64,000 bases of DNA from the IMG/VR virus record IMGVR_UViG_3300047160_005727, positions 77,144 to 141,143 of that record, one strand, 5' to 3'. The notes beneath the pieces are model-generated. The model made no database searches and had not been told where the DNA came from. It saw only the letters and a program-made list of their open reading frames with translations. Both the position numbers and the translations under genes were made by a program. The stretch's first letter is position 1, and the number at the start of each line of letters is the position of its first letter. The stretch comes from a virus. Positions 1 through 64,000 of this stretch are shown in pieces.

Positions 1-207
1 CCCGGCAAGAAGCCGTGGAAGGATGATAGCACCTTCATGACGATGGACCTCCAGCTCTATGACCCCAAACAAGGGGCCTCGATCCCTCGAACCAAGTCAG
101 CAGGGACGGACACGTCGCCGAGAGTGACCGAGGATAAGTACGAGCAGCCTCAGTTCAAGGACCCGCAACCACAGCCGCCTTCCAGTGGATACATGGTTGT
201 CATTTGA
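1..207 (+). CDS. 3' end of an upstream tail-operon gene (partial, unknown product)
   Basis: Frame 1 is open from base 1 to TGA 205-207 (...PGKKPWKDD...SGYMVVI*), just before the RBS (GAGGA) of the next gene. Confidence 0.7.
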   Translation, partial: PGKKPWKDDSTFMTMDLQLYDPKQGASIPRTKSAGTDTSPRVTEDKYEQPQFKDPQPQPPSSGYMVVI

Positions 208-217
208 GGATCAAACG

Positions 218-1495
218 ATGGCTGAAAAGAAGAAACTCGATCTGCGCAGCCGGCCCAAGACACCACCGCCGGCAGCAGCCCCGGTGACTGTTCAGCGAGA
301 TGCCTTGGGGCCTGATGTCTACAAGCCGGGGCAAGTGCTGGATCCGCGGTACCTGACTCCTTTCGAGCGACAGCAGCTGGAGTCGATCGGCTGGGAAGAG
401 GGCTCGCCGGTGCCGGGCAATGCTGCCGAACTGATCAAGGCGGTCCAAGAGGAAGCGACTGCCGAAGGCGTCTTGCCGGTGCCGGCCGATACACCGCCGC
501 TGACAATGCCCGACCCCATCGACATCAGCAGGTTACCTGCCGCGAAACAAAAGGAGCTGTACGCGGCGATCAAGAAGGCCGGCCAGTACCAGAAGCAGCT
601 TGCCGAACAGGGCGCCGCTGTTGCTAACCTGAACCCCGACATCGCCGAGGCCGTACGGGTAGCCGACGATGTCGCGCGAGCCAACAACCCGCCGCGTGGC
701 ATCACTGTCGTCGACGACCGGCCGTTCCGAGCACCCCAGGCATCTACTGCTACTGCTACTGCTACAGCTCAGAAACCCCGGCCGAAGGGCTGGCCCAAGC
801 CTGAGCCCCCGGCGCCTGAGCCCCCACCAGAGCCGATACCACAGCCGGGTCCGGCAGGTTGGAAGCGACCCGCACCGCCACCATTCGAGCCGCCGCCGAG
901 CGAGCCGCCATCTAGCCCACCGATCGGCGATCTCTCGGACGCTGGTGGGGTTGGGATCACTCACTGCCCGCATTGCAGCTGGGACCTGAAGCAGGATGAT
1001 CCCAGCGATCCAACTGATGCCGATAAGCGGGTCTATCTGATGGCCGCCCTGGCCGGGCCTGGCCATCGTTTCGCCCGCGAGACTTCACTGCTGGGTGGGA
1101 CGGTCAAAGTTGGCTACCGTGAGCTGACCGGCGGCGAGGCCGACGCCGCCTTGACCCAGATCGCCGAGGACGTTCGCAGGAACCGGGTCGTCGGCGACGG
1201 CGAATGGTGGCAGCGGCTGATGGACTACCGCATGACCCAGGCCATCGAATACATCGACATCAATGGCGTGGGTCGCGTGTACGAGGGTGTCGAACTGGAC
1301 GAGATCGAGTCGGATGACGGTAACCTGACGGCGTTCCCGGCGCTGGTAGGACACCTGCTAACTAATGTCCTGCACAGTGAGAGTCTGCGGCGGGCGGTCG
1401 GTCAGGGATACATGCGGTTTCAGCGGTTATGCGAGAAGCTCGAAGCCAATGCGGACTCAGAGTCTTTCTGGAACGGGATCGGTTCGCCTCGCTGA
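218..1495 (+). CDS. Putative tail assembly chaperone-like protein with Pro-rich linker and CPHC knuckle
   Basis: ATG 218 with GAGGA upstream; two genes upstream of the tape-measure-like gene; function inferred from position only. Confidence 0.5.
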   Translation: MAEKKKLDLRSRPKTPPPAAAPVTVQRDALGPDVYKPGQVLDPRYLTPFERQQLESIGWEEGSPVPGNAAELIKAVQEEATAEGVLPVPADTPPLTMPDPIDISRLPAAKQKELYAAIKKAGQYQKQLAEQGAAVANLNPDIAEAVRVADDVARANNPPRGITVVDDRPFRAPQASTATATATAQKPRPKGWPKPEPPAPEPPPEPIPQPGPAGWKRPAPPPFEPPPSEPPSSPPIGDLSDAGGVGITHCPHCSWDLKQDDPSDPTDADKRVYLMAALAGPGHRFARETSLLGGTVKVGYRELTGGEADAALTQIAEDVRRNRVVGDGEWWQRLMDYRMTQAIEYIDINGVGRVYEGVELDEIESDDGNLTAFPALVGHLLTNVLHSESLRRAVGQGYMRFQRLCEKLEANADSESFWNGIGSPR

Positions 1496-1923
1496 TGGTG
1501 CAGGCTGCCGCAGCTGGGGTCGTAGACTTCAGCCGGGCCGATCCCGACGATCCCAAGTGGTGGCGGCACTTGCGTTTGGTCCTCGATCAACTGGAGCGGA
1601 ACCACCTCAAGGAATATCATCGGCTGTACAATGAGCGGGTCATATCGGTGCTGTCCCGCGCCGATCTGGCCAGAGAGTCAGGGGAAAAGTTACTGGAGGA
1701 GTCTGACTCACGGATCGACAATATCGCCAAGATCATGTTTCCGTGGGCCGATCTGGACCGTACAACGATACGGCAGGAGCAAGCCAAGCAATTACGCGAG
1801 CTTTGGGAGTCCTGGTTCGGCAAGCTGGATGATCCTGATACGCAACGGCGGATCCAGGTTACGGCAGACTGGCTGAGGAACACCGCTGCAAGGCGGAAGA
1901 CCCCAGGGACGGGGAGGCGTTGA
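1495..1923 (+). CDS. Second tail chaperone ORF (gpT-like position); own ATG at 1495 or -1 frameshift extension of the previous gene
   Basis: TGATG overlap with upstream gene, no SD, frame open from at least 1429; TGATG-coupled to the tape-measure gene. Confidence 0.55.
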   Translation: MVQAAAAGVVDFSRADPDDPKWWRHLRLVLDQLERNHLKEYHRLYNERVISVLSRADLARESGEKLLEESDSRIDNIAKIMFPWADLDRTTIRQEQAKQLRELWESWFGKLDDPDTQRRIQVTADWLRNTAARRKTPGTGRR

Positions 1924-4900
1924 TGTCGACCGGCTACCAGCAACCACTGCTCGACGAGCTAGCCATGAACCGCGGGCTCTTCGGCGGTTCGCTTGAGCCC
2001 AGGCAGCGCCTCGACTTCAACTTCACCGACGCCGGTATGGGCGGGATGTTTGGCAGCCTCGCGCCCATGGTAATGAACCCCATGATCAGCCATTTCTTTG
2101 GTCATGGTGGCATCATGCCGGCCCAGTTTGCGCCCCAGCAGGGGCTCTACGACCAGTGGCGGGCCAAGCAGTACTGGCAGCAGCGCCAGACGGCCATGGC
2201 GACTGCCAGCCAGCAGGACCGGGAAACCTACGTTCAGATGTTCCGGGGCATCTCTCAAATGCAGGGAACCCCGTGGGGCATCGAACAGCAGCGATCGGCC
2301 AACATCATGGCCGGTGACCTGGCATACATGGCTCCCTTCCTGGCCCAGGCGATGCCCGAGACCTTCGATGCCCTGCACGGCACGCGGGGCTCGGCGACGG
2401 TCATGTCCACATTCCTGCACCGTGCTGGCATCACCGGTGTTGACCCAGCGACTGGCCGCACCGGGATCACAGGTGACTCGGCCGGGATCTTGGCCGCCGA
2501 GATGCACAAGCGGTTCTTCGGTGTCGATGCCGACCTGACTGGCTGGAAAGGCATGTCAGCCGGCCGTGCGGGCGCTCTCTACGAAGAGATGAATACTCGC
2601 GGCCTGATGGGCACATCGATCGGTGCTATGAGCCGGCAGGAGCAGGTTCAGCGGCTCAGCCAGACGACCGGCCGGGACATGGCGGATCTCGAGAACATCC
2701 GCAAGCTGGATCCGACCCAGTTTGAGGGGATGCTGCGGACCTTCGACGCCAACCGGATCGGCAACCGGCTCAAGGAGATGTCCGGCGCTGTTGCTGCCAT
2801 GCGTGAGATCTTCGGCGACATGGGCAAGCCCAACGCTCCCATGAAGGAGCTGATCGAGGGCCTCGACAAGCTGACCCAGGGCGGCATGGCGACCATGACC
2901 CCGGCCCAGCTGGAGCAGACCGTCCGGAATACCCAGGTCATCGCGCGCACCAGCGGTCTTGGTATGCAGGCACTCGAAGGTCTGACGGCTCAGGGAGCCC
3001 AGCTAGCTCGGATGCAGGGGCTGGATGCGCGCTTCGGCATCACGTCGGCTCAGGGTGCTGCCGAGTTCGGTGCCGCCTATGGTCAGGTAGGCGGCGGCGC
3101 CGCCGGGGGTTGGGGCCGCGCCGGTCGTGATCAGCTGACGCTTCTGGATCAGCAGCTCCGGGTCAACGCGGCAGCCTCGCCGATGGCCAACCGGCTGGGT
3201 GCCATCATGCGGATCGCCGAGACCCAGGGGGAAGGGCTCAAGGGTCCGCTCGCGAATGTGGCCGAGGCGGTCAGGAACCATCAGGACACGTTTCTCAATG
3301 AGCGTGGCGAGCGAGAAACGCTGAATATGAACGAGGCCCGGTTCATGCAGCTTGCCGCCGCCAGCAATGTCGATCGGGGCACGGCGATGTCCTTTCTGCG
3401 GGCCAACGCCGCCAACCAGGAGCAGGTCGACCGCTACAACATCACCGATCTTGCCAGGCGACGGCAGGGTGACGAGGTTCGCAACGTCGTAGCTCAGAGT
3501 ATGCGTGAGACGCTTCGTAACCAGCTGAACGCTGCCGGCGTTACCGGCGAGCGTGCCCGGGATATCGCATGGACTGCATCCAATGCGCAGGCACAAGCCC
3601 TGACTGACATGCCGGTCGAGACCCGTGTCAACGACCAGACACGTAATGCAGCCCTGGGAGCCGCCACCCGTACAGCCGTGGTCGCCCAGCTCCGGAAGGA
3701 GGGCATGAGCGAAGAGCAGGCTACAGCCGAGTTCGAGCGGATGTTTCCCCAGGCGCAGCTCAACATGACGGTAGCGGGCGGATACGGCCGAGCTATGCAG
3801 CGGTTTGCCAGCGATCCGGCCTTGAAAGGCTACGGCGGTCTGGCCCGTGCGCTCGACCTGAACAACCCACGAGTCCAGGAGCGGCAGGCATTTCTGCGGG
3901 CAGAGAACGCAGCCGAGGCCGCCATGGGTAAAGCTCTGGGCGGACTGGGTGCAGCCGGACCGCTAGCCAGGATCATGGACGAGATCCAGAACCCGTCAGG
4001 CGATATCGGCACAGCGATCAAGAAAGCCCTGGGTGGTGTGGATCCGGCAGAAGTTCGCGAGCGGCTAGCTGCCATCAACCCAGAGGATCTCTCCAAGGAA
4101 GGCGGGCCTGGGGCCAAGGAGCGGCTAGCCGTGATCATGGAGGAGGTCATCACGACGACCAGGCAGTTCGAGCAGAAGCGGCCTGAAGGTATGTCGGATG
4201 CAGACTGGCAGAAGCGGCGTGAAGCCCTTCGGGTTCGTGTATCGGCGCTGCGGGCTGGCGGTGAAGCGGCTCAGACCCAGACTAAAACCGAGCTGGTCGC
4301 AGCCAACATCATTTCTGGTGATGCTACTCCTGAAGCCGTGAGACAAGCTGCCCAGGATGTTGCAACTGGTAAGAAAGGCTCGCCGGAACTCCGTAAACGG
4401 ATCCTGGCTTTGCGTGCTGCTGGTGCCGGTGTCGACGCTGCATTCGTCAAGCGGCAGCAGCTGAGTGCGCTACGAAGTGCAGGTGTCGCAGAAAAGGATC
4501 TTGAGGACGCACTGGCTGGCAAGGATGTTCCAGGCATGAACCAGGAGCTTCGTGACCGGCTCCTGGATATAGGATCGGCAACCGGTGGGATAGACGTCAA
4601 GGCAGAGCGTGCTGGCATCACCACCGGGGCCCAGGTCGGCGAGAAGCAGCTGGGCGACGTGATGAACCAGCGCGCATTCCTGGAGTCTGATGCCGCTATA
4701 CCGGCGGTCGGCACTGAAGGTCGGGACGACATCATCCGGGAGCGCGAGCGACATGCCGGCGCTGTCATCGATCGCGGTCAGCGCTGGATGGACGTGCTGC
4801 TCGGCGACACAGCTTCGATGAAGAACCTGGGCGCCGGCGGCTTTGATCTGGCCAAGGGCACTCGCGACAAGCAAACAGAGATGTCCGGGCTCGCTCGCCG

Positions 4901-5633
4901 TGCTGGACTGGACCTGACTAAGGTCCTGGCAGGCACTGTCGATGAGTCCAAGCTGACCGACAAGCAGCGGGAAGCCATCGCAAAGATCCGTGGGCTCGAT
5001 ACCGAGGTCAAGGACTCGACGGCACGGATGGTTCAGATGATGACGGCCAAAGATAAGAAGCCTATGGGCAAGGATGAGATCGAGCGCCACGAGAAATGGC
5101 TAGCCGAGGAGAAGCGGTCCGACGAAGAGAAGAACAAGGAGGTCGTCAGCGATATCGTTGGTAAGGATCTGACTGGCGCTGGCGACCAGGACGCAGTAGC
5201 AAAGGAGATAGGGACAGGTCCCGAGGCTGCGGAGCGGCGGCAAGAGCTGCAACGGATGTTCAAGGCTCGTGGTGACCTCCTGAAACTGGCTCAGGGACAT
5301 GGCGTCAAGACCGTCGAAGAGTTCACCAAGCGATGGAGAACTGAGTCCGGGGTCGCCAAGTTCTTCAGGATGGGCGTCGCCGGCGAAGAGGGCGATAAGG
5401 CCGAGCGGTTGATCAGGGAGTCAGGCGCCCTGTCCGAGGGCGGAGGGGCTGATAGTGTCCGCGCTGCCCTTTCTCAGATCAAGGGAAGAGAAGCCGAGGA
5501 GAGCAGCAAGATGGCAGCCGGGGCCGGCGGCAAGATGCAGATGTCCGGCAAGGTAACGGTCGATATGCAGAACAACACGATGGACATGTCCGGGTCCAAT
5601 GCCCAGATGAATTCGACGCCTGTGGGAGGTTGA
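1923..5633 (+). CDS. Tape-measure-like protein (about 1236 aa)
   Basis: Longest ORF in the tail operon; Ala/Gly/Met/Gln-rich, helical character; lies between chaperone-like and baseplate genes. Confidence 0.7.
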   Translation: MSTGYQQPLLDELAMNRGLFGGSLEPRQRLDFNFTDAGMGGMFGSLAPMVMNPMISHFFGHGGIMPAQFAPQQGLYDQWRAKQYWQQRQTAMATASQQDRETYVQMFRGISQMQGTPWGIEQQRSANIMAGDLAYMAPFLAQAMPETFDALHGTRGSATVMSTFLHRAGITGVDPATGRTGITGDSAGILAAEMHKRFFGVDADLTGWKGMSAGRAGALYEEMNTRGLMGTSIGAMSRQEQVQRLSQTTGRDMADLENIRKLDPTQFEGMLRTFDANRIGNRLKEMSGAVAAMREIFGDMGKPNAPMKELIEGLDKLTQGGMATMTPAQLEQTVRNTQVIARTSGLGMQALEGLTAQGAQLARMQGLDARFGITSAQGAAEFGAAYGQVGGGAAGGWGRAGRDQLTLLDQQLRVNAAASPMANRLGAIMRIAETQGEGLKGPLANVAEAVRNHQDTFLNERGERETLNMNEARFMQLAAASNVDRGTAMSFLRANAANQEQVDRYNITDLARRRQGDEVRNVVAQSMRETLRNQLNAAGVTGERARDIAWTASNAQAQALTDMPVETRVNDQTRNAALGAATRTAVVAQLRKEGMSEEQATAEFERMFPQAQLNMTVAGGYGRAMQRFASDPALKGYGGLARALDLNNPRVQERQAFLRAENAAEAAMGKALGGLGAAGPLARIMDEIQNPSGDIGTAIKKALGGVDPAEVRERLAAINPEDLSKEGGPGAKERLAVIMEEVITTTRQFEQKRPEGMSDADWQKRREALRVRVSALRAGGEAAQTQTKTELVAANIISGDATPEAVRQAAQDVATGKKGSPELRKRILALRAAGAGVDAAFVKRQQLSALRSAGVAEKDLEDALAGKDVPGMNQELRDRLLDIGSATGGIDVKAERAGITTGAQVGEKQLGDVMNQRAFLESDAAIPAVGTEGRDDIIRERERHAGAVIDRGQRWMDVLLGDTASMKNLGAGGFDLAKGTRDKQTEMSGLARRAGLDLTKVLAGTVDESKLTDKQREAIAKIRGLDTEVKDSTARMVQMMTAKDKKPMGKDEIERHEKWLAEEKRSDEEKNKEVVSDIVGKDLTGAGDQDAVAKEIGTGPEAAERRQELQRMFKARGDLLKLAQGHGVKTVEEFTKRWRTESGVAKFFRMGVAGEEGDKAERLIRESGALSEGGGADSVRAALSQIKGREAEESSKMAAGAGGKMQMSGKVTVDMQNNTMDMSGSNAQMNSTPVGG

Positions 5634-5634
5634 G

Positions 5635-6411
5635 GTGCCTGAGATATTCAACAACCAACCTGGCGTCGTGGTCGTGCTCAAGACGGGAGGCAGCAGCTCC
5701 AACCCGTTCCGCATGACCATCGATGGCTTGAATACCGGACAGTCGACCGGGCTCATCGTGACCGAGCTGGCTGTTCAACGGCATGGCAACTTCCAGTTCC
5801 TGCATACGCTCAAGGACCTGATCTATGTCTACAGTTTCGGCGAGCGGATCGGTCAGATCAGGGCCAGCGGCATGGCCTTCGCGAAGATGTGCAGCGGTGG
5901 GCAGGAAGGGTTGAGCGGGATCCTGGACTATTACGAGCAGTACCGGCTCGAGAACCGGGCGACGCCGATATCGATCGCCATCGGCACCAGCGGGAACGGT
6001 CGGTTCCGCGCCTTCCTGACCGAGCTGAACGCCGAGATCTCCCGCCCTGAAGCGCAGCTGGCCCAGTTCGGCTTGCAGTTCCATGCACTGCCCAGTGCCA
6101 AGTCATCGAGCGGCGGCGGCGCCGGAGGTGCCGGTGGAGGTGCAGGCGGCGGAGGTGGTGGAGGTGGCGGGACAGCTGGTACCGGCACTACTGCCGGGGG
6201 TGGTGCCGGTCGTGGCGGTGGCGGAGGTGCCGGCGGTACTGCCGGTCCTGGTGGCGGCGGTGGTGGCGGAGGTGGAGGTGGAGGTGGTACTGCGGGCGGT
6301 GGCGGCGGTGCCGCTGGTACTGCCGCTTTTGGTCTCGACGGTCTTCGTAGTGGTCAGACTCGTGGTGGTCTCAGCGTAACTGGCGGCATCATTAGCCTGC
6401 CGCCGCGGTAA
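5635..6411 (+). CDS. Putative tail tube initiator/baseplate protein with a long Gly-rich C-terminal tail
   Basis: GGAGG RBS and GTG start; beta-rich N-terminal ~155 aa; position after tape measure; GGT/GGC-rich tract about 6110-6330. Confidence 0.5.
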   Translation: MPEIFNNQPGVVVVLKTGGSSSNPFRMTIDGLNTGQSTGLIVTELAVQRHGNFQFLHTLKDLIYVYSFGERIGQIRASGMAFAKMCSGGQEGLSGILDYYEQYRLENRATPISIAIGTSGNGRFRAFLTELNAEISRPEAQLAQFGLQFHALPSAKSSSGGGAGGAGGGAGGGGGGGGGTAGTGTTAGGGAGRGGGGGAGGTAGPGGGGGGGGGGGGGTAGGGGGAAGTAAFGLDGLRSGQTRGGLSVTGGIISLPPR

Positions 6412-6415
6412 GAGG

Positions 6416-7210
6416 GTGACAGTTTTGATCAACCATGTGCGAACACTCCTGTTGAACATGCCAGCGTCGTCCATGACCCCGATGGGGGAGTACGTACCGC
6501 TGGAGTTCAACACAGTGGCGGTGCCGTCGGCTGTGCAGCGCGCTCGTGACATCCTGTTCGGACCACGACCGGATGCCACGATGCTCGACTACCGACTTCG
6601 CCAGTATATGACCATGCTGCATTCGACCGAGCTGGTCGAGTTCGTCACTGCCCAGGATCCACGGATCACCTATGCACCTGGTAGTCGGGCCATGTCGGAC
6701 TTCGATCCCGCAGCGGTCGTCACGCCAGTTGAAAACAGCATCGAGCTGTTCATCACCGGCAACTTGCCCAGGACTGCTGACGGTCGGATGTCATGCCTGT
6801 GGCAAGTCAAGGCCATGGTTGCCGGCTCGACGTCGGTGTCGGTAACCCGTCGCAGTGCACCACCTGGCACATCCATCTACCCCATCACCTACACCGGCGG
6901 CCTGTCGAACGAGTTCCCGCTGACCGGCTCGCCGCTCCTGGCCAGCTTCCAGGACGAAGGCGTTGTCGATGGGATCACCTGGAATGTCAGCTGCCTGGCA
7001 ATGCCTCTTCGAGATCCAGGCCAGGTTGCTGCCGACCTGGGAGCTACAGGCGCGAATATCATGCCCTTTCTTTTCGGTATTGGCGCGCAGGAGCCGTACC
7101 GCACCTGGCAGAACCTTTGGGCGTCGAACCAGCCGCTGCCGTACCGGCTGGGGGCAGCACTACTGGCCGTAGCGGCACGGACCGATGAAGCTCGTTTGAG
7201 GATAAACTGA
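6416..7210 (+). CDS. Putative virion structural protein
   Basis: Coupled ORF within the tail operon. Confidence 0.5.
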   Translation: MTVLINHVRTLLLNMPASSMTPMGEYVPLEFNTVAVPSAVQRARDILFGPRPDATMLDYRLRQYMTMLHSTELVEFVTAQDPRITYAPGSRAMSDFDPAAVVTPVENSIELFITGNLPRTADGRMSCLWQVKAMVAGSTSVSVTRRSAPPGTSIYPITYTGGLSNEFPLTGSPLLASFQDEGVVDGITWNVSCLAMPLRDPGQVAADLGATGANIMPFLFGIGAQEPYRTWQNLWASNQPLPYRLGAALLAVAARTDEARLRIN

Positions 7211-8871
7211 TGCCATCGACTGCACCCTGGGCACGTTACGATCCACGGATCCGGCTCGTCGTCGACGGCAAAGAGATGCCCTGCATCCGCTGCAACGTCG
7301 ACTACGAGTTGAACGCGATCCCCCAGGCATCGGCTACGCTCGCCGTGGGCCGTAGCTTCGACAACGAGACTTCGCCGGTGCACGCACTGGTCGAGAACTT
7401 CGTCGACCGGGCGCCGGCCCAGATCTACATCACGCCTAACGCGAAAGGCCAGGATCCACAGTCGGCCAAGCAGGCAAACGATCTCGGCCTTTCCGGCAAG
7501 GAAGTCCGGATCTTCGATGGCTTCGTCACGGCGGCCGGCTTTACCCGTTCGCGAGGCACTGCGCAGTTCAATATCCAGATGGAGCACTGGCTATCCGAGC
7601 TGGGGTTCAGCTCGATCTTCTCCAAGAGTAGCCATCCCGGTAACCCTGGTCAGTATTCCTTCGGGGCGCTGGGGCCGATGGGCAGCGACACCGGCTCACC
7701 TTTCTCTGACTTCGGTCTCGCCTACAACTTCATCACTGCTGACAGCATTACCAACGACTTCTGGGGCGAAGGGCTCAAGCCGTTCTTCATGGAGCTTTGC
7801 AAACAGGACTCCTTCTGGTACTGGGAGCCGGAAGTCGGAGGTGGTGGGGGCGCCAACGATGGCGCGCTGGCTGCACTCAAGCGGTTCAACAGCAAGTGTC
7901 AGCAGAAGCTAGCTGTCGCCATGGCGCTGGACGCAGATGTTGTATCCAACATCACGATCCACGCCGGCGCTGCCGTCGGCACGCCTGACCAGATCGCTAA
8001 CCAGACGCTCTGGGATGTTCTGGTCAGTACATTCGGTGCCCAGTATCTGTTCTACATCGTACCGCGAGTTGAAGACGCCATCGTGGCGGCGTTCACACCC
8101 GGCTACCGGCAGAGCTTCATCACCATCAATGCCGATGAAGAGACCCAGGTCGAATGGATGCGCGGTCTAGGCCGACCCATCCGCGGTGTCGGCATCCTGG
8201 CTGGCGTCGAGTCCTCGTGTGGAACAGCACTACCAGGACAACCTGCTCCATCTCAGTTGGGTATCGGTGGCTACTTTTCGCCCTACAAGACCGCTGCACC
8301 AGTAACGACCGGGCCGCCTGCGCCGGGACCTCCGGGCATCATCATTATCAAGCAAGGCCCGGACTGGATGACCAAGCTGTATGCCCCTGCGAAATATGCC
8401 CAGGAGTCTACCGGCGCTGGCGGCGGACCTATCAGCACCGCTGTCAACCCGGACGGTGGCAAACCACCAAAGGACGGCAGCCCGACGGATGCAGTAACTG
8501 CGCGGTTGAAGGACGTCGTCAAGCCGTTCCTGGACAACTTCGCACAAGCCCACTACGCCCTGGAGAAGCTCCGTACCCGGCAGGCAGTCTGCTCGTGCCC
8601 GTTCCGCCTGGATATCGCTCCTGGTTCGAGTGTCAAGGTCCAGAACGAAGGTGAGACCCACGTGGGTAACGACCCGCTGGCTGCCCCATTCTATGCCCAC
8701 GTAGCTCGCGTCTCGATCGCCGTGGACGCCGAGCAGCCCATGATCGGTACATCGCTTCACCTGTCCCACATTCGCAGCGAGAAGGAGAATAGCGACGACA
8801 AGACATCGATCGCCAAGCATCCGCTCTACAAGGATACTTTCCTGGGGTGCGCTCTGGTTGATACTAAGTGA
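7210..8871 (+). CDS. Putative baseplate hub protein (T4 gp27/P2 gpD-like)
   Basis: Size and position; N-terminal 'VRIFDGFVT' strand and C-terminal 'FRLDIAPGSSVKV...FYAHVARVSIAV' pattern typical of hub proteins. Confidence 0.55.
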   Translation: MPSTAPWARYDPRIRLVVDGKEMPCIRCNVDYELNAIPQASATLAVGRSFDNETSPVHALVENFVDRAPAQIYITPNAKGQDPQSAKQANDLGLSGKEVRIFDGFVTAAGFTRSRGTAQFNIQMEHWLSELGFSSIFSKSSHPGNPGQYSFGALGPMGSDTGSPFSDFGLAYNFITADSITNDFWGEGLKPFFMELCKQDSFWYWEPEVGGGGGANDGALAALKRFNSKCQQKLAVAMALDADVVSNITIHAGAAVGTPDQIANQTLWDVLVSTFGAQYLFYIVPRVEDAIVAAFTPGYRQSFITINADEETQVEWMRGLGRPIRGVGILAGVESSCGTALPGQPAPSQLGIGGYFSPYKTAAPVTTGPPAPGPPGIIIIKQGPDWMTKLYAPAKYAQESTGAGGGPISTAVNPDGGKPPKDGSPTDAVTARLKDVVKPFLDNFAQAHYALEKLRTRQAVCSCPFRLDIAPGSSVKVQNEGETHVGNDPLAAPFYAHVARVSIAVDAEQPMIGTSLHLSHIRSEKENSDDKTSIAKHPLYKDTFLGCALVDTK

Positions 8872-8873
8872 GT

Positions 8874-8888
8874 GTTACGCGGCGTATC
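8874..8888. promoter_or_regulatory. 15-bp palindrome, copy 1 (abuts the sigma-factor RBS)
   Basis: GTTACGCGGCGTATC. Confidence 0.7.
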
Positions 8889-8897
8889 GGAGGGACC

Positions 8898-9689
8898 ATG
8901 CCCAGCACTTTCAAGCCAGTCAAGATCGATGACTTCTCCAGTCCGGGTAACCGGCTCGAACCCAAGTTCGCGCCGGCTTTCCATACCTGGTCGGCCGATC
9001 CCAGCCCGGCCAACTCCGACCAGTTCCTGAAAGCCATCGATCCGATCGTCCAGGAAGGGCTGAACGTCTATGGGGGACGCAACGCCAACCCGATGATGCG
9101 GAGCCGGGCCCGCCGGATCGCCCTCGATGCCGCCACCAAGTACGATCCCAGCAAGGCCAGCCTGAAGACCCACCTGATGGCCCATCTTCAGGGCCTGCGT
9201 CGCTACGGCGCGCAGCAGAACCAGGTGATCCATGTTCCCGAGGCCGTGGCCCTCGATCAGCATCACCTGGGCGAAGCCGAGGCCGAGCTGAGCGATCAGC
9301 TGGGTCGTGATCCCTCTGACGCCGAGCTAGCCGATCATATGGGGCTCTCCCGCCGGCGCATCGCCCACATCCGTGGCTACCGTCCAGCGGTACCCGAGGG
9401 GCGGTTGGCCTCCCTGTCTGATGAAGATGAAGAAGGGGGTGCCGGAGGCGGGTTCGAGCCGGCCGTGGAAGGCCCGGACCGGTCTATGCTTCGTGCCCAG
9501 TTCCTTTATCATGACCTTGACCCGCACGACCAGGTGATCCTGGAGTACGGCATGGGTTTGAACGGGTCACCCAAGCTGCCGGCCGCCCAGATCGCCCGAC
9601 GGCTGCGGATCTCGCCGGGTGCTGTCAGCCAGCGGGCAGCGCGCATCCAGCAGATGCTCGATGAGTTCGAGGACACCAACGTGCTGTGA
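8898..9689 (+). CDS. Phage-encoded sigma-70-family sigma factor (group 3, FliA/SigF-like architecture)
   Basis: Region 2 'LDAATKYDPSKASLKTHL', region 3 'QLGRDPSDAELADHMGLS', region 4 HTH 'AAQIARRLRISPGAVSQRAARI'; GGAGG RBS. Confidence 0.85.
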   Translation: MPSTFKPVKIDDFSSPGNRLEPKFAPAFHTWSADPSPANSDQFLKAIDPIVQEGLNVYGGRNANPMMRSRARRIALDAATKYDPSKASLKTHLMAHLQGLRRYGAQQNQVIHVPEAVALDQHHLGEAEAELSDQLGRDPSDAELADHMGLSRRRIAHIRGYRPAVPEGRLASLSDEDEEGGAGGGFEPAVEGPDRSMLRAQFLYHDLDPHDQVILEYGMGLNGSPKLPAAQIARRLRISPGAVSQRAARIQQMLDEFEDTNVL

Positions 9690-9696
9690 GGATGAC

Positions 9697-10143
9697 ATGC
9701 CAAGCAAGGGTAAGATCCACGACGTATTCCAGAACGACATTCAGCAGCTTACTACCCAGGCCGGGCAGCAAGCGGACATGATCCGGGGCAAGGGAACCCG
9801 CCCTTGGAACGATCCGAAGTGGTCGGATGCCAGTAAGCCCAAGAGCCCGCTCGATATTCCTGGCATCACGGACGGCTTCAACCGTGACCAGATCGACACC
9901 AACTACGGCCAGCTGATCCAGTCTGGCTCCGATGCCGGCACTGTCGGCGATGTGATCTGCGTCAAGACACAGGGTGACTACATCGCCGAGATGGAGCGGG
10001 GCTACCGGGCCAGGCATGCCACGCCGGTTCGGTGCATCGGCCACGCAATGGCTCGGCGTAAGGGTCATTCGATGACCAACGGCGTATTCCAGGGCGGCGT
10101 GCTCAAGCATGTCCAGGATGCGCTGAAGGGAGGCCAGAGTTGA
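9697..10143 (+). CDS. Hypothetical protein
   Basis: ATG 9697 with GAGGA; coupled to neighbours. Confidence 0.6.
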   Translation: MPSKGKIHDVFQNDIQQLTTQAGQQADMIRGKGTRPWNDPKWSDASKPKSPLDIPGITDGFNRDQIDTNYGQLIQSGSDAGTVGDVICVKTQGDYIAEMERGYRARHATPVRCIGHAMARRKGHSMTNGVFQGGVLKHVQDALKGGQS

Positions 10144-10652
10144 ACGGCGACCCACGGGTCTACGATGTTCTGGCACTTCAAGGCGCCAAGCCCATTGGTG
10201 AGGTTCTGCTCCAGCAGATCCTCTTCACCGATGCTGCCGCGGGTATGCTCTGCACCGGGATCCAGAAGCTGGCCCAGCGGTTTGTACTGGAACTGCTCAC
10301 CGAGCTGGGCTCGATGCTTTATCTGCCCAACCGCGGTACCAGGTTCCTGATCCAGTTCTACCAGGGCTTGCTCCGCACCGAGACCGATGTCTTCATCGCA
10401 TTCAACCTCGCCCTGAACGATCTCGAGTTGAGCCTGACCGCCGAGGAGCTGGATACCGATCCGCTCGACGAGCGATACGGCAGTGCCAACCTGGACTCGG
10501 TACTCATCACCAACGGCAACATCATCATGCACGTTACGTTGCGGAGTCTGGCTGGTAGGTCCCGCCAGGTGATCATGCCCATCTCGACTACGCCCGGCAT
10601 CGTTGCCACGCCGACCGGGACGACGCCTGAAGTGCTCACGACCACAGTCTGA
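10140..10652 (+). CDS. Baseplate wedge/sheath initiator (gp25-like)
   Basis: 'GIQKLAQRFVLELLTELGSMLYLPNRGT' resembles the gp25 LxTxxGxxxxxPxxG motif; directly upstream of J-like gene. Confidence 0.7.
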   Translation: MNGDPRVYDVLALQGAKPIGEVLLQQILFTDAAAGMLCTGIQKLAQRFVLELLTELGSMLYLPNRGTRFLIQFYQGLLRTETDVFIAFNLALNDLELSLTAEELDTDPLDERYGSANLDSVLITNGNIIMHVTLRSLAGRSRQVIMPISTTPGIVATPTGTTPEVLTTTV

Positions 10653-10663
10653 CGGAGGCTCGT

Positions 10664-12361
10664 ATGGCTGACATTCTTGATGTCCTGGATCTATCGACGG
10701 TCGACCCGGCCCTCGTGGCCCAGGTGCAGTCGCAGCTCTCCGAGCGGATGGCCGAGCAGTTCCCCGAGCTGGAGACCAAGCGCGGGGTGATCCATGACAT
10801 CGTCCTCTACCTGACGGCGATCCTGGGTGCCGAGCAGCGAACCCGCATGGAGCTGCTACGCGAGTCGTCCAGTCTACAGGCGATCTCCCAGAACCCGCAG
10901 CTGAGTGATGACACGATCGTCGATGTGGCACTATCCAACTTCCGGATCACCCGCGAGCCCGGTACAGCTGCCTCCGGTACGATCACCATCGTCCTCAACG
11001 CCCTGGTACCGGTCGTCATACCGGCTGATAACCAGTTCTCGTCCGGCGGCATCATCTTCACACCAGGTCTGGCCTATGCTGCACGGCTCAGTGCCGACAC
11101 GGCCACCACGGCCACAGATCGTGTGCTTCGTCCAGTTGGCGACGGCACCTACGCCTTCTCGATCCCGGTGACTGCTCAGGATACGGGCTCGGCCGGCATG
11201 CTGCGCCGCGGGGCCGGACTGACCACTCTCGACCCGATCCCTTACTTCAACCGGGCGTTTGCCGAGAGTGACTTCACGGGCGGCTTCGACCCCGAGACCA
11301 ATGCCGAGATGATCGCCCGGCTTCAAAGCGGCCTGGCAGCTCAAGCATGGTCGAACCGGGTCACGATCGACGCTTCGATCCGGGCTATGCCCGAGTTCGC
11401 CCGCATCCTTCAGATGTCGATCATCGGCGCTGGTGACGCCGAGATGCTCCGCGACAAGCACACCATCATGCCGATCGCCAACTTCGGCCGGGTGGATCTC
11501 TACGTGCGCACCCAGGACCTGCCGTTATCGCAGGCCATCTACGATCCGCCGACGTCGAGTGTGCCGGCACCTACGACGAAGACAGCCACGCTGATCCAGA
11601 AGACCGCCGAGGGCGGGATCTGGCAGTTCTCGATCGGCTCGGCTGATGCTCCCGGCTTCTACCAGGTCGATCGGGTCGGGCCGATCCAGACGGCACAGGA
11701 TGATGCCGGCTACGAAGTGATCGGCGATGTACGCGGGATAGATCTCAACTATCCCGGCTTCGTGCCCGATATCGTCCTACCGATCGAGGCCGTCTACAGC
11801 CGTTACCAGGCGGCGACGATCCAGTTTCTGGACACGGATACGCCGGTTGCCAACCTGGTCGAGAACGAGTCCACGGCTGCTTACTACGTCACGGTGCTGG
11901 GCATGCCGCTGATCGCTGAGCTGCAAGACACCGTCTCCGGGCGCTCGTTCGGCGCCCCGGCTGGCGATGCACTGGCCAAGGCCCCGATACCGTGCTTCCT
12001 GACCATTAGCTTCAACATCAACAAGCGGGCCTCGGTCGTCGTCGATCAGCCGACCATCGACGGCATCTGCATCAGTGTGGCCCAGCTGGTCAACTCGCTA
12101 GGCTTTCCCGGGCAGCTCTACGCCAGTCTGATATCCGACCTGGTTCAGCAGCAGCTTCCCGATGGTGCCTACCTCGGGGCCATCGATATGTTCGGCACCA
12201 TCCGGCGGCCAGATGGTTCCTTGCGGCGAATTCGCAGCACCGAAGTCCTGGTGATCCCTGACGAGCCCAGTCTCATGGTCACGCCGCGTACCGTGGCCTT
12301 CATACTCGATCCCCTTGCCGTCGGCGTATCAGTCATCGACGCGGATATGCCCGACATTTAA
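10664..12361 (+). CDS. Baseplate J-like wedge protein
   Basis: 'ITREPGTAASGTITI', 'VTAQDTGSAG', 'FTGGFDPETNAEMIARL', 'GRVDLYV' are typical baseplate-J motifs; GGAGG RBS. Confidence 0.8.
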   Translation: MADILDVLDLSTVDPALVAQVQSQLSERMAEQFPELETKRGVIHDIVLYLTAILGAEQRTRMELLRESSSLQAISQNPQLSDDTIVDVALSNFRITREPGTAASGTITIVLNALVPVVIPADNQFSSGGIIFTPGLAYAARLSADTATTATDRVLRPVGDGTYAFSIPVTAQDTGSAGMLRRGAGLTTLDPIPYFNRAFAESDFTGGFDPETNAEMIARLQSGLAAQAWSNRVTIDASIRAMPEFARILQMSIIGAGDAEMLRDKHTIMPIANFGRVDLYVRTQDLPLSQAIYDPPTSSVPAPTTKTATLIQKTAEGGIWQFSIGSADAPGFYQVDRVGPIQTAQDDAGYEVIGDVRGIDLNYPGFVPDIVLPIEAVYSRYQAATIQFLDTDTPVANLVENESTAAYYVTVLGMPLIAELQDTVSGRSFGAPAGDALAKAPIPCFLTISFNINKRASVVVDQPTIDGICISVAQLVNSLGFPGQLYASLISDLVQQQLPDGAYLGAIDMFGTIRRPDGSLRRIRSTEVLVIPDEPSLMVTPRTVAFILDPLAVGVSVIDADMPDI

Positions 12362-12375
12362 CCCGAGGAGGAGTC

Positions 12376-12861
12376 ATGAAGACGATCCATGCTCTCCAGA
12401 GTCGGCGTAAACATATCCGTGACTTCATCACCAAACTACTGGAGGCTCATTTCGACCCCGATACAACCAGGCCAACATTGGGCGGCCTGGCTGGTTGTCT
12501 GACCGACGAAGAGCCTGATAACTTGCCTCGCGACGAGGAGCTGGTCATCGAACCTTCACCTCAGTTGCCGCACCCGACCGGCATACTGCGCCGTAACGGT
12601 GGCAACGATATCTGGGCCCACTTGGCCGACACAGAATACTACCTGCACATTCCGCACGATCTCGTAGTCCGCTACAAGTTCGAGGTGTCCGGCGACTATG
12701 TGGCACTGGTCATTCATTCGGTATCACGGCTCGCGGGGCTAGAACTCTCCAAGGACTTCTCTGAAGTTCCAGTCGATCGAATGATCATCGAGCCGCCGTT
12801 GGTTGTGATGCTTACGCCTGATCAATACAACTGCGAGGATGTCGAGATCGAGATCCCATGA
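12376..12861 (+). CDS. Hypothetical protein between wedge genes
   Basis: GAGGAGGAG RBS; ATGA overlap with next gene. Confidence 0.6.
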   Translation: MKTIHALQSRRKHIRDFITKLLEAHFDPDTTRPTLGGLAGCLTDEEPDNLPRDEELVIEPSPQLPHPTGILRRNGGNDIWAHLADTEYYLHIPHDLVVRYKFEVSGDYVALVIHSVSRLAGLELSKDFSEVPVDRMIIEPPLVVMLTPDQYNCEDVEIEIP

Positions 12862-14390
12862 CTTACACGTACGTCGACAGTGATCTGCACAACTCCCGCA
12901 AGCTCCTGAGCCTGTTGGGCAGCTTCTGGTCGAGCCTGTTCCTGGGCGTCGATCAGGTTCAGGAACACTGCGTCGGTGTTGGCGAGGCCGGCTATCAGGC
13001 CAGCATCGACCTGGCGGAGACGATCCATTCCGTCGGTCGCCCCACCGTGCCCGTCTTTCATACCGAGCAGTGGTATTCCTATCCGGTCCTCAAGTCCGAG
13101 ATGGGTGTTGCCCCGGTGCTCTACGGCGGCCAAGGCTCCGGGCTCTTCGGCGGCGGCCTGAGCTATGGCTCAAGCGTGGCGCCGGTGTACTCGTGGAACT
13201 GCCCGGTTGCCAACGTCGATCTGATCTTCAACCGGATCTACGACCCGTCGGCCACGTTCACCCGCGGGCTGGACTTCGTCATCGATAGCGGGCGGCTCGT
13301 CTTTCTCGCCAACCCTTTCGAGGATGCCCGGTTCATCCCCGAGCCCGTTCTGGACAGCATGGGCCAGGAGATCGATAGCCAGCTAACCCTGTGGTTGTTC
13401 CGGCCCGCTGTCGACTATCAGCACATCTGGACCCAGTTCGGCTACATCATGGGTATCCGGCTGGACTCGTCCCAGGAATACAAAGACCTGATCAATGCCT
13501 TGCTGGATGCGATCACCGGCTGCACTGCGACCGAACAGCTCGATGAAGTCCTGGCGGCCGTGACCGGCTGTCCGCTGGCGCGCGGCAATGAGGTTGTTCA
13601 GGATGTCACCCTCTTCGCCAATGACTTGCTGGTGATCACCGATCAGTGGGCTTATCGCTACCCGACGACAGCCAACCCAGTGGTTCAGATCGGCGACAAA
13701 GTCGAGCAGGGCGACTCGCTCGTCGATACGGTCGAGACCTGGTACCTGAACCACGGCACTGTTCCGGACTGGCTGTACGCGCTTTCGCTTGGTCCGGGTC
13801 TGCTCTCGACCGGCTACCTGTCTGATCTCACGTTCAGCAATACCGAGACGCCACTGGTCGTCGAGATGGCTGACGATGGCTATACCAAGGTCAGCTGGGC
13901 TCTGGGTGGGTTCCCTGCCGACGTGACCGAGTTCTGGAACGAAGTCCATCGCCGGGGTGTGAGCAGCGGTACGACCCTGGCCCATCTGCTCGATCTCCGG
14001 GAGTCGCCGATCGGTGAGCCGGGGCCGGACAGCTTGCCTTCGGCGATCAACCCACTGACGTTCTTGGCTGCCAACTACTTGCGGCATAACGCTTTGCTTG
14101 TCAGGATCAAGACCGGCGGGTTCGGCGAGGGGGCGCTGGGCCTGGCACAGCTCAGACATCTCCGGCGGATCATACCACCACACGAGATGATCCTGATCGT
14201 GATGGAAATGCCGGTCGTGGAGGACTCTGTTATAGTGGACGGCGTCGACGGGCTTGTTGATGAAACGCTATTGTCCTACAGTGCCGGTGAGCCGTTCTAT
14301 GAGCCAGCTGATCCTAGTCTTAATGTGGGTGACGGTCCTTCCATCGCTTCTATTATTCTGGGCACCTGCTACTCGGAGGCTGACTGGTGA
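12858..14390 (+). CDS. Putative baseplate wedge protein (gp7/tail protein I-like position)
   Basis: Follows J-like gene; C-terminal 'LRRIIPPH' resembles the 'xxKPAH' end motif of wedge proteins. Confidence 0.55.
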   Translation: MTYTYVDSDLHNSRKLLSLLGSFWSSLFLGVDQVQEHCVGVGEAGYQASIDLAETIHSVGRPTVPVFHTEQWYSYPVLKSEMGVAPVLYGGQGSGLFGGGLSYGSSVAPVYSWNCPVANVDLIFNRIYDPSATFTRGLDFVIDSGRLVFLANPFEDARFIPEPVLDSMGQEIDSQLTLWLFRPAVDYQHIWTQFGYIMGIRLDSSQEYKDLINALLDAITGCTATEQLDEVLAAVTGCPLARGNEVVQDVTLFANDLLVITDQWAYRYPTTANPVVQIGDKVEQGDSLVDTVETWYLNHGTVPDWLYALSLGPGLLSTGYLSDLTFSNTETPLVVEMADDGYTKVSWALGGFPADVTEFWNEVHRRGVSSGTTLAHLLDLRESPIGEPGPDSLPSAINPLTFLAANYLRHNALLVRIKTGGFGEGALGLAQLRHLRRIIPPHEMILIVMEMPVVEDSVIVDGVDGLVDETLLSYSAGEPFYEPADPSLNVGDGPSIASIILGTCYSEADW

Positions 14391-14635
14391 AGACGACGCC
14401 CGGCATACCACGAACCAGGCAGCTGTTCCGTGAGATCGGTCCTGGCACGAACTTTCAGGCCGAATGGCACGGGAAGGTGGCCGACTACCTGACCACAGAC
14501 CTGATCCGAGCCGCACCGGATAGCAGTAAGCCATGGGACCGTCGTGCAGCGGTCAACCTGGAAACCGGTGAGACTGTATGGTTTGCCGACGATCAGACAG
14601 TTACACCCACGATCATGCAAGCTGGCCCAGCCTGA
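14387..14635 (+). CDS. Small hypothetical protein
   Basis: GGAGG RBS, GTGA overlap. Confidence 0.5.
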   Translation: MKTTPGIPRTRQLFREIGPGTNFQAEWHGKVADYLTTDLIRAAPDSSKPWDRRAAVNLETGETVWFADDQTVTPTIMQAGPA

Positions 14636-14662
14636 CGAACATTCAGCAAGGATGCAACGCAC

Positions 14663-15259
14663 ATGGATGGACCCATCGCTTCCGGCCAGCACATGGCCTT
14701 CCACGTCGATGATAAGACGGGGCTCTGGACCCCAAGGCAGAAGCTGTTCACACCCAACACGCTTCTGTATACCTGGGGCAACATCGTCTCGCGCTGCTGC
14801 GGGATGGGCGACATGGCATACAAGGTGTCGGTGATGTACCTGGAGTTCGAGAACAACAGCGACGGTGGGCCGATCTCGGTCCCGTCGTTCAACCGCGAAG
14901 ACGGCATCGAGTACTACAACAACTTGTCATCCAACCCGTGGCGCGACTATCTCCGGGTGCCGATCAGACCCTACCCGGACATCGTCGTTGCTCCGGGGTT
15001 TGAGCAGTATCTCGACCCGGACGAGGGCAACTGCTGTGTCTTCTTCGCTCAAAGCCAGGGCTCATTCGGTGTGCATGGCGTCGCCTTCTCCGATGGTGTG
15101 CACTCGATAGTTTACGGGGTGGCCTTGGCGGCTGCGCCGGTCACCAACGATCCGACTCAAGATGTACTGTTCGCCAGAAGTTACTACCAGTCAGAGAACC
15201 AGGTTCCCAAGGTGCCCTCGGGTCAGATCGGCGTCCAGTATCCGATGACCTTCAAGTGA
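14663..15259 (+). CDS. Putative tail fibre attachment/collar protein
   Basis: Position after wedge; C-terminal 'LFARSYY...KVPSGQIGVQYPMTF' resembles collar/fibre-attachment domains. Confidence 0.45.
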   Translation: MDGPIASGQHMAFHVDDKTGLWTPRQKLFTPNTLLYTWGNIVSRCCGMGDMAYKVSVMYLEFENNSDGGPISVPSFNREDGIEYYNNLSSNPWRDYLRVPIRPYPDIVVAPGFEQYLDPDEGNCCVFFAQSQGSFGVHGVAFSDGVHSIVYGVALAAAPVTNDPTQDVLFARSYYQSENQVPKVPSGQIGVQYPMTFK

Positions 15260-15276
15260 GCCCAAGGAGGGGTCTT

Positions 15277-17127
15277 ATGCCCGGCGGCGTATGGATCAAC
15301 CGGATCCGGCACGTCAGTGATGGTGAGGCGGTCAATGGCGCCATCGACAGCCGGCCAACCCGCGCTCTCGAGGGTAACGGCCAGTACCTGAAGGATCGCA
15401 TCGACTCGGCCGAGCTGGGTGAAGCTGTCTGTGCGTACGGCGAGACGGTCGAACCCGATGCCCTAGTCGGCATGGCCGTCTACCGCAACAACGTCACCGC
15501 CCGCTACGAGCGAGCCCTGGCCGCCGTCACGACGGATCGGAAGTCCGGGACGCTTGTGCCTGCACCATCGTCAGACTGCATCGGCATTGTCGTCTTCAAG
15601 TGGAACGCCACCAAGGCCGACATCCTGCTGGCTGGCCGGCGGACTGTCGACATCTCGCAAGCTGTCGCCTACGCTTCCCCGCCCAACAGCGCCCCGCCAG
15701 GCCGGTACTATCTCTCCGCAGCAACGCCTGGCATGCTCGTCCAGCAGAAGCCGCCAGTCTCGGTCTCGGTACTGGTCTACACCGATGACGGCATCGCGAT
15801 CGTCCAGCCGATCCAGCGCGACTTCATGGAAGATCACATCCACTACAGGTTCCGGCTGTATTCGCAGCCAGCCGGGTTGCGGAGCCTTGTCGATGGCGGC
15901 ATCGTTTCGATCGACACGCCTGACGTGACTAAGTATGGCTGGCTGCCGGTCGACCACTTCGATAGCAGCATCGTGCCGACTGGGGCGGTCTTCGGCTACA
16001 ACCTGGCCACCCATCCCGAGCTGGCCCGGGTCTTCCCGCCGATCCCGCCGGACGCGGCTGCCATCTTTCTCGACCGCGGTCAGAACCACGCAGGCGGTAC
16101 ACTGATACCGATGGGCCCCGGTGGCCTATGCATCGTCGATCGCAATGGCATCTGGTGGATGAGCGACTGTGCGGGCGATGCCCCCTGGCCTGATGCCTGG
16201 GTCGCCAGCGATCCTCAGATCCCACCACTGACGTATGATCCGCCGCCGCTGGTAGCTACGGACCCACCCGAATGTCCTCGCGCGGAAGAGTTCAAGATCA
16301 TCCTGTCCTACACTGTGATGGTCTTCACCACCGAGAAGACGGTGGTGACCAGCCTGCGGCCGGCACCGAACAGTCCGCTGGTCTTCACCAACTGTGACGG
16401 TCAGGATGCGACGACCGGCGACCTGTGTGCCGATCTCGACCTGGCATTCCTGGTGGATACCTCCGAGATGATCCCGGGCTGCGTGGTCTTCAAGGAGCTG
16501 GATAACGAGACCTTCAAGCAGGGCTACGTCGTCGAGGGGCTGAAGCAAGGTCTGGGCTGCTCTCTCATATCACTCAGCGGTCTGGTCACGCCCGATGGTA
16601 TCTATCAGGGGGTCGTTGAGGTCACGCTGGATACCTCGTCCGGCGAGCGCGAGCTACCAGCCGATCTGATCCGCCTGGCACAGACTCAAGAACGGTTTCA
16701 CCTGGACATCCCGTATATCGGCTTCGACCCTGGCCGCGATACCAGCCTGCGGATGCGGTTCTACGTACCGACCGACGGCATACCAGACAGCTCCCAGGTG
16801 GCGATCCGGATGCAGCTCCTGGGGCGAGCCGGCGCTACACTGCCATCGCTGGGGTTGAGCTACCGCAAGTTGCAACGACCGCCACTGCCGCCATGGACAC
16901 CGGTCAACCTACCGGGACTGGCCGCCGAGGTCCCATTGGCCATCGATACCGCCAAGCCAGTCGGCGTCGACCAGTACATCGAGGTTCAGAGCACTGATCA
17001 GATCCCAGTGGTAAAGGGCGACACGATCCTTGTCACCCTGACTCGGCTTTCTACCGACGGTTATGTCGGCGAGGTCGGACTTATGCGGCCGGTCGGTGTC
17101 CTGACAAGCACGACATCGGGAGCATGA
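15277..17127 (+). CDS. Putative tail fibre/baseplate-distal protein
   Basis: AAGGAGG RBS; N-terminal 'GEAVNGAIDSRPTRALEGNGQYLKDRI' resembles the fibre N-terminal N..P...L..R..YLK motif. Confidence 0.55.
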   Translation: MPGGVWINRIRHVSDGEAVNGAIDSRPTRALEGNGQYLKDRIDSAELGEAVCAYGETVEPDALVGMAVYRNNVTARYERALAAVTTDRKSGTLVPAPSSDCIGIVVFKWNATKADILLAGRRTVDISQAVAYASPPNSAPPGRYYLSAATPGMLVQQKPPVSVSVLVYTDDGIAIVQPIQRDFMEDHIHYRFRLYSQPAGLRSLVDGGIVSIDTPDVTKYGWLPVDHFDSSIVPTGAVFGYNLATHPELARVFPPIPPDAAAIFLDRGQNHAGGTLIPMGPGGLCIVDRNGIWWMSDCAGDAPWPDAWVASDPQIPPLTYDPPPLVATDPPECPRAEEFKIILSYTVMVFTTEKTVVTSLRPAPNSPLVFTNCDGQDATTGDLCADLDLAFLVDTSEMIPGCVVFKELDNETFKQGYVVEGLKQGLGCSLISLSGLVTPDGIYQGVVEVTLDTSSGERELPADLIRLAQTQERFHLDIPYIGFDPGRDTSLRMRFYVPTDGIPDSSQVAIRMQLLGRAGATLPSLGLSYRKLQRPPLPPWTPVNLPGLAAEVPLAIDTAKPVGVDQYIEVQSTDQIPVVKGDTILVTLTRLSTDGYVGEVGLMRPVGVLTSTTSGA

Positions 17128-17128
17128 C

Positions 17129-18076
17129 ATGCCGGTTGGCATCTGGAACCTCGAATGGTTAAACCATAACTCGCAGCGTTCTTATCCGTTGGCCGAAGAT
17201 GCCACCAAGACGGATCAGACCGGCACGTTCAAGCTGCCCGATGACTTCATATTGGGGCTCTACCTGCCCGTCCACGCCGGTCTCGACATCGATGTCGAGA
17301 ACTTCTTCATCCGCTCGATCTCGGTGTTCGCGACCGGCTACAACATTTCGATCGGCTACGACGACGGCACAGGCAACGTGACGGTCGTAGCTACGGCTGT
17401 GATCAGCCAAGCTGCCCACACGGCCAACATGTCCTACGCGCTGCCAGGCGTCAACGCTTTCGATGACACGGTGGGCAAGCTCGTCATCGGCATTCTGGAC
17501 TCGATCAACCAGCAACCTTCCGGTCAGTTCTTCTTCGACTACGCGGGCGGTAAGCTCGATGCCGACTGCATCCGGCCGATCATCCGCGGTATCCAGTCGA
17601 TCCGCACCCTGAACAACGGCGAGCTGAGCGCGCCGATAACCGGGCACGTCATCTTCTCGGCGGGCTCGAACTTCCAGCTGTCGGTTACCCAGGTGCCGGG
17701 TCTGCCGGCCGAGATCCGCTTTGATGCCATCGACGGTGCCGGCCTGACCGAGGACTGCGCCTGCGAGGATACCACTGTCGGTCCCATCAAGACGATCAAC
17801 AGTATCGGCCCCGATAGCTACGGCAACTTCACCCTGAACGGCATCAACTGCCTGGAGATCCAGAAGATCGACAACGGGATCCAGCTCAATGACACCTGCT
17901 CGTCACCGTGCTGTGGCTGTGCTGAGCTGGAGCAGCTCACCAAAGAGATCGAGATGGTCAGCACCGCCGAGTCGACCCTGGAGAACTTCGTCAACCAGCT
18001 AGCGCTCCAGATGACCAACTTCAGTCAGACTGTTTTGGGCTCAAAACTAAACGACACTGGGTGCGTGCAGTGTTAA
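17129..18076 (+). CDS. Cys-rich tail-fibre-type protein, paralog 1
   Basis: 'NSQRSYPL', 'IKTINSIGPDSYGNFTL', 'DTCSSPCCGC' then a coiled-coil-like segment. Confidence 0.6.
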   Translation: MPVGIWNLEWLNHNSQRSYPLAEDATKTDQTGTFKLPDDFILGLYLPVHAGLDIDVENFFIRSISVFATGYNISIGYDDGTGNVTVVATAVISQAAHTANMSYALPGVNAFDDTVGKLVIGILDSINQQPSGQFFFDYAGGKLDADCIRPIIRGIQSIRTLNNGELSAPITGHVIFSAGSNFQLSVTQVPGLPAEIRFDAIDGAGLTEDCACEDTTVGPIKTINSIGPDSYGNFTLNGINCLEIQKIDNGIQLNDTCSSPCCGCAELEQLTKEIEMVSTAESTLENFVNQLALQMTNFSQTVLGSKLNDTGCVQC

Positions 18077-19431
18077 TACTCCCAACCGGCGGTAGAGGCA
18101 TCGGTGTCGAAGGCAACGGGTCAAATTACCCGTTTGTCCAGCCAAGTGCTGACATCGTCGGCCTGCTCGCTGATCTCTGGCTGGCCCACGAGTACCGTGA
18201 CGTCGTGCTGCCGCTGAAGGTTTCCTGGATGGCGGGTTTCCAGGCGGCATTCGACGGTAACAATACCCGCGTGCAGATCCAGATCACTGACGCTGAGGAC
18301 ACGCCTGTCTTCGACTCGACGGACGTGAACCCGGCGAACTACACCATGAAGGACTGGGGTGAGCGGCTACGGATCCACGAGTGGTACTACCCACCTAACT
18401 CTGTCTGCCGGGTCGTACAGCATCGTGCCGTTCCTGATCCGCCGCCGGCCTGGCCTGGCTGGCCTGTGCAGATCTATCCCGAAAACGGTGTGCTCGATGA
18501 GCGGACCTCGGAGCTGATGCCCGAGCGACTGCTGACCATCCAGGAGAAGAAGAGCGGTGTCACGGTCGCAGGCGAGATCATCTTCGTCAACGGCTGGAAC
18601 GTCGAGATCGACAATACGGCTTACCCGGAGCCGCTCCGGAACACGACTGCGATGTCTTTCAGCGCCAATGCCGGCGGCGGTCCTGGCCGCTACCCCGGCT
18701 GCCAGACTCCCGATGTCGTCTTTCGTACGATCAACGGTATACCTCCGGATCCCCGTGGCAACTTCAACCTCGCGGCCGACGGCTGCTATTACGTTCGGCA
18801 ACCGGTTGGCGTCGGGACCGACGGCAAGGCCGTGCCGGTACCGGCCTCGCTGGATCTGGGCAATGACTGCGGCCCGTGCTGCGACTGTGACGCCTATGTC
18901 AGCGTTCAGAAGGCCCTCCTGAACCTCGAAGCCAAGCAGCGGTCTGTCGGCACTCTTGCCGAGAAGACGCGGGACGATCTGATCGCGGCCATCGACCGCT
19001 GGAACAAGTCGAAGGAGTGTACTGAGAATAACATATTGACAATAACAGCTGTAGGTACGGCGATGACTTATGTCGACTTCAATGCCATCATTTGCAACAC
19101 GGCGAAGGGTTGCATGCTCGACCAGAAACTGACCGTGCAGATCACCAGCAACCCGCAAAACACATGGATGCCGGTGCCTGGTACGACCTACATCACGAAG
19201 CCTGCCAGCACGCAACTGATACCTTACACACCGTCCACGCCGGCCCCCGGTACCGTGGGCGCTCACTTCGATGCGATCAACCCCGGGGCCTTTGGCCTCA
19301 TAAGGGTCCGAGCCCGCGGCGCTACCAGTATGAACCCAACGGGGACGACAGTGACATTTCTGGCGACGACGTGGCCGGTCAAGAACCCGCTCGCCAAGCA
19401 CACCGCCACATGCACGATACCATTGCTCTAG
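18061..19431 (+). CDS. Cys-rich tail-fibre-type protein, paralog 2 (start may be GTG 18070)
   Basis: 'NGSNYPF', 'FRTINGIPPDPRGNFNL', 'NDCGPCCDC' then a coiled-coil-like segment. Confidence 0.6.
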   Translation: MRAVLILPTGGRGIGVEGNGSNYPFVQPSADIVGLLADLWLAHEYRDVVLPLKVSWMAGFQAAFDGNNTRVQIQITDAEDTPVFDSTDVNPANYTMKDWGERLRIHEWYYPPNSVCRVVQHRAVPDPPPAWPGWPVQIYPENGVLDERTSELMPERLLTIQEKKSGVTVAGEIIFVNGWNVEIDNTAYPEPLRNTTAMSFSANAGGGPGRYPGCQTPDVVFRTINGIPPDPRGNFNLAADGCYYVRQPVGVGTDGKAVPVPASLDLGNDCGPCCDCDAYVSVQKALLNLEAKQRSVGTLAEKTRDDLIAAIDRWNKSKECTENNILTITAVGTAMTYVDFNAIICNTAKGCMLDQKLTVQITSNPQNTWMPVPGTTYITKPASTQLIPYTPSTPAPGTVGAHFDAINPGAFGLIRVRARGATSMNPTGTTVTFLATTWPVKNPLAKHTATCTIPLL

Positions 19432-19440
19432 GAGACCTGG

Positions 19441-21873
19441 ATGGCCTCGATCAACCCGGACTGGTACGCCGGCAACGCGACCCGAGCCTATCCGCTCGAT
19501 GACGCGGCGACCGCGCGCGACGATGCCGGGAAGGAGCTGCCGTCCCAGATCCTGGTCGACTGCCGGATCAAGTTCCCCTCGAACCTGGGGCAGTATGCCT
19601 ACGTCAGTGGCGTGACCGTCAGCCCGAACCTCGTCACGGTCATCATGTTGGCAACCTCCAATGCGGTTCGTATGCCCGGAGGTATACAACCCGTCAGCGC
19701 GCCTGACCAACCTCTGTGTGCTGTCTCACTGCCGATGCCGGTCGTACCCTACCGTCACTATCCGATCCAGCCGATGGCCGATGGCGTGGGAGGCTGGCTG
19801 GTATTCGGCCGCGGGATCGATGAGTCCTATTCGGGTCGGTTCAGTACGCCCGGGCAGACGATCTTGCTGCCACGCGTGGCTTCGGCCTACGATCCGCTGC
19901 CGATCCCGACCCTGGGCAAGCTCGGTGTGGATCCACCCCTGACTGGCGTGATCCAACTGCTGGGAGCTACCGATCTGGAGGTAGTGCAGGACACCCGCGA
20001 GATCCCCATCAACGGCACGCCGGTCATCGTCGACGCCATCATCATCCGCCTGGTCGACAGCTTGAACCGCAACGTCTTCAGCCTTTACACAGGTCCGTGC
20101 GGCGGCCGGCCCGAAAGCGACTCCTGCAACAAGCCGGCGGTCGAGTCGATCAACGGCGTCGTGCCTGACTGCGACGGCAACCTGACCATCAACTTCCAGG
20201 GTGTGAACGTCTACGACTATCTCAACGGCGGCGGGCAAGCTCTGGATCTTCCGCTGGGCATGGCCGAGGTCTGTCTGGGCCAGGACTATCTGCCCGACAA
20301 GGATGGGAACCTGCCCAGTGACTTTCCTGGCGACTGCCAGCCTGGGCCGCAGGGGCCGCAAGCACCGCCCGGTGGTGAGACGCCGCCTATTGTTCTGCCG
20401 CCGGGCTGCTTCCCGATCCCGTTCTGCGAGAGCTTCGACGAGCCCACGGTGCCGACGACATGGGTCGTGCCATTTGGCCCGTTCAACCTGGACGCTGACG
20501 ACTCGCCGGTCGAGCCCTGCGGTCTGACGTCTCCGGGTGGTACACCGATCAACCAGAGCTACGCCACCACACCAACACAGCTGAATGCGTCGGTCTGGAA
20601 CTGCGTCTACAGCGTGCGGCCTGACAGTACATCGCCCTTGCGCTGCACGGTGCACCTCAAGCTGATGCCCGGTACCAATGTCAACGGCGGCATCATCTGG
20701 AACTACTTTCTGGCTGATCCCTGGGAAACTCCCCCGTCAATGACCTTCCTGTGGGTCGGGATCGATATGAGCCGGAACGCCCTGGGGATCGGCATCTTTA
20801 ACGGCACCACTGTAGTGATGTCCGAGTGGGTCACGTTCCCGACAGGCAACGTGCCCAAGGTCGGCGAATGGTACGAGCTGAGTGTCTATGCTCTCGCTGA
20901 TCCTGAGTTCTGGGCCCCACCCTACAACCTGTACCAGCAGTACATCACCCTGAGCGGGGTCACGGATACGGCGTTCCAGAAGATGACGCCGATGTTCAAG
21001 TTCGCGATGAACTCTTACGGCGGACTGGCCGGAGTCGGAGCGAACAACGCGCATACCCGGTTCAGCTGGTTCAAGCTCGAGTACATCGACGCACCGCTGG
21101 GCTGTGTTCCGCTGCCTTACTACGACACTTTCGACGGCACGATCCCGACAGCATGGATAGCTGAGTTCGGAACCTGGGTGGTCGAGAACGATGACTCGCC
21201 GGACGAGCTTTACGGACTGAGCGCTCCAGGATCCGGCGTACCGCCGGGTGTGCAGGCCGGCTTCATCGAGACACCGCCGTTCCATCGTGGGGCCAGGACC
21301 GAGGCAACACCCGCTACCGTCCCCATCAACCGGAGCTATACCGCCATCGATCAGTCGATGCGCAACGTGTCGATATGGGACTGCGGGTACGACTGCCGGG
21401 ACGGGCTGTTCATATCGACCGCTTTCAAGATGATGCCTGGCAGCCAGATCAATGGTGGCATTGTCTTCAACTGGCTCGACAACAACCCGGACTTCAAGCG
21501 GCCGACCTACATGATGGCCACACTGGACCTCACCGGTAACCGCATAGGGATCTATTACTACTACGGTGCTACGGCCACGATGAGCGAGTGGGTGAACCTG
21601 GAGAGCAACGTGCCCAAGGCTGGCGAGTGGTACCACATGAAGGTCCAGCTCTACCCCGACGCCGCGAATGGCGGCGCGCCCTTCTGGCTGTACCACGTCA
21701 TCGTGACCGTTACTGGCGTTACGGATACAGCCTTCAAGGCGGTGTCGACTGACTTCCCGCAGGACCTTGCCTATCCCGGCAGTAAGGTCGGCCTCGGGAC
21801 GACCTACGGTCATACCCGGTTCAGCTGGTTCCGGGTGGCGAGTACTGACGAACCACCACCGGGGACACCCTAA
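19441..21873 (+). CDS. Tail-fibre-type protein, paralog 3, with two tandem lectin-like beta domains (candidate receptor-binding protein)
   Basis: 'NATRAYPL', 'VESINGVVPDCDGNLTI'; internal duplication about 20407-21090 and 21103-21840. Confidence 0.65.
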   Translation: MASINPDWYAGNATRAYPLDDAATARDDAGKELPSQILVDCRIKFPSNLGQYAYVSGVTVSPNLVTVIMLATSNAVRMPGGIQPVSAPDQPLCAVSLPMPVVPYRHYPIQPMADGVGGWLVFGRGIDESYSGRFSTPGQTILLPRVASAYDPLPIPTLGKLGVDPPLTGVIQLLGATDLEVVQDTREIPINGTPVIVDAIIIRLVDSLNRNVFSLYTGPCGGRPESDSCNKPAVESINGVVPDCDGNLTINFQGVNVYDYLNGGGQALDLPLGMAEVCLGQDYLPDKDGNLPSDFPGDCQPGPQGPQAPPGGETPPIVLPPGCFPIPFCESFDEPTVPTTWVVPFGPFNLDADDSPVEPCGLTSPGGTPINQSYATTPTQLNASVWNCVYSVRPDSTSPLRCTVHLKLMPGTNVNGGIIWNYFLADPWETPPSMTFLWVGIDMSRNALGIGIFNGTTVVMSEWVTFPTGNVPKVGEWYELSVYALADPEFWAPPYNLYQQYITLSGVTDTAFQKMTPMFKFAMNSYGGLAGVGANNAHTRFSWFKLEYIDAPLGCVPLPYYDTFDGTIPTAWIAEFGTWVVENDDSPDELYGLSAPGSGVPPGVQAGFIETPPFHRGARTEATPATVPINRSYTAIDQSMRNVSIWDCGYDCRDGLFISTAFKMMPGSQINGGIVFNWLDNNPDFKRPTYMMATLDLTGNRIGIYYYYGATATMSEWVNLESNVPKAGEWYHMKVQLYPDAANGGAPFWLYHVIVTVTGVTDTAFKAVSTDFPQDLAYPGSKVGLGTTYGHTRFSWFRVASTDEPPPGTP

Positions 21874-22637
21874 TGAGGATCATCCATCCGGAATATCGCA
21901 ACGAGCATCAGAACACGAACTACCCGTTCGCGGACACGGCCACCTTGCTCAGCCGCGACAAGATCGCCTTGTCCCAGGGCATGTTCATCGATGCTTCGAT
22001 CTTCCCGATCGGTGGCGGGCCACGGCCATACATCTCGTCGCTTCAGGTCGGCAACCGGCTCGTCACGATCTGGATCGGCGATACCTCGAACAGCCAGCTC
22101 GCCGCGGGCTCGTTCGATCCGCTGGCACCGCCCGACATGATCGGCCTGGTTGACGTGTACGGCCGGCCCGCTGGGCTGTTCGTGACCGATCCCATCCAGC
22201 TGGCGGCCGCCCAGTCCTGGTCTTCGGGTACGCACACGTTCGACATCGGGACCACCGAGTTCGCCGCCAGCTGCACGATCTCCACGCCGGAGCCGGGCGT
22301 GCGCGGCCTGATCGCTGCGCAAGGGCTTCTGCTCACTGGCGACGCCTGGCTCGTCGGCGAAGACGGCGTGGTGCTCAGCGTCGACCCAGACGATGGCTCC
22401 AACATCGTGGTCGACGTGGTGGGTGATCCGCTCTACGCGCGCCGGCAGTGTGCACCGGCGGGCCTGTTCAACACCCCGCGGTTCATCAAGACGATCAACG
22501 GCGTGCTGCCTGATGCCGAGGGCAACTTCCAGTTTTCAGTCGCTACGCTCACCGCCAGTGATACGATCCTGCGCATTATTCCTGAGCCACCCGATACGCT
22601 GCGTATTAGCCTGGTGGGTAAGTCGGTTCAAGGTTGA
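21873..22637 (+). CDS. Tail-fibre-type protein, paralog 4
   Basis: 'HQNTNYPF', 'IKTINGVLPDAEGNFQF'; TAATG coupling. Confidence 0.6.
   Translation: MRIIHPEYRNEHQNTNYPFADTATLLSRDKIALSQGMFIDASIFPIGGGPRPYISSLQVGNRLVTIWIGDTSNSQLAAGSFDPLAPPDMIGLVDVYGRPAGLFVTDPIQLAAAQSWSSGTHTFDIGTTEFAASCTISTPEPGVRGLIAAQGLLLTGDAWLVGEDGVVLSVDPDDGSNIVVDVVGDPLYARRQCAPAGLFNTPRFIKTINGVLPDAEGNFQFSVATLTASDTILRIIPEPPDTLRISLVGKSVQG
22593..22607. promoter_or_regulatory. 15-bp palindrome, copy 2
   Basis: GATACGCTGCGTATT. Confidence 0.6.
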
Positions 22638-22646
22638 GAGAGTCAG

Positions 22647-24099
22647 ATGCCGCTACCAGGGTTTTACAATGACAACGGAGCGCGGTCCTACCCGCTGGTG
22701 CCGTGGTCCAATGCGCTTCTGGGTGTGCCGGTGGTACCGCTTGCAACGCAGATCAGCAACTGGAACGCCACCAACGTGACTGTTACCCCAGGGCAGTGGG
22801 AAACCGAGAGCGGTGCAGGACGGGGCGGCGGTTACTGGCTGAGTACGTCGCCGTCGACAGGCGGATCAGGGAGCGTCATCTGGCAGTTCGCTGTGGTTCC
22901 AGGCCGGCAGTACCAGGTCGCGGCGACATGGCCTGGCGACCCGAAGCAGGCGAGTAACGCCCGCTTCACCATCATGGAGACCGAGGGCGAGGGCCAGGGC
23001 TACTTCCCGCTGGCGGAAGTTCGAGTTGACCAGCGGGTCGTACCGTCCCAGATCACGGATGCTGACAACGTCGGCTGGCTTGTCCTGGGGAACGTCACAC
23101 CGATCCGCACCACCCTGCTCGTCGCCGTCAACGACGACTCCGACTTCCCGGCAGTGGGCGATGCGGTCTGGGTCGAGGACATCACGCCGCCCGATCTCTC
23201 TACCCCGGTCATGATCATGCCGCCCATGAGCACCCTGCTCGACTTTGGCTGCATGGTCGGTCTTGACGCCGAGTTTGATAGTAGCATGCATGTAGTATAT
23301 CTGCATGGTATCATGCGTATCGGTGACAGGTTCTGGTTCGACTTCCGCTCGGATGCTCCTGGGCTACTGGGTCATGCATTGATATTCACCCGTACACTAG
23401 GTGACGTCGAATACACGACCGACTACGTCGAGGCGTCGCCGCTGAGTGCCCCAGCAGAGCCTTTGGATGCCCCGCAGGGCTCCCAGGGTTTGCTCTGGCA
23501 AGGCTTCCTGGTTACCGGCCTATTGGACGACCTTGCGGCCGTGATGCCCACAGACGGGGCTATGACAGCCACCACAGGCCCGCAAGTCGAGCCGGCACTG
23601 GTTCAGAACCTGGGACGTAGCTACGTCCGGACGATCAACCTGGCGAACCAGGACCGCACCCATGCAACACCCCCGGCTGGCTGCCCCGGCAGCGACGACA
23701 CAGGTGCCGACTACCCCTACGTCATCGCCGCTACCAACCTGACGGGTGATCTCCGGTTCCGGGAGGGCTACAACGTCGCGATCCGGCAGAGCGCGCGGAA
23801 CAACTCCCTGACCTTCCTGTCGGTCCAAGGCGCTGGCGCTGGCGCCCCCTGCAATGAAGTGCCGGTCTATCCCGGCGAGCAGCCCCCGAGCGACAGCAGC
23901 CTGCTCACGGGCGGGCCAGCCTGCGACGAGGTTGTCAACAGCATCAACGGGCTGGCGTCCAACCTGATCTACCTCGCGGCCGGGCTAGGTGTGCTGATCA
24001 CTATCCCGTCTGACGCCGCGAACACGCTCACGGTCGACATGAACCGCCACGACATGACGGTCTGCGGCCCAGTCCAGGTTGTATTCGAGGAGCTGCCTG

Positions 24100-24107
<8 letters not shown>
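22647..24107 (+). CDS. Tail-fibre-type protein, paralog 5, with inserted golvesin/xanthan-lyase CBD-like domain
   Basis: 'NGARSYPL', 'VNSING'; insert 'YQVAATW...ASNARFTI...VDQ...WLVLG...VGDAVWV'. Confidence 0.6.
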
Positions 24108-25127
<1,020 letters not shown>

Positions 25128-25131
<4 letters not shown>

Positions 25132-25165
25132 AGATCTGGTAGAAGCATGTCATACATCGGTAGAG
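25128..25165 (+). promoter_or_regulatory. Putative phage promoter motif, copy 1
   Basis: CTGAA-N16-GTCATACATCGGTAGAG followed by a hairpin. Confidence 0.55.
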
Positions 25166-25252
25166 GCCGTCCCCGGCCTTTACTGACCGATCCACAAAGG
25201 AGACTGACCATGGACGACCCTCATGGGATGATGTCCATCAGCAACCGGGAGG

Positions 25253-25801
25253 ATGCCGATGGCGAAACCCAGACCGACCATTGCTGACCTGCCTTTCAAG
25301 CGCATGTCCAGATACGACCACGACCAGTGGCGTCTGAGACGCATTCACGTGGCCGATACGTATACCTTGTTCGAGATGCTACTCCTCGGGATCTGTCTTC
25401 TCGAAGACAAGATCAAGAGCGGTAGAGGTATCAGCATACGTTCAGTTTATCGCTTGGCCAACGTGCTTCGCATGCTGGACTACGTTACTGGTTGGCCCAG
25501 TGGTAGGCTCAGCCGCCGGTACCGCCGGCGCGCTGAGAAGATCATCGACGGAGCACTGTTTGGAGATCTTGTTACGAAAGGAAACAGAGTTACAGTGAGA
25601 AAACACTACCGCAACGGTAACCCGATCGGCTTGATCCATTGCGGTTGTGATGACTGCAACCCGAGCATGATCAACGGGAAGCTCAGCCACGAGCGTGGCT
25701 GCCGCGATGCCTGGCGGGACTACAAGCGCAAGTGCACTGTTTGCAGGGCGGAATTCTATCCGCCTGATCAGGACGAAAGAAACTGTCATCGACATCGTTG
25801 A
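25253..25801 (+). CDS. Hypothetical protein with Cys/His-rich (Zn-binding) C-terminus
   Basis: GGAGG near start; CGCDDC, HERGC, CTVC...C. Confidence 0.55.
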   Translation: MPMAKPRPTIADLPFKRMSRYDHDQWRLRRIHVADTYTLFEMLLLGICLLEDKIKSGRGISIRSVYRLANVLRMLDYVTGWPSGRLSRRYRRRAEKIIDGALFGDLVTKGNRVTVRKHYRNGNPIGLIHCGCDDCNPSMINGKLSHERGCRDAWRDYKRKCTVCRAEFYPPDQDERNCHRHR

Positions 25802-25806
25802 ATGCT

Positions 25807-25838
25807 GGTCGTCCCGTGTGGGGCGGCCTTTCTTTTTT
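25807..25838 (+). terminator. Intrinsic terminator
   Basis: GGTCGTCCC-gtgt-GGGGCGGCC followed by TTTCTTTTTT. Confidence 0.8.
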
Positions 25839-25853
25839 AACTAAGGAGTGCGT

Positions 25854-26333
25854 ATGGCGAAACGCAGAAAAGTTCCGGAGGAACCCGTCGAAGATGTGAA
25901 GGAACGCATCGAAGTATTGTTCAGCGTCGAGGTAAAGAAGAACTTCTGGACGGGGAGATACCCCAAGTCGGAATACATCTACGCTGTTCAAGATGGTTGC
26001 GGAGGGACTTTCGACTTCGAGAAGAAGATATTCGTGCCGCCAAAGGAAGAGCCAGCACTAGGGCCCTGTGAGCCGAAGAAGAAACTTCTGCCACAGAAAC
26101 CGTTTGCTGAACCGATAAGCCTGAAGGATCGTGTGCAATGGGGAGGCACGATAACCCGGTCTGCGACCATCTTTTTTGTGGGTTATGCCAACCGGCTCTA
26201 CACTTTCAAACTCTACAGCGTCGCGCAGGCTGTGGAAGTCATGTGCCGCACAATGGTCTGTGGCTATCCAGACGGAGTGCCTCCCGACATTTACGGCGAC
26301 GGTCTCGGTAATATCCACGTCAGCTCTAACTAA
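25854..26333 (+). CDS. Hypothetical protein
   Basis: AAGGAG RBS, ATG 25854. Confidence 0.65.
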   Translation: MAKRRKVPEEPVEDVKERIEVLFSVEVKKNFWTGRYPKSEYIYAVQDGCGGTFDFEKKIFVPPKEEPALGPCEPKKKLLPQKPFAEPISLKDRVQWGGTITRSATIFFVGYANRLYTFKLYSVAQAVEVMCRTMVCGYPDGVPPDIYGDGLGNIHVSSN

Positions 26334-26337
26334 GTGG

Positions 26338-26378
26338 GTGGTCGCCCCGCGAGGGGCGGCCACTTCCCCTTTTTCTTA
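26338..26378 (+). terminator. Intrinsic terminator
   Basis: GTGGTCGCCCC-gcga-GGGGCGGCCAC followed by a pyrimidine/T tract. Confidence 0.7.
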
Positions 26379-26393
26379 GGCTATAGGACTGTC

Positions 26394-26624
26394 ATGAAAG
26401 ACATGAATGGTAATTCATCCCGGGACCAGCACTGCTTCTGGTTGTTCCTGCTGCACTTCATCGTCGGCGCCAGCAGCTTTGGCTTCTGGTGTGACTCTCC
26501 TACCGATGTCAACCTCTGCTGGATGATCTACTGCAATGTGATGGCGATCATGATCCTCATCTACCAGGCGGTGTCGCGTGCCGCGGCAAAGCGACAGGCG
26601 AAAGAAGACGAAGCCTTCTTCTGA
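26394..26624 (+). CDS. Small two-TM membrane protein
   Basis: AGGA RBS; two hydrophobic segments. Confidence 0.5.
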   Translation: MKDMNGNSSRDQHCFWLFLLHFIVGASSFGFWCDSPTDVNLCWMIYCNVMAIMILIYQAVSRAAAKRQAKEDEAFF

Positions 26625-26678
26625 GCCGGCTCGTCCGCTATGCTGACAGGCGGAAATACTGGCATGGAGGACCACAGG

Positions 26679-27194
26679 ATGCGCGCCAAGACAGCTGACA
26701 CGAAAGATATCACCGAAGTCGCGGTTTCCCACGATACCACCACGGTCATCAGCGCCTCGGGTATACGCTCGATCACACTTGTGCCCACGTTCCAGCGCGG
26801 CTACGTGCCCAATGTGATCGACGGCTTCCGGTTCACGCTCCAGGTCACTGGGGCGATCCAGATGCCGACCAAGATCTTCCGCTACCGGCTCGTGCCCACC
26901 CAGGTGAAAGCCACCACCAGCGAGCCGCCGACCGCCGTCGAACTCAAGGGTGCGTTTGATGGCGTCTGTAGCCCGGCCGATCTCGAGGACTTCCCCGAGG
27001 ACTGGCCGGCCCAGAATGCCCGGCCGTCCTGGTACCGGCTCGACATGGTGGATCTCATCGTGCGCAGCCGATCGATCGCCGACGAAGCATACAAGGCGAT
27101 CATCTACGAGATCGAGCGGCTGATCGATACGCTCAACACCATGGATCAACAGGATGTAGCAGCCACGATCACCATCGGACCGGAGGTACCATGA
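26679..27194 (+). CDS. Hypothetical protein (start 26664 or 26679)
   Basis: GGAGGA RBS; coupled to next gene. Confidence 0.65.
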   Translation: MRAKTADTKDITEVAVSHDTTTVISASGIRSITLVPTFQRGYVPNVIDGFRFTLQVTGAIQMPTKIFRYRLVPTQVKATTSEPPTAVELKGAFDGVCSPADLEDFPEDWPAQNARPSWYRLDMVDLIVRSRSIADEAYKAIIYEIERLIDTLNTMDQQDVAATITIGPEVP

Positions 27195-27502
27195 TCGCCA
27201 GCAATACGCTGCGTAACATTATCACGATCGAGAACAGCACGATCGACGCCCTGGTCGTCAACGTGGCGTTCCAGCGTGAGTTTCCCTTCCTGGCTGGCCT
27301 GGTTCAGCCCAAGAAGACCAGTCGCTGCGGGCGTTGCCGCAAGAAGCAGCGGGCAACCCTGACCGAATACCGGAATTTCAAGAACGCCGTGGCGTCCATG
27401 ATCCCCCAGGACAAGATACGCTTCAAGCAATTCATGGGCTGCAAACAGGTTAGGGTAGTTCACGTCAACCCCGCCAACAAGGTCGTCGACCGGACTTTCT
27501 AG
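27191..27502 (+). CDS. Small basic hypothetical protein with CGRC motif
   Basis: GGAGGT RBS, ATGA overlap. Confidence 0.65.
   Translation: MIASNTLRNIITIENSTIDALVVNVAFQREFPFLAGLVQPKKTSRCGRCRKKQRATLTEYRNFKNAVASMIPQDKIRFKQFMGCKQVRVVHVNPANKVVDRTF
27203..27217. promoter_or_regulatory. 15-bp palindrome, copy 3
   Basis: AATACGCTGCGTAAC. Confidence 0.6.
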
Positions 27503-27506
27503 CACC

Positions 27507-27544
27507 CTAAACTGCGTCCGCGTTCATGTCATACATCATTGGAG
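27507..27544 (+). promoter_or_regulatory. Putative phage promoter motif, copy 2
   Basis: CTAAA-N16-GTCATACATCATTGGAG. Confidence 0.65.
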
Positions 27545-27678
27545 CCACTTAGGTGGCGATCCATCGGCCCGTGCGTTAGAGTACGGAAGCTACCATGAGG
27601 TCCGGGCCGGAACGAAGCACGTTGCTACACGGGTATCACTAGGTACCCGACCCCGTGGCTGCGGCCACGGGTGTTTTT
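27540..27678 (+). ncRNA. Candidate structured small RNA or attenuator leader
   Basis: Lies between a promoter motif and a terminator-like hairpin (27652-27678); several hairpins; no credible ORF. Confidence 0.35.
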
Positions 27679-27765
27679 ACTGTGCAGTTGCGCAGGAAGC
27701 GCTCGTGCCGGGACCTCGTCGTGTTCGAGACGGGTTCTATCCAGTTTTTAGCATGGAGCATCTGC

Positions 27766-28461
27766 ATGAAGCGACGTTTCTTCTGCACTGCGCTGGCGAT
27801 GTTGGCCGCGACTGTCATCGGCATGGGATCGGTGCAAGCCGGTACCGTTGTCATGACGGACTCGGGCAACATCGGCCAGTTCAGGGCAACCAACATGGGA
27901 GTGAGTGGGGGGACGGCAACGGTCGTCTTTGATATCCCCAACTTCACCTCCCAGTTGAACACGGTCAACGGGTTGTTCCTGGCAACACCCGAGCAGACCG
28001 CTGTTCCTGGGCCGGTCACACTGCTCGTGACCTCGACAGGGCCGGAGACCTACAACCTCAGCCTTGTGCCCTCGACGTATGAGCAGACGATCGGAGCGAC
28101 CCCTGCGACCCAGGCCATTCTGGACTTCACCCTTACCAAGGGTGTAGCTCCGGATGTGTTGCCCAACTTTTTCAACATGTCAGGGGCTATCACAAGTCTG
28201 GTCACCAACAGCAACCCCAACCTCGACTTCTCGAAGTTCGAGCCGGGCGGGTTCCAGAATGTCACCCTGACCGCCACGTCGTTCCAGAACGCGGCGAGCT
28301 TCGCGGGTTTCCTTGCCACTCCTGGCGCTGTCGCTGTGGGGAACGGCTCGTTCAGCCAGTCGGCTGTGCCCGAACCGGCCTCAGCGGCCTTGTTGGGTAT
28401 TGGCCTCAGCGGGATATTCGCATTGCAGCGACTGTTCCGTAGATCAGCTTGCAAGGCGTAG
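27766..28461 (+). CDS. PEP-CTERM sorting domain protein
   Basis: Signal peptide 'MKRRFFCTALAMLAA...VQA'; Thr/Ser/Asn-rich body; 'VPEPAS', TM helix, basic tail 'RLFRR'. Confidence 0.9.
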   Translation: MKRRFFCTALAMLAATVIGMGSVQAGTVVMTDSGNIGQFRATNMGVSGGTATVVFDIPNFTSQLNTVNGLFLATPEQTAVPGPVTLLVTSTGPETYNLSLVPSTYEQTIGATPATQAILDFTLTKGVAPDVLPNFFNMSGAITSLVTNSNPNLDFSKFEPGGFQNVTLTATSFQNAASFAGFLATPGAVAVGNGSFSQSAVPEPASAALLGIGLSGIFALQRLFRRSACKA

Positions 28462-28491
28462 GGTTATCGCTAGTCACGGTAACCTCACTGA

Positions 28492-28528
28492 GCAGCCCGG
28501 TCTGGCTTCGGTCAGGCCGGGCTGTTTT
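28492..28528 (+). terminator. Intrinsic terminator
   Basis: 15-bp stem with TTCG loop followed by T tract. Confidence 0.85.
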
Positions 28529-28533
28529 ATGCG

Positions 28534-28571
28534 CTAAACTTCGGGCCTTTTCTGGTCATATACAAGTGGAC
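28534..28571 (+). promoter_or_regulatory. Putative phage promoter motif, copy 3
   Basis: CTAAA-N16-GTCATATACAAGTGGAC, immediately after a terminator. Confidence 0.65.
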
Positions 28572-28623
28572 CCCGCCTATGTCGGGCGGGCCACGTTGTA
28601 AGACCGATACGGAGATCCGGACA

Positions 28624-28932
28624 ATGATGGAGTATCACTGTCTGAACGTCAGCAAGGACGTCTACAAGCTCGAACTGTTACCCAGAGGTTGCGGCCTCTG
28701 TGAACGGTGCGGTGATCAGGAGGCTGAACGCCATGTTCAGTCAGTGATCGCCGGCGAGCAGTTTGATGAGCAGCTCTGCGACATGTGCGCAGATAAGGCC
28801 ATCAAATGGAAGCCGGAGGTTGAACCGGTTCCACGGCAACGACCAGCTGCGACCAACGTCTCCTCCCGTGTTCTCGAACGGGCAAGACGTACCGCAGACT
28901 ACCGTGGTTCCTGGCGAAGCCTCGTCCGCTGA
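28624..28932 (+). CDS. Small Zn-finger protein
   Basis: CERC...H...LCDMC; GGAG RBS. Confidence 0.6.
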   Translation: MMEYHCLNVSKDVYKLELLPRGCGLCERCGDQEAERHVQSVIAGEQFDEQLCDMCADKAIKWKPEVEPVPRQRPAATNVSSRVLERARRTADYRGSWRSLVR

Positions 28933-29171
28933 CCGACCCACGCGGCCGTCCGCGCCGTAGCTCACTAGCACCTTGTCTGGTGCGTGGTGCGCGCTGGCGG
29001 CTCGCGTTCCTTCCGCATACCGACCAAGAGTGACAAGACAACCCCGAGCCAGGGGCCGTCACTCCTCACTCCTTCTTGGTCGGTCGGTAGTGCAGTTTCA
29101 GAGTGACGGTCCCGAACTTCAAAGACCGACCAGTTCGTTTTGTTTTTTCTCAACCGAAAGGAAGACCGACC

Positions 29172-30440
29172 ATGCCTCGCAGTTTCAATAAGTCCGGTTC
29201 GAGTTCCAAGTCCGCTTCTTCAGCACAGGAAAGACCGACCATGCCTACCAAAGGCAAAGCCGCCCCAGCCGGCAACAAAGCTGGGAAAACCGCATCGGCC
29301 GGCAAGTCCGAGAAACGCAGCAACGGTAAGGCCGCCCAGGCCGCTTCAGTCAAAGACTCGAAGCAAAAGGGACGCATCACAAAGGGCAAGCCGGCTACCG
29401 GCGCGCCCGCTCCGGAGCAGAACGTCAACCCGACGCCTGTTCCGGATCCGGTCGTCAACCAGACGGCCGCCCCGGAAGCCACACCGCCTGGCGATGTGGC
29501 ACCTCCGGTTGAAACGCCTCCGGTGGAGGCCCCGGTTGAGGTGCCGGTTGAAACACCTCCGGTTGGAGAGCCTGTAGTCCCGACCAACGTGGACATCAAG
29601 CTCGAAGAGGTCGTCGAGGTGCCGGTCGATCCCGTCGTGATCGCGGAGCAGACCGAGGAGGAGAAGATCGCGGCAGCGGCTGACAACGTCAAGAAGACGC
29701 GTCAGCAGGCTGCGGAAGCCAAGCGGCAGGCCAAGGAGTCCGTGAAGGCCGAACGTGCTGCCAGGTTGTCCCTCGCGGGTCTCGACCCGAAGAACTGGGA
29801 TGCCGATGGCACCTTCGCCCGGAACGGCAAGAAGTTCCTGGCCGGCATGATCGGCCTGGTTCGGCTTGCCGCCGAGGGGCTCTGGAAGTTCCTGGTCTTC
29901 GGCTGGGAGCGGTTCATCGGCCTGTTCGGGAAGTACCGGTGGATGGGCTATGCCGGTGTGGGTGTGGGTAGCGTCATGGCGACGGCCCTGCTGGTGTACA
30001 GCGTCATGTGGATGTACAGCCCGTACGTCCGGACCACTGAACCAGTATTCGTGGCTGACGAGCTGTCGAACGTCCCGCCCACCAAACTGAACATCCAGGC
30101 GGGCAACCCGGATAGCATCCCCAACGGCCAGGTCCGTGAGGAAGTCATCCGGCTCGATGGTAACTCCAAGGCCATGATGACAGCTGTCCGCGAAACGGGC
30201 ACGCTGATCAGTCACACCAAGGGTGCGGCCATGTGGGTTGAGCAAGCAGGGAACGGTGATGTCTACGTTCACCTGCGGTCTCTGTCTTGGGAAAGCCATG
30301 TGCTGACCCCGGGCAAGAACCAGTTGCTCAATGCCGCCCAGACGAGCAACGGGCGGTTCAATGCCAAGTTGATCAAGGTCAACGATGCATTGAATAGCAG
30401 TGAGAGTTTCAGCTCTGGCGCGTACGTCGCCAACCGCTGA
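29172..30440 (+). CDS. Membrane-anchored protein with Lys/Ala-rich and Pro/Val/Glu-rich N-terminal region (alternative start 29241)
   Basis: Two near-identical RBS-start contexts; TM segment 'YAGVGVGSVMATALLVYSVMWMY'. Confidence 0.7.
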   Translation: MPRSFNKSGSSSKSASSAQERPTMPTKGKAAPAGNKAGKTASAGKSEKRSNGKAAQAASVKDSKQKGRITKGKPATGAPAPEQNVNPTPVPDPVVNQTAAPEATPPGDVAPPVETPPVEAPVEVPVETPPVGEPVVPTNVDIKLEEVVEVPVDPVVIAEQTEEEKIAAAADNVKKTRQQAAEAKRQAKESVKAERAARLSLAGLDPKNWDADGTFARNGKKFLAGMIGLVRLAAEGLWKFLVFGWERFIGLFGKYRWMGYAGVGVGSVMATALLVYSVMWMYSPYVRTTEPVFVADELSNVPPTKLNIQAGNPDSIPNGQVREEVIRLDGNSKAMMTAVRETGTLISHTKGAAMWVEQAGNGDVYVHLRSLSWESHVLTPGKNQLLNAAQTSNGRFNAKLIKVNDALNSSESFSSGAYVANR

Positions 30441-30456
30441 GCTAGGTCAAGGCCCT

Positions 30457-30503
30457 GGACGGACGGTGGCTGCGCAAGCAGCTGCCGTCCGTTCCTTTCT
30501 TTT
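30457..30503 (+). terminator. Intrinsic terminator
   Basis: 17-bp stem, GCAA loop, CTTTCTTTT tail. Confidence 0.85.
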
Positions 30504-30522
30504 ACGCATCGGGTGACCTAGC

Positions 30523-30825
30523 ATGAAAACTCAATTGGAAAAGGATGCACAGCTGGGTCGGGTGACACGCGTCGTGCTGTTCTGGCTCGGCATCATTATC
30601 GTGCTCATCTCGATCTATCCCAGCTTCGTGCTTTGCAGGACGCTGTGGTATCTGGCCTACGACTATCTCGGTTACGGCGGTTTGATCGCCTTGGTGATCG
30701 GCGCTGTGATCGTGTTTCTCGCAGGCTGTGCTGGTGCAAGTTTTGTCGGCCGGACGTGGTGGCTGGCAGGTTTAGGCGAGCGTGCTCTGAATGGTGACGA
30801 GCATGCCGACGCAACCAAGGAGTAG
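30523..30825 (+). CDS. Small membrane protein
   Basis: Two hydrophobic helices. Confidence 0.6.
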   Translation: MKTQLEKDAQLGRVTRVVLFWLGIIIVLISIYPSFVLCRTLWYLAYDYLGYGGLIALVIGAVIVFLAGCAGASFVGRTWWLAGLGERALNGDEHADATKE

Positions 30826-30827
30826 CA

Positions 30828-31178
30828 ATGGACGATCAGGTCAGTCGGCTCATTCACAAGTTCAACCTCCGACATGAGGTCGAGGAGTTTGTCCGCCGAC
30901 GGGCGGTCGAGCTGAGTGAGCAGAAGACGCCGTTTCGCTTCGAGGGTTCGGGTAAGCGGTGCGGCTCGAAGGAGCCGCATGCCCCGCACATCTCGGGTGA
31001 ACCGTACAGCACGGTGCGCTACGGCATGCTTCAGACGTTCTGCCGGGGTGTATCCGGCGAGGGCATGGAGATCATTTCCGATCTCAACCATGTAGGAAGT
31101 GCTGAGTCACCTGCACGGTTTCACGGGCATTTCATCGGTACGGCAAAGGTTTCAGAGCCTGCTGCCGATCCGGCTTGA
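30828..31178 (+). CDS. Hypothetical protein
   Basis: AAGGAG RBS. Confidence 0.6.
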   Translation: MDDQVSRLIHKFNLRHEVEEFVRRRAVELSEQKTPFRFEGSGKRCGSKEPHAPHISGEPYSTVRYGMLQTFCRGVSGEGMEIISDLNHVGSAESPARFHGHFIGTAKVSEPAADPA

Positions 31179-31297
31179 CAAGGTCAACCCACAGTTCCGG
31201 GGACGGTGGCCGCGCAAGCGGTCATCGTCCCATCTCACTTTCTTTTATGCCTCGAATGACCGACCAAACAGACCGACCAACCACAGGAAACACGCAG

Positions 31298-31612
31298 ATG
31301 AAAGACTGGTTCGTTCGTGAGATCAAGCGTACGGCGAAGGGTTTTGTTCGCTTCGTAGCGCAGACGGCGGCTGCCCTTCTGTTCGGCATCGTCGTCGCAG
31401 TTGTCCTTCACTTCACTGGGATCTATAAAGCTGGTGCCAGTGTTAAACCACTACCGGCCGAGATCGAGACAGTGCATCGGCCAGCTCCCGAAAAGGTGCC
31501 GATGAACAAGTGGTCAGAAGAGGAGCGTATGCTTGTAAGAGCGTATATCGAGAAGCATGGAATGGATGCGACGATCAAGGCGCTGCAAGAACATCGAAGT
31601 CTGTCACAATAA
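31298..31612 (+). CDS. Single-TM hypothetical protein
   Basis: AGGA RBS, ATG 31298. Confidence 0.6.
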   Translation: MKDWFVREIKRTAKGFVRFVAQTAAALLFGIVVAVVLHFTGIYKAGASVKPLPAEIETVHRPAPEKVPMNKWSEEERMLVRAYIEKHGMDATIKALQEHRSLSQ

Positions 31613-31769
31613 CCCCGACGCGTTCGGGGTCGGAGCGAGTCGCTCCATGGGTACTATCTTCCGGGTGCATCCCAAAGCATCCAACAGATGGTACTCATGG
31701 AGCGGCTCGCTCATCTTCTTCAGCTGACTGCCATTTGTTTTAGCTCTTAGTTTTATCTATCAGCCATGG

Positions 31770-31798
31770 TTGATCGTCGCACGCCCGCCATGTAGGAT
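31770..31798 (+). promoter_or_regulatory. Housekeeping-sigma-type promoter
   Basis: TTGATC-N17-TAGGAT upstream of 31840. Confidence 0.5.
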
Positions 31799-31839
31799 GG
31801 CCCCGGAGGAACCGGACAACCAACCAACAGGAGCTAGAC

Positions 31840-32124
31840 ATGGCGCTGGAGCTTGTAGATCAGCCAGAGGGTACCAAGGTCACCGTCAACGGCCCGAAGG
31901 CCACGGTAACCATCCAGGGAGACACGCCGGCCTCGGTGGGCAACACGGAGGCCAAGCAGATGGCGCTCAACGCGGCGCGGCCATTCCTCAGCAAGCCCGG
32001 CATCTCGAGTGTGAGCGGGCCTTATCCGGTGGATGCGGATGGCAACCAGCTCGAAGACCCAACCAAGCCACGTCCCGAGGGTTTCCGGTTCCGTCAAGAC
32101 TTCACGATACAGGAGGGAATGTGA
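31840..32124 (+). CDS. Hypothetical protein
   Basis: AGGAG RBS. Confidence 0.7.
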   Translation: MALELVDQPEGTKVTVNGPKATVTIQGDTPASVGNTEAKQMALNAARPFLSKPGISSVSGPYPVDADGNQLEDPTKPRPEGFRFRQDFTIQEGM

Positions 32125-32657
32125 CAGCAAAGGTTCATGCCAGTCTCACCAAGTCAGAGGTGCAAGCGATCTTCCAGCTTGTCATCAAGTACAAGCAGCC
32201 GCCAGACCTGGAGGCAGAGCTATCTACGGCCGAGGCCCTTCTTCTTGTGGCGGCTGATCTCCTCAAGACCTACGGCTTCGATCCCGCGTACGTGCTGACA
32301 GTTGCGAGCCGGCTGTGGAGCTGGCTCGGAGCCGACGATCGCCAGGTTCTGATGATCAACATCGTCGACCGCCGCTACGTCGGCTGGAACCCTGGCCCCA
32401 TCTCCTTGACCGACATGATAACCGGCGGCGAGGTCGGTCCCGAGCAAGCGCTGTCCAGCCGTGTGCTGGAGTCAGTCTGTTACAACATCTACGAGCTGCT
32501 CGATCGTCGCAAGGCGATGGCCCGCGGCGAGCGGGGGTCGCTCTGGGAGGGTAAGGATGCCGCAGGTAAAGCCACATGTGGTGCGCCGGGCGGAGGTAGC
32601 GCCGACCTGGGAGAACCCCAAGTCGTTTGCGACGACCTTGGTGCACCTATTCCATGA
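32121..32657 (+). CDS. Hypothetical protein
   Basis: AGGAGG RBS, GTG 32121 overlapping the previous stop. Confidence 0.6.
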   Translation: MTAKVHASLTKSEVQAIFQLVIKYKQPPDLEAELSTAEALLLVAADLLKTYGFDPAYVLTVASRLWSWLGADDRQVLMINIVDRRYVGWNPGPISLTDMITGGEVGPEQALSSRVLESVCYNIYELLDRRKAMARGERGSLWEGKDAAGKATCGAPGGGSADLGEPQVVCDDLGAPIP

Positions 32658-33285
32658 CGAGTATTACGATCCCAAAGATCCGCCAAGGGAGAGCTGCTAC
32701 ACATGGCACCCAGGGACGATCCTGCTCGAGATCCGCGACGACTTCGGCGTCGAGCTGCCACCGGCCAATTTCGCCCGGCTCATGGCGGGGATCCACCTGC
32801 TCACATCGGACGCCTTCTACAAGAGCGTTCCCACCTTCATCGAGATCTGCAACGTCCTCTCTGGTGGGATCTACGACCCGGCCACCTGGGATCCCGCCGA
32901 TGCTCTGGAATGTGCCTGGGGTATCACGGAGGCGATGCTGCTAGCGCCGCCCGACGATGACGATGAAGAACCTTTTTCTGAAGAGATCCGCGCTTACATC
33001 GGCGCGGCACTGGACGAGGAGGGTATACTCGACCCACCAGACGTGCTTCGGATCGCGATCCGAGGTGACGGTCATCGCTCGGCTGCCCAGGTCTCGTCGC
33101 AGTTCGACGACCACGAGACCCGGACATCCATTGCACAGACGGAGGCTGCGAAGGTCGCTGAGATCAACGGTCACATCAAGTCGAACCTGCGGATGCTGAC
33201 TGCACAGCTGGCAGCGTTGCACCTGGCTCATGGCGATGCCGGGGCGCTGGCAGGCAAACTCGCCCGTACATTGGGCAAGGAGTGA
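32557..33285 (+). CDS. Hypothetical acidic helical protein
   Basis: GGAGG RBS, ATG 32557. Confidence 0.65.
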   Translation: MPQVKPHVVRRAEVAPTWENPKSFATTLVHLFHDEYYDPKDPPRESCYTWHPGTILLEIRDDFGVELPPANFARLMAGIHLLTSDAFYKSVPTFIEICNVLSGGIYDPATWDPADALECAWGITEAMLLAPPDDDDEEPFSEEIRAYIGAALDEEGILDPPDVLRIAIRGDGHRSAAQVSSQFDDHETRTSIAQTEAAKVAEINGHIKSNLRMLTAQLAALHLAHGDAGALAGKLARTLGKE

Positions 33286-33288
33286 GAG

Positions 33289-33672
33289 ATGCCACTTACG
33301 AACCAGAAGCTGGCGGTAGCCAAGCAATGGGTGGTCTCGAAGCAGGGCAAGTTTGCCACCGTCGGTGGCGGGCTCGGCATCAGACCCAAGATCTACGACA
33401 ACGCGGCTGCCGCCCAGTACGCCATCCAGACCAACCCCAGGCTCCGGGGTGGGGTCGTGGTCCCCTACACGATGGAGTCCAAGGCTGCTTTCGATGCCGA
33501 AGCCAACAAGGTCAACGCGGCTGCTGCGAAGACCCCCGGCAAGGCACCTGGGCCTAGCCAGGCGACGCCTGGCGTGTTCGCTACCACTACCAAGTCCAAG
33601 GCAGTGAAACCCAAGGCGACGGCTGCACCTGTCGCTCCGGGTAAACGTGCTGCCGCTGGCAAAGTAAAATGA
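33289..33672 (+). CDS. Basic Lys/Ala/Pro-rich protein (histone-H1-like tail)
   Basis: AAGGAG RBS; amino-acid composition. Confidence 0.65.
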   Translation: MPLTNQKLAVAKQWVVSKQGKFATVGGGLGIRPKIYDNAAAAQYAIQTNPRLRGGVVVPYTMESKAAFDAEANKVNAAAAKTPGKAPGPSQATPGVFATTTKSKAVKPKATAAPVAPGKRAAAGKVK

Positions 33673-33677
33673 AAGAC

Positions 33678-33731
33678 CCACCGGGGTCGCTACGCCCGCC
33701 GCGCGGCACGCCCCGTGGTGGGCGTTGTTTT
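33678..33731 (+). terminator. Possible terminator hairpin
   Basis: CCCACC-GGGG...CCCC-GGTGGG followed by TTGTTTT. Confidence 0.45.
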
Positions 33732-33769
33732 GCGCAGCTATTCTGATGGCATAGCCAAACGAGGACCAA

Positions 33770-35500
33770 ATGCCCGCAGCTAACCAGAACCCACAGCCAC
33801 CCAAGGTCAACCCGGACTTCGAGAGGCGCGCTCAGATCCTCTGGGGTTCAAGCCAAAGCGCGGTGTCCGTCCGGACTACCGAGGATGGCCGGTTCATCCG
33901 CGACATCCAGACAGTCATGTCGAAGATCGCCCCTGACTGTGCAACCGTGATCTGGGACAGAGCCCGCGGCTTCAACTGGGACCGCATCGACGAGCATACC
34001 CACGTCAAGAAGCCACTACCGTTCGGTAATGGTTCAGACTACACCAACATGCTGGTAGCCCTGGAGGCTGTTGCCAAGCTGGAGTCGGGGAAGATGCGGA
34101 AGGGAGTGTTCGTCTTCCTGGATCCGCACGACGTCTTCGATGACCTGACCGAAGGCCCGGCCTGCCGGCGGGTCGTCAAGACGATGATCAACGATCTACA
34201 GCTCTGCACACCCAAGAACGACGACACTGGCGATCCAGGGCACCGGCGTCAGATCATCTTCGTGTCACCGGTGCCGATCCACCGAGAGCTGCACGAGTAC
34301 GTCGTGCCGCTCGACTACCCTCGTCCCACCGAGGAAGAGCACGAAGAGACGGTCAAGGTCGTCGAGAGCGGTACCTCCGGCAAGAAGTGCTCAGACGAGA
34401 TCCGGGAAGCCCTTGCTGCAATAGGCATCGGCCTGACCTGGATCCAGTTCGAGAACGCCGTGGCCGAGGCCACTCACGCGCACAAGGGCTTCGAGCCCGC
34501 TGTGCTGGATACGGTCGAGCAGAAGAAGGCTGACCTGATCGCCCAGCAGGGCTTTCTTACCTACGTCCCGTTCAACCGGCTACCCAAGGATGGCGAGGTT
34601 CGCGGCTTCGAGGAAGTCCATGAGTTCCTGGCCATGCAGGCCCAGTCCTACAAACAGGAAGTCATGGGCCTGGACAGGCCCAAGGGCATGCTGCTCATGG
34701 GAGTGGCCGGCACCGGCAAGAGCATGATGGGCAAGCTGGCTGCCCGCATCTTCTACAACGCAACCGGCAAGCGGTTTCCGGTCTACCTGCTCAACGTGCC
34801 GGCTCTGTTCGGCGGCATCGTGGGCCAGACCGAGGCCAATGTCCGCTGGGTCACCGAGACCCTGAGTGCTCAGGGCCACTACCTGCTGGTGATCGATGAG
34901 CTGGAGAAGATGCTTGCGACTGGCGGCTACAACGGCGACTCGGGTGTCTCGCTGAGAGCGGTCGGCCAGATCCTGTCGTGGCTGTCCGAGCGGGTCAACA
35001 ACCCGAACGACAAGGGCTACATCATCGGTACCCTGAACACGATCGAGGGCATCAGGCCGGAGTTCTTCCGCCGGTTCGACGCCGCCTTCTACACCGATCT
35101 ACCTTACCCTGAGATCCGCAAGGAGATCATCACCAGCCACTTCCAGCGGCGTGGTGTGAACGTCGCCAAGCTGGTTGGTGCGGATGGCACGCCACTGACT
35201 GGCGATGACTGGGACGCGCTCATTACCGGCACCGAGAACTTCATCGGCTCCGAGCTGGAGGATGTCGTCACCCAGTCGCGGGCGCTGGCTGCTTACAAGC
35301 GCGGCGTCTCCGTACCGATCTTCGAGGAGATCGAGCAGACGGTCAGGAACCGGGCTCAGAACATCGTGGCCAAGACCCACAAGCACGATGTGGACTCCGT
35401 TCGTGACTACTGCAAGTCGTCAGCCCGCCCTGTCTACGTCCAGAAGGTGACCGCGAACAAGATCGCCAAGCGGTCGCGCCAGGTAAACACTGGAGAGTGA
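33770..35500 (+). CDS. AAA+ ATPase, Ycf46-like (degenerate N-terminal and intact C-terminal AAA domain)
   Basis: Walker A GVAGTGKS, Walker B LLVIDELEK, 'DSGVS', sensor 'GTLN', Arg finger 'RRFD', 'FIGSELE'. Confidence 0.85.
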   Translation: MPAANQNPQPPKVNPDFERRAQILWGSSQSAVSVRTTEDGRFIRDIQTVMSKIAPDCATVIWDRARGFNWDRIDEHTHVKKPLPFGNGSDYTNMLVALEAVAKLESGKMRKGVFVFLDPHDVFDDLTEGPACRRVVKTMINDLQLCTPKNDDTGDPGHRRQIIFVSPVPIHRELHEYVVPLDYPRPTEEEHEETVKVVESGTSGKKCSDEIREALAAIGIGLTWIQFENAVAEATHAHKGFEPAVLDTVEQKKADLIAQQGFLTYVPFNRLPKDGEVRGFEEVHEFLAMQAQSYKQEVMGLDRPKGMLLMGVAGTGKSMMGKLAARIFYNATGKRFPVYLLNVPALFGGIVGQTEANVRWVTETLSAQGHYLLVIDELEKMLATGGYNGDSGVSLRAVGQILSWLSERVNNPNDKGYIIGTLNTIEGIRPEFFRRFDAAFYTDLPYPEIRKEIITSHFQRRGVNVAKLVGADGTPLTGDDWDALITGTENFIGSELEDVVTQSRALAAYKRGVSVPIFEEIEQTVRNRAQNIVAKTHKHDVDSVRDYCKSSARPVYVQKVTANKIAKRSRQVNTGE

Positions 35501-35501
35501 C

Positions 35502-35696
35502 ATGCCCAAGCAGATCATCTTCGATATCGATCCGGCGACCGGTGGTGTGACCATCGAGGCCAAGGGCTTCAAGGGCCCCGAGTGCAAGACCGCTACCGCT
35601 CCCTACGAGAAGCTCTTCGGAACCCCCGAGTCTGATACGCCCACCAAGGAGATGGGCGCCAAGACCGTGGAGCATGTCAAGCAGACCCAGGGGTAG
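35502..35696 (+). CDS. DUF2997-family small protein
   Basis: 'IIFDIDP..G.VTIEAKGFKGPECKTATAPYEKLFG...TKE' matches the family pattern as recalled; adjacent to Ycf46-like ATPase. Confidence 0.8.
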   Translation: MPKQIIFDIDPATGGVTIEAKGFKGPECKTATAPYEKLFGTPESDTPTKEMGAKTVEHVKQTQG

Positions 35697-35698
35697 CC

Positions 35699-36058
35699 AT
35701 GCTGAAAGAGCTGGTCTTTGATATCGGCCCGGACGGGATCGTTCGCTACATACACAGCGACGAAGCCGTTCGACTGGCGGCCGGGCTCGGCCGTCCAGTC
35801 ATCAACCGGGCCAGCCATGTCGAGTACGACAACGAGAAGGGTGGATGGACGGCCGACATGTCCCCGTTAGGATCATCTACGATCCTCGGCCCGTTCACCA
35901 CCAGGGATGAAGCCCTCGAACGTGAGCATACATGGCTCATGGAAAACATGCCGGCGCTGCTATGTGGGCAGTGTCGCGAAGCTGACCTTCCATTGGAGTC
36001 CCGACATGAGTACAGCCACCATGGCACCGATGAACGTAACCTCGGACATGTCAGATGA
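35699..36058 (+). CDS. Conserved hypothetical protein of the AAA/DUF2997 module
   Basis: 'I.RASHVE...W.ADMSPLG...LGPF..RDEAL..E..WL' resembles the small protein recalled from planctomycete versions of this locus. Confidence 0.65.
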   Translation: MLKELVFDIGPDGIVRYIHSDEAVRLAAGLGRPVINRASHVEYDNEKGGWTADMSPLGSSTILGPFTTRDEALEREHTWLMENMPALLCGQCREADLPLESRHEYSHHGTDERNLGHVR

Positions 36059-37040
36059 TACCCCGGTCGACAGCATCAAGCTGGACACGGACATCTATCT
36101 GATCTCTATCAAAAAGCACTACTGGAGCGGCGAGCACGTGCTCGATGACAGGGCCAAGGCCCGGGTCGAAGTCAAGGGCCAGACGGTTGACTCCGATCTG
36201 CTCAAGAAGTCGACCGTGCTCTTGATCCCCAAGAAGCTGCGGAGCGTGTTGACGCCTGGCTACTCGGCGGTCGATAGCGTGATCATCCGGTACACTACTA
36301 ACTTCACCGGTGCCCGGGCGCTCGCTGCGGCATCCAAGGCTGCCTTCTTCAAGGACCTGAAGGAAGCTCGGGCCATCCTGGACGAATGCGTCGAGAGCTT
36401 CGTCGAGCGCTATCCCGACGAGGTCATCGAGTACAACAAGGCGCGTTGGGAGAAGACCCTGGGCGATGACTATCCGTTGTTCATCGGTCGGTTGATCCCG
36501 AGCGCCGACGCTGTTGGTTCGCGGTACGGCTACAGTGTCCGCGACATCCGCCGGCTGGAAGCCCCCAGCGCCGAGTACAAGGCGCTGCTCAAGCTCGACA
36601 AGGAGATGCTCGCTGAGGTCCGCAAGAACAAGCGAGCCGACTACGAGGCGGCCATGGATGAGCTGGTGTCCGGTCCTCGACTGACACTGGCTTCAGCCAT
36701 GGACGATCTGATCAAGCAGCTCTCTGCGGGCAAGATCCTCAAGCGGGGGTCATTCAACGGCGTGCTGGATGCTATCGCTCTCAACCGGGCGTTCGCCGGC
36801 ACCATCACCGATGCCAAGTTGCTGGCGGCAGCAACGGCACTCGAGAAGAAGATCGGCGAGGCGATCGAAGATGCCGAGACCAACGTGAGCAGCACCCAGA
36901 CCTGGTCTGATCTGCTCTGGAAGCACAAGGCGACGCTCACCGAGGCCATCGGGCCTGTGGCTGAAGCCACCAAGGACTCCGCTGCGGTGGAGCAGGTCCG
37001 TCGACACCTGAATGCGAGGGTACGCCCGGTCGACGTGTGA
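36006..37040 (+). CDS. DUF3150-like helical protein
   Basis: 'YWSG..L', 'LLIPK..R', 'FVERY' pattern and module context. Confidence 0.55.
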   Translation: MSTATMAPMNVTSDMSDDTPVDSIKLDTDIYLISIKKHYWSGEHVLDDRAKARVEVKGQTVDSDLLKKSTVLLIPKKLRSVLTPGYSAVDSVIIRYTTNFTGARALAAASKAAFFKDLKEARAILDECVESFVERYPDEVIEYNKARWEKTLGDDYPLFIGRLIPSADAVGSRYGYSVRDIRRLEAPSAEYKALLKLDKEMLAEVRKNKRADYEAAMDELVSGPRLTLASAMDDLIKQLSAGKILKRGSFNGVLDAIALNRAFAGTITDAKLLAAATALEKKIGEAIEDAETNVSSTQTWSDLLWKHKATLTEAIGPVAEATKDSAAVEQVRRHLNARVRPVDV

Positions 37041-37065
37041 GAGGTGAAGTTGACGGAGCCCTCAC

Positions 37066-37674
37066 GTGGGCATAAAGATCATCTACGAAGTGCCGGCTGC
37101 GGCCGGCACTGCCTTCACCTACTCGGTTCAAAGGCATGAAGACGGGGCGTTCTTCGACTTCGAGCAGAAAACATTTCGTCCGCTCGAATGTATTGCGCCG
37201 CACGCAGCCCGTAGGCTGCTTCGCCGCGGCGTCAGAGGTCTGTTCGCTAACTTCAAGCACTCGGAGGTCGGCAAAAAGTATATCATCCTCGTCGTGGAAG
37301 CTAGCCCGCACGGCTCGATCATCGCCGAGGTGCCGGTAACCGACTACGGGAAAGGACAGCACATGGATCCGAGTTACCGGAAAGGTAAGAAGTTCGTGGA
37401 CGGCAAGGCGATCGATGCCAAGTATCGTCTCGTCGTCTTCGGTGATGATGGATCCACCGTCTATACCGCTACTCTGTGGGAAGACGGTACCACTTCGTGC
37501 AACTGCCCGCGGTGGGGGCCGAAGCAGCCTGGCCTGGGTCGTAGATGTATCCATTCCGTACGGGCCGCGAAACTCACCGCCAATGTCGACGAGACCGGCG
37601 AGCAGCCGGGCCCGCCGCCACCAACTCCTGGTAATAACCCGTTCCGGCGGCGCTCCCGATCTATCGATACCTGA
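37066..37674 (+). CDS. SWIM-type Zn-finger protein 1 (possible internal start 37363)
   Basis: 'SCNCP...CIH' (CxC-xn-CxH). Confidence 0.7.
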   Translation: MGIKIIYEVPAAAGTAFTYSVQRHEDGAFFDFEQKTFRPLECIAPHAARRLLRRGVRGLFANFKHSEVGKKYIILVVEASPHGSIIAEVPVTDYGKGQHMDPSYRKGKKFVDGKAIDAKYRLVVFGDDGSTVYTATLWEDGTTSCNCPRWGPKQPGLGRRCIHSVRAAKLTANVDETGEQPGPPPPTPGNNPFRRRSRSIDT

Positions 37675-37693
37675 GCGCCCAAGGAGGATCAGC

Positions 37694-38014
37694 GTGAAAC
37701 CATCTTTTCGGAGGGGCAAGAAGTTCCTCGGCGACGAGACTGTCGAACCCAAGCACCGGCTCATTACGTTCGGCAGCGACGGCGTCACCGTCTATACAGC
37801 TACCTTGTGGGTCGACGGCACTACCTCGTGTAACTGCCCGGCCTGGCGGTTCGCCAAGGGTGACACCCGGAAGTGTAAGCACTCCCTGCGTGCTGCCAGC
37901 TTGACCGCCACCATCGACGAGACAGGCACCATTCGCGCTACATCGGCCGCCACGGAGGAGTCCCAGATGGGATCCAGCCCGTTCAAGCGGCGCACCCGAT
38001 CGGTGGATACCTGA
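37694..38014 (+). CDS. SWIM-type Zn-finger protein 2 (tandem paralog)
   Basis: AAGGAGG RBS, GTG 37694; 'SCNCPAW...CKH'. Confidence 0.75.
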   Translation: MKPSFRRGKKFLGDETVEPKHRLITFGSDGVTVYTATLWVDGTTSCNCPAWRFAKGDTRKCKHSLRAASLTATIDETGTIRATSAATEESQMGSSPFKRRTRSVDT

Positions 38015-38289
38015 TGTTCCACGTCAAGTACCGAGACTTCTTCAAGAAGCTCGTGATCATGGAGGGGCGATCCGACTACGAGGACGCCGTGTCCGAAGCG
38101 GAAGACTGCGCGAGCGCAGGCCATGCCGAGGTGGAGATCCTCGTTTCCCTTGGAACTGCCGACGAGAACATGGAGCTGGCCGAGGCTGACTCCCGTCGCT
38201 TCATCGCAACGGGAGTAGAGCGCGGATGGCCCAAAGACGGCGGCCTCGACTCTTTGGCGATCCCCACATCGCCAAGCTCGGGGGGTTGA
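38014..38289 (+). CDS. Hypothetical protein
   Basis: TGATG coupling. Confidence 0.5.
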   Translation: MFHVKYRDFFKKLVIMEGRSDYEDAVSEAEDCASAGHAEVEILVSLGTADENMELAEADSRRFIATGVERGWPKDGGLDSLAIPTSPSSGG

Positions 38290-39008
38290 TCTACCCGTTC
38301 TCCATCCCGGCTCGCCGAACATGTCCGGGTAAGAGCCGCTTCTGTGCTGCGCTATGCTACGCCGACACCGGGTTCTTCGTGATGGAGAACGTCAAGCGCA
38401 AGCACATTGCTAACCTGAAGCGGACCCGCGAAGCCAGCTTCGTCGACGACGTCGTAGCCGAGATCAAGTCGCGATGCATCGCCGTCGCCCGCGTTCACAT
38501 GGCGGGTGACTTTTACTCGGCCGCCTACGGCTGGAAGTGGGTCTCGATCGTACGCCAGTGCCACCGCACCACGTTCCTCTGCTACACACGGAGCTGGACG
38601 CAGGATGCGATCATGCCGGCCCTGGCCAAGCTAGCTACCATGAAGAACATGCATCTGTGGTTCTCCACAGATCACCAGATGCCTGATGCCCCAGCTATCC
38701 CCGGGGTGCGGATCGCCTACCTGATGGCGCGAGACGAGGACCCATCCCAGGTTCCGCCCGGTCAGCACCTTGTCTTCCGCGATAATGAACACCCGCCCAT
38801 GAAGCGGGCCAACGGCGTGCTTGTTTGCCCTTATGAACAGGGCATCGACCGCCAGGTTAAGATCACGTGTTCGAGTTGTCGTATTTGTTGGACGCCAGAA
38901 AGGAAGAACCATGGCAACGAAGAAGAGAACCCGCGCAAGTCGCACTGCGAAGCCCTCCGTCGGCGCCTCCGCCAGCGGAAAGCCAAGCGAACCCGCCGGC
39001 CACGGTGA
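38226..39008 (+). CDS. Phage Gp88-like protein (radical-SAM-like Cys motif)
   Basis: 'FSIPA..TCPG....CAALCYA', 'RVHMAGDFYS', 'YTRSW', 'CP...TCSSCRICW'. Confidence 0.75.
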   Translation: MAQRRRPRLFGDPHIAKLGGLIYPFSIPARRTCPGKSRFCAALCYADTGFFVMENVKRKHIANLKRTREASFVDDVVAEIKSRCIAVARVHMAGDFYSAAYGWKWVSIVRQCHRTTFLCYTRSWTQDAIMPALAKLATMKNMHLWFSTDHQMPDAPAIPGVRIAYLMARDEDPSQVPPGQHLVFRDNEHPPMKRANGVLVCPYEQGIDRQVKITCSSCRICWTPERKNHGNEEENPRKSHCEALRRRLRQRKAKRTRRPR

Positions 39009-39669
39009 GGGTCACATCCCGCCGACCAATGGCACGGAGCTACTGCTGGCCGACTCGGCGGCTCCCAATACGCACATCCATCTCAACGTGGGCGTCAGCG
39101 ACCTGGTCAAGGTGCTCACGGTACACGCCAAGCAGCGGCTGCGGCCGCAGCTGGAAGCCAAGGTCGCCGAGATCAACCAGCTGGGCAACGAGATCCAGAC
39201 CAAAGGCGTTGAGCTGAATGCGTTGTTCGTCAACGCCGAGGTCGATCCCGAACTCACCAAGCGTTGCGAGGTGCTGCTTGAGGTGGCTGCGCAGCTGAAC
39301 ATCCGGCTCTCCTACGAGGTGACCAAGGTCAACTTCAGTCCAGAGACGTTGAAGTACACCATCAACATCCAGTTCCGTGGCGATATGCGCAGCAGCCACG
39401 TGGCTGGCATCGACAGCAACGATGAGGCCATCGAACTGCGCGACGGGATCGCCGAGCTACACGCTGCGCAGCACGTCTTGCGGCGGGAGGCCAAGGATCT
39501 GAGCGAGCAGCTCAAGCCGGAGAACCTCGACGAGAACATGCACTACGTCGTCACCAAGAACGAGCTGTATCAGACCGAGCTGGGCACCACCAAGCTCGAT
39601 GCGAACCTGGCGGCTGTCGATGGCTTGATCGACAAGGCGCTCGGGCTGAAGCAGCTCACTAAAAGCTGA
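38911..39669 (+). CDS. Coiled-coil hypothetical protein
   Basis: AAGGA RBS, ATG 38911. Confidence 0.65.
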   Translation: MATKKRTRASRTAKPSVGASASGKPSEPAGHGEGHIPPTNGTELLLADSAAPNTHIHLNVGVSDLVKVLTVHAKQRLRPQLEAKVAEINQLGNEIQTKGVELNALFVNAEVDPELTKRCEVLLEVAAQLNIRLSYEVTKVNFSPETLKYTINIQFRGDMRSSHVAGIDSNDEAIELRDGIAELHAAQHVLRREAKDLSEQLKPENLDENMHYVVTKNELYQTELGTTKLDANLAAVDGLIDKALGLKQLTKS

Positions 39670-39697
39670 CACGTAAAGCTGTCATCTATCTGTGAAG
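39659..39697 (+). promoter_or_regulatory. Putative phage promoter motif, copy 4
   Basis: CTAAA-N17-GTCATCTATCTGTGAAG. Confidence 0.55.
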
Positions 39698-39749
39698 GCT
39701 CAGTTGCGACTGAGCCATCCATCTTTTCTTTGACCAAGGAGGCTTTACA

Positions 39750-40520
39750 TTGGCCACGAAGTCCATAGCCGAGGTTGTTACGCCGCGTATCCCCGGGCCG
39801 ATCAAGGTAAACGATGCCGGGGCTCACGGACCGTTTGCTTTTGTCAGAGGCATGCACCGGCTGATGTTTGACGAAGACTCGTTCGTCATCGTGCTGCACG
39901 GGGCGTTCAACGCGTTCGGGTTGATCGGGCCCGAGCACAACGGGATCAGCATCGTCTGCGAGAACAACAGCCGGGAAGTCATCATGACCCACCACCGCGC
40001 TCCGTCGGGAGGTGGGAAAGTCACCGATGATCAGCGCCGCGAGTACGAGCGGATCTGTGGTATGAACCAAGACGAGTTCAAGGAGTTCGTCAACAGTCAT
40101 CCCAAGGTGCAATACAAGATCATGCTTCCCAAACTACGGCCGATCGTCAAACCGAAGCTAGGCTTCCAGTCTGCCGACTTCGCCGCTACCAAGTTCGCCA
40201 CGGCGACAGACAAGCGACTGTTCATCGAGGACCTGATCCAGTTCTTTTGCAACCATTGTGAACGTGATCAGTTCACCCGCCGTATCTACGACGGGTTGTA
40301 CCTGCATCTCGGACACATCGCCCACTACAACCTGCACCAGTTCTACAACACGTGGTTCGAGGAACCGGTCATGCGCGTCCAGTTCCTGGAGCATCACGAG
40401 AAGTACCCGGTACCTGGCGACTGGCGTGACGTCGCTGACGCATTCCAAGCGTGGATCATGGGCAAGGAAGGCCAGGCAGTCCTCAAACACTATCGAAAGG
40501 AAGCAGGGCATGAGTCGTAG
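39750..40520 (+). CDS. Hypothetical protein
   Basis: AAGGAGG RBS, TTG start. Confidence 0.7.
   Translation: MATKSIAEVVTPRIPGPIKVNDAGAHGPFAFVRGMHRLMFDEDSFVIVLHGAFNAFGLIGPEHNGISIVCENNSREVIMTHHRAPSGGGKVTDDQRREYERICGMNQDEFKEFVNSHPKVQYKIMLPKLRPIVKPKLGFQSADFAATKFATATDKRLFIEDLIQFFCNHCERDQFTRRIYDGLYLHLGHIAHYNLHQFYNTWFEEPVMRVQFLEHHEKYPVPGDWRDVADAFQAWIMGKEGQAVLKHYRKEAGHES
39777..39791. promoter_or_regulatory. 15-bp palindrome, copy 4
   Basis: GTTACGCCGCGTATC. Confidence 0.7.
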
Positions 40521-41712
40521 GCGTAGACGATACGGCGGCTCCGATCCTGACCTGCCAGCTGCGAAAGAGCTGGCAGGTCCGGTGGTCGGGGCCAAGATCC
40601 TGGGTGCTCGCTACCGCGAAGAGGGCTGCATCGCTCTGGGTCATGACTCGGAGCGGTGGCGGCTCACCGACGACATCAACGCGCTACTGGAAGATGATAG
40701 CCAGTTCATTGCTGGCGACTCACTTCAGGATATCAAGAACATACTCGAGATCAGGTTCCCGTCTCCGGTACCTGGCGTGAGCATGATCGAGATCTGTAGC
40801 AAGCACGACCTGAAACGGCACAACATGCCGTTCGGTGACGCGGTGATCAAGGCAGTCAGGAAGAACCCGCACTACAACGACTACCGCTACGGTGATAAGT
40901 ACATCGTGAGCTGGCTGCCTGATCCGATCGGGATCCTCACCGGGTTCTCCATGACCAACGATCTCTTGATCACCAAGGAAACCGAAGAGCATCTCCGCGA
41001 GGACGATGACTTCTACAGCTCGGACCTGGTGATCGGACGACGTGATAACTGGTACTCGATCGTCAAGTACCGTCCGACCAAGGCTGCGGCTCGCCGCAAG
41101 ACCAAGGTCACCATCAAGAAGAATGACGATCATGCTACGGCCCTGCTCGTGGCTGGCCGCGATCTGAGGGTTGCTGCCGGGCAGGCCCACAACTCGCTGC
41201 GCGACGAGCTGGATAGCCTGGGTGTGAACCTGGTCATCTCGCGAGCTGACTCACCGAAGCACGGCTACTACCACAGCACCACCTACGACGAGGGCTCGAC
41301 CTCGAACGTCAGGGACCTGCGTGCCATGCTAGTAGTTCATGCTGCTCTACGGGGCAAGCACGCCTATCGCTACAATGCGGAGTGGCTGAACTTCCTCCAG
41401 CTGATCAAGATCCGGCCCAAGGATCTTGACGATGACAAGTGGGGCAACTACCAGGACGTCAAGCCATGGCTCGAAGTCGAGTGCAAGCGCAAGCTGCTGA
41501 AGCCGACCAAGATCATGACTGACGCCAAGGAAGCTGCTGCGGCAGCTGAACTCAAGTCCCGGACCTGCGCTTCCTGCGGCGCGGTCAAGGACTATACCTA
41601 CGAGTTATTCACGCCCCCTGGAGAGCAAGTCCCCACGCTCTGTGAAAACTGCTGGGAGGCCAAGTTTGAAGTTCCTGATGAACAACTATCAGCCGATAGC
41701 TTGTCCGCCTGA
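40510..41712 (+). CDS. Hypothetical protein with C-terminal CxxC..CxxC
   Basis: AAGGA RBS; CASC, CENC. Confidence 0.65.
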   Translation: MSRRRRRYGGSDPDLPAAKELAGPVVGAKILGARYREEGCIALGHDSERWRLTDDINALLEDDSQFIAGDSLQDIKNILEIRFPSPVPGVSMIEICSKHDLKRHNMPFGDAVIKAVRKNPHYNDYRYGDKYIVSWLPDPIGILTGFSMTNDLLITKETEEHLREDDDFYSSDLVIGRRDNWYSIVKYRPTKAAARRKTKVTIKKNDDHATALLVAGRDLRVAAGQAHNSLRDELDSLGVNLVISRADSPKHGYYHSTTYDEGSTSNVRDLRAMLVVHAALRGKHAYRYNAEWLNFLQLIKIRPKDLDDDKWGNYQDVKPWLEVECKRKLLKPTKIMTDAKEAAAAAELKSRTCASCGAVKDYTYELFTPPGEQVPTLCENCWEAKFEVPDEQLSADSLSA

Positions 41713-42884
41713 TGAAGACCCGCCCCGTCCGTGGCCACCGCGGCAGACGGGCGGGCTCACAGGCTGCTTGTTCGGTTGTGTGCTCATGGCCGTCGTGTTG
41801 GCGGTCATCGTCTGGTTCCTGGTCGCCCTGATCAGGGCAATGAAAGGATAGCTATGGGTATCGCCAGGCACGGTCCTGAGTTCAGTCCGGTGTCTCGCGA
41901 AGATAAGGTCAACGAGTGGGCTGCGGCCATCCAGACTGGCCTCCGGCATCAGGGCGGTGATCCGGTCACTGATGCCGAGGCCCTTACTTACGCAGATCGG
42001 TTCTGGATAAACCTGGAACATCGCTGCGTATCAGTCAAGGCCATCATGAGGGTGCCCGGAGTCAAGGCTGTCGAGTTTGCTTTAGCTGTGGACGACAAGC
42101 TGGTTCTGCTTGTCAGTGCCGCCGAACCCGAGGAGGAACATGAAACCAAGGATAGCTGACAGGACCCTGGGCATCGGGCCCCACGATGCCCCGGAGTCGG
42201 TCTGTCGTCTCATTAACTGCACCATCAAGTTCAAGAATGGTGATAAGTGGGATCAAGCTGTCGTGGGCGCTCAGCTTGTGATCAACCACGCTGCCTTGCG
42301 GCTGCTGGTTCAGAAAGCCCATGACAACAAGTCGCGGAAGTCCAGCGACGGAGCGCTGACCGTGTATGCGCTTGGCCGCAAAGGGGCTACGCATGCCCCA
42401 TGAACCCGCTCTCAAACAAGGAGACGTCGTCGAGGTTTTCGGGTGGGTCATGCTCAGCAAGATCGAAGCTGGTCGCTACCGCATCAAGCGGGTCGAGGTT
42501 CACCACGGGTTGTTGACGTACGCTTTCGCCAAACCCAATGGCTCGAAGGTCATCATCAACCACTACTGCGACAGCGTAGATCCCTGGCTCCGTACGAGCC
42601 GTGATGATCCTGACCTCAACAAGATCGTCCGCGTTGTCATGAAGTCCAAGGGACAGCGCCTGCTCGCCGCAGGCGACTTGTGCCCGACTCCAGACTGCGG
42701 TCATGTCCTGATGATCGCTTCGCCTTCGGGCGGATATCTGGAGTGCCCCTCGGGGCATGTCCACGCAACGCGGATCCGCTGCCAGTCATCAGGCTGTCGG
42801 CGGCTCGCTACTTCGTTTCAGTTCTACGTTGGCTCGGGGCACAAGGCGACTTGTGCCGACCACGATGGCTGGCCGTTTCCGTAG
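41678..42884 (+). CDS. Four small coupled hypothetical genes (41678-41851, 41854-42159, 42140-42403, 42393-42884)
   Basis: Overlapping starts and stops with RBSs; the last is Cys/His-rich. Confidence 0.55.
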
Positions 42885-42885
42885 T

Positions 42886-43734
42886 TTACTTCCAGATCAT
42901 CTCGGGAAGTTCTTTGTTCTCTGCGAGAGCCGCGTAGAGTGCGAGGGTGTTCGAGTGCTCTTCGATGAGTGCCCGCTGCGTATAGAAAGCGAAGTGTGAG
43001 AACAGGGCTTCACCGCAGATCATCGATGGCCGTCGCACTGCTGCCGGCTTCTCGCAGGACAACCACAACTCTTCATCCCTCCCTACCGCTCCCTCGAACT
43101 CGGCGAAGTCTTTGCCCAGCCACGAGATGACGTTGATCGAGCACCGCTCGTAGCCCGAAAGCAGATGGTTGTCGAAGGTGTACCGGTACATCTCACCGGC
43201 GTTCAAGTGCTGGAAGAATAACTCATGGAAGATGCGGACGTTCGCGGGTTCCTTCCATGAGAATGGGCACTCGCAAATGTAGGTCAGGGGCCCGACGTCG
43301 AGTGGGATGGCGCCGTGTTCCCGGTGGAGGAAGTTGCAAATGCTGTTGTTGATGACGTTGCCGTGGATCAGGAATGGCTCGGGGTGAGCGACCCGGCAAG
43401 CGACGATCTTCTCGATGGCGTTGGAGGCCATCCAGATGATGTCGTCGTCGAGCCGAACATAGACTGTGTCAGGATCACAAGCGTGCTTGTAGAAGTTACA
43501 GATCGTGTAGCCGCTGAATGGCTCGGACGGCTTGGGTTCGTTGTAGCGCACCTCGTAGAAGTCAGGGAAGTCAGCCACGAGCTGTACCATGTACGCGATG
43601 TCATCCGCATCGGCGGTGTTCACCCACCAGACATGCTTGTTGATGACGTGCCGGTTACGCAGCAGGTGCTGGTGCATGATGTGCATGTACCTACGCCGGC
43701 CAGCCGGCGTTACTGTGACGACTCGGTGTCGCAT
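42886..43734 (-). CDS. Glycosyltransferase-like protein (GT-A fold)
   Basis: 'VTVTPAGRRRY' N-terminal strand, 'YVRLDDDIIW' DxD motif, late 'FSHFAF' His. Confidence 0.7.
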   Translation of the reverse strand: MRHRVVTVTPAGRRRYMHIMHQHLLRNRHVINKHVWWVNTADADDIAYMVQLVADFPDFYEVRYNEPKPSEPFSGYTICNFYKHACDPDTVYVRLDDDIIWMASNAIEKIVACRVAHPEPFLIHGNVINNSICNFLHREHGAIPLDVGPLTYICECPFSWKEPANVRIFHELFFQHLNAGEMYRYTFDNHLLSGYERCSINVISWLGKDFAEFEGAVGRDEELWLSCEKPAAVRRPSMICGEALFSHFAFYTQRALIEEHSNTLALYAALAENKELPEMIWK

Positions 43735-44393
43735 TTACACACCCACCAGGAATGATCGTGATATAAGACGTTCATCCCGCCTGATGTTCGCGCTGAAAAG
43801 TTCTTGACAGCATTGACAACTCCGGGCCAGAAGCGTTCATCGTAGTCATCGCCACACATGATGCCGCCGACTTCGAGCAGCTGCCAGTAGTTGTTCATGT
43901 CGCGCGTCACGTCCTCCTCGTCGTGCGATGCGTCGATGTAGATGAACTGCGCTGTGTACCCAAACCTGCGCAGGAGCCTGAAGCCGATGTCGCTCGTGGT
44001 TGGGAGTGGAATGATCGCGTCCCGATAGCCTTTGTGGATGACGTTTGCCAGGAAGTGGTGATAGGTCGTCGGATGACCATACTGCCGCCTCATGGTGGTC
44101 GACCAGTCGGGGCTGTCCGGAGCGGGCGGCCATGCTTCCAGCGAGCCCAGCCAGGTATCGACACAGATCATCTCGAATGGACGGCCCATTGCTTTCATGG
44201 CATCGGCCATGAAGAATGCCGAGTTTCCCAGCCAGGTACCGACCTCGATGATCCGCGATGGTGCGACGTTGTTTATAAGCCCGAGAGCTTGTTTGGGGAG
44301 GTTGAAAGCGGTGGCGTAGTGAAGAGGGTATTCCCATGACGGGAAGCCTTCGTATGGATCAGTCCCGAATAAGCGTTCCAGTAGTCGCGTCAT
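43710..44393 (-). CDS. Class I SAM-dependent methyltransferase (Methyltransf_24-like), copy 1
   Basis: 'IIEVGTWLGNSA', 'CVDTWLG', 'FIYIDASH', 'GGIMCGDDY'. Confidence 0.85.
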   Translation of the reverse strand: MTRLLERLFGTDPYEGFPSWEYPLHYATAFNLPKQALGLINNVAPSRIIEVGTWLGNSAFFMADAMKAMGRPFEMICVDTWLGSLEAWPPAPDSPDWSTTMRRQYGHPTTYHHFLANVIHKGYRDAIIPLPTTSDIGFRLLRRFGYTAQFIYIDASHDEEDVTRDMNNYWQLLEVGGIMCGDDYDERFWPGVVNAVKNFSARTSGGMNVLYHDHSWWVCKCDTESSQ

Positions 44394-45049
44394 GGTTTCC
44401 TGATCCACCAGGAACAGTCAGCGTTCGTGAACCCGAGCGGGCAGCCTGTCCGCTTCACGAGTTCATCAACTGCGGCGATGACTGCGGGCGTGGAAGAGTA
44501 GTCGTCGCCGCACAGGATACCACCTGGCTCAACCAACTCCCAGTAGTTGTTGACGTCCTGTGCTACATCGGCCTTGATATGCGAGCCATCGATAAAGATG
44601 AACTGCGCCGTGTAATTCAGGCCGGCCAGGATCTCGTAGGCGATAGCGCTGGTGGTCGGGAAGGGAACGATCTTATCTTGGAGCCCCTTCTTGATGACGT
44701 TTGCCAGGAACTGATAGTAGACCGTCGGGTAGCCATAGCGGGGTTTCAAGCCACGGCATTCGGGGATGACCTTGACGATCTCCGGCATCCACATCTCTTT
44801 CAAGCCGAGCCAGGTATCGACGCAGATCATCTCGAACTGGATGTCCATGGCCAACAGTCTGTCGGTCATGAAGAATGCTGAGTTGCCCTTCCAGGTACCG
44901 ACCTCGATGATCCGGGTCGGCCTGACCTCATGGACAAGATCAAGGGCGATCGCAGCCAGGTTGAAGCCGGCGTGATCCAGCTCGAGTAAGTCGGCCGGAA
45001 AGCCGTCGTACGGGTTTGTCTCGAAGAGCTGCTCAAGCATTCCCATCAT
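44390..45049 (-). CDS. Class I SAM-dependent methyltransferase (Methyltransf_24-like), copy 2
   Basis: 'IIEVGTWKGNSA', 'CVDTWLG', 'FIFIDGSH', 'GGILCGDDY'; start 45049. Confidence 0.85.
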   Translation of the reverse strand: MMGMLEQLFETNPYDGFPADLLELDHAGFNLAAIALDLVHEVRPTRIIEVGTWKGNSAFFMTDRLLAMDIQFEMICVDTWLGLKEMWMPEIVKVIPECRGLKPRYGYPTVYYQFLANVIKKGLQDKIVPFPTTSAIAYEILAGLNYTAQFIFIDGSHIKADVAQDVNNYWELVEPGGILCGDDYSSTPAVIAAVDELVKRTGCPLGFTNADCSWWIRKP

Positions 45050-45255
45050 CAGGCTCGCACAGAGCTGAGCAGCTCCCAGACACCAAAAGCTCGGCACAAA
45101 TACAGGACAACGATCAAGACCAGCAGGCCATAAGCCAGGGTGATGATCCACCGCGGATAGCTGAGCTTCGGCCCCAGAAACTTGTCGGCCAGGGCGATCA
45201 AACCCGCTGCAATGATAAACGCGACGACGACTAGCAGGACTTGAAGCAAACTCAC
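45049..45255 (-). CDS. Small two-TM membrane protein
   Basis: 68 aa, two hydrophobic helices, coupled on both sides. Confidence 0.65.
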   Translation of the reverse strand: MSLLQVLLVVVAFIIAAGLIALADKFLGPKLSYPRWIITLAYGLLVLIVVLYLCRAFGVWELLSSVRA

Positions 45256-46427
45256 AGAGCACCTCCCGATCGGTGAGCGGCAGCCAGCGTCAGCAGGTCG
45301 TGACTGGTGAGCCCTTCGCGGGCGCCGGCCTCTTTGGCGAACGTGCGTATGCCGACATCTTTACACAGCTCATCGAAGGCACGAGCATCACCCAGAGGCA
45401 GGGTCGGGATGATCTCGGCGGCCTTGGTGGCGTCGACGTGAATGCCATCGCCGTTGACGGCGTCGGCCAGTTCGTCGCCCATGTAACGCCGCACGTCCTT
45501 GGTCCGCAGTCGGGCCAGGTCGTCACGATCGTAGACCGCGCCTGTTGTGGTGTGCAAATGCTGTTCCGCCAGCGACGAAGCTGTCTTGCGAGTGATGACG
45601 AATAGCACATCCTCGGCGCGCGGTACCGTCGGGCTGTACTCGCGGATGTGCAGATGCCGATCCAGCTTGTCGATCGTCTCGGCAACTTTAGCCAGGCTGG
45701 TTGGTCGCCGCGACGTCTGGGGGTCTTTCATGATCAGCGCCGCCATCTTCATCAGCTCGTCGGCCAGGACCGGATCCTGGGAGCGAGCGATCGTGGCCCT
45801 GTCGGTGACGAGCTTGGCTGCCTGGGCCGCACTGCATCCGCCGAAGCCGGCGGTCCGCTCGAGAAACTCGTCGTGGTCACCCAAGGCAGCGCCATAGCGC
45901 GCAGCCTTCTGGAGTACCTTGCGCGCCATCAACTGGCGATCGGGGAAGGTGAACTCATCACGCCATTTGTGCAGATACTCAGCCGCGGTCTTGACCTCGA
46001 TCGCGTTGCGCAAAGGCAGGTGCCGCTCCTTGCCTTGTACCCAGGCAAAGTCGTCGTCGGTCAGCTTGGAGAGATCGTCTCTCGCCATGACCGCAGCCTT
46101 CTTCTTCAGGTCGGCGACCGGAGTCGCTATGCTCCAGTAGTCGGCTGCTTCCATGAGGCGGGCTTCGATCTTGGCCGCATCAAGTTTTGGCAGGGCCGCC
46201 TGCTTCTCGTAGAAGAAGCATGATGACAACCAGGTTGCAGCCTTGGTATGCATGGGGTAGCGTCGGTTGCGCTGGTCAGCGAACAGATGGGGCATAAGCC
46301 CATCCTGACCGCACAACTGATCAACGGAAGCGCTTTTGACAAACTCAGGTGCCTCATAGAGCTGGCAAATGCGATACTGCTCCTGCCCATTGAGGTCAAG
46401 CGTCTGATCAAGGATCGGCTGTGTCAC
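45252..46427 (-). CDS. KxA-motif-rich protein, candidate head/scaffold-associated protein
   Basis: GGAGG RBS, GTG 46427; internal repeat 'FA....R.YP.....A'; 12 of 24 Lys are in K-x-A. Confidence 0.5.
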   Translation of the reverse strand: MTQPILDQTLDLNGQEQYRICQLYEAPEFVKSASVDQLCGQDGLMPHLFADQRNRRYPMHTKAATWLSSCFFYEKQAALPKLDAAKIEARLMEAADYWSIATPVADLKKKAAVMARDDLSKLTDDDFAWVQGKERHLPLRNAIEVKTAAEYLHKWRDEFTFPDRQLMARKVLQKAARYGAALGDHDEFLERTAGFGGCSAAQAAKLVTDRATIARSQDPVLADELMKMAALIMKDPQTSRRPTSLAKVAETIDKLDRHLHIREYSPTVPRAEDVLFVITRKTASSLAEQHLHTTTGAVYDRDDLARLRTKDVRRYMGDELADAVNGDGIHVDATKAAEIIPTLPLGDARAFDELCKDVGIRTFAKEAGAREGLTSHDLLTLAAAHRSGGAL

Positions 46428-49135
46428 GGCAACGTCCCTCCCTGAACAACTACATTCCGTGGACGAGCGTCTTACCGGTACTCGGCGTGACGATCGACGG
46501 TTCGGCACTCCCGACCGTCGTGTGCTGCCCTGTGTGCCAGCGTCAAGCGCTCACAGTTTACAAAGAGCCGGCCAAGTACGGCCAGTGGTACCATTGTACC
46601 GGATGCGGGTTCGCTGGTGATGGCGTCGAGCTGACAGCAGCTGTTGGTGAGATCTCGCCGGGCAGTGCCCTGCTCAAGCTGGCTGCCCGTGGGCTGCCTA
46701 TACCGGAAGAGATACTGACGCCTGCCGAGGTCGATCGCTACGTCAAGAAGGTCGAGTTTCGCAAGCGAGTTCTGGCCTTCTGGGAGAAGGCTCGTACGAA
46801 CACTGATGATATCGGCAACACAGGCCCGGCCCAGCGCCGGCTAGGCATCGCTCCCGGCGCCATGCACTCACCCGAATGGCCCAAGCGAGGTGGCCGGTTC
46901 GTAGGCCACTGCAAGCACATCGACGTTGAAGAGCTGCTGCGTCCTGCCGTCATGAACTATCGACACAAGGTCGGCAGAAACAGTACCGGAAACGTGGGCT
47001 GGTGCCCGCTGTTCGTAGGCCGAGGTTGGGGTGATCTCCTGGTCATCCCGTACCAGGATGTGCCAGGTCGTATCTCCGGGCTCCTGGTCGTCGGCCGCGA
47101 AGCTGTTTGGCCTACAGACTTCGTCTTTGCCCACTGCACTACAGCTGGCAGGCCGTGGGCTACCGGCATAGCAATGTTCGACGCAGCTGTGCCGCTGCAT
47201 CACGAGTTTGGCGACACAGTCTTCGTGCTCGAAGATCCGGTTCTGGCGGTACGGATCCAACTCCGGCATCTAGCATCGTCCGATGTGCCACTACCACTCG
47301 TGGGATCGTGGGGCTCGCCGGAGATGCAGTCCATCTGGACGGCTCGGCCGAAGCGGAACCTGGTGCACTGGTCACCTGAACCAGACGGTAAGCTGATCGC
47401 GCGAGCGCGACTCTCCGGCGGGCGCGTTGCGTTGGCGCCGACCGGTACAGCCGTCGCGGGGCATCTGGAGCGATGCAGGCCGACACTGGCTCTCCAGAAC
47501 ATGTTGGCGGCTGCCAAGCCCTGGGATGACAGCCTGGAGGTTCTCCTTGGCCAGTTGGCGCCGGCCAAGGCCGAAGAGATGGTTCTCGGGTTGAAGCTCA
47601 AGCCCGACGAAACTTCGAGCTTCCTGCGCGCTTGTGCTGACGATACACGTGTACGTTTGGCCGCTCTGTTCACAGATGCAGGTAAGCCCCGAGGTGTGAC
47701 CATCAGCGGCAAGACGGTCACCGAGTCCGGCGGGGCCTGGCGGGTCGCCAAGACTGGAGAGCTAGTCCTTGATGCCGTCCTGCGGATCGAGCAGGTGATC
47801 CGGTCGGCCTCTGGCAGTGTCTCTTATCGCGGCCGCATCGAATACAAGGGGCAGTCAGTGCCGTTCTGGGCACCGGACAAGGAGATCGAGAAGGATACGA
47901 TGCGCTGGATCCGGACCAAGGTGGGTCAGGCTGGGCTCGGCGAAGTCATACTCGGCAGCATCTTCTGGTCCAGGCATCTCATGGGTATCGCACAGCAGCT
48001 CGAACCTCCGCAGGCTGTACGAGGTCTTGACGTCGTTGGGTGGGATGATGCTCGTAACGCCTTCGCGCTGCCCAAGTTTGTGCTTCACGGCAACGGCGAC
48101 ATCGTGGCACCTGACTACGTCGTGCCGCCCGAGGCTATTATCCCTGGTGCCGGTTTGGCACCACCAGAAGCTCTAACACCCAGGGCCCGGGTAGACCTGG
48201 TATGGGGTGATACACCCAACGAGCTGTTCTGGGCGGCGGCCACTTGCCTGCTCACGGACATCTTGGCGCCAGCTTTGGGGCTGCCCAGGTCTTCGATCGC
48301 TCTGGTTGGTGATGGCGCCATTGGTGTTGGCGCCGCCACGGCGCTGGCATTCGGTTGCATCACGGCAAAGATACCGACCGAGTATAACACTGTCATATCT
48401 ATGCACACTTATGAACTGTTGAGCGCACATCGCTGGCCAACCCTGATGCGACGGCCTGATGCCCCGACTGCTACCTTGAACGCCCGTGGCATAGCGCAGT
48501 TTCCGAACGGGATCGTCGCAGCTGTCACATCGCTGGCAGCAGATACACTGGCGCTGACTGGTGGCTGGCATGTGATCACGGGCAACCAGCCTGCATCTAC
48601 AGCGCGTGCCGCTGAACATGGTGCCACGATACTCCGAGCATACTTGAAGGACATCTGTGATCGGCGGCTAACCCTGGAAGTCACCAGTACACTGCTCGAC
48701 GCAGTCCACGCCGATCTGGTCGCCTGGTACGGCCGGGTGGCTGCTCCGCGCGCCGTCATCGGATCAAGGAAGTACATCTGCGCCGACGATCCATCGGAAC
48801 ATCCAAACCGGTTCGGCCGGCTTGTATGCCGCTTGATCGCTTGTGGGGAGCTACGCCTGGCCCAGCCGGGCACCAACAACCTGAAGGTCATCGCCAGACT
48901 GGGGGATGACCGGGTTCACATTCCAAAGTGGAGCTTCAACGAAAGCCTCACCAAGAAGCACGCCATCGCGTTGGATGCCGACGCGATCTCTACGCGGCTA
49001 CGCGCAGCAGGGATCCTGCTCGAGGAGCGGGAGCAAGACTACACGCCTGGCTGGGTCGTCTCCGAACGCTGGCTGCGCCAGTTTACGGACGGCCGCCAGC
49101 AGGATGACAAGAACGACTTCAGCGTTGTCACTTAG
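46421..49135 (+). CDS. Putative primase-related replication protein with N-terminal Zn finger
   Basis: 'CPVC...WYHCTGCGFAGD' resembles a CHC2-type Zn finger; 'LVIPYQD..GRISG' DnaG-like core; 'VFVLED' Toprim-like strand; no clear Walker A seen. Confidence 0.55.
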   Translation: MSRQRPSLNNYIPWTSVLPVLGVTIDGSALPTVVCCPVCQRQALTVYKEPAKYGQWYHCTGCGFAGDGVELTAAVGEISPGSALLKLAARGLPIPEEILTPAEVDRYVKKVEFRKRVLAFWEKARTNTDDIGNTGPAQRRLGIAPGAMHSPEWPKRGGRFVGHCKHIDVEELLRPAVMNYRHKVGRNSTGNVGWCPLFVGRGWGDLLVIPYQDVPGRISGLLVVGREAVWPTDFVFAHCTTAGRPWATGIAMFDAAVPLHHEFGDTVFVLEDPVLAVRIQLRHLASSDVPLPLVGSWGSPEMQSIWTARPKRNLVHWSPEPDGKLIARARLSGGRVALAPTGTAVAGHLERCRPTLALQNMLAAAKPWDDSLEVLLGQLAPAKAEEMVLGLKLKPDETSSFLRACADDTRVRLAALFTDAGKPRGVTISGKTVTESGGAWRVAKTGELVLDAVLRIEQVIRSASGSVSYRGRIEYKGQSVPFWAPDKEIEKDTMRWIRTKVGQAGLGEVILGSIFWSRHLMGIAQQLEPPQAVRGLDVVGWDDARNAFALPKFVLHGNGDIVAPDYVVPPEAIIPGAGLAPPEALTPRARVDLVWGDTPNELFWAAATCLLTDILAPALGLPRSSIALVGDGAIGVGAATALAFGCITAKIPTEYNTVISMHTYELLSAHRWPTLMRRPDAPTATLNARGIAQFPNGIVAAVTSLAADTLALTGGWHVITGNQPASTARAAEHGATILRAYLKDICDRRLTLEVTSTLLDAVHADLVAWYGRVAAPRAVIGSRKYICADDPSEHPNRFGRLVCRLIACGELRLAQPGTNNLKVIARLGDDRVHIPKWSFNESLTKKHAIALDADAISTRLRAAGILLEEREQDYTPGWVVSERWLRQFTDGRQQDDKNDFSVVT

Positions 49136-49145
49136 GAGCATTAAC

Positions 49146-49415
49146 ATGAGCGGTCCGTTCAACTGGAGTAGTTTCCAACAAGTCCACCCTACCCGCGCCG
49201 AGGTCCAGCGCGCATCCGAGGTGGGAGAAGACGAAGACGACCTCGACGACATCGAAGAAGTGGAAGATGACGATGACTTCGATGACGATGATGATGATGA
49301 TGACGAACTTGACGACGATCTTGATGACGACGACGATGACGACATCGACGATGACGAAGACGACGAAGACGACGAGCCGGCCGACATCGAGGATGCGCTG
49401 GAAGAGGTCGTCTGA
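49146..49415 (+). CDS. Small extremely acidic (Asp/Glu) protein
   Basis: TAGGAG RBS, ATG 49146; GAY/GAR tract about 49225-49410. Confidence 0.75.
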   Translation: MSGPFNWSSFQQVHPTRAEVQRASEVGEDEDDLDDIEEVEDDDDFDDDDDDDDELDDDLDDDDDDDIDDDEDDEDDEPADIEDALEEVV

Positions 49416-49417
49416 CC

Positions 49418-49432
49418 GTTACGCGGCGTATC
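49418..49432. promoter_or_regulatory. 15-bp palindrome, copy 5 (intergenic, abuts an RBS)
   Basis: GTTACGCGGCGTATC. Confidence 0.7.
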
Positions 49433-49445
49433 AGGGAGGAGCAAC

Positions 49446-49676
49446 ATGGCCGGGATCTGGATCAGTGGCGCTGTCATCATCACGTCCGTGATCTCGATCA
49501 TGGTCATCCGATGGTGGCCTGTTCGCAGGCCGCCATCGGCCTCCCCGTCTGATCCGCGTGTTCGCTGTTGGCGCCAGCACGTCAAGGGCCGGAGAAGTAT
49601 CCGCCATCCGCGCGGACATCGTCATCGGTCCATCCCACCTCGGCATTCCCGGCCTGTCGAACCTGATAAGCCGTGA
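49446..49676 (+). CDS. Small membrane-anchored peptide (3' end overlaps terL antisense)
   Basis: GGAGGAG RBS; N-terminal hydrophobic helix. Confidence 0.4.
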   Translation: MAGIWISGAVIITSVISIMVIRWWPVRRPPSASPSDPRVRCWRQHVKGRRSIRHPRGHRHRSIPPRHSRPVEPDKP

Positions 49677-51519
49677 GTCGGTAGTTGGCGCCGATCGCGA
49701 AGTCGGGCCAGGCATCGTTGGCGTGCCAAATGGCCGCACAGCCCAAATTCACCGCCTGGGCGAAGTCGTCGGTAAAACCCTGCGCGCGCTTGATGAGGTA
49801 AATATCGCCTGCATGCGTTCCTGGCCGTTTTTCGTCGATCAGCGCTAAAAAGTCGTGAAGCAGTCCTGGGATGTCATCGGACTTGAAGTCATATTTGAAG
49901 AAACGGACCAGTCGCAGCTTTATCGAAGAAGTTACGTAAAGCAGGCTACGGGTCTTATCCAGCGAATACCAGGTTCGCTGGTGCTGGACCGTAGGCTGAT
50001 GAAACGTCATGAGCGAGTGAGTTGCCGATCGGACATACTGGATCGGAATGATCCGGTCGAGTGGTACACCAGCCTGCACCAGGAATGTCTCACGGAGGAT
50101 GCCAGCGCCGGTATAGTCGTGTGCGACGTACGAGGGCTCGAACAGCTTGAAGTAGTTGAGGATCTCCTTGGCTTCCTGGATGTGCTCATGGGGGTTCAAG
50201 AGCCGTCGGCCCCAGAGCACATCGATCTTACCGTCGTTGCGAAACCCGAGCAGGGCCAAGACCGTGAATGACACCCCGTCTTCACCACCGCCGCCCCAGT
50301 CGATCCCCAGCACGGTCGTCCGGTAGGTGCGCAGCCACGCGAAGACTTCTTCGCACGGCTCCAGCGGGTTGTTCTCCCAGGGTAGCTCGGCCGCGGCCTG
50401 GAGATCAGGCAGCGTCAGCAGCTGGTTGCCCGTTGCCGATGACTCGCCCAGGATCTCGTTGATGAAAACGTGCGGTGCCGTGTTCGCGGCACCTTCCCGC
50501 TTCTGGAGCAGTTCTGACCATTTCTTGGGGATCGCGTAGTGCAGGGGCATGATCGGCTGGGGCACATGTAGTCCCAAGCGGTCCCAGCGGCGATCAGGGT
50601 GCCGGTGCACCCAGCGGCCATATCGCGGGTTGATCGGTTTTCGGCATTTGTGGCAGATGGTGCCCGGGCTGGCCTCGGAGATGTCATCCCGGAACGGGCC
50701 CAGCATCTTCTCCAGGTGATGCTCCAGGCTGGCGATATTCCAAGTACCGCAGGCGAAACACGGCGTGAACCACTCGGCCCGGCTCGATCTCATCCACTCC
50801 CCGTGAATGAAGTTATCGAGTGTCTTAGGGGTGCCCGTGATCTGGGTGATCCCGTACTCTTTCGAGGCTGACATGGTTTCTCGAATGATCGGTATGTGAT
50901 CGGGGTCCATGTCCTGGGCTTCGTCGATCCCGACCTTCTTGGCCGGAATGCCGCGGACACGGTCAACGTCGAGCAGGGCGAACGAGAAGAACATCTTGCT
51001 GCCGTTGTTGAACGTGCGCAGCAAGACGTTTCCTGTGGTCTCTGTCGAGACCCAGAGATCGCGCACCGGGGACTGCTTGATGAAAGACCCGACATATTCG
51101 GTCGAAAACCGGCGGATCTGCTCGTACCTGGGCGTCACGAACAGTGTCGAGAAGTAGGGGATCGCGTTGGACAGGGCCACGCCATGGCTAGCCAGAGATG
51201 TCGACTTCGAGACCTGCCGGCCGGTCATCAGGACCAGGTTGGTCGGCATCTGTATCCGGAATACCGGGCTGAACGGGAAGTAGTCGTAGAGGCTGTACGG
51301 CGTGCCGTTCAGGTTGAACAGGAGCGGCAGCAGAGTCTCGAGTGTCTGGATACCGCCGGCTTCGCACAGCTTCCGGACAGAGATGATCCGGTCGATGTCG
51401 CTGACTGCCCTACTATCCTTCTCGACCTGCTCCAGATCGCCCAGGATCGCAGCTGTGTCTTTGAGTCGCCGCTCTGCGGCCAGTTCTTCTTTACCCGGCG
51501 TTTTTAGCGCAACTGCCAC
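49582..51519 (-). CDS. terL: Terminase large subunit (GpA-like)
   Basis: Walker A 'TGRQVSKST', Walker B 'VGIDEAQD', motif III 'TGTPK', CxxC pair, nuclease 'LGIDWGGG' and 'DDFAQA'. Confidence 0.9.
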   Translation of the reverse strand: MAVALKTPGKEELAAERRLKDTAAILGDLEQVEKDSRAVSDIDRIISVRKLCEAGGIQTLETLLPLLFNLNGTPYSLYDYFPFSPVFRIQMPTNLVLMTGRQVSKSTSLASHGVALSNAIPYFSTLFVTPRYEQIRRFSTEYVGSFIKQSPVRDLWVSTETTGNVLLRTFNNGSKMFFSFALLDVDRVRGIPAKKVGIDEAQDMDPDHIPIIRETMSASKEYGITQITGTPKTLDNFIHGEWMRSSRAEWFTPCFACGTWNIASLEHHLEKMLGPFRDDISEASPGTICHKCRKPINPRYGRWVHRHPDRRWDRLGLHVPQPIMPLHYAIPKKWSELLQKREGAANTAPHVFINEILGESSATGNQLLTLPDLQAAAELPWENNPLEPCEEVFAWLRTYRTTVLGIDWGGGGEDGVSFTVLALLGFRNDGKIDVLWGRRLLNPHEHIQEAKEILNYFKLFEPSYVAHDYTGAGILRETFLVQAGVPLDRIIPIQYVRSATHSLMTFHQPTVQHQRTWYSLDKTRSLLYVTSSIKLRLVRFFKYDFKSDDIPGLLHDFLALIDEKRPGTHAGDIYLIKRAQGFTDDFAQAVNLGCAAIWHANDAWPDFAIGANYRLTAYQVRQAGNAEVGWTDDDVRADGGYFSGP

Positions 51520-51611
51520 GCATTACCCTTCTTTTGTTAGAGGCTTGTAGCCAGCTATCGTAGTCGCTATCGTCGCCAGTTTCCTCATTCATTGTCCCGA
51601 GGGGTTTTTTC

Positions 51612-52347
51612 ATGATGACACTCAAGTGGCAACCCAAGACTTACAAAGTCGCCGTCTACTGGCGCGACGATGACGGTGTCTGGCACCATCATGGTACCTG
51701 GGAAGGCGAGGCCGCCACTCCATCCGACGCCAAGTACAAGGCGGTCGATGCACTATCGGATGTACGGGTCGAGAGCTGGAAAGGTGAGATCCTCGAAGCC
51801 AAGAAGAGGCCCATGCTGTGAGAATACACCGCCGCTGGGGCTACCCGCTATGGTGGAACTTGTATATCCATCCCCTGGAGATGGCCCTACCGTTGAGTAT
51901 CAAGATCCGTCCGCTGCTGACTGACGGATCGGGCAGGCACGAGAATGTGACCAACATCTGTGTGAGCCTGTTCTGTCTCCACTTCGACGTTCACTATGCC
52001 TGGGGCAAGCGCCGCTACCATCCGCCGCCAGAACGTGTCCTTTCGCTCCGGGAAGTCCTGGAGCGGGACCGGGCCAACCCGATACAATGACACCGACAAG
52101 GAGGTGACGGATGCCATTCCCTACGACACGATCGGCGGCTCTGTTCCTGGAACGAACTGGGATCTTCCGCACGCTACGGCATCCTGTGCCGGCGGCCAGT
52201 CCAGATCTTAACCCAGTTCACAACTATCCGGTGATACCACCACTTCCCCTGCCAGGGTTCCTATGGTTCGAGAACGGGATACCGTCGCCTGATCGTGGAC
52301 AGAGCGAGATCTGGCCATGGGGCGAAGCCGGCGAGGAGCCACCATGA
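51612..52347 (+). CDS. Three small hypothetical genes (51612-51821, 51818-52090, 52111-52347)
   Basis: RBSs and coupling. Confidence 0.5.
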
Positions 52348-52703
52348 CCGGCTTCGACTTACTGACCGACGTATTCCTGCTTGCACTGGCTACCGGGGCG
52401 GTTGTGGACGTCTGGCTCAACGGTTCGATCTTCGCCGGCTGGCGTGCCCGGATCGAAACCTGGGAGAACGTGTTCTCCGAGCTGTCCGGGTGCAGCCTGT
52501 GCCTTAACTACCAGGTACCGATCTGGCTGACCCTGGGCCTGTGGGCTCTACCCTACTACGTTCCACGTGTGCTCGGCCTTCGGGTCATCTTGATCATACT
52601 GGCTGCTGGTCGGCTGGCATGGCTGTTTAATGCCCACCTCTGGCCGGGAGCTGCCTACGACCGCGGAGCAAATGATGAGCCAGAGGAAGACCATCGACAT
52701 TGA
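52344..52703 (+). CDS. DUF1360-like membrane protein
   Basis: 'IFAGWR...ELSGCSLCLNYQV' resembles the DUF1360 'EL..C..C...W' motif; GAGGAG RBS. Confidence 0.55.
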   Translation: MTGFDLLTDVFLLALATGAVVDVWLNGSIFAGWRARIETWENVFSELSGCSLCLNYQVPIWLTLGLWALPYYVPRVLGLRVILIILAAGRLAWLFNAHLWPGAAYDRGANDEPEEDHRH

Positions 52704-53076
52704 CATCCGCGAGCGGATGGAGAAGACCTGCCGGGAGATCATGGACGATCACCCCGAGGTGGAAGCGATCGGATGCATGTTCCTTTCCAAGCAGCTGGCG
52801 AACACTCTCGCAGGGCTGATCGTCGGCAGCGAAGGGCCGAAGCTGCGGCCTGATCAGAATGTGCGGCTGTTCGAGGTCTGGGTCAAGATCGGAATGCAGC
52901 TGCTGGCTAACAACCAGCGCGACGTCATGATCCTCGACGAGATGATCGGACAGTACGCAAGGAGGCTTGCGGATGCCCACGCTGGGAAAAAGCTGGCACC
53001 ACCACAATGGGATGCCAGCTCGGAAGAAGAAGGAGAGTCACAACGGCCCGCCTTCATCGACGGTGAGTCTCGATGA
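52672..53076 (+). CDS. Hypothetical protein
   Basis: GGAG RBS. Confidence 0.6.
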   Translation: MMSQRKTIDIDIRERMEKTCREIMDDHPEVEAIGCMFLSKQLANTLAGLIVGSEGPKLRPDQNVRLFEVWVKIGMQLLANNQRDVMILDEMIGQYARRLADAHAGKKLAPPQWDASSEEEGESQRPAFIDGESR

Positions 53077-53641
53077 GGTCATTGAGAAAGCTGGGATACC
53101 CGATACATGGGACATCCTGATCATCGGTGACGGTGCCGGCTGCTGGTGGGATAAGCCGTGCGGCTGGAGCTGCACGCTGATCGATCGCCATCTGAACCGA
53201 CGGCGGGCCTTCTACGGGGCCATGCTGACCGGCTCGATCTCGATCGCTGAGATGTTCCCCACGGTACATGCCTTGCTGTGGTATGCCGAGTTCCACGGCC
53301 ACGCGCGCAAGGTGGGGCTCAAGCGCAGCACCTTGAACGTGCACGTGATCACCGACAACGAGACGACCGTCTTGCACTGGGGTATCTTGACCAAGGGTGG
53401 ACTCAAGGCCCATAAGATCCGTAAGAAGCGGCCGCTCTGGAACGTCCTACTTCAGCTCGAACGATCAGGATACATCCTGCACTTCCACTGGGTCGCGCGC
53501 AGCGAGGTGCGGCTCAACAAGACGGCTGATAAGCTGGCGGGCCTGGCTCGCGACGCGATCGCCGGAGTTGCCCGGAAGTACCAAGAAGACATGGGGCACA
53601 GCATCGATCACGAGATCTACACGATCGATCCAAGTACGTAG
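53012..53641 (+). CDS. RNase H-like (RNase HI fold) protein; start uncertain
   Basis: D-E-D-D tetrad: IIGDG, SIAEM, VITDN, 'HWVAR...NKTADKLA'. Confidence 0.75.
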   Translation: MPARKKKESHNGPPSSTVSLDEVIEKAGIPDTWDILIIGDGAGCWWDKPCGWSCTLIDRHLNRRRAFYGAMLTGSISIAEMFPTVHALLWYAEFHGHARKVGLKRSTLNVHVITDNETTVLHWGILTKGGLKAHKIRKKRPLWNVLLQLERSGYILHFHWVARSEVRLNKTADKLAGLARDAIAGVARKYQEDMGHSIDHEIYTIDPST

Positions 53642-53687
53642 TGCCTCCGCAGTTACAGCATATCGCCCCGATAGGGTTAGGCACGGG

Positions 53688-53716
53688 TTGGCCCAATAGG
53701 CTTCCGGGTGTAGGAT
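53688..53716 (+). promoter_or_regulatory. Housekeeping-sigma-type promoter upstream of nrdJ
   Basis: TTGGCC-N17-TAGGAT. Confidence 0.5.
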
Positions 53717-53931
53717 AAACCCCGCAACACTGATCGGCTGCCGGGTAGGAAAACTGGCGGGCCTTGCTGATCAGTGCTTCAGAGTCTCCCGGTTCACATG
53801 GAGGTGCGACATGCTCAGGCGACCCTCACATGCCAACGGGGTTGCCTGAACATAAACACCAACAGCCGCCCTAGCGTGGGGCCGGCCCTGGAGGCGCTGC
53901 GTTCTGTTCTCGATCCCAAGGAACCCTCACG

Positions 53932-56757
<2,826 letters not shown>

Positions 56758-56796
56758 CTAAACCGTTCAGTGAAAGTCTGTCATAAATAAGTGGAG
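56758..56796 (+). promoter_or_regulatory. Putative phage promoter motif, copy 5
   Basis: CTAAA-N17-GTCATAAATAAGTGGAG. Confidence 0.65.
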
Positions 56797-56871
56797 CGGC
56801 ATTTTCCGTGTGGAATTTGCCGCTGTTCTACTGCGCGCACTAATAGGAGGTTCCATTCTGGGAGGTGAAAT

Positions 56872-57690
56872 ATGAGCGATCTGCCAAGCGTTCTGGTCCA
56901 TGCCCATGACGGTGACTCCACGGTCTATTGCAGTCGCAAGGAAGTCAACTGTGTCATCATCTCCGATGATGATCTGGCGAATGGCACGCGAGGCACGCTT
57001 TGCGAGATCTACAAGGAAGCATGGACGCTGAACCCAGCTTTGAAGGCGAAGGCCATGGCCCTGATGATCCCTGCGGTCAAGAAGCGGTTCCCCATCATGG
57101 CCACGTTCATACCCGAGGCGTGGATAAACGACTACGCGACGGAGATCGATGGCAAGGTACCGTTCGACGTCACCGAGCTAGTGCTAAGCCGGGGGCCCGA
57201 CTACATGGAGAACCTCCGCGACGACGACTACCCCACAGACGACTTGGCCGAGGACGTACCCGAGCGGCAGGCCCATGGTGGCCCATTCCGGGTCGAGATC
57301 AAGGAAGCGGCCATGGAGTTTCTCTACGCTGACGAGAACGAGGCCGAGGAGGAGAAGCGCAAGAAAGAACTGCGGAAGGAGCGGGGCTGGGCTACGCCGG
57401 AAGAGAAAGCCGCCATGGAGAAGCAAGGCCACGTCTTCACGTCAGACTTCGACCACCTGCCGCCCAAACTCAGAAACCAGGCGCTCAGGGAACGCGGGAT
57501 CGATCCCGCGACCGCGCCGACGGCCGCGGAGCGGGAGAGGGCCAGGCAGAAGGCAGCAGCCAGGTGTGAACGTGCCAAGCGTGGGGCGGTCACGCGGAAG
57601 AAGAACCGGGAGGCCAAACAGAAGGCAAGTATGGAGGCCAACCAGAAGGAAAAGACTGATGCGGAGAACACCCCAGGAGTTGATGGATAG
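56872..57690 (+). CDS. Hypothetical protein with charged C-terminus
   Basis: GGAGGTG RBS. Confidence 0.7.
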   Translation: MSDLPSVLVHAHDGDSTVYCSRKEVNCVIISDDDLANGTRGTLCEIYKEAWTLNPALKAKAMALMIPAVKKRFPIMATFIPEAWINDYATEIDGKVPFDVTELVLSRGPDYMENLRDDDYPTDDLAEDVPERQAHGGPFRVEIKEAAMEFLYADENEAEEEKRKKELRKERGWATPEEKAAMEKQGHVFTSDFDHLPPKLRNQALRERGIDPATAPTAAERERARQKAAARCERAKRGAVTRKKNREAKQKASMEANQKEKTDAENTPGVDG

Positions 57691-60156
57691 GATCAACGAA
57701 CTGCCAGCCCACATCCAGCGAGCCCTGCTCTACGATGTGGTCTGGCAGCTGTTTGGTGATATCGACGAGGACGGGACCGAATACATCGATCCGGACTATA
57801 TTGCGGACGTTGTGGATACGACCACGGCGATCGCCTGCCTGCACGAGACGCTGTTCGTGAAGACGTTCGAGCCGCGAGTCACGGAAGTGATCCGTACCGG
57901 CGAACTCGAGATCGAGCCTGGCCATACGATGGCCGAGATCATCGAGCAGGCCAGCGCCTGCCTCGACCGGGCATGTTCGTGGGATATCTGCGGCGAGATC
58001 CTGTTCCGGTGCGACGACGACTTCTTCTACACAGCAACCGTCGAGCTTGTGATCGGGCTGGCCAGCCCTGACTACGTAGCCGATGCCATGAAGTGTAAAG
58101 CCAACGAAGAGGAAGACGATGTTCAACCACCAGATCGAGGAGATGACTGACGCGGTTGCGAAGCAGCTGGAGCTGAGCGACGTACAACGAGCAGCAGTCA
58201 AGACCGTACTGGGCCTCTACTGGTTCGACAAGATCGCCATCGTCTGGACGGCTGATGACGTCCGGAGCTGCAAGAAGGGGATCACCGAGGATGATGCCGT
58301 CGAGGCGCTTCAACAGGTGCTACACCACCATGATGCCACCCTGGGTGTTACATGGGACACCATCGTTTCCGCCTGTGGCGGCGAGTACCCCAACGAAGAT
58401 GACGAAGAGGAGGAACCTGACTGATGCGGGATGTACAGCTTCCCGATGGCTCCTGGGTCACGACCGCGATCAGTGTCGGGGTAGGTGAGCCCAAGGAGCA
58501 ATGTGAAGACGACAAGTGCCTGTGGCAGGACTACGGCCCATCAAGTGGCGGCGAACGTCCGGTCCAGATGCAGCGCTGCGGCGTCTGTGAATGGGTCAGG
58601 GGTCGCTATCTCTTTAACCCACATCCGGAGGTAACCAAGTAATGGCCATCGATCTTTACAGCTACAACGCGTGCCTCGGCACGTTGGTGATCGACTGGGC
58701 CAACCGCAAATATACGTTTGAAGGCATGGATGGTAACGGCACTACGGAAATGACCGCTGATGAGGTCACCGCTGCCTTTGAGGATCACGCTGCGAACCCA
58801 GACATCGAGGTCGTGGCCTTGATCTTTTGGCCCGAAAACGAACAGCTCTGCGCTCATGATGCCGAGAGCTTCGAGGGCGAGCTGGAGCATGATCGAGAAA
58901 GTAAGGATGACAATGAGTCAGGAGAAGAAGACTAACCCGTTCGTCGCGGGGTTTTTCACGCTCGTGGGTGTGTTGGCGTTCGGTGAGTATGTATTGGGGG
59001 CAGCCCCCTACATCTGTGTCCCCATCGCTGTGCTCATGGCGATCAGCGCGTTCATCTGCAACCTCTGATCCGGAGGTTGTACCAGTGGACGAGAGCAAAG
59101 AAAGGTGCCAGGCGGCACTGTTCTGGGGCGGACTCGTATGGGTGATCCTACGCAGCTACGGGTTTACAAACGGCCCGAGCATATTTCTCGGTGTGGTCGT
59201 GTTCATCCTGGCGCTGTGGCTCATGCAGTACCAGCGGCCCACGAGGATGATCCTGTACCACAAGTACGACAAACACTCTAAACGGGGTAAGGAGGACTGA
59301 TGAAACCAGAACCGGCGCCGGCCGCCACCACGCCTGTGATGGATGGTCCCAGGACTACCGACCAGCTGCCGGATGTCGTCGTGGTGCGGGGCAAGCACAA
59401 GCTAGCTTGCCCCCACTGCGGCGCCAAGGGCCTGGACAACTTCCAGTGGTTGGAAGAGATCACAAGCTACCGCGAGCTGATCAGCCTCAAGCGCGGTGTG
59501 CTCTTGATGCATTCCTACTACCAAGTCTTTGATGAGAATGGCACATGCCCAAGGTTGCTGTGCAAAACCTGCGACCAGGAGTCCCTTGTACCGGAGGGCA
59601 TTGACCTTGACTGGGAGTAACCCCTTGGCTTACACGCCCAAAGTCGAGCCGCCGCTCGATGAGATCGAAGTCGAGCCCCGCTTCCCGCGAAAGCGCGACT
59701 CGAACAGCAAACCCTACTTCATTGTTTCGATGGAATGCTTGAAGGAGATCCTTGAGCGCGAGACTGCCGTCATCGCCACAGAAGACGTTCCGCGGTTGAT
59801 GGCAGTCTTATGCAGATACGCCGTCGAAGCAGATGTCAGTGACCACCATTTGGCCGGCACGATGCAAGCGTATTACGAGGCCATAACTGATGACGACGCC
59901 GAATGAAGAACCTGAAGAGGCCGAGGACAAGACACCTCGGTATCAGTGTCCGCGCTGTGGAAAGACGGACCAGATCAATGTGTCCGTCGTGTGCTACGCC
60001 CGGCTCGATCAGAGCGATCCGAGCAACCTTGAAACAGAGATCGATACGTCGGACCAGGAATGGGACGACGACTCAACGATGCAGTGCAGCGCTTGCCTCT
60101 ACTCGGGCAAGATGCATGACTGTGCCGAGGCCGCGTTGTCTGGCTCCGGCAAATAG
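57659..60156 (+). CDS. Run of small coupled hypothetical genes (57659-58150, 58119-58424, 58424-58642, 58642-58935, two small membrane ORFs about 58890-59300, 59300-59620, 59625-59906, 59890-60156), several acidic with CxxC pairs
   Basis: RBSs, TGATG/TAATG overlaps; CPHC..CKTC and CPRC..CSAC. Confidence 0.6.
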
Positions 60157-60231
60157 GGCTTCCATTGGCCCGCGACGGTCGCTACATTCGGCCGTTCCGT
60201 TTACCAGGACGTCTTCTCTAACATGGAGTGA

Positions 60232-60789
60232 ATGATGCTAAGTACGCTGATCCTTGTTGCTGTTCTCGGTCAGTCACCAGCGACCGCCAAGCCGCCTGAA
60301 GCTGCCCCGGTCAAGAAATGGTGGGTCCTGTCCAACCTGTCTGGTTGGGAGGGCTATGGCCCGATGAATGAGAACGGCTGGATCATTACCGAAAAGTTTC
60401 GCCGGATCGGGACAACTGAGGAAGTCCCACCTGCCAAGCCTGGCGAACAGACCGCAACGGCCGCGACGACTACCACGGTCGAAGCTGATCCATACGGCTT
60501 CTTGTCCTGGCTAAATGCCACCAGGGCTGCATACGGACTAGCGCCGGTGGGCCATGACCCGAACTTGTCGGCCTGGGCAGCTGAGAACAATAACCATCAA
60601 GCTGCCCGCGGCATGGGTCATTACGTGATGGGTCCAGCTCGCCGCCAGAACTCGGCGTTCGGCTCATTCGCCAACATCGGATCGATGTGGATGAACTCGG
60701 GAGGCCATCGTGCGGCCTTGCTCGATCCGACAATTCGCTTTATGGGCATTGCTGGCCTCGGCGCTTATTGGACTTTCAACGCGTACTGA
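60232..60789 (+). CDS. Secreted CAP (SCP/PR-1) domain protein
   Basis: Signal peptide; 'LNATRAAYGL...DPNL..WA', 'GH', 'WMNSGGHRAALL...MGIA'. Confidence 0.85.
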   Translation: MMLSTLILVAVLGQSPATAKPPEAAPVKKWWVLSNLSGWEGYGPMNENGWIITEKFRRIGTTEEVPPAKPGEQTATAATTTTVEADPYGFLSWLNATRAAYGLAPVGHDPNLSAWAAENNNHQAARGMGHYVMGPARRQNSAFGSFANIGSMWMNSGGHRAALLDPTIRFMGIAGLGAYWTFNAY

Positions 60790-60850
60790 TACCCTGCATA
60801 CTGACAACAGTTGCAGGCCCATTACTCCCTTTTCTCAGGAGTTTTAGACC

Positions 60851-61357
60851 GTGAAGAAACTTCTCGCTTTTGCCGCAGTCTCGGTTCTGCTTGTTGGCAC
60901 TGCTGAAGCGTGTCACAGCTGCAAGCGACCTCGCTGCGGTGGTGGTTGCGGTGGCGGTTTCGCTATCAGCTTCAATACGGGCTGCGGCCAGTGCGGTGGT
61001 CATCACTTCCGCTTGTTCGGCTGCCACAAGAAGCAGAAATGCTGCAACACCGCTCCGATGTGCAACTTTACCGTGCCGGTAATGCAGGCTGCCTACACCT
61101 ACACCACCGTGACAGTGCAGGCGACCCCGCAAGCCCAGTACGCCCCGGCTGCCCCTTCCAAGACGATCCCTGTACCACAGGCGCCGTCCAAGCAGTCGAT
61201 GCAGCCTGGTACGGTTCAGCAGGCACCTCCGGGCACAGTGATCCAGCCTGGTACGGTTCCGGGACCTCCGGGCGCTCCGGCACCTGGCACACAAGCTGAC
61301 CCTGTACCCAAGTCGCGCATCGAGTCGCCGCCGACGCCACCGGTGCCCCGCACCTGA
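60851..61357 (+). CDS. Secreted Cys/Gly-rich, Pro/Gln-rich low-complexity protein
   Basis: AGGAG RBS; signal peptide ending AEA; 'CHSCKRPRCGGGCGG...GCHKKQKCC'. Confidence 0.75.
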   Translation: MKKLLAFAAVSVLLVGTAEACHSCKRPRCGGGCGGGFAISFNTGCGQCGGHHFRLFGCHKKQKCCNTAPMCNFTVPVMQAAYTYTTVTVQATPQAQYAPAAPSKTIPVPQAPSKQSMQPGTVQQAPPGTVIQPGTVPGPPGAPAPGTQADPVPKSRIESPPTPPVPRT

Positions 61358-61366
61358 TCTATCTGC

Positions 61367-61441
61367 GTAATGGTCAGGCTCGGCGACGGGCCTGACGAGG
61401 GCCGGTCAAGTTGGCGGTAAACGTCCTTGGCCGGCCCATTT
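61367..61441 (+). repeat. REP-like double-hairpin element, copy 1
   Basis: GTAATG-GTCAGGCTCG-gcga-CGGGCCTGAC-GA then GGGCCGGTCAAG...CTTGGCCGGCCC-ATTT. Confidence 0.7.
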
Positions 61442-61467
61442 CATTCCGCATTGCCGAAGGAGGATCC

Positions 61468-61833
61468 ATGACAAGCGAACAGATCTTCGCACGGCTCCAG
61501 GAGGCGCTGGAGAAGACCTTCTGCCCGGTCGGCGGCTGCTGGGGCCTCCATGGGGCGAAACTCGAATGCTTCTACGACCCGAACATGGAGTCCCATGTCC
61601 TGGAGGCATGGCCCCACGCCTTCAACGAAGACCAACCCGAGGGCAACGGCCACAAGGCCGGCGCGCTCTACGAGCTGGCCGAGTTCGACTTCACCACGCT
61701 GCTTGAGGAGATCGACCTGGAGAGCTTCCACTTCAGCCAGATGCGGCAGGTCTTCGAGATCAGCTGGCACGAGGGGGATAAGCTGCTGGAGCTGAGGCTT
61801 CACATCGAGCCCCATAAAGATGACGAAGGGTAA
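61468..61833 (+). CDS. Acidic hypothetical protein
   Basis: AAGGAGG RBS, ATG 61468. Confidence 0.7.
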   Translation: MTSEQIFARLQEALEKTFCPVGGCWGLHGAKLECFYDPNMESHVLEAWPHAFNEDQPEGNGHKAGALYELAEFDFTTLLEEIDLESFHFSQMRQVFEISWHEGDKLLELRLHIEPHKDDEG

Positions 61834-61857
61834 TGACCATACTCACAGGAGCCATCC

Positions 61858-62232
61858 ATGGATCAGCCATCGTCCAACGGCGCGCTTGGCGGGCTGGGTC
61901 GGCCAATTGACGTCAAGACCATGATCGGCACCGGGGCGATCTATGGCGCGCATATCGCTTGCCCGGTATGCAGGTTCGAGTATACCCATCCCGTCGCCGT
62001 CGTGGTCAACGCCGGCGGCTCGATCACGACCGTCGACAAAGGTGGGACCAGGATGTCTGCGGGTAAGCCCGTGGACCGCGGTGTCATGATCGAGATCCAC
62101 TTCGTGGGGGAGTGCGGCCACGACTACCGGCTGAACTTCCATTTTCACAAGGGGATCACTTCGGTCGAAAGCACGATCGGCGGCGGTACGCCGGATGACA
62201 GGCAGCCCCCGGCCACGATCTGGCGTGACTGA
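61858..62232 (+). CDS. Hypothetical Zn-binding protein
   Basis: AGGAG RBS; CPVC...H...ECGH...FHKG. Confidence 0.7.
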   Translation: MDQPSSNGALGGLGRPIDVKTMIGTGAIYGAHIACPVCRFEYTHPVAVVVNAGGSITTVDKGGTRMSAGKPVDRGVMIEIHFVGECGHDYRLNFHFHKGITSVESTIGGGTPDDRQPPATIWRD

Positions 62233-62245
62233 AGCCCGCCGCCTT

Positions 62246-62345
62246 GTAACGGTCAGGTTCGTTCGCGGGCCTGACGATCCGGGAGGCCGCTTGCGGCGCT
62301 GCCCGGAGGGGCCGGCCAGGGTTATCCTTGGCCGGCCCATTTTTT
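62246..62345 (+). repeat. REP-like element, copy 2 (with an extra inserted hairpin; likely also a terminator)
   Basis: GTAACG-GTCAGGTTCG-ttcg-CGGGCCTGAC-GA ... GGGCCGGCCAGGG-ttat-CCTTGGCCGGCCC-ATTTTTT. Confidence 0.7.
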
Positions 62346-63077
62346 GCGCGTTACGCGGCGTATCGTTCGCACACCGATGACGCAGCCGACGCCGAGGCAA
62401 AGCAAGACTACACTGGCTGGCTCTGGTACCGCTGACGATACGAAGTTGTAGGTGAGTGTTACCGAGACACCGACATCGGTGAGCACGGCACCGCCACCAT
62501 TGCCAGTGCTCGAAACGAAGCTCGAGATAGCCCGTGCTTTGACGTCCAGATCGACTGGGCTGGTTCCGATGAACTGATCCGCAAGGCCACCTGCAAAGGT
62601 CTGAGCTACTGCGCCCTGTGATATGAGCTGCGGCGGGATGTAGTGAGGGTCGGTTGGCGGCAGAAACGACGACCATGTGTTGCCAGTATCCGTTCTCTTG
62701 ATGACGGCGACCGGCGCCGACTGGTTGAGCAGAAGTGACGTACCATCGGGACCGTAGAGCGCTGCTGACGGTCCATCAGAGAGTTTAGCGACAGCGGACG
62801 GATCGTCCAGGATCGTGGTGTCGATGGTCGCCGTCGTCGTGATGTAAAGGGTGGACTGCTGCGAAGGAAACATCAACATGAAGTAGCTGTTGGCGTCCAT
62901 CGACATGGTGACCTTGATGTTGGTCAAGGTTCCATCAGCCGGGTTGAACGCATTGAATGTCAGCGGTTTCGTCCAGTCAGTCTGGGTCAGAGGCATGGAC
63001 TGGACCTGCGTGATCGATCCGCCGGCCGCGATGGTCGGCAGAGCGAGCAGCAGTAGGAAAGCCAGGAACTGGCGCAT
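62322..63077 (-). CDS. PEP-CTERM protein with choice-of-anchor E-like domain
   Basis: Signal peptide; 'TDWT..LTFNAFNPADGTLTNIKV...VTLTYNF'; 'VPEPAS', TM helix, 'RTIRRVTRKK'. Confidence 0.88.
   Translation of the reverse strand: MRQFLAFLLLLALPTIAAGGSITQVQSMPLTQTDWTKPLTFNAFNPADGTLTNIKVTMSMDANSYFMLMFPSQQSTLYITTTATIDTTILDDPSAVAKLSDGPSAALYGPDGTSLLLNQSAPVAVIKRTDTGNTWSSFLPPTDPHYIPPQLISQGAVAQTFAGGLADQFIGTSPVDLDVKARAISSFVSSTGNGGGAVLTDVGVSVTLTYNFVSSAVPEPASVVLLCLGVGCVIGVRTIRRVTRKKWAGQG
62350..62364. promoter_or_regulatory. 15-bp palindrome, copy 6
   Basis: GTTACGCGGCGTATC. Confidence 0.7.
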
Positions 63078-63128
63078 AGGTTGGTCCCGTGATGAGGTTC
63101 AAACAATACCCACCAGAAGGATACCACG

Positions 63129-63919
63129 ATGAACAAAACCCAGCGAATGATCGCCAGCCTGATCGGCGACATCGCCAGCCGGATCCGCACCCGGTTCGGT
63201 GTCGTCGAGAGTATGACCCCCAAGCGGGTCATGGACCTGTCGCACGACTTCGAGCGTACGGCCCTCGAACACCTGAGCGCTCTACACAACGTGAAGGAGA
63301 TCACCAAGGAAGACGGTACCCTGCTGATACCACCTCCTGAGTAGCCGTCGCTTGGCGGTGCTTGACGGTCGCACGACGGTCGCACGGTGCGACAATTATA
63401 CGTTTTATACGCCGTTAGACGCGCATTATACATGCATGTAGAACAGGAGTCTTCCGATGGAAGCCACCCTCAGAGAGCTGGCCAACGTGCTACAAAAAGC
63501 CAGCGACGACGGCACGCTCGACGAGCTAGCCAAGGACATCCACCCCAACACCATCAACGAGTTCTGCGACGCTGTCGCAAACGCACTCCCTGAACAGGAG
63601 GAAGAAGACGATGGCCTCGAGATGGATCGAAGTTAATTACAACGAAGCGATCGACGTCCTCTTCCCAGGAGGCCGCAAGATCTCGATCCTACTGAGCTAC
63701 CTCGAACCTTCGGAGCAAACCCCAGAGATCGACATCATGTTCGACGCGGACATGATCCTGAACTGCTTCATGCCCGGCCTAGAACCAGCCAAGCCTACGC
63801 GGCACGGGGCTCATATCCTCGAAGGCCGGCAGATCATTGCTGCGCTCTGTAGTGGGATCCATCGCGCTGATCCTCGATCGGATCTTCGTGAAGGTGTTGG
63901 CGCCGATGAAGTGAAGTGA
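63129..63919 (+). CDS. Three small hypothetical genes (63129-63344; 63457-63636, 59 aa, absent from the ORF track; 63611-63919)
   Basis: AAGGA/AGGAG RBSs. Confidence 0.55.
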
Positions 63920-63982
63920 AGTGAAGTGAAGTGAAGTGAAGCGGTGAAGTGGGGGGTTGAACCAGCCACTTTCAACCCCCCA
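63907..63982. repeat. (TGAAG)x7 microsatellite plus one further unit, followed by a 12-bp inverted repeat
   Basis: TGAAG units 63907-63941 and 63945-63949; TGGGGGGTTGAA-N9-TTCAACCCCCCA at 63950-63982. Confidence 0.85.
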
Positions 63983-64000
63983 ATGAACGTGCGGCTTTCC

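Follow-up and report, generated by a model that had tools for sequence, protein, structure and literature searches.

A short inverted repeat is dispersed through the genome of an uncultured jumbo phage and its two closest relatives, with an exact core that exceeds expectation about 100-200-fold in all three. We infer that the copies are bound by a protein, and what this binding would do is a matter of speculation: our favoured, still tentative reading is that they are high-affinity docking sites for a symmetric dimeric protein that would serve as barrier or anchor, in the most plausible case by blocking the path of RNA polymerase. The phage is represented by a 141-kb contig (G000), about 85 kb of the genome being missing, and the window, i.e. 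the whole stretch of DNA analysed, covers 64 kb of it. The relatives are a complete 226-kb genome (G001) and a third genome (G006).

Copy number, exactness and shape of the repeat

Searching the 64-kb window with the pattern RWTACGCNGCGTAWY gave exactly six matches, at 8874, 22593, 27203, 39777, 49418 and 62350, precisely the copies listed in the initial annotation, while dinucleotide shuffles of the window predicted 0.00 copies. The 11-bp core TACGC-N-GCGTA returned the same six positions against 0.05 expected. As had also been noticed, the copies at 8874, 49418 and 62350 are identical (GTTACGCGGCGTATC) and that at 39777 deviates at the central base only. Exact cores number 12 in the whole contig, 14 in G001 and 6 in G006. 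The 12 cores of the contig compare with 0.07-0.17 expected under Markov models of orders 0-5; its coding DNA contains 9 cores versus 0.28 (maximum 2) after within-gene synonymous codon shuffling, and a second codon-preserving comparison gave 5 versus 0.33. High-order Markov and codon-aware backgrounds had been proposed as checks, and the counts lie far above both. When all 5-N(0-6)-5 palindromes were ranked in an unbiased scan, the core came first, by more than 10-fold, in each of the three genomes. Recognition is all-or-none: the core was invariant in all 32 copies pooled from the three genomes, and its one-mismatch variants (2, 2 and 1 in G000, G001 and G006, versus 2.1, 3.6 and 2.2 by chance) form no halo of degenerate copies beyond chance.

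The logo of the 32 sites is a 17-bp dyad, YGW-TACGC-N-GCGTA-WCR, with a free centre and mirrored conservation in the flanks (G at -7 versus C at +7, Y at -8 versus R at +8). The original description as a 15-bp palindrome has to be modified: the dyad stands, and reaches outward to 17 bp, but the symmetry is not perfect, since positions 2 and 14 of the 15-mer (±6) are both W, and just 8 of the 32 copies have a Watson-Crick pair there. The same 15-mer is used in both orientations relative to genes, as at the G000 versus G001 sites 28752 and 62470. For the commonest variant a DNA hairpin was calculated at -1.2 kcal/mol, no better than shuffles, and an RNA hairpin at -1.4 kcal/mol, worse than 192 of 200 shuffles (z = +1.46). 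With these energies, no pairing covariation and both orientations in use, an RNA element and a directional promoter are disfavoured, and a dimeric protein on double-stranded DNA is favoured. The binding site for such a protein, which the initial annotation had proposed, thus fits the two-fold symmetry of conservation, the free centre, the negligible hairpin and both orientations. That the repeat is not a protein motif was likewise confirmed, since the embedded copies of G000 occupy all three reading frames in unrelated proteins.

Individual copies and their conservation

Three copies of the window, all of them GTTACGCGGCGTATC and, like the other three, without assigned strand, are intergenic. 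The first (8874..8888) stands 2 nt past the stop codon of a 553-aa gene (7210-8871) and 9 nt before the ATG of the phage sigma-factor gene (8898..9689, + strand), which is the first gene downstream; the exact core was found at the orthologous junction in both G001 and G006, in a spacer that is otherwise diverged. The sigma gene was recognized by Pfam matches to Sigma70_r3 (1.4e-06, above the cut-off) and Sigma70_r4 (3.7e-04), and has orthologues in G001, G006, G007, G008 and G009. It had been counted among the genes carrying the site, and indeed a site is situated at its ribosome-binding site in all three genomes. The second intergenic copy (49418..49432), kept at the same junction in G001, lies 2 nt past the stop of a gene with an acidic tail (49146-49415) and precedes a 45-codon ORF (49446) and the 3' end of the large terminase gene (49582..51519, - strand), which converges with the gene array ending at this copy and was identified by Pfam (GpA_ATPase, 4.1e-08) and by tblastn to annotated terminase large subunits (23-29% identity). 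The third (62350..62364) is placed 5 nt past an intrinsic-terminator-like element (62308..62345, + strand), a 12-bp GC-rich stem followed by TTTTTT, directly upstream of the copy, which was seen in the sequence and also by a hairpin plus T-run scan. G001 has a site at the corresponding junction according to rough synteny mapping, the flanks being unalignable.

The other three copies are inside genes. At 39777..39791 the copy GTTACGCCGCGTATC sits within gene 39750-40520, 27 nt from its 5' end and spanning codons V-T-P-R-I, downstream of the ribosome-binding site and the TTG start; it has the same placement in a relative, being conserved in G001 (V-T-Q-R-K), where its central base, non-synonymous there, differs. 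The copy GATACGCTGCGTATT at 22593..22607 falls in gene 21873-22637, 30 nt ahead of the stop and in frame 0 (D-T-L-R-I). It is lineage-specific, the orthologous positions differing at 5 of 15 bases in G001 and at 4 of 15 in G006, and judging from these alignments it is a gain by several substitutions. Also lineage-specific is AATACGCTGCGTAAC at 27203..27217, 12 nt into gene 27191-27502, with about 6 of 15 bases different at the orthologous positions of G001 and G006. The earlier placing of four copies near gene ends inside proteins holds only in part: 62350 is intergenic, with no credible protein over it, and at 39777 the end concerned is the 5' one, past the ribosome-binding site and TTG.

At eight of the 12 positions of the contig the exact core is shared by G001, G006 or both, with DNA identity at about 72%, and in the intergenic spacers the core is the sole block conserved between the relatives. 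Inside genes, synonymous third positions within the core were identical in 13 of 13 comparisons versus 51% in the flanks (P ~2e-4), and in one copy (R-Y-A-A-Y) the free centre happens to be a synonymous site and varies between genomes. Conservation at orthologous and at synonymous positions, the two further checks initially suggested, is accordingly present. The four sites found in G000 alone, whose counterparts in genes differ at about 4 to 9 of 15 positions, are considered gains because G000 and G006 are sisters. Conserved synonymous sites and multi-substitution gains inside genes are evidence for selection.

Placement of the sites and competing explanations

The sites concentrate at gene ends: 8 of 12 in G000 and 12 of 14 in G001 are at most 40 nt from one, where 12-14% of the genome lies (P = 1e-5 and 3e-9, respectively). 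Most occupy operon-internal junctions, which would be only about 10 nt long without the site, and the junction sites range from -29 to +27 nt of start codons; four G000 copies are found 146-1,188 nt inside genes. They track neither the sigma28-like promoter motif nor terminators. With a density of about one site per 12-16 kb, spacing is over-dispersed, since the minimum gaps are 4.6 kb in G000 and 7.1 kb in G001 (P = 0.005 and 0.0007) and the coefficient of variation of the gaps is also significant (P = 0.0006 and 0.002), the tests in the two genomes not being independent because eight positions are common to both. Even spacing is not absolute, as two sites of G006 are merely 2.1 kb apart. Significantly even spacing argues for a role tied to genome domains and not to individual promoters.

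According to the reading we favour, each copy would dock a two-fold symmetric, probably homodimeric, sequence-specific protein on double-stranded DNA, which may be a phage protein encoded in the missing 85 kb or so, a phage protein without a known family, or a host protein. Selection would keep the sites at the observed density, preferably in the handful of bases separating a stop codon from the following ribosome-binding site within very long co-directional gene arrays, and where junctions are unavailable the sites would be written into coding DNA. Since they are not at promoters, have no direction and stand in transcribed DNA, control of initiation is most likely not their task; the bound dimer would rather be a barrier or anchor dividing the genome into domains, and its most plausible action would be that of a roadblock which stops or gates RNA polymerase across gene junctions in a stoperator-like manner. 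Transcripts of the long genes that hold four of the sites deep within them would be cut short by a permanent roadblock, so that a barrier would have to be conditional. In this form the interpretation offered by the initial annotation is partly supported.

In a bolder version, to which we give rather little credence, the evenly spaced, exact dyads would be the cis elements of a hitherto undescribed system that partitions the genome of a virulent jumbo phage carrying an RNA polymerase of its own. Each site would be clamped by a novel dimeric protein outside all known families, a roadblock terminator or insulator by which gene arrays running for more than 100 kb in one direction would be cut into timed units, each about 12-16 kb long, and new sites would be actively selected into coding DNA. 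The Reb1/TTF-I or mTERF roadblocks met by eukaryotic and organellar polymerases would be its analogues.

Instead of gating transcription, the sites could organise the genome, a condensing, looping or positioning protein being anchored or loaded at them as at the sites of matS/MatP, SlmA and Noc or at dispersed centromeres, with junctions merely tolerating 15 extra bases. This is unlikely, albeit to be taken seriously: the spacing is significantly even in two genomes, exact recognition is typical of parS or O_B-type sites and not of graded regulons, the site lacks orientation, its distance to start codons is variable, and sites occur in the coding DNA of giant genes, where junctions are scarce. 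It has to be set against this that the 2.1-kb gap in G006 breaks the regularity, that new sites did not significantly fill gaps (P = 0.20), that the very strong junction enrichment is not required by such a model and that it is not obvious why a virulent phage should need segregation. Moreover, ParB_N (PF02195) had no match in G000, the complete G001, G006, G008 or G009, with control genomes positive, and neither a ParA-type ATPase (PF13614) nor tubulin/PhuZ (PF00091) was matched in G000, G001 or G006. The initial idea of a parS/matS-like site is not supported in that form, the complete relative having none of these genes.

A recruited host transcription factor or nucleoid protein, although improbable, would explain both the missing phage binder and the restriction of the motif to a narrow clade. 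No phage DNA-binding protein is recognisable besides sigma, which was the sole DNA-binding module found by Pfam over the 120 proteins of the contig, in accordance with the first impression that the window holds no identifiable cognate protein. Relatives whose RNA polymerase is 50-58% identical lack the motif, and those may infect other hosts. Nevertheless, most phage proteins here are family-less, so that a missing phage binder says little; a scan of 185,579 species' genomes gave, among the matches listed, scattered singles from unrelated phyla, none of these genomes having a cluster, and the sequence is not described as an operator in the searchable literature. The only lead to a binder, a weak one, is a candidate winged-helix ORF, P0001, encoded in G001 alone (E ~6e-4, below the family cut-off; model pLDDT 59).

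Still less probable is a compact promoter or start-adjacent element used by the phage's own polymerase, perhaps as an extruded hairpin as for the N4 virion RNA polymerase, with transcripts beginning a few bases further downstream. In its favour, many copies stop 0-5 nt short of a Shine-Dalgarno sequence, one comes after a terminator, and the phage does encode a multisubunit RNA polymerase (beta fused to beta'-N, plus beta'-C). One orthologous group and one G006 copy, moreover, have an ATG only 3-6 nt further on and no Shine-Dalgarno sequence, which would fit leaderless transcripts. On the other hand, a symmetric site in both orientations cannot by itself set direction, the DNA hairpin is like that of shuffles, the conserved copy at 39777 lies past its ribosome-binding site and start codon, and others are deep in genes of 1,576-1,971 aa; transcripts starting 4-5 nt beyond a site that adjoins GGAGG would lose the Shine-Dalgarno sequence, and there are 12-14 sites versus about 144-261 genes. 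A promoter of the phage polymerase, which should be directional, at a fixed short distance upstream of transcript starts and outside the genes it serves, is disfavoured by the symmetry, the use of both orientations, the variable distance to start codons and the four copies inside genes.

We consider it slightly more doubtful again that a sequence-specific nuclease, nickase or recombinase acts on the repeat, which would then be a cutting or nicking mark or a hotspot of module exchange between related phages. The exact recognition would suit such an enzyme, as would a G006-specific site that falls within a G006-specific insertion and the greater divergence of upstream than of downstream genes at four junction sites. 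Cutting at 12-14 palindromes would fragment the genome, though, most blocks differing between genomes neither start nor end at a site, and the sites are conserved in place, unlike the targets of homing or cutting, which as a rule are avoided or occur once.

Scarcely credible, finally, is a short RNA hairpin for processing, stabilising, termination or translational control of polycistronic transcripts: the site does stand between a stop codon and the next ribosome-binding site in transcribed DNA and G001 does encode a CsrA homologue, but the calculated RNA stem is not stable, the outer W/W positions are conserved with pairing in only 8 of the 32 copies and hence no covariation, both orientations are used, no Rfam family matched in the window, and a free loop centre with an invariant stem is the opposite of typical protein-recognised RNA hairpins.

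Relation to known systems

Short palindromes scattered on large DNA are also found with matS/MatP, SlmA and Noc, whose sites are dimer-bound and serve organisation and not initiation; these binders are host-encoded, their sites belong to chromosome macrodomains, and the sequences are unrelated to ours. KorB of the IncP plasmid RK2 recognises 13-bp palindromic O_B operators, about a dozen in number and dispersed, many of them far from promoters. The present sites resemble those of KorB-O_B and ParB-parS as about a dozen near-perfect dispersed palindromes with a free or semi-free centre and exact recognition, but they are carried by a virulent-looking phage and not by a plasmid, and neither a protein with the ParB N-terminal (CTPase) domain nor a ParA/IncC-type ATPase partner was found in the complete relative.

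The stoperators of Cluster A mycobacteriophages are sites of the L5 gp71-type immunity repressor, asymmetric, oriented with transcription and monomer-bound, in temperate phages (PMC9283540, PMC6550527). Common to both are many dispersed copies in short intergenic gaps and gene ends of co-directional arrays, and the proposed working, in which a bound protein blocks the elongating RNA polymerase. In contrast to the stoperators, which tolerate mismatches, the core here is invariant, and the site is a dyad in both orientations. Stoperator phages encode a repressor and an integrase, while no integrase of the Phage_integrase family (PF00589) and no Cro/CI-type HTH (HTH_3, PF01381) was matched in G000, the complete G001 or G006. 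With no ParB, ParA, tubulin, Phage_integrase-type integrase or Cro/CI-type HTH gene found in the complete relative, membership in the stoperator and the KorB/parS systems fails. The stoperator-like network of the initial annotation therefore fails as a family assignment, the sites being symmetric and unoriented, while a roadblock at junctions remains plausible as its way of working.

The closest parallel is provided by the 17-bp dyad repeats of Cluster O mycobacteriophages, such as TGTTCGG-N3-CCGAACA with 34 copies in Corndog, for which a dimeric binder was predicted and the function is unexplained (PMC4351075). By description, the two families agree in invariant inverted arms, a free centre, the absence of any rule of orientation versus transcription and a placement that includes intergenic copies, copies just inside gene 5' ends and intragenic ones; in both, the phage is not obviously temperate and the sites are away from predicted promoters. 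They differ in sequence, which is unrelated, in the spacer (1 bp here versus 3 bp) and in density, our sites being about six to eight times sparser (one per 12-16 kb versus one per 2 kb, i.e. more than 30 in about 70 kb). Furthermore, they are evenly spaced here and denser towards one genome end in Cluster O, and the phages belong to unrelated lineages, a jumbo phage that encodes an RNA polymerase versus a 70-kb siphovirus. Dispersed dyads have therefore already been published, and what is added here is a clear case from a jumbo phage that encodes both an RNA polymerase and a sigma factor, in which the invariant 11-bp core within the 17-bp dyad is directly usable as a probe for pull-down or DAP-seq. 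Finding the binder would tell gating of transcription elongation from DNA organisation, and dispersed dyad repeats such as these and those of Cluster O are probably a general, unstudied layer of phage genome control.

Occurrence of the palindrome and the genomes that carry it

The initial annotation had described six dispersed palindromes of the form RWTACGC-N-GCGTAWY and had taken them as binding sites of a dimeric protein. A pattern scan of the window returned exactly these six copies (8874, 22593, 27203, 39777, 49418 and 62350), and the sequence confirms that three of them are identical and that a fourth differs at the central base only. The expectation for the window derived from shuffled sequences is 0.00 for the 15-mer and 0.05 for its 11-bp core, TACGC-N-GCGTA. 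The whole IMG/VR virus contig (G000; 141,143 bp, CheckV completeness 68%), of which the window is the final 64 kb, holds 12 cores against 0.07-0.17 expected analytically under Markov models of orders 0-5. Nine of these cores are coding, against 0.28 (maximum 2) when synonymous codons were shuffled within every gene, with protein sequence and codon usage kept. In an unbiased scan of all 5-N(0-6)-5 palindromes TACGC-N-GCGTA ranked first, more than 10-fold ahead.

Megablast found no close deposited relative of G000, the large terminase of which shares only 23-29% identity with known ones; most of its proteins are without family and, according to crude gene calls, 131 of the 144 genes share one direction. 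The exact 15-mer led to a complete, syntenic genome of 226 kb (G001; about 72% DNA identity, 14 cores), and the sigma protein (gene called at window 8898-9689) led to a 103-kb record (G006; about 74% identity, 6 cores). Mean protein identities (68% vs 65%) make G006 the sister of G000, with G001 as outgroup. Since eight further relatives at 50-58% RNA-polymerase identity hold 0-2 cores, and G007, another fetched relative, holds none, the site is confined to a narrow clade. A metagenome search for additional sigma loci returned only two distant fragments, both without the site, and in the short contigs with two cores (L013, L016, L036, L029 and L026, the first four being one virus) the excess was not significant.

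G000 encodes a split multisubunit RNA polymerase, composed of a beta plus beta'-N fusion of 1,489 aa (G000 26514-30983, in the extracted stretch L053:6514-10983; Rpb2-type domains and Rpb1 domains 1-2) and a separate beta'-C of 680 aa (G000 35091-37133, L053:15091-17133; Rpb1 domains 4-5), which 10 IMG/VR contigs (33-235 kb) share at 50-84% identity. Additionally, the window contains two adjacent Methyltransf_24 (sugar O-methyltransferase-like) genes on the minus, that is the minority, strand (43710-45049) and a CAP/cysteine-rich secretory family protein (60232-60789), and proteins with collagen repeats and polysaccharide-lyase proteins are encoded elsewhere on the contig. Two G000 proteins, one of them encoded at window 27766-28461, have a PEP-CTERM sorting motif at or near the family cut-off, a hint that the host may be Gram-negative and possess an exosortase system. 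The G001 regions absent from G000 (L040-L051) encode a CsrA homologue (3e-22), thymidylate synthase, DHFR, an N6/N4 DNA methylase and several sulfo- and glycosyltransferases, as well as a MazG-like pyrophosphatase, the gene of which is directly 3' of a palindrome copy.

Conservation and anatomy of the site

The site is conserved at orthologous positions: 8 of the 12 G000 copies, among them window 8874, 39777, 49418 and 62350, have an exact core in G001 and/or G006, and in intergenic spacers the palindrome is the sole block surviving between G000 and its relatives. In front of the sigma gene all three genomes have the same order of stop codon, 2-6 nt, palindrome, RBS and ATG. Within genes, none of 13 pairwise comparisons of synonymous third positions shows a difference in the core, whereas the flanks agree in 51% (P about 2e-4 over all conserved coding copies, about 6e-4 with independent comparisons only). 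The copy in the glycosyltransferase-methyltransferase gene encodes R-Y-A-A-Y, and its free centre, a synonymous position, varies as T/A/A. The embedded copies lie in all three frames of unrelated proteins, which supports the view of the initial annotation that this is not a protein motif. At the four copies present in G000 only (including window 22593 and 27203) the relatives have about 4 to 9 differences in 15 positions; by parsimony these copies are gains through several substitutions inside genes.

In all 32 copies the 10 core bases are invariant, any base can stand at the centre (A 12, T 9, G 7, C 4) and the flanks are conserved symmetrically (-7 G in 27/32 and +7 C in 20/32; -8 Y in 31/32 and +8 R in 23/32), resulting in a 17-bp dyad, YGW-TACGC-N-GCGTA-WCR (example duplex sequence CGTTACGCGGCGTAACG). 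Cores with one mismatch number 2, 2 and 1 in the three site-bearing genomes against 2.1, 3.6 and 2.2 by chance: recognition is all-or-none. The identical 15-mer is found in either orientation relative to genes, as G000 and the G001 sites 28752 and 62470 demonstrate. The site is a selected, exact, two-fold symmetric DNA element. Since positions +-6 are W/W, with Watson-Crick pairing in only 8 of 32 copies, its symmetry is that of a dimer on duplex DNA and not of a stem, and we infer that a dimeric protein probably binds it. Furthermore, the hairpin of the commonest variant (DNA, -1.2 kcal/mol; RNA, -1.4 kcal/mol) is no more stable than that of a shuffled sequence, and an Rfam search of the window matched no family.

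All four fully intergenic copies of G000 (window 8874, 49418 and 62350, and G000 23168) have the same 15-mer with G at the centre and in one orientation, and their orthologues in G001 and G006 differ in centre and flanks. It would therefore seem that a lineage-specific optimum or copy correction has made the free positions uniform within a genome.

Placement and spacing

DNA within 40 nt of a called gene end makes up 12-14% of the genome and harbours 8 of 12 copies in G000 (P = 1e-5) and 12 of 14 in G001 (P = 3e-9). A typical site begins 2-11 nt past a stop codon and ends 3-29 nt ahead of the next start, and since most such junctions are only about 10 nt long without the 15 site bases, they are operon-internal. 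The conserved copy at window 39777 lies inside its gene, past RBS and start codon, and four G000 copies are deep in genes, the nearer end of which is 146-1,188 nt away. The genes 3' of the sites have no common functional theme, nearly all being without family.

Spacing of the sites is more even than chance in G000 (minimum gap 4.6 kb, P 0.005; coefficient of variation of gaps, P 0.0006) and in G001 (minimum gap 7.1 kb, P 0.0007; coefficient of variation, P 0.002), two tests that are not independent because eight positions are common to both genomes. G006 has one gap of 2.1 kb, and gap-filling by new sites was not significant (P = 0.20).

The positions of the sites follow neither terminator-like hairpins nor the sigma28-like motif CTRAA-N15-18-GTCAT, the one exception being window 62350, directly 3' of a terminator. 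This motif occurs nine times on the + strand of the contig (window 25128, 27507, 28534, 39659 and 56758; G000 32656, 33338, 34052 and 49696) and seven times in G001, and it is plausible as a promoter for the phage FliA-like sigma factor, independent of the palindromes.

In one orthologous group and one further G006 copy an ATG stands only 3-6 nt past the palindrome, without Shine-Dalgarno (G000 42156-42164, outside the window; in reverse-complement coordinates, G001rc 114331 and G006rc 30601 and 40107). The spacer length of these copies differs between genomes by no multiple of three, and the arrangement suggests translational coupling or a leaderless transcript. Another gene, coding for an 89-aa protein (window 49146-49415), has its stop codon 2 nt from a palindrome copy; the strongly acidic C-terminal tail of the protein (…DDDEDDEDDEPADIEDALEEVV) is kept in G001, the remainder being without detectable similarity.

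Candidate binding proteins, repeats in relatives and known systems

Among 120 G000 proteins searched against Pfam the sigma factor was the only DNA-binding module, and the complete G001 has no ParB_N, ParA-type ATPase, tubulin, tyrosine integrase or HTH_3 gene. The 108 proteins of the G001-only regions yielded one weak winged-helix ORF (P0001, 121 aa), with HTH_20 and MarR_2 matches at E about 6e-4 to 2e-3, under the family cut-offs, and a low-confidence model in the helix-helix-helix-hairpin order of a winged helix. Its Atlas neighbours are viral hypothetical proteins and it has no significant match among PDB sequences; since it has no homologue in the other fetched genomes or IMG/VR, it cannot be linked to the site and was dropped. 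A DNA-binding domain fused to a methylase was likewise rejected, as no additional domain is present in the N6_N4 methylase of G001, and profiling of clade-specific genes left about 55, too many to pick one and none with a DNA-binding family. A host protein may bind the site, but among the matches listed the perfect 15-mer has only scattered single occurrences in bacterial genomes. The searchable literature does not describe the sequence as an operator; a search for it gave nothing but primers and unrelated constructs.

A distant relative, G008 (IMGVR_UViG_3300024348_000001, L093-L101; RNA polymerase 53% identical, GC 47%), carries a dispersed palindrome of its own, (A)TAAGYRCTTA(T), with 21 TAAG-NN-CTTA copies against about 2 expected in the first 180 kb. 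About half are at gene junctions, where the TAA of the palindrome is often the upstream stop and RBS and ATG follow 11-19 nt downstream. A site in both lineages is seen at just one orthologous gene, the G008 sigma gene has none and the copies are not evenly spaced, so that this palindrome is taken for a parallel case that does not prove co-evolution. Tandem repeats mimic palindrome enrichment in two other relatives and are not dispersed sites: G009 has repeats at both of its ends (1153-2110 and 203005-203434; L082, L092; unit length about 200-340 bp, with TTCGGAAACTCCGAA) and 15-nt coding repeats (L090-L091; GGTTGGCCCC…), and G014 has 60/309-nt coding repeats with TGTCA-N6-TGACA at 51.6-53.4 kb (L107). 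The palindrome scan found no enriched palindrome in G007 and G011.

Control of initiation is unlikely, because the sites are unoriented, located in transcribed DNA, mostly operon-internal and evenly spread; the authors of the Cluster O repeat study likewise concluded against it (PMC4351075). Because the junction preference is very strong, we favour a reading in which a bound protein would act in the manner of a stoperator, as a conditional barrier or boundary, rather than having a purely architectural function. The architectural reading is kept alive by the even spacing and the all-or-none recognition. At least one tested feature contradicts each of the readings as promoter, RNA element or nuclease target.

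The kinship to known networks proposed by the initial annotation did not hold: stoperators differ in symmetry, orientation and lifestyle, and a parS-type (KorB/ParB) system is contradicted by the absence of ParB and ParA genes from the complete G001. By description the closest match is the 17-bp dyad repeat of Cluster O mycobacteriophages (PMC4351075), the copies of which lie six to eight times more densely than the evenly spaced ones described here. Judged from this descriptive match, the present dyad would belong to a known but unexplained kind and not to a new category.

What the first reader, a model, noticed from the sequence alone, without database searches (positions are those of the whole stretch)
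33770..38014. AAA-ATPase/DUF2997/DUF3150-like/SWIM module whose members share a C-terminal R-x-R-x-[IV]-[DN]-x tag
Seen: four proteins in one coupled run end in the same pattern: AAA ATPase ...KRSRQVNTGE, DUF3150-like ...ARVRPVDV, SWIM1 ...RRSRSIDT, SWIM2 ...RRTRSVDT. These represent three unrelated folds. Established: Ycf46-like ATPases co-occur with DUF2997 and DUF1257 (Ycf35) genes, and the function is unknown. No DUF1257 gene was recognised here; two SWIM fingers follow instead. Inference: the tag is a docking or substrate-selection signal for the ATPase pore or a small adaptor, which would make this an undescribed phage protein-remodelling or targeting system.
Basis: partly seen in the sequence, partly recalled or inferred. 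Interest (0 to 1): 0.8.

Follow-up and report, generated by a model that had tools for sequence, protein, structure and literature searches.

The report
Shared docking tail, phage AAA+ module
An uncultured ~200-kb phage carries a Cdc48-like ATPase operon in which the ATPase, a DUF3150 protein and two SWIM-finger proteins end in the same short arginine-rich peptide. The peptide co-evolves across these unrelated proteins in many phages, so it most likely docks them all onto one partner that is still unidentified.

Summary
Four proteins of one operon (33770-38014, + strand) end in R-x-R-x-[VI]-[DN]. The two SWIM proteins are tandem paralogs, so this is three independent cases, against about 0.2 expected for the whole 141-kb contig.

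The tail is functional, not chance:
- It stays fixed in 73-81% relatives while the linker before it varies and gains indels.
- In more distant phages it changes spelling in step on all tagged proteins of a locus (permutation tests: p about 0.002-0.004 for ATPase vs DUF3150; 3 of 5040 permutations for DUF3150 vs another tagged protein).
- 104 of 149 diverse DUF3150 representatives end in R-x-hydrophobic-x-hydrophobic, against 4% of internal windows.

The ATPase model aligns with p97/Cdc48 over both tiers, and its N-terminal tier has no P-loop. AlphaFold leaves the tails disordered. In two relatives a probable portal protein and several small proteins carry the same tail.

Best reading: a short docking motif for one shared site, probably inside the module (ATPase body, DUF2997 or the untagged 'RASHVE' protein). 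The receptor is not identified. Host-hub and virion-targeting readings remain open.

I found no paper on this. This scan had already noted the same tail-tagged module on at least eight other genomes.

The parts
33708..33725 (+). Terminator-like hairpin followed by a T-run, just upstream of the ATPase gene; probable end of the preceding transcription unit
33770..35500 (+). Ycf46-like / Cdc48-like AAA+ ATPase, 576 aa: degenerate D1-like N-terminal tier (about residues 1-260) plus an active classical AAA domain
   Evidence: PF00004 E 4e-15 and phrog_8638 E 1e-54; the closest solved sequences are Cdc48/VAT/p97; AF2 pLDDT 88.6 and alignment over about 590 columns to p97/Cdc48 D1-D2; invariant Walker A, Walker B and arginine fingers
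35468..35497 (+). ATPase C-terminal tail K-R-S-R-Q-V-N-T-G-E behind a hypervariable linker
   Evidence: Tail invariant in P0001-P0007 while the linker varies; pLDDT about 50, no secondary structure
35502..35696 (+). DUF2997 protein, 64 aa, untagged, ends in Gly; start 1 nt after the ATPase stop
   Evidence: PF11211 E 2e-10, 40.7 bits; found in 17 loci with my own HMM
35699..36058 (+). Untagged 119-aa 'RASHVE' protein (conserved R-A-S-H-V-E ... W ... L-G-P-F ... W-L); a core module family with no Pfam, PHROG or NCBIfam model
   Evidence: No family hit; my own HMM finds it in 15 loci and in 11 of the 12 extra module loci taken from related ~200-kb phages; alignment A8
36006..37040 (+). DUF3150-family protein, about 340 aa (start 36006 or 36021; overlaps the end of the previous gene): N-terminal beta region, long helical hairpin, C-terminal four-helix bundle, disordered tail
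   Evidence: PF11348 E 0.0045 directly; a profile finds 5192 representatives; Atlas and BFVD nearest neighbours are DUF3150; AF2 pLDDT 89.6
37017..37037 (+). DUF3150 tail R-V-R-P-V-D-V
   Evidence: Conserved in P0043-P0057; residues 337-344 have no secondary structure and the last two 10-residue blocks average pLDDT 80 and 51
37066..37674 (+). SWIM-like protein 1, 202 aa: N-terminal domain of about 100 aa, C-x-C-x13-C-x-H finger, Pro-rich linker, tail R-S-R-S-I-D-T (37651-37671)
   Evidence: Alignment A5: invariant C145, C147, C161, H163; 3 of 8 members hit PF04434 weakly
37694..38014 (+). SWIM-like protein 2, 106 aa, tandem paralog of the C-terminal half of SWIM1; tail R-T-R-S-V-D-T (37991-38011)
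   Evidence: GTG 37694 behind AAGGAGG; PF04434 E 0.0058, 16.6 bits against a 19.6 cut-off; alignment A5

Best explanation
The tail is a short linear docking motif. Its core is Arg, any residue, a hydrophobic residue, any residue, then a hydrophobic residue or Thr, usually followed by an acidic or amide residue at or near the free C-terminus. It sits on a flexible linker.

It tethers the Cdc48-like ATPase, the DUF3150 protein and a changing set of accessory proteins to one common binding site. Here the accessories are two SWIM-finger proteins; in close relatives they also include a probable portal protein and several small proteins.

The site most likely lies inside the conserved module: on the ATPase body, on DUF2997 or on the untagged RASHVE protein. 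The tagged proteins would then be assembled around, or handed to, the ATP-driven remodelling ring.

Shown: the motif, its conservation, its co-variation and its disorder. Inferred: that it binds a single site, that this site belongs to the module, and that the ATPase remodels the tagged proteins.
For: 1. The tail is fixed while the linker varies and gains indels, in the ATPase, DUF3150 and the SWIM proteins.

2. The tail's spelling changes from phage to phage but stays matched within a phage, across unrelated families. Examples: R-x-V-T-E on four proteins of L006; R-A-L-T on two of L009; R-x-L-D-[LI] on three of the four tagged proteins of L010, the fourth ending R-G-I-M-L-E; R-[AR]-I-L-[LI]-D on two of L014 and L015.

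3. Permutation tests: ATPase vs DUF3150 tails, p about 0.002-0.004 with one locus per lineage. DUF3150 vs another tagged protein, 3 of 5040 and 2 of 120 permutations reach the observed score.

4. 104 of 149 DUF3150 representatives carry R-x-hydrophobic-x-hydrophobic in their last 10 residues. This compares with 4% of internal windows and 2 of 135 other genes of this phage.

5. AF2 leaves both modelled tails unstructured (pLDDT about 50 at the end) on well-folded bodies.

6. DUF2997, the RASHVE protein and DUF1257 never carry the tail, which fits a receptor or core role.

7. The module recurs in the same gene order in very different phages.
Against: - No binding was tested, and no co-fold of tail with candidate receptor could be run.
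- The ATPase's own tail is a slightly different spelling (N-T-G-E after the core).
- Pore loop 1 is G-I-V-G, with an aliphatic residue, so strong unfolding activity is uncertain.
- One tailed DUF3150 protein (L051) has no ATPase within its 8.5-kb contig.
- The tail on a probable portal suggests that the shared site could belong to the virion or the packaging machinery instead.
- Loci of the cellular type (ATPase + DUF2997 + DUF1257) show no shared tail on neighbouring genes.
- RASHVE and DUF2997 were not detected in L014 and L015.
Confidence: 0.55

Rival explanations
1. The tail is a virion or procapsid targeting peptide. It would bind the portal region, scaffold or capsid interior, as encapsulin cargo-loading peptides do, so that tagged proteins are incorporated and perhaps ejected with the DNA.
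For: In relatives G001 and G002 a 656-664-aa protein carries the same tail. It is a probable portal: Atlas portal clusters score 0.92-0.94, and one homolog hits phrog_64 at E 4e-4. 43 of 120 of its homologs end in the motif. The layout of a C-terminal peptide behind a Pro/Gly/Ala-rich linker resembles cargo-loading peptides. The operon follows the tail-fibre genes.
Against: The tail is a family-wide feature of the ATPase and of DUF3150, which always travel with DUF2997 and RASHVE rather than with capsid genes. Many related phages keep the tailed ATPase and DUF3150 while their portal has no tail. A ring ATPase would be an odd cargo. The portal assignment itself is only a lead.
Confidence: 0.15
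2. The tail binds a host hub protein, such as a sliding clamp, chaperone, protease or nucleoid protein. Co-variation within a phage would then reflect adaptation to that host protein.
For: Concerted change of the tail within a genome is equally expected for a host receptor. A tailed DUF3150 occurs without a nearby ATPase next to RecT and an RNA ligase (L051). Modules often sit next to replication genes: DnaB in phage SM1, a clamp-loader-like gene in L014, ParB and Ku in Firecracker.
Against: The motif matches no known host-hub motif that I could recall; in particular it is not the clamp-binding Q-L-x-L-F type (from memory, not tested). The tight genetic link of the tail with one phage module across phages of very different base composition argues for a receptor encoded by the phage.
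Confidence: 0.15
3. The tail is a degron or pore-entry signal: tagged proteins are substrates threaded from their C-terminus through the ATPase pore, as MuA is by ClpX.
For: The closest solved relatives are substrate-threading Cdc48/p97/VAT. The tail is disordered, basic and terminal.
Against: The ATPase carries the tail itself. Pore loop 1 lacks the aromatic residue (G-I-V-G; invariant F347, G348, V351, G352, E355). DUF3150 is an obligate, strictly conserved partner rather than a variable target.
Confidence: 0.1
4. Chance resemblance plus paralogy, with no shared function.
For: SWIM1 and SWIM2 are paralogs. The motif was defined after it was seen. One extra match on the contig is probably chance.
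Against: About 0.2 expected against 5 seen. The tail is conserved in relatives behind variable linkers, co-varies within loci, and is present in 70% of DUF3150 representatives.
Confidence: 0.02

Closest known systems
Proteasome-activator docking tails: HbYX of PAN/Rpt/Cdc48, and GQYL shared by mycobacterial Mpa (an AAA+ ATPase) and Bpa (not an ATPase)
   Same: A short motif at the extreme C-terminus, on a flexible tail. It is shared by a ring ATPase and by unrelated proteins, which all dock onto one receptor.
   Different: The motif here is Arg-x-hydrophobic-x-hydrophobic with no penultimate Tyr. No 20S-like or other protease was seen near the modules. The receptor is unknown. This comparison rests on my own knowledge.
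Adaptor tethering motifs of AAA+ machines: the SspB C-terminal XB peptide on the ClpX N-domain, ESCRT-III MIM motifs on the Vps4 MIT domain, and the p97 C-terminal tail on PUB/PUL cofactors
   Same: Terminal peptides behind flexible linkers bring partners to an AAA+ ring. Several partners share the motif.
   Different: Those systems have a defined receptor domain, and the ATPase does not carry its partners' motif. Here the ATPase carries the same tail, and its N-terminal part is a degenerate ATPase tier, not a small peptide-binding domain. This comparison rests on my own knowledge.
Ycf46 (AAA) / Ycf35 (DUF1257) / DUF2997 gene set of cyanobacteria, plastids and mobile elements
   Same: The same ATPase family and DUF2997. 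The trio was seen here in L011 and L017, and beside a DUF3150 gene in L144-L149. A DUF2997-ycf35-fed7 cluster is recorded in cyanobacteria (PMC4284462).
   Different: The window's clade has lost DUF1257. The phage form adds DUF3150, the RASHVE protein and tail-tagged accessory proteins. The function of the trio itself is unknown.
Encapsulin cargo-loading peptides
   Same: Unrelated proteins share a C-terminal peptide behind a flexible linker. The shell is related to phage capsids, and a probable portal carries the tail in relatives.
   Different: The consensus differs. The tail tracks an ATPase module rather than a shell gene, and no evidence of encapsidation exists.

Membership tests
Classical-clade AAA+ ATPase (SpoVK/Ycf46/Vps4 group) | AAA domain with Walker A (G-x-x-G-x-G-K-[ST]), Walker B (D-E) and second-region-of-homology arginines | tested here: met
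   PF00004 at 56.8 bits against a 21.2 cut-off. Invariant G311, G314, G316, K317, D376, E377, R434 and R435 across 14 homologs; in the 39-sequence alignment the same columns are invariant except R434, which is 90% or more conserved.
Cdc48/p97-type two-tier AAA+ | Two stacked ATPase-fold tiers (D1-D2) | tested here: met
   The full-length AF2 model aligns over 580-600 columns with p97/Cdc48 D1-D2 chains (E about 1e-17, TM 0.55-0.6). The first tier has no P-loop, so it is degenerate.
Cdc48/p97-type two-tier AAA+ | Aromatic pore-loop-1 residue in the translocating tier | tested here: not met
   Pore loop 1 reads G-I-V-G; family-wide it is [GS]-[IL]-V-G.
DUF2997 (PF11211) | Pfam model above its gathering score | tested here: met
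   40.7 bits against 24.1.
DUF3150 (PF11348) | Pfam model above its gathering score, or a homology chain to members that pass | tested here: met
   Directly 16.8 bits against 24.9. Close homologs P0045 and P0047-P0049 carry PF11348. Module orthologs in L014 (54.9 bits) and L020 (83 bits) pass. The top BFVD structural hit is a DUF3150 protein at E 8e-10, and Atlas neighbours carry DUF3150.
SWIM zinc finger (PF04434) | C-x-C-x(n)-C-x-H signature and the Pfam model | tested here: inconclusive
   The signature is invariant in 8 aligned members. The HMM stays below threshold: best 16.6 bits against 19.6, with 3 of 8 members hitting weakly. No solved relative by profile.
DUF1257 / Ycf35 (PF06868) | A gene of this family in the module | tested here: not met
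   No match on the 141-kb contig, while the control rings in Synechococcus elongatus. My own HMM finds it in 11 other loci but not in the window's clade.
HbYX / GQYL proteasome-docking tails | Hydrophobic-Tyr-X (or G-Q-Y-L) at the extreme C-terminus, and a 20S-type receptor | tested here: not met
   No Tyr in the tails. No peptidase or proteasome family was seen among the module genes. This is an analogy of mechanism only.
Encapsulin-type cargo-loading peptide | Tail-dependent packaging into an HK97-fold shell | not testable with these tools
   Needs virion proteomics. Only the layout (linker plus terminal peptide) is shared.

The most novel reading that the evidence does not exclude
Many tailed phages encode a dedicated 'address system'. 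A co-evolving C-terminal peptide marks an open-ended set of phage proteins (DUF3150, SWIM fingers, portal, small proteins) for a Cdc48-like ATPase complex built with DUF2997 and the RASHVE protein. That complex assembles or remodels them during infection. If so, this would also give the first functional handle on the orphan Ycf46/Ycf35/DUF2997 genes of cyanobacteria and plastids.
Probability: 0.35. Interest if true: 0.85.

Novelty: new variant of a known kind. Interest (0 to 1): 0.72.

Why it matters
Docking by short terminal motifs is how many AAA+ machines choose partners, but no such code is described for the Ycf46-like ATPases or for DUF3150. DUF3150 has more than 5000 representative clusters, mostly viral.

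The tail gives a direct and cheap experimental handle. Tail peptides can be used as bait to find the receptor. Deleting the tail, or swapping its spelling between phages, can test specificity.

Candidate cultured carriers exist. Mycobacterium phage Firecracker has the ATPase gp100 and its neighbour gp99. The Rhodobacter and Pseudomonas phages RcMenchie and SM1 also carry the ATPase, DUF1257, DUF2997 and a RASHVE-family protein.

If the portal assignment holds, the system may link a remodelling ATPase to head assembly.

Tried and rejected
- **DNA-level repeat at gene ends:** rejected, because the codons differ.
- **Fifth tagged ORF on the contig (113 aa):** no homolog in relatives, so treated as chance.
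- **Function from the DUF3150 fold:** Foldseek against the PDB gave nothing at E <= 0.001. VIA-align gave only generic four-helix bundles at Z about 9, which is within the noise range for helical proteins. No function can be read from this.
- **Sequence searches of solved structures:** DUF3150, the RASHVE protein and the SWIM profile gave nothing; SWIM1 alone gave one chance-level hit at E 0.17.
- **Cis-docking of the tails:** AF2 leaves both tails free.
- **Kinship of DUF2997 and the RASHVE N-terminal hairpin:** hhalign probability 1.6%, rejected.
- **Test of whether a portal tail occurs only in phages with the extended module:** it failed as a discriminator. Phages whose portal lacks the tail also carry DUF3150 and RASHVE, with tailed ATPase and DUF3150.
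- **tblastn of DUF3150 proteins against cultured phages:** no match.
- **Literature:** three papers mention DUF2997 and one mentions DUF3150, none on this topic. Searches for Ycf46 with phage, and for Cdc48-like with bacteriophage, gave nothing relevant.
Full report
**Setting.** The window is the 3' 64 kb of a 141-kb IMG/VR viral contig, estimated 68% complete, so the phage has a genome of roughly 200 kb. The region of the finding follows the tail-fibre genes. A terminator-like hairpin at 33708-33725 precedes it.

From 33770 to 38014 six genes run on the + strand with overlaps or gaps of at most 25 nt:
- an AAA+ ATPase (33770-35500);
- DUF2997 (35502-35696);
- a 119-aa protein (35699-36058);
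- a DUF3150-family protein (about 36006-37040);
- SWIM-like protein 1 (37066-37674);
- SWIM-like protein 2, which starts at GTG 37694 behind AAGGAGG, not at 37415.

A 91-aa ORF and a GP88-family gene (PF17338) follow on the same strand.

**The observation.** SWIM2 is a tandem paralog of the C-terminal half of SWIM1, so there are three independent occurrences. Among about 142 genes called on the whole contig, the strict motif R-x-R-x-[IVL]-[DN] in the last 15 residues is expected about 0.2 times, and 5 were seen. The fifth is a 113-aa ORF with no homolog in relatives, and I treat it as chance. The codons under the tails differ, so this is a protein-level feature.

**Families.**
- AAA (PF00004) and DUF2997 (PF11211) pass their Pfam cut-offs.
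- The DUF3150 assignment is weak directly (16.8 bits against 24.9). It is secured by close homologs annotated PF11348, by module orthologs that pass, by Atlas neighbours and by a top BFVD structural hit to a DUF3150 protein.
- The SWIM assignment stays below threshold, although C-x-C-x13-C-x-H is invariant in eight aligned members.
- The 119-aa protein has no model in Pfam, PHROGs or NCBIfam. It is nevertheless a conserved family, marked by R-A-S-H-V-E and a W-L motif. An HMM that I built found it in 15 loci, and then in 11 of 12 further module loci from related phages.

**The tail is conserved.** In relatives with 73-81% ATPase identity, all four tails are kept. The 8-12 residues before them vary and carry indels. 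That is the usual signature of a short linear motif on a flexible linker.

AlphaFold models of the ATPase (pLDDT 88.6) and the DUF3150 protein (pLDDT 89.6) leave the tails without structure, at about pLDDT 50.

**The tail co-varies within genomes.** In more distant module-bearing contigs (ATPase identity 25-57%) the spelling of the tail changes. It changes together on all tagged proteins of a locus, whatever their fold:
- one locus has R-x-V-T-E on four proteins;
- another has R-A-L-T on two;
- another has R-x-L-D-[LI] on three of its four tagged proteins;
- two AT-rich phages have R-[AR]-I-L-[LI]-D on two proteins and a close variant on the ATPase.

Permutation tests on BLOSUM scores of the last nine residues confirm this. 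Within-locus ATPase/DUF3150 pairs score higher than shuffled pairs (p about 0.002-0.004, one locus per lineage). For DUF3150 against another tagged protein, only 3 of 5040 and 2 of 120 permutations reach the observed score.

**The tail is family-wide.** A profile of the DUF3150 proteins hits 5192 representative clusters. Of the best 149, 104 carry R-x-hydrophobic-x-hydrophobic in their last ten residues, often preceded by [FY]-G. The rate is 4% for internal windows of the same proteins and 2 of 135 for other genes of this phage. The common core is therefore Arg-x-hydrophobic-x-(hydrophobic or Thr), usually followed by an acidic or amide residue. The window's R-x-R-x-V-D-T is one local dialect of it.

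**The ATPase.** Its AAA domain is closest to Cdc48/VAT/p97. The whole model aligns over about 590 columns with p97/Cdc48 D1-D2. It is thus a two-tier protein whose first tier lacks a P-loop. Walker A, Walker B and the arginine fingers are invariant or nearly so. Pore loop 1 reads G-I-V-G, with an aliphatic residue where translocating unfoldases usually have an aromatic one.

**The DUF3150 fold.** The model shows a beta-rich start, a long helical hairpin and a C-terminal four-helix bundle. It has no informative match among solved structures.

**Who is tagged and who is not.** The ATPase and DUF3150 are always tagged. A variable set of other proteins is tagged too: SWIM fingers, 80-420-aa proteins of unknown family, and others. 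DUF2997, the RASHVE protein and DUF1257 are never tagged.

A DNA pattern for the local dialect plus a stop codon finds 8 sites in the complete 226-kb relative. All lie on the coding strand, and the reversed-pattern control finds none. Three are in the module and five lie elsewhere. The five are four small proteins and a 664-aa protein.

That 664-aa protein belongs to a family of more than 1000 members at 50-60% identity. It is probably the portal: Atlas portal clusters score 0.92-0.94, and one homolog hits phrog_64 at E 4e-4. 43 of 120 of its homologs end in the motif. These genes are not on our incomplete contig.

I tested whether a tailed portal occurs only with the extended module. The test did not discriminate. 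Related phages whose portal lacks the tail also carry DUF3150 and RASHVE, with matching tails on the ATPase and DUF3150.

**Interpretation.** The evidence shows a functional, co-evolving terminal peptide shared by unrelated proteins. The simplest explanation is that they all bind one site. I place that site inside the module with moderate confidence, for three reasons:
- the tail tracks this module across phages of very different composition;
- the ATPase and DUF3150 always carry it;
- three small core proteins never do.

A pure 'degron for the pore' reading fits poorly, because the ATPase itself is tagged and its pore loop is atypical. A host hub and a virion or portal-associated site remain live rivals. 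The probable portal tail keeps the latter open.

**Novelty.** I found no paper that describes the tail or the phage module. Earlier notes of this same scan describe the same tail-tagged AAA+ module on at least eight other genomes, in some with Ku or terminase among the tagged proteins. I did not check those claims on their own DNA. They agree with what I found here and prompted the genome-wide search in the relatives.

**Cultured carriers.** Cultured phages with the ATPase include Mycobacterium phage Firecracker and other mycobacteriophages with the same match, Rhodobacter phage RcMenchie, Pseudomonas phage SM1 and Rhizobium phages.
- In Firecracker the ATPase gp100 ends R-V-L-D-L. The neighbouring gp99 carries G-R-A-I-D-F and Y-A-L-D-F near its end.
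- My DUF3150 HMM did not detect gp99. A weak structural match links the DUF3150 model to a protein of the related phage Dylan (E 1e-3).
- RcMenchie and SM1 also have DUF1257, DUF2997 and a RASHVE-family protein, but their tails match the motif less clearly and no DUF3150 was detected.

Noticed in passing
L053:11453-13447 (-), in relative G002; ortholog at L056:1528-3498: A 656-664-aa protein, probably the portal, ends in the same tail as the module proteins. 43 of 120 homologs carry the motif. The others end in Q-Q-[FY]-G followed by a Gly/Pro/Ala-rich stretch.
   Followed up: partly
L053:3104-5268 (-) and L054:2817-3320 (-): Four small proteins (217, 163, 114 and 167 aa) of the complete relative carry the same tail and match no known family. 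None lies on the window's contig.
   Followed up: partly
window 33289-33672 (+): A 127-aa protein with a Lys/Ala/Pro-rich, histone-H1-like C-terminal half lies directly upstream of the ATPase. Short K/A/P-repeat proteins hold the same position in L006 and L008.
   Followed up: no
window 38226-39008 (+): A GP88-family gene (PF17338, E 6e-34) follows the operon. The same family follows the module in L006, L008, L010 and L050, and in L010 and L050 a CsrA homolog comes soon after it.
   Followed up: no
window 35699-36058 vs 36006-37040: The RASHVE gene runs about 16 codons further than in the relatives and overlaps the DUF3150 start by about 50 nt. In L003 the two genes meet at an ATGA overlap.
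   Followed up: no
P0011 (homolog of the ATPase): One 883-aa ATPase homolog carries an intein (Hint and LAGLIDADG domains) inserted at the Walker A motif.
   Followed up: no
window 35502-35696 and orthologs: Most DUF2997 proteins of the phage modules end in Gly (Q-x-Q-G, L-G-G or T-G). The meaning is unknown.
   Followed up: no
G000:C1:6479-6820 (outside the window): A 113-aa ORF ends R-P-R-H-I-N-S. It has no homolog in two relatives, so the match is probably chance.
   Followed up: yes
window 24079-25131 (+): A collagen-like tail-fibre protein (phrog_6320, E 1e-36) marks the end of the structural block upstream of the module.
   Followed up: no
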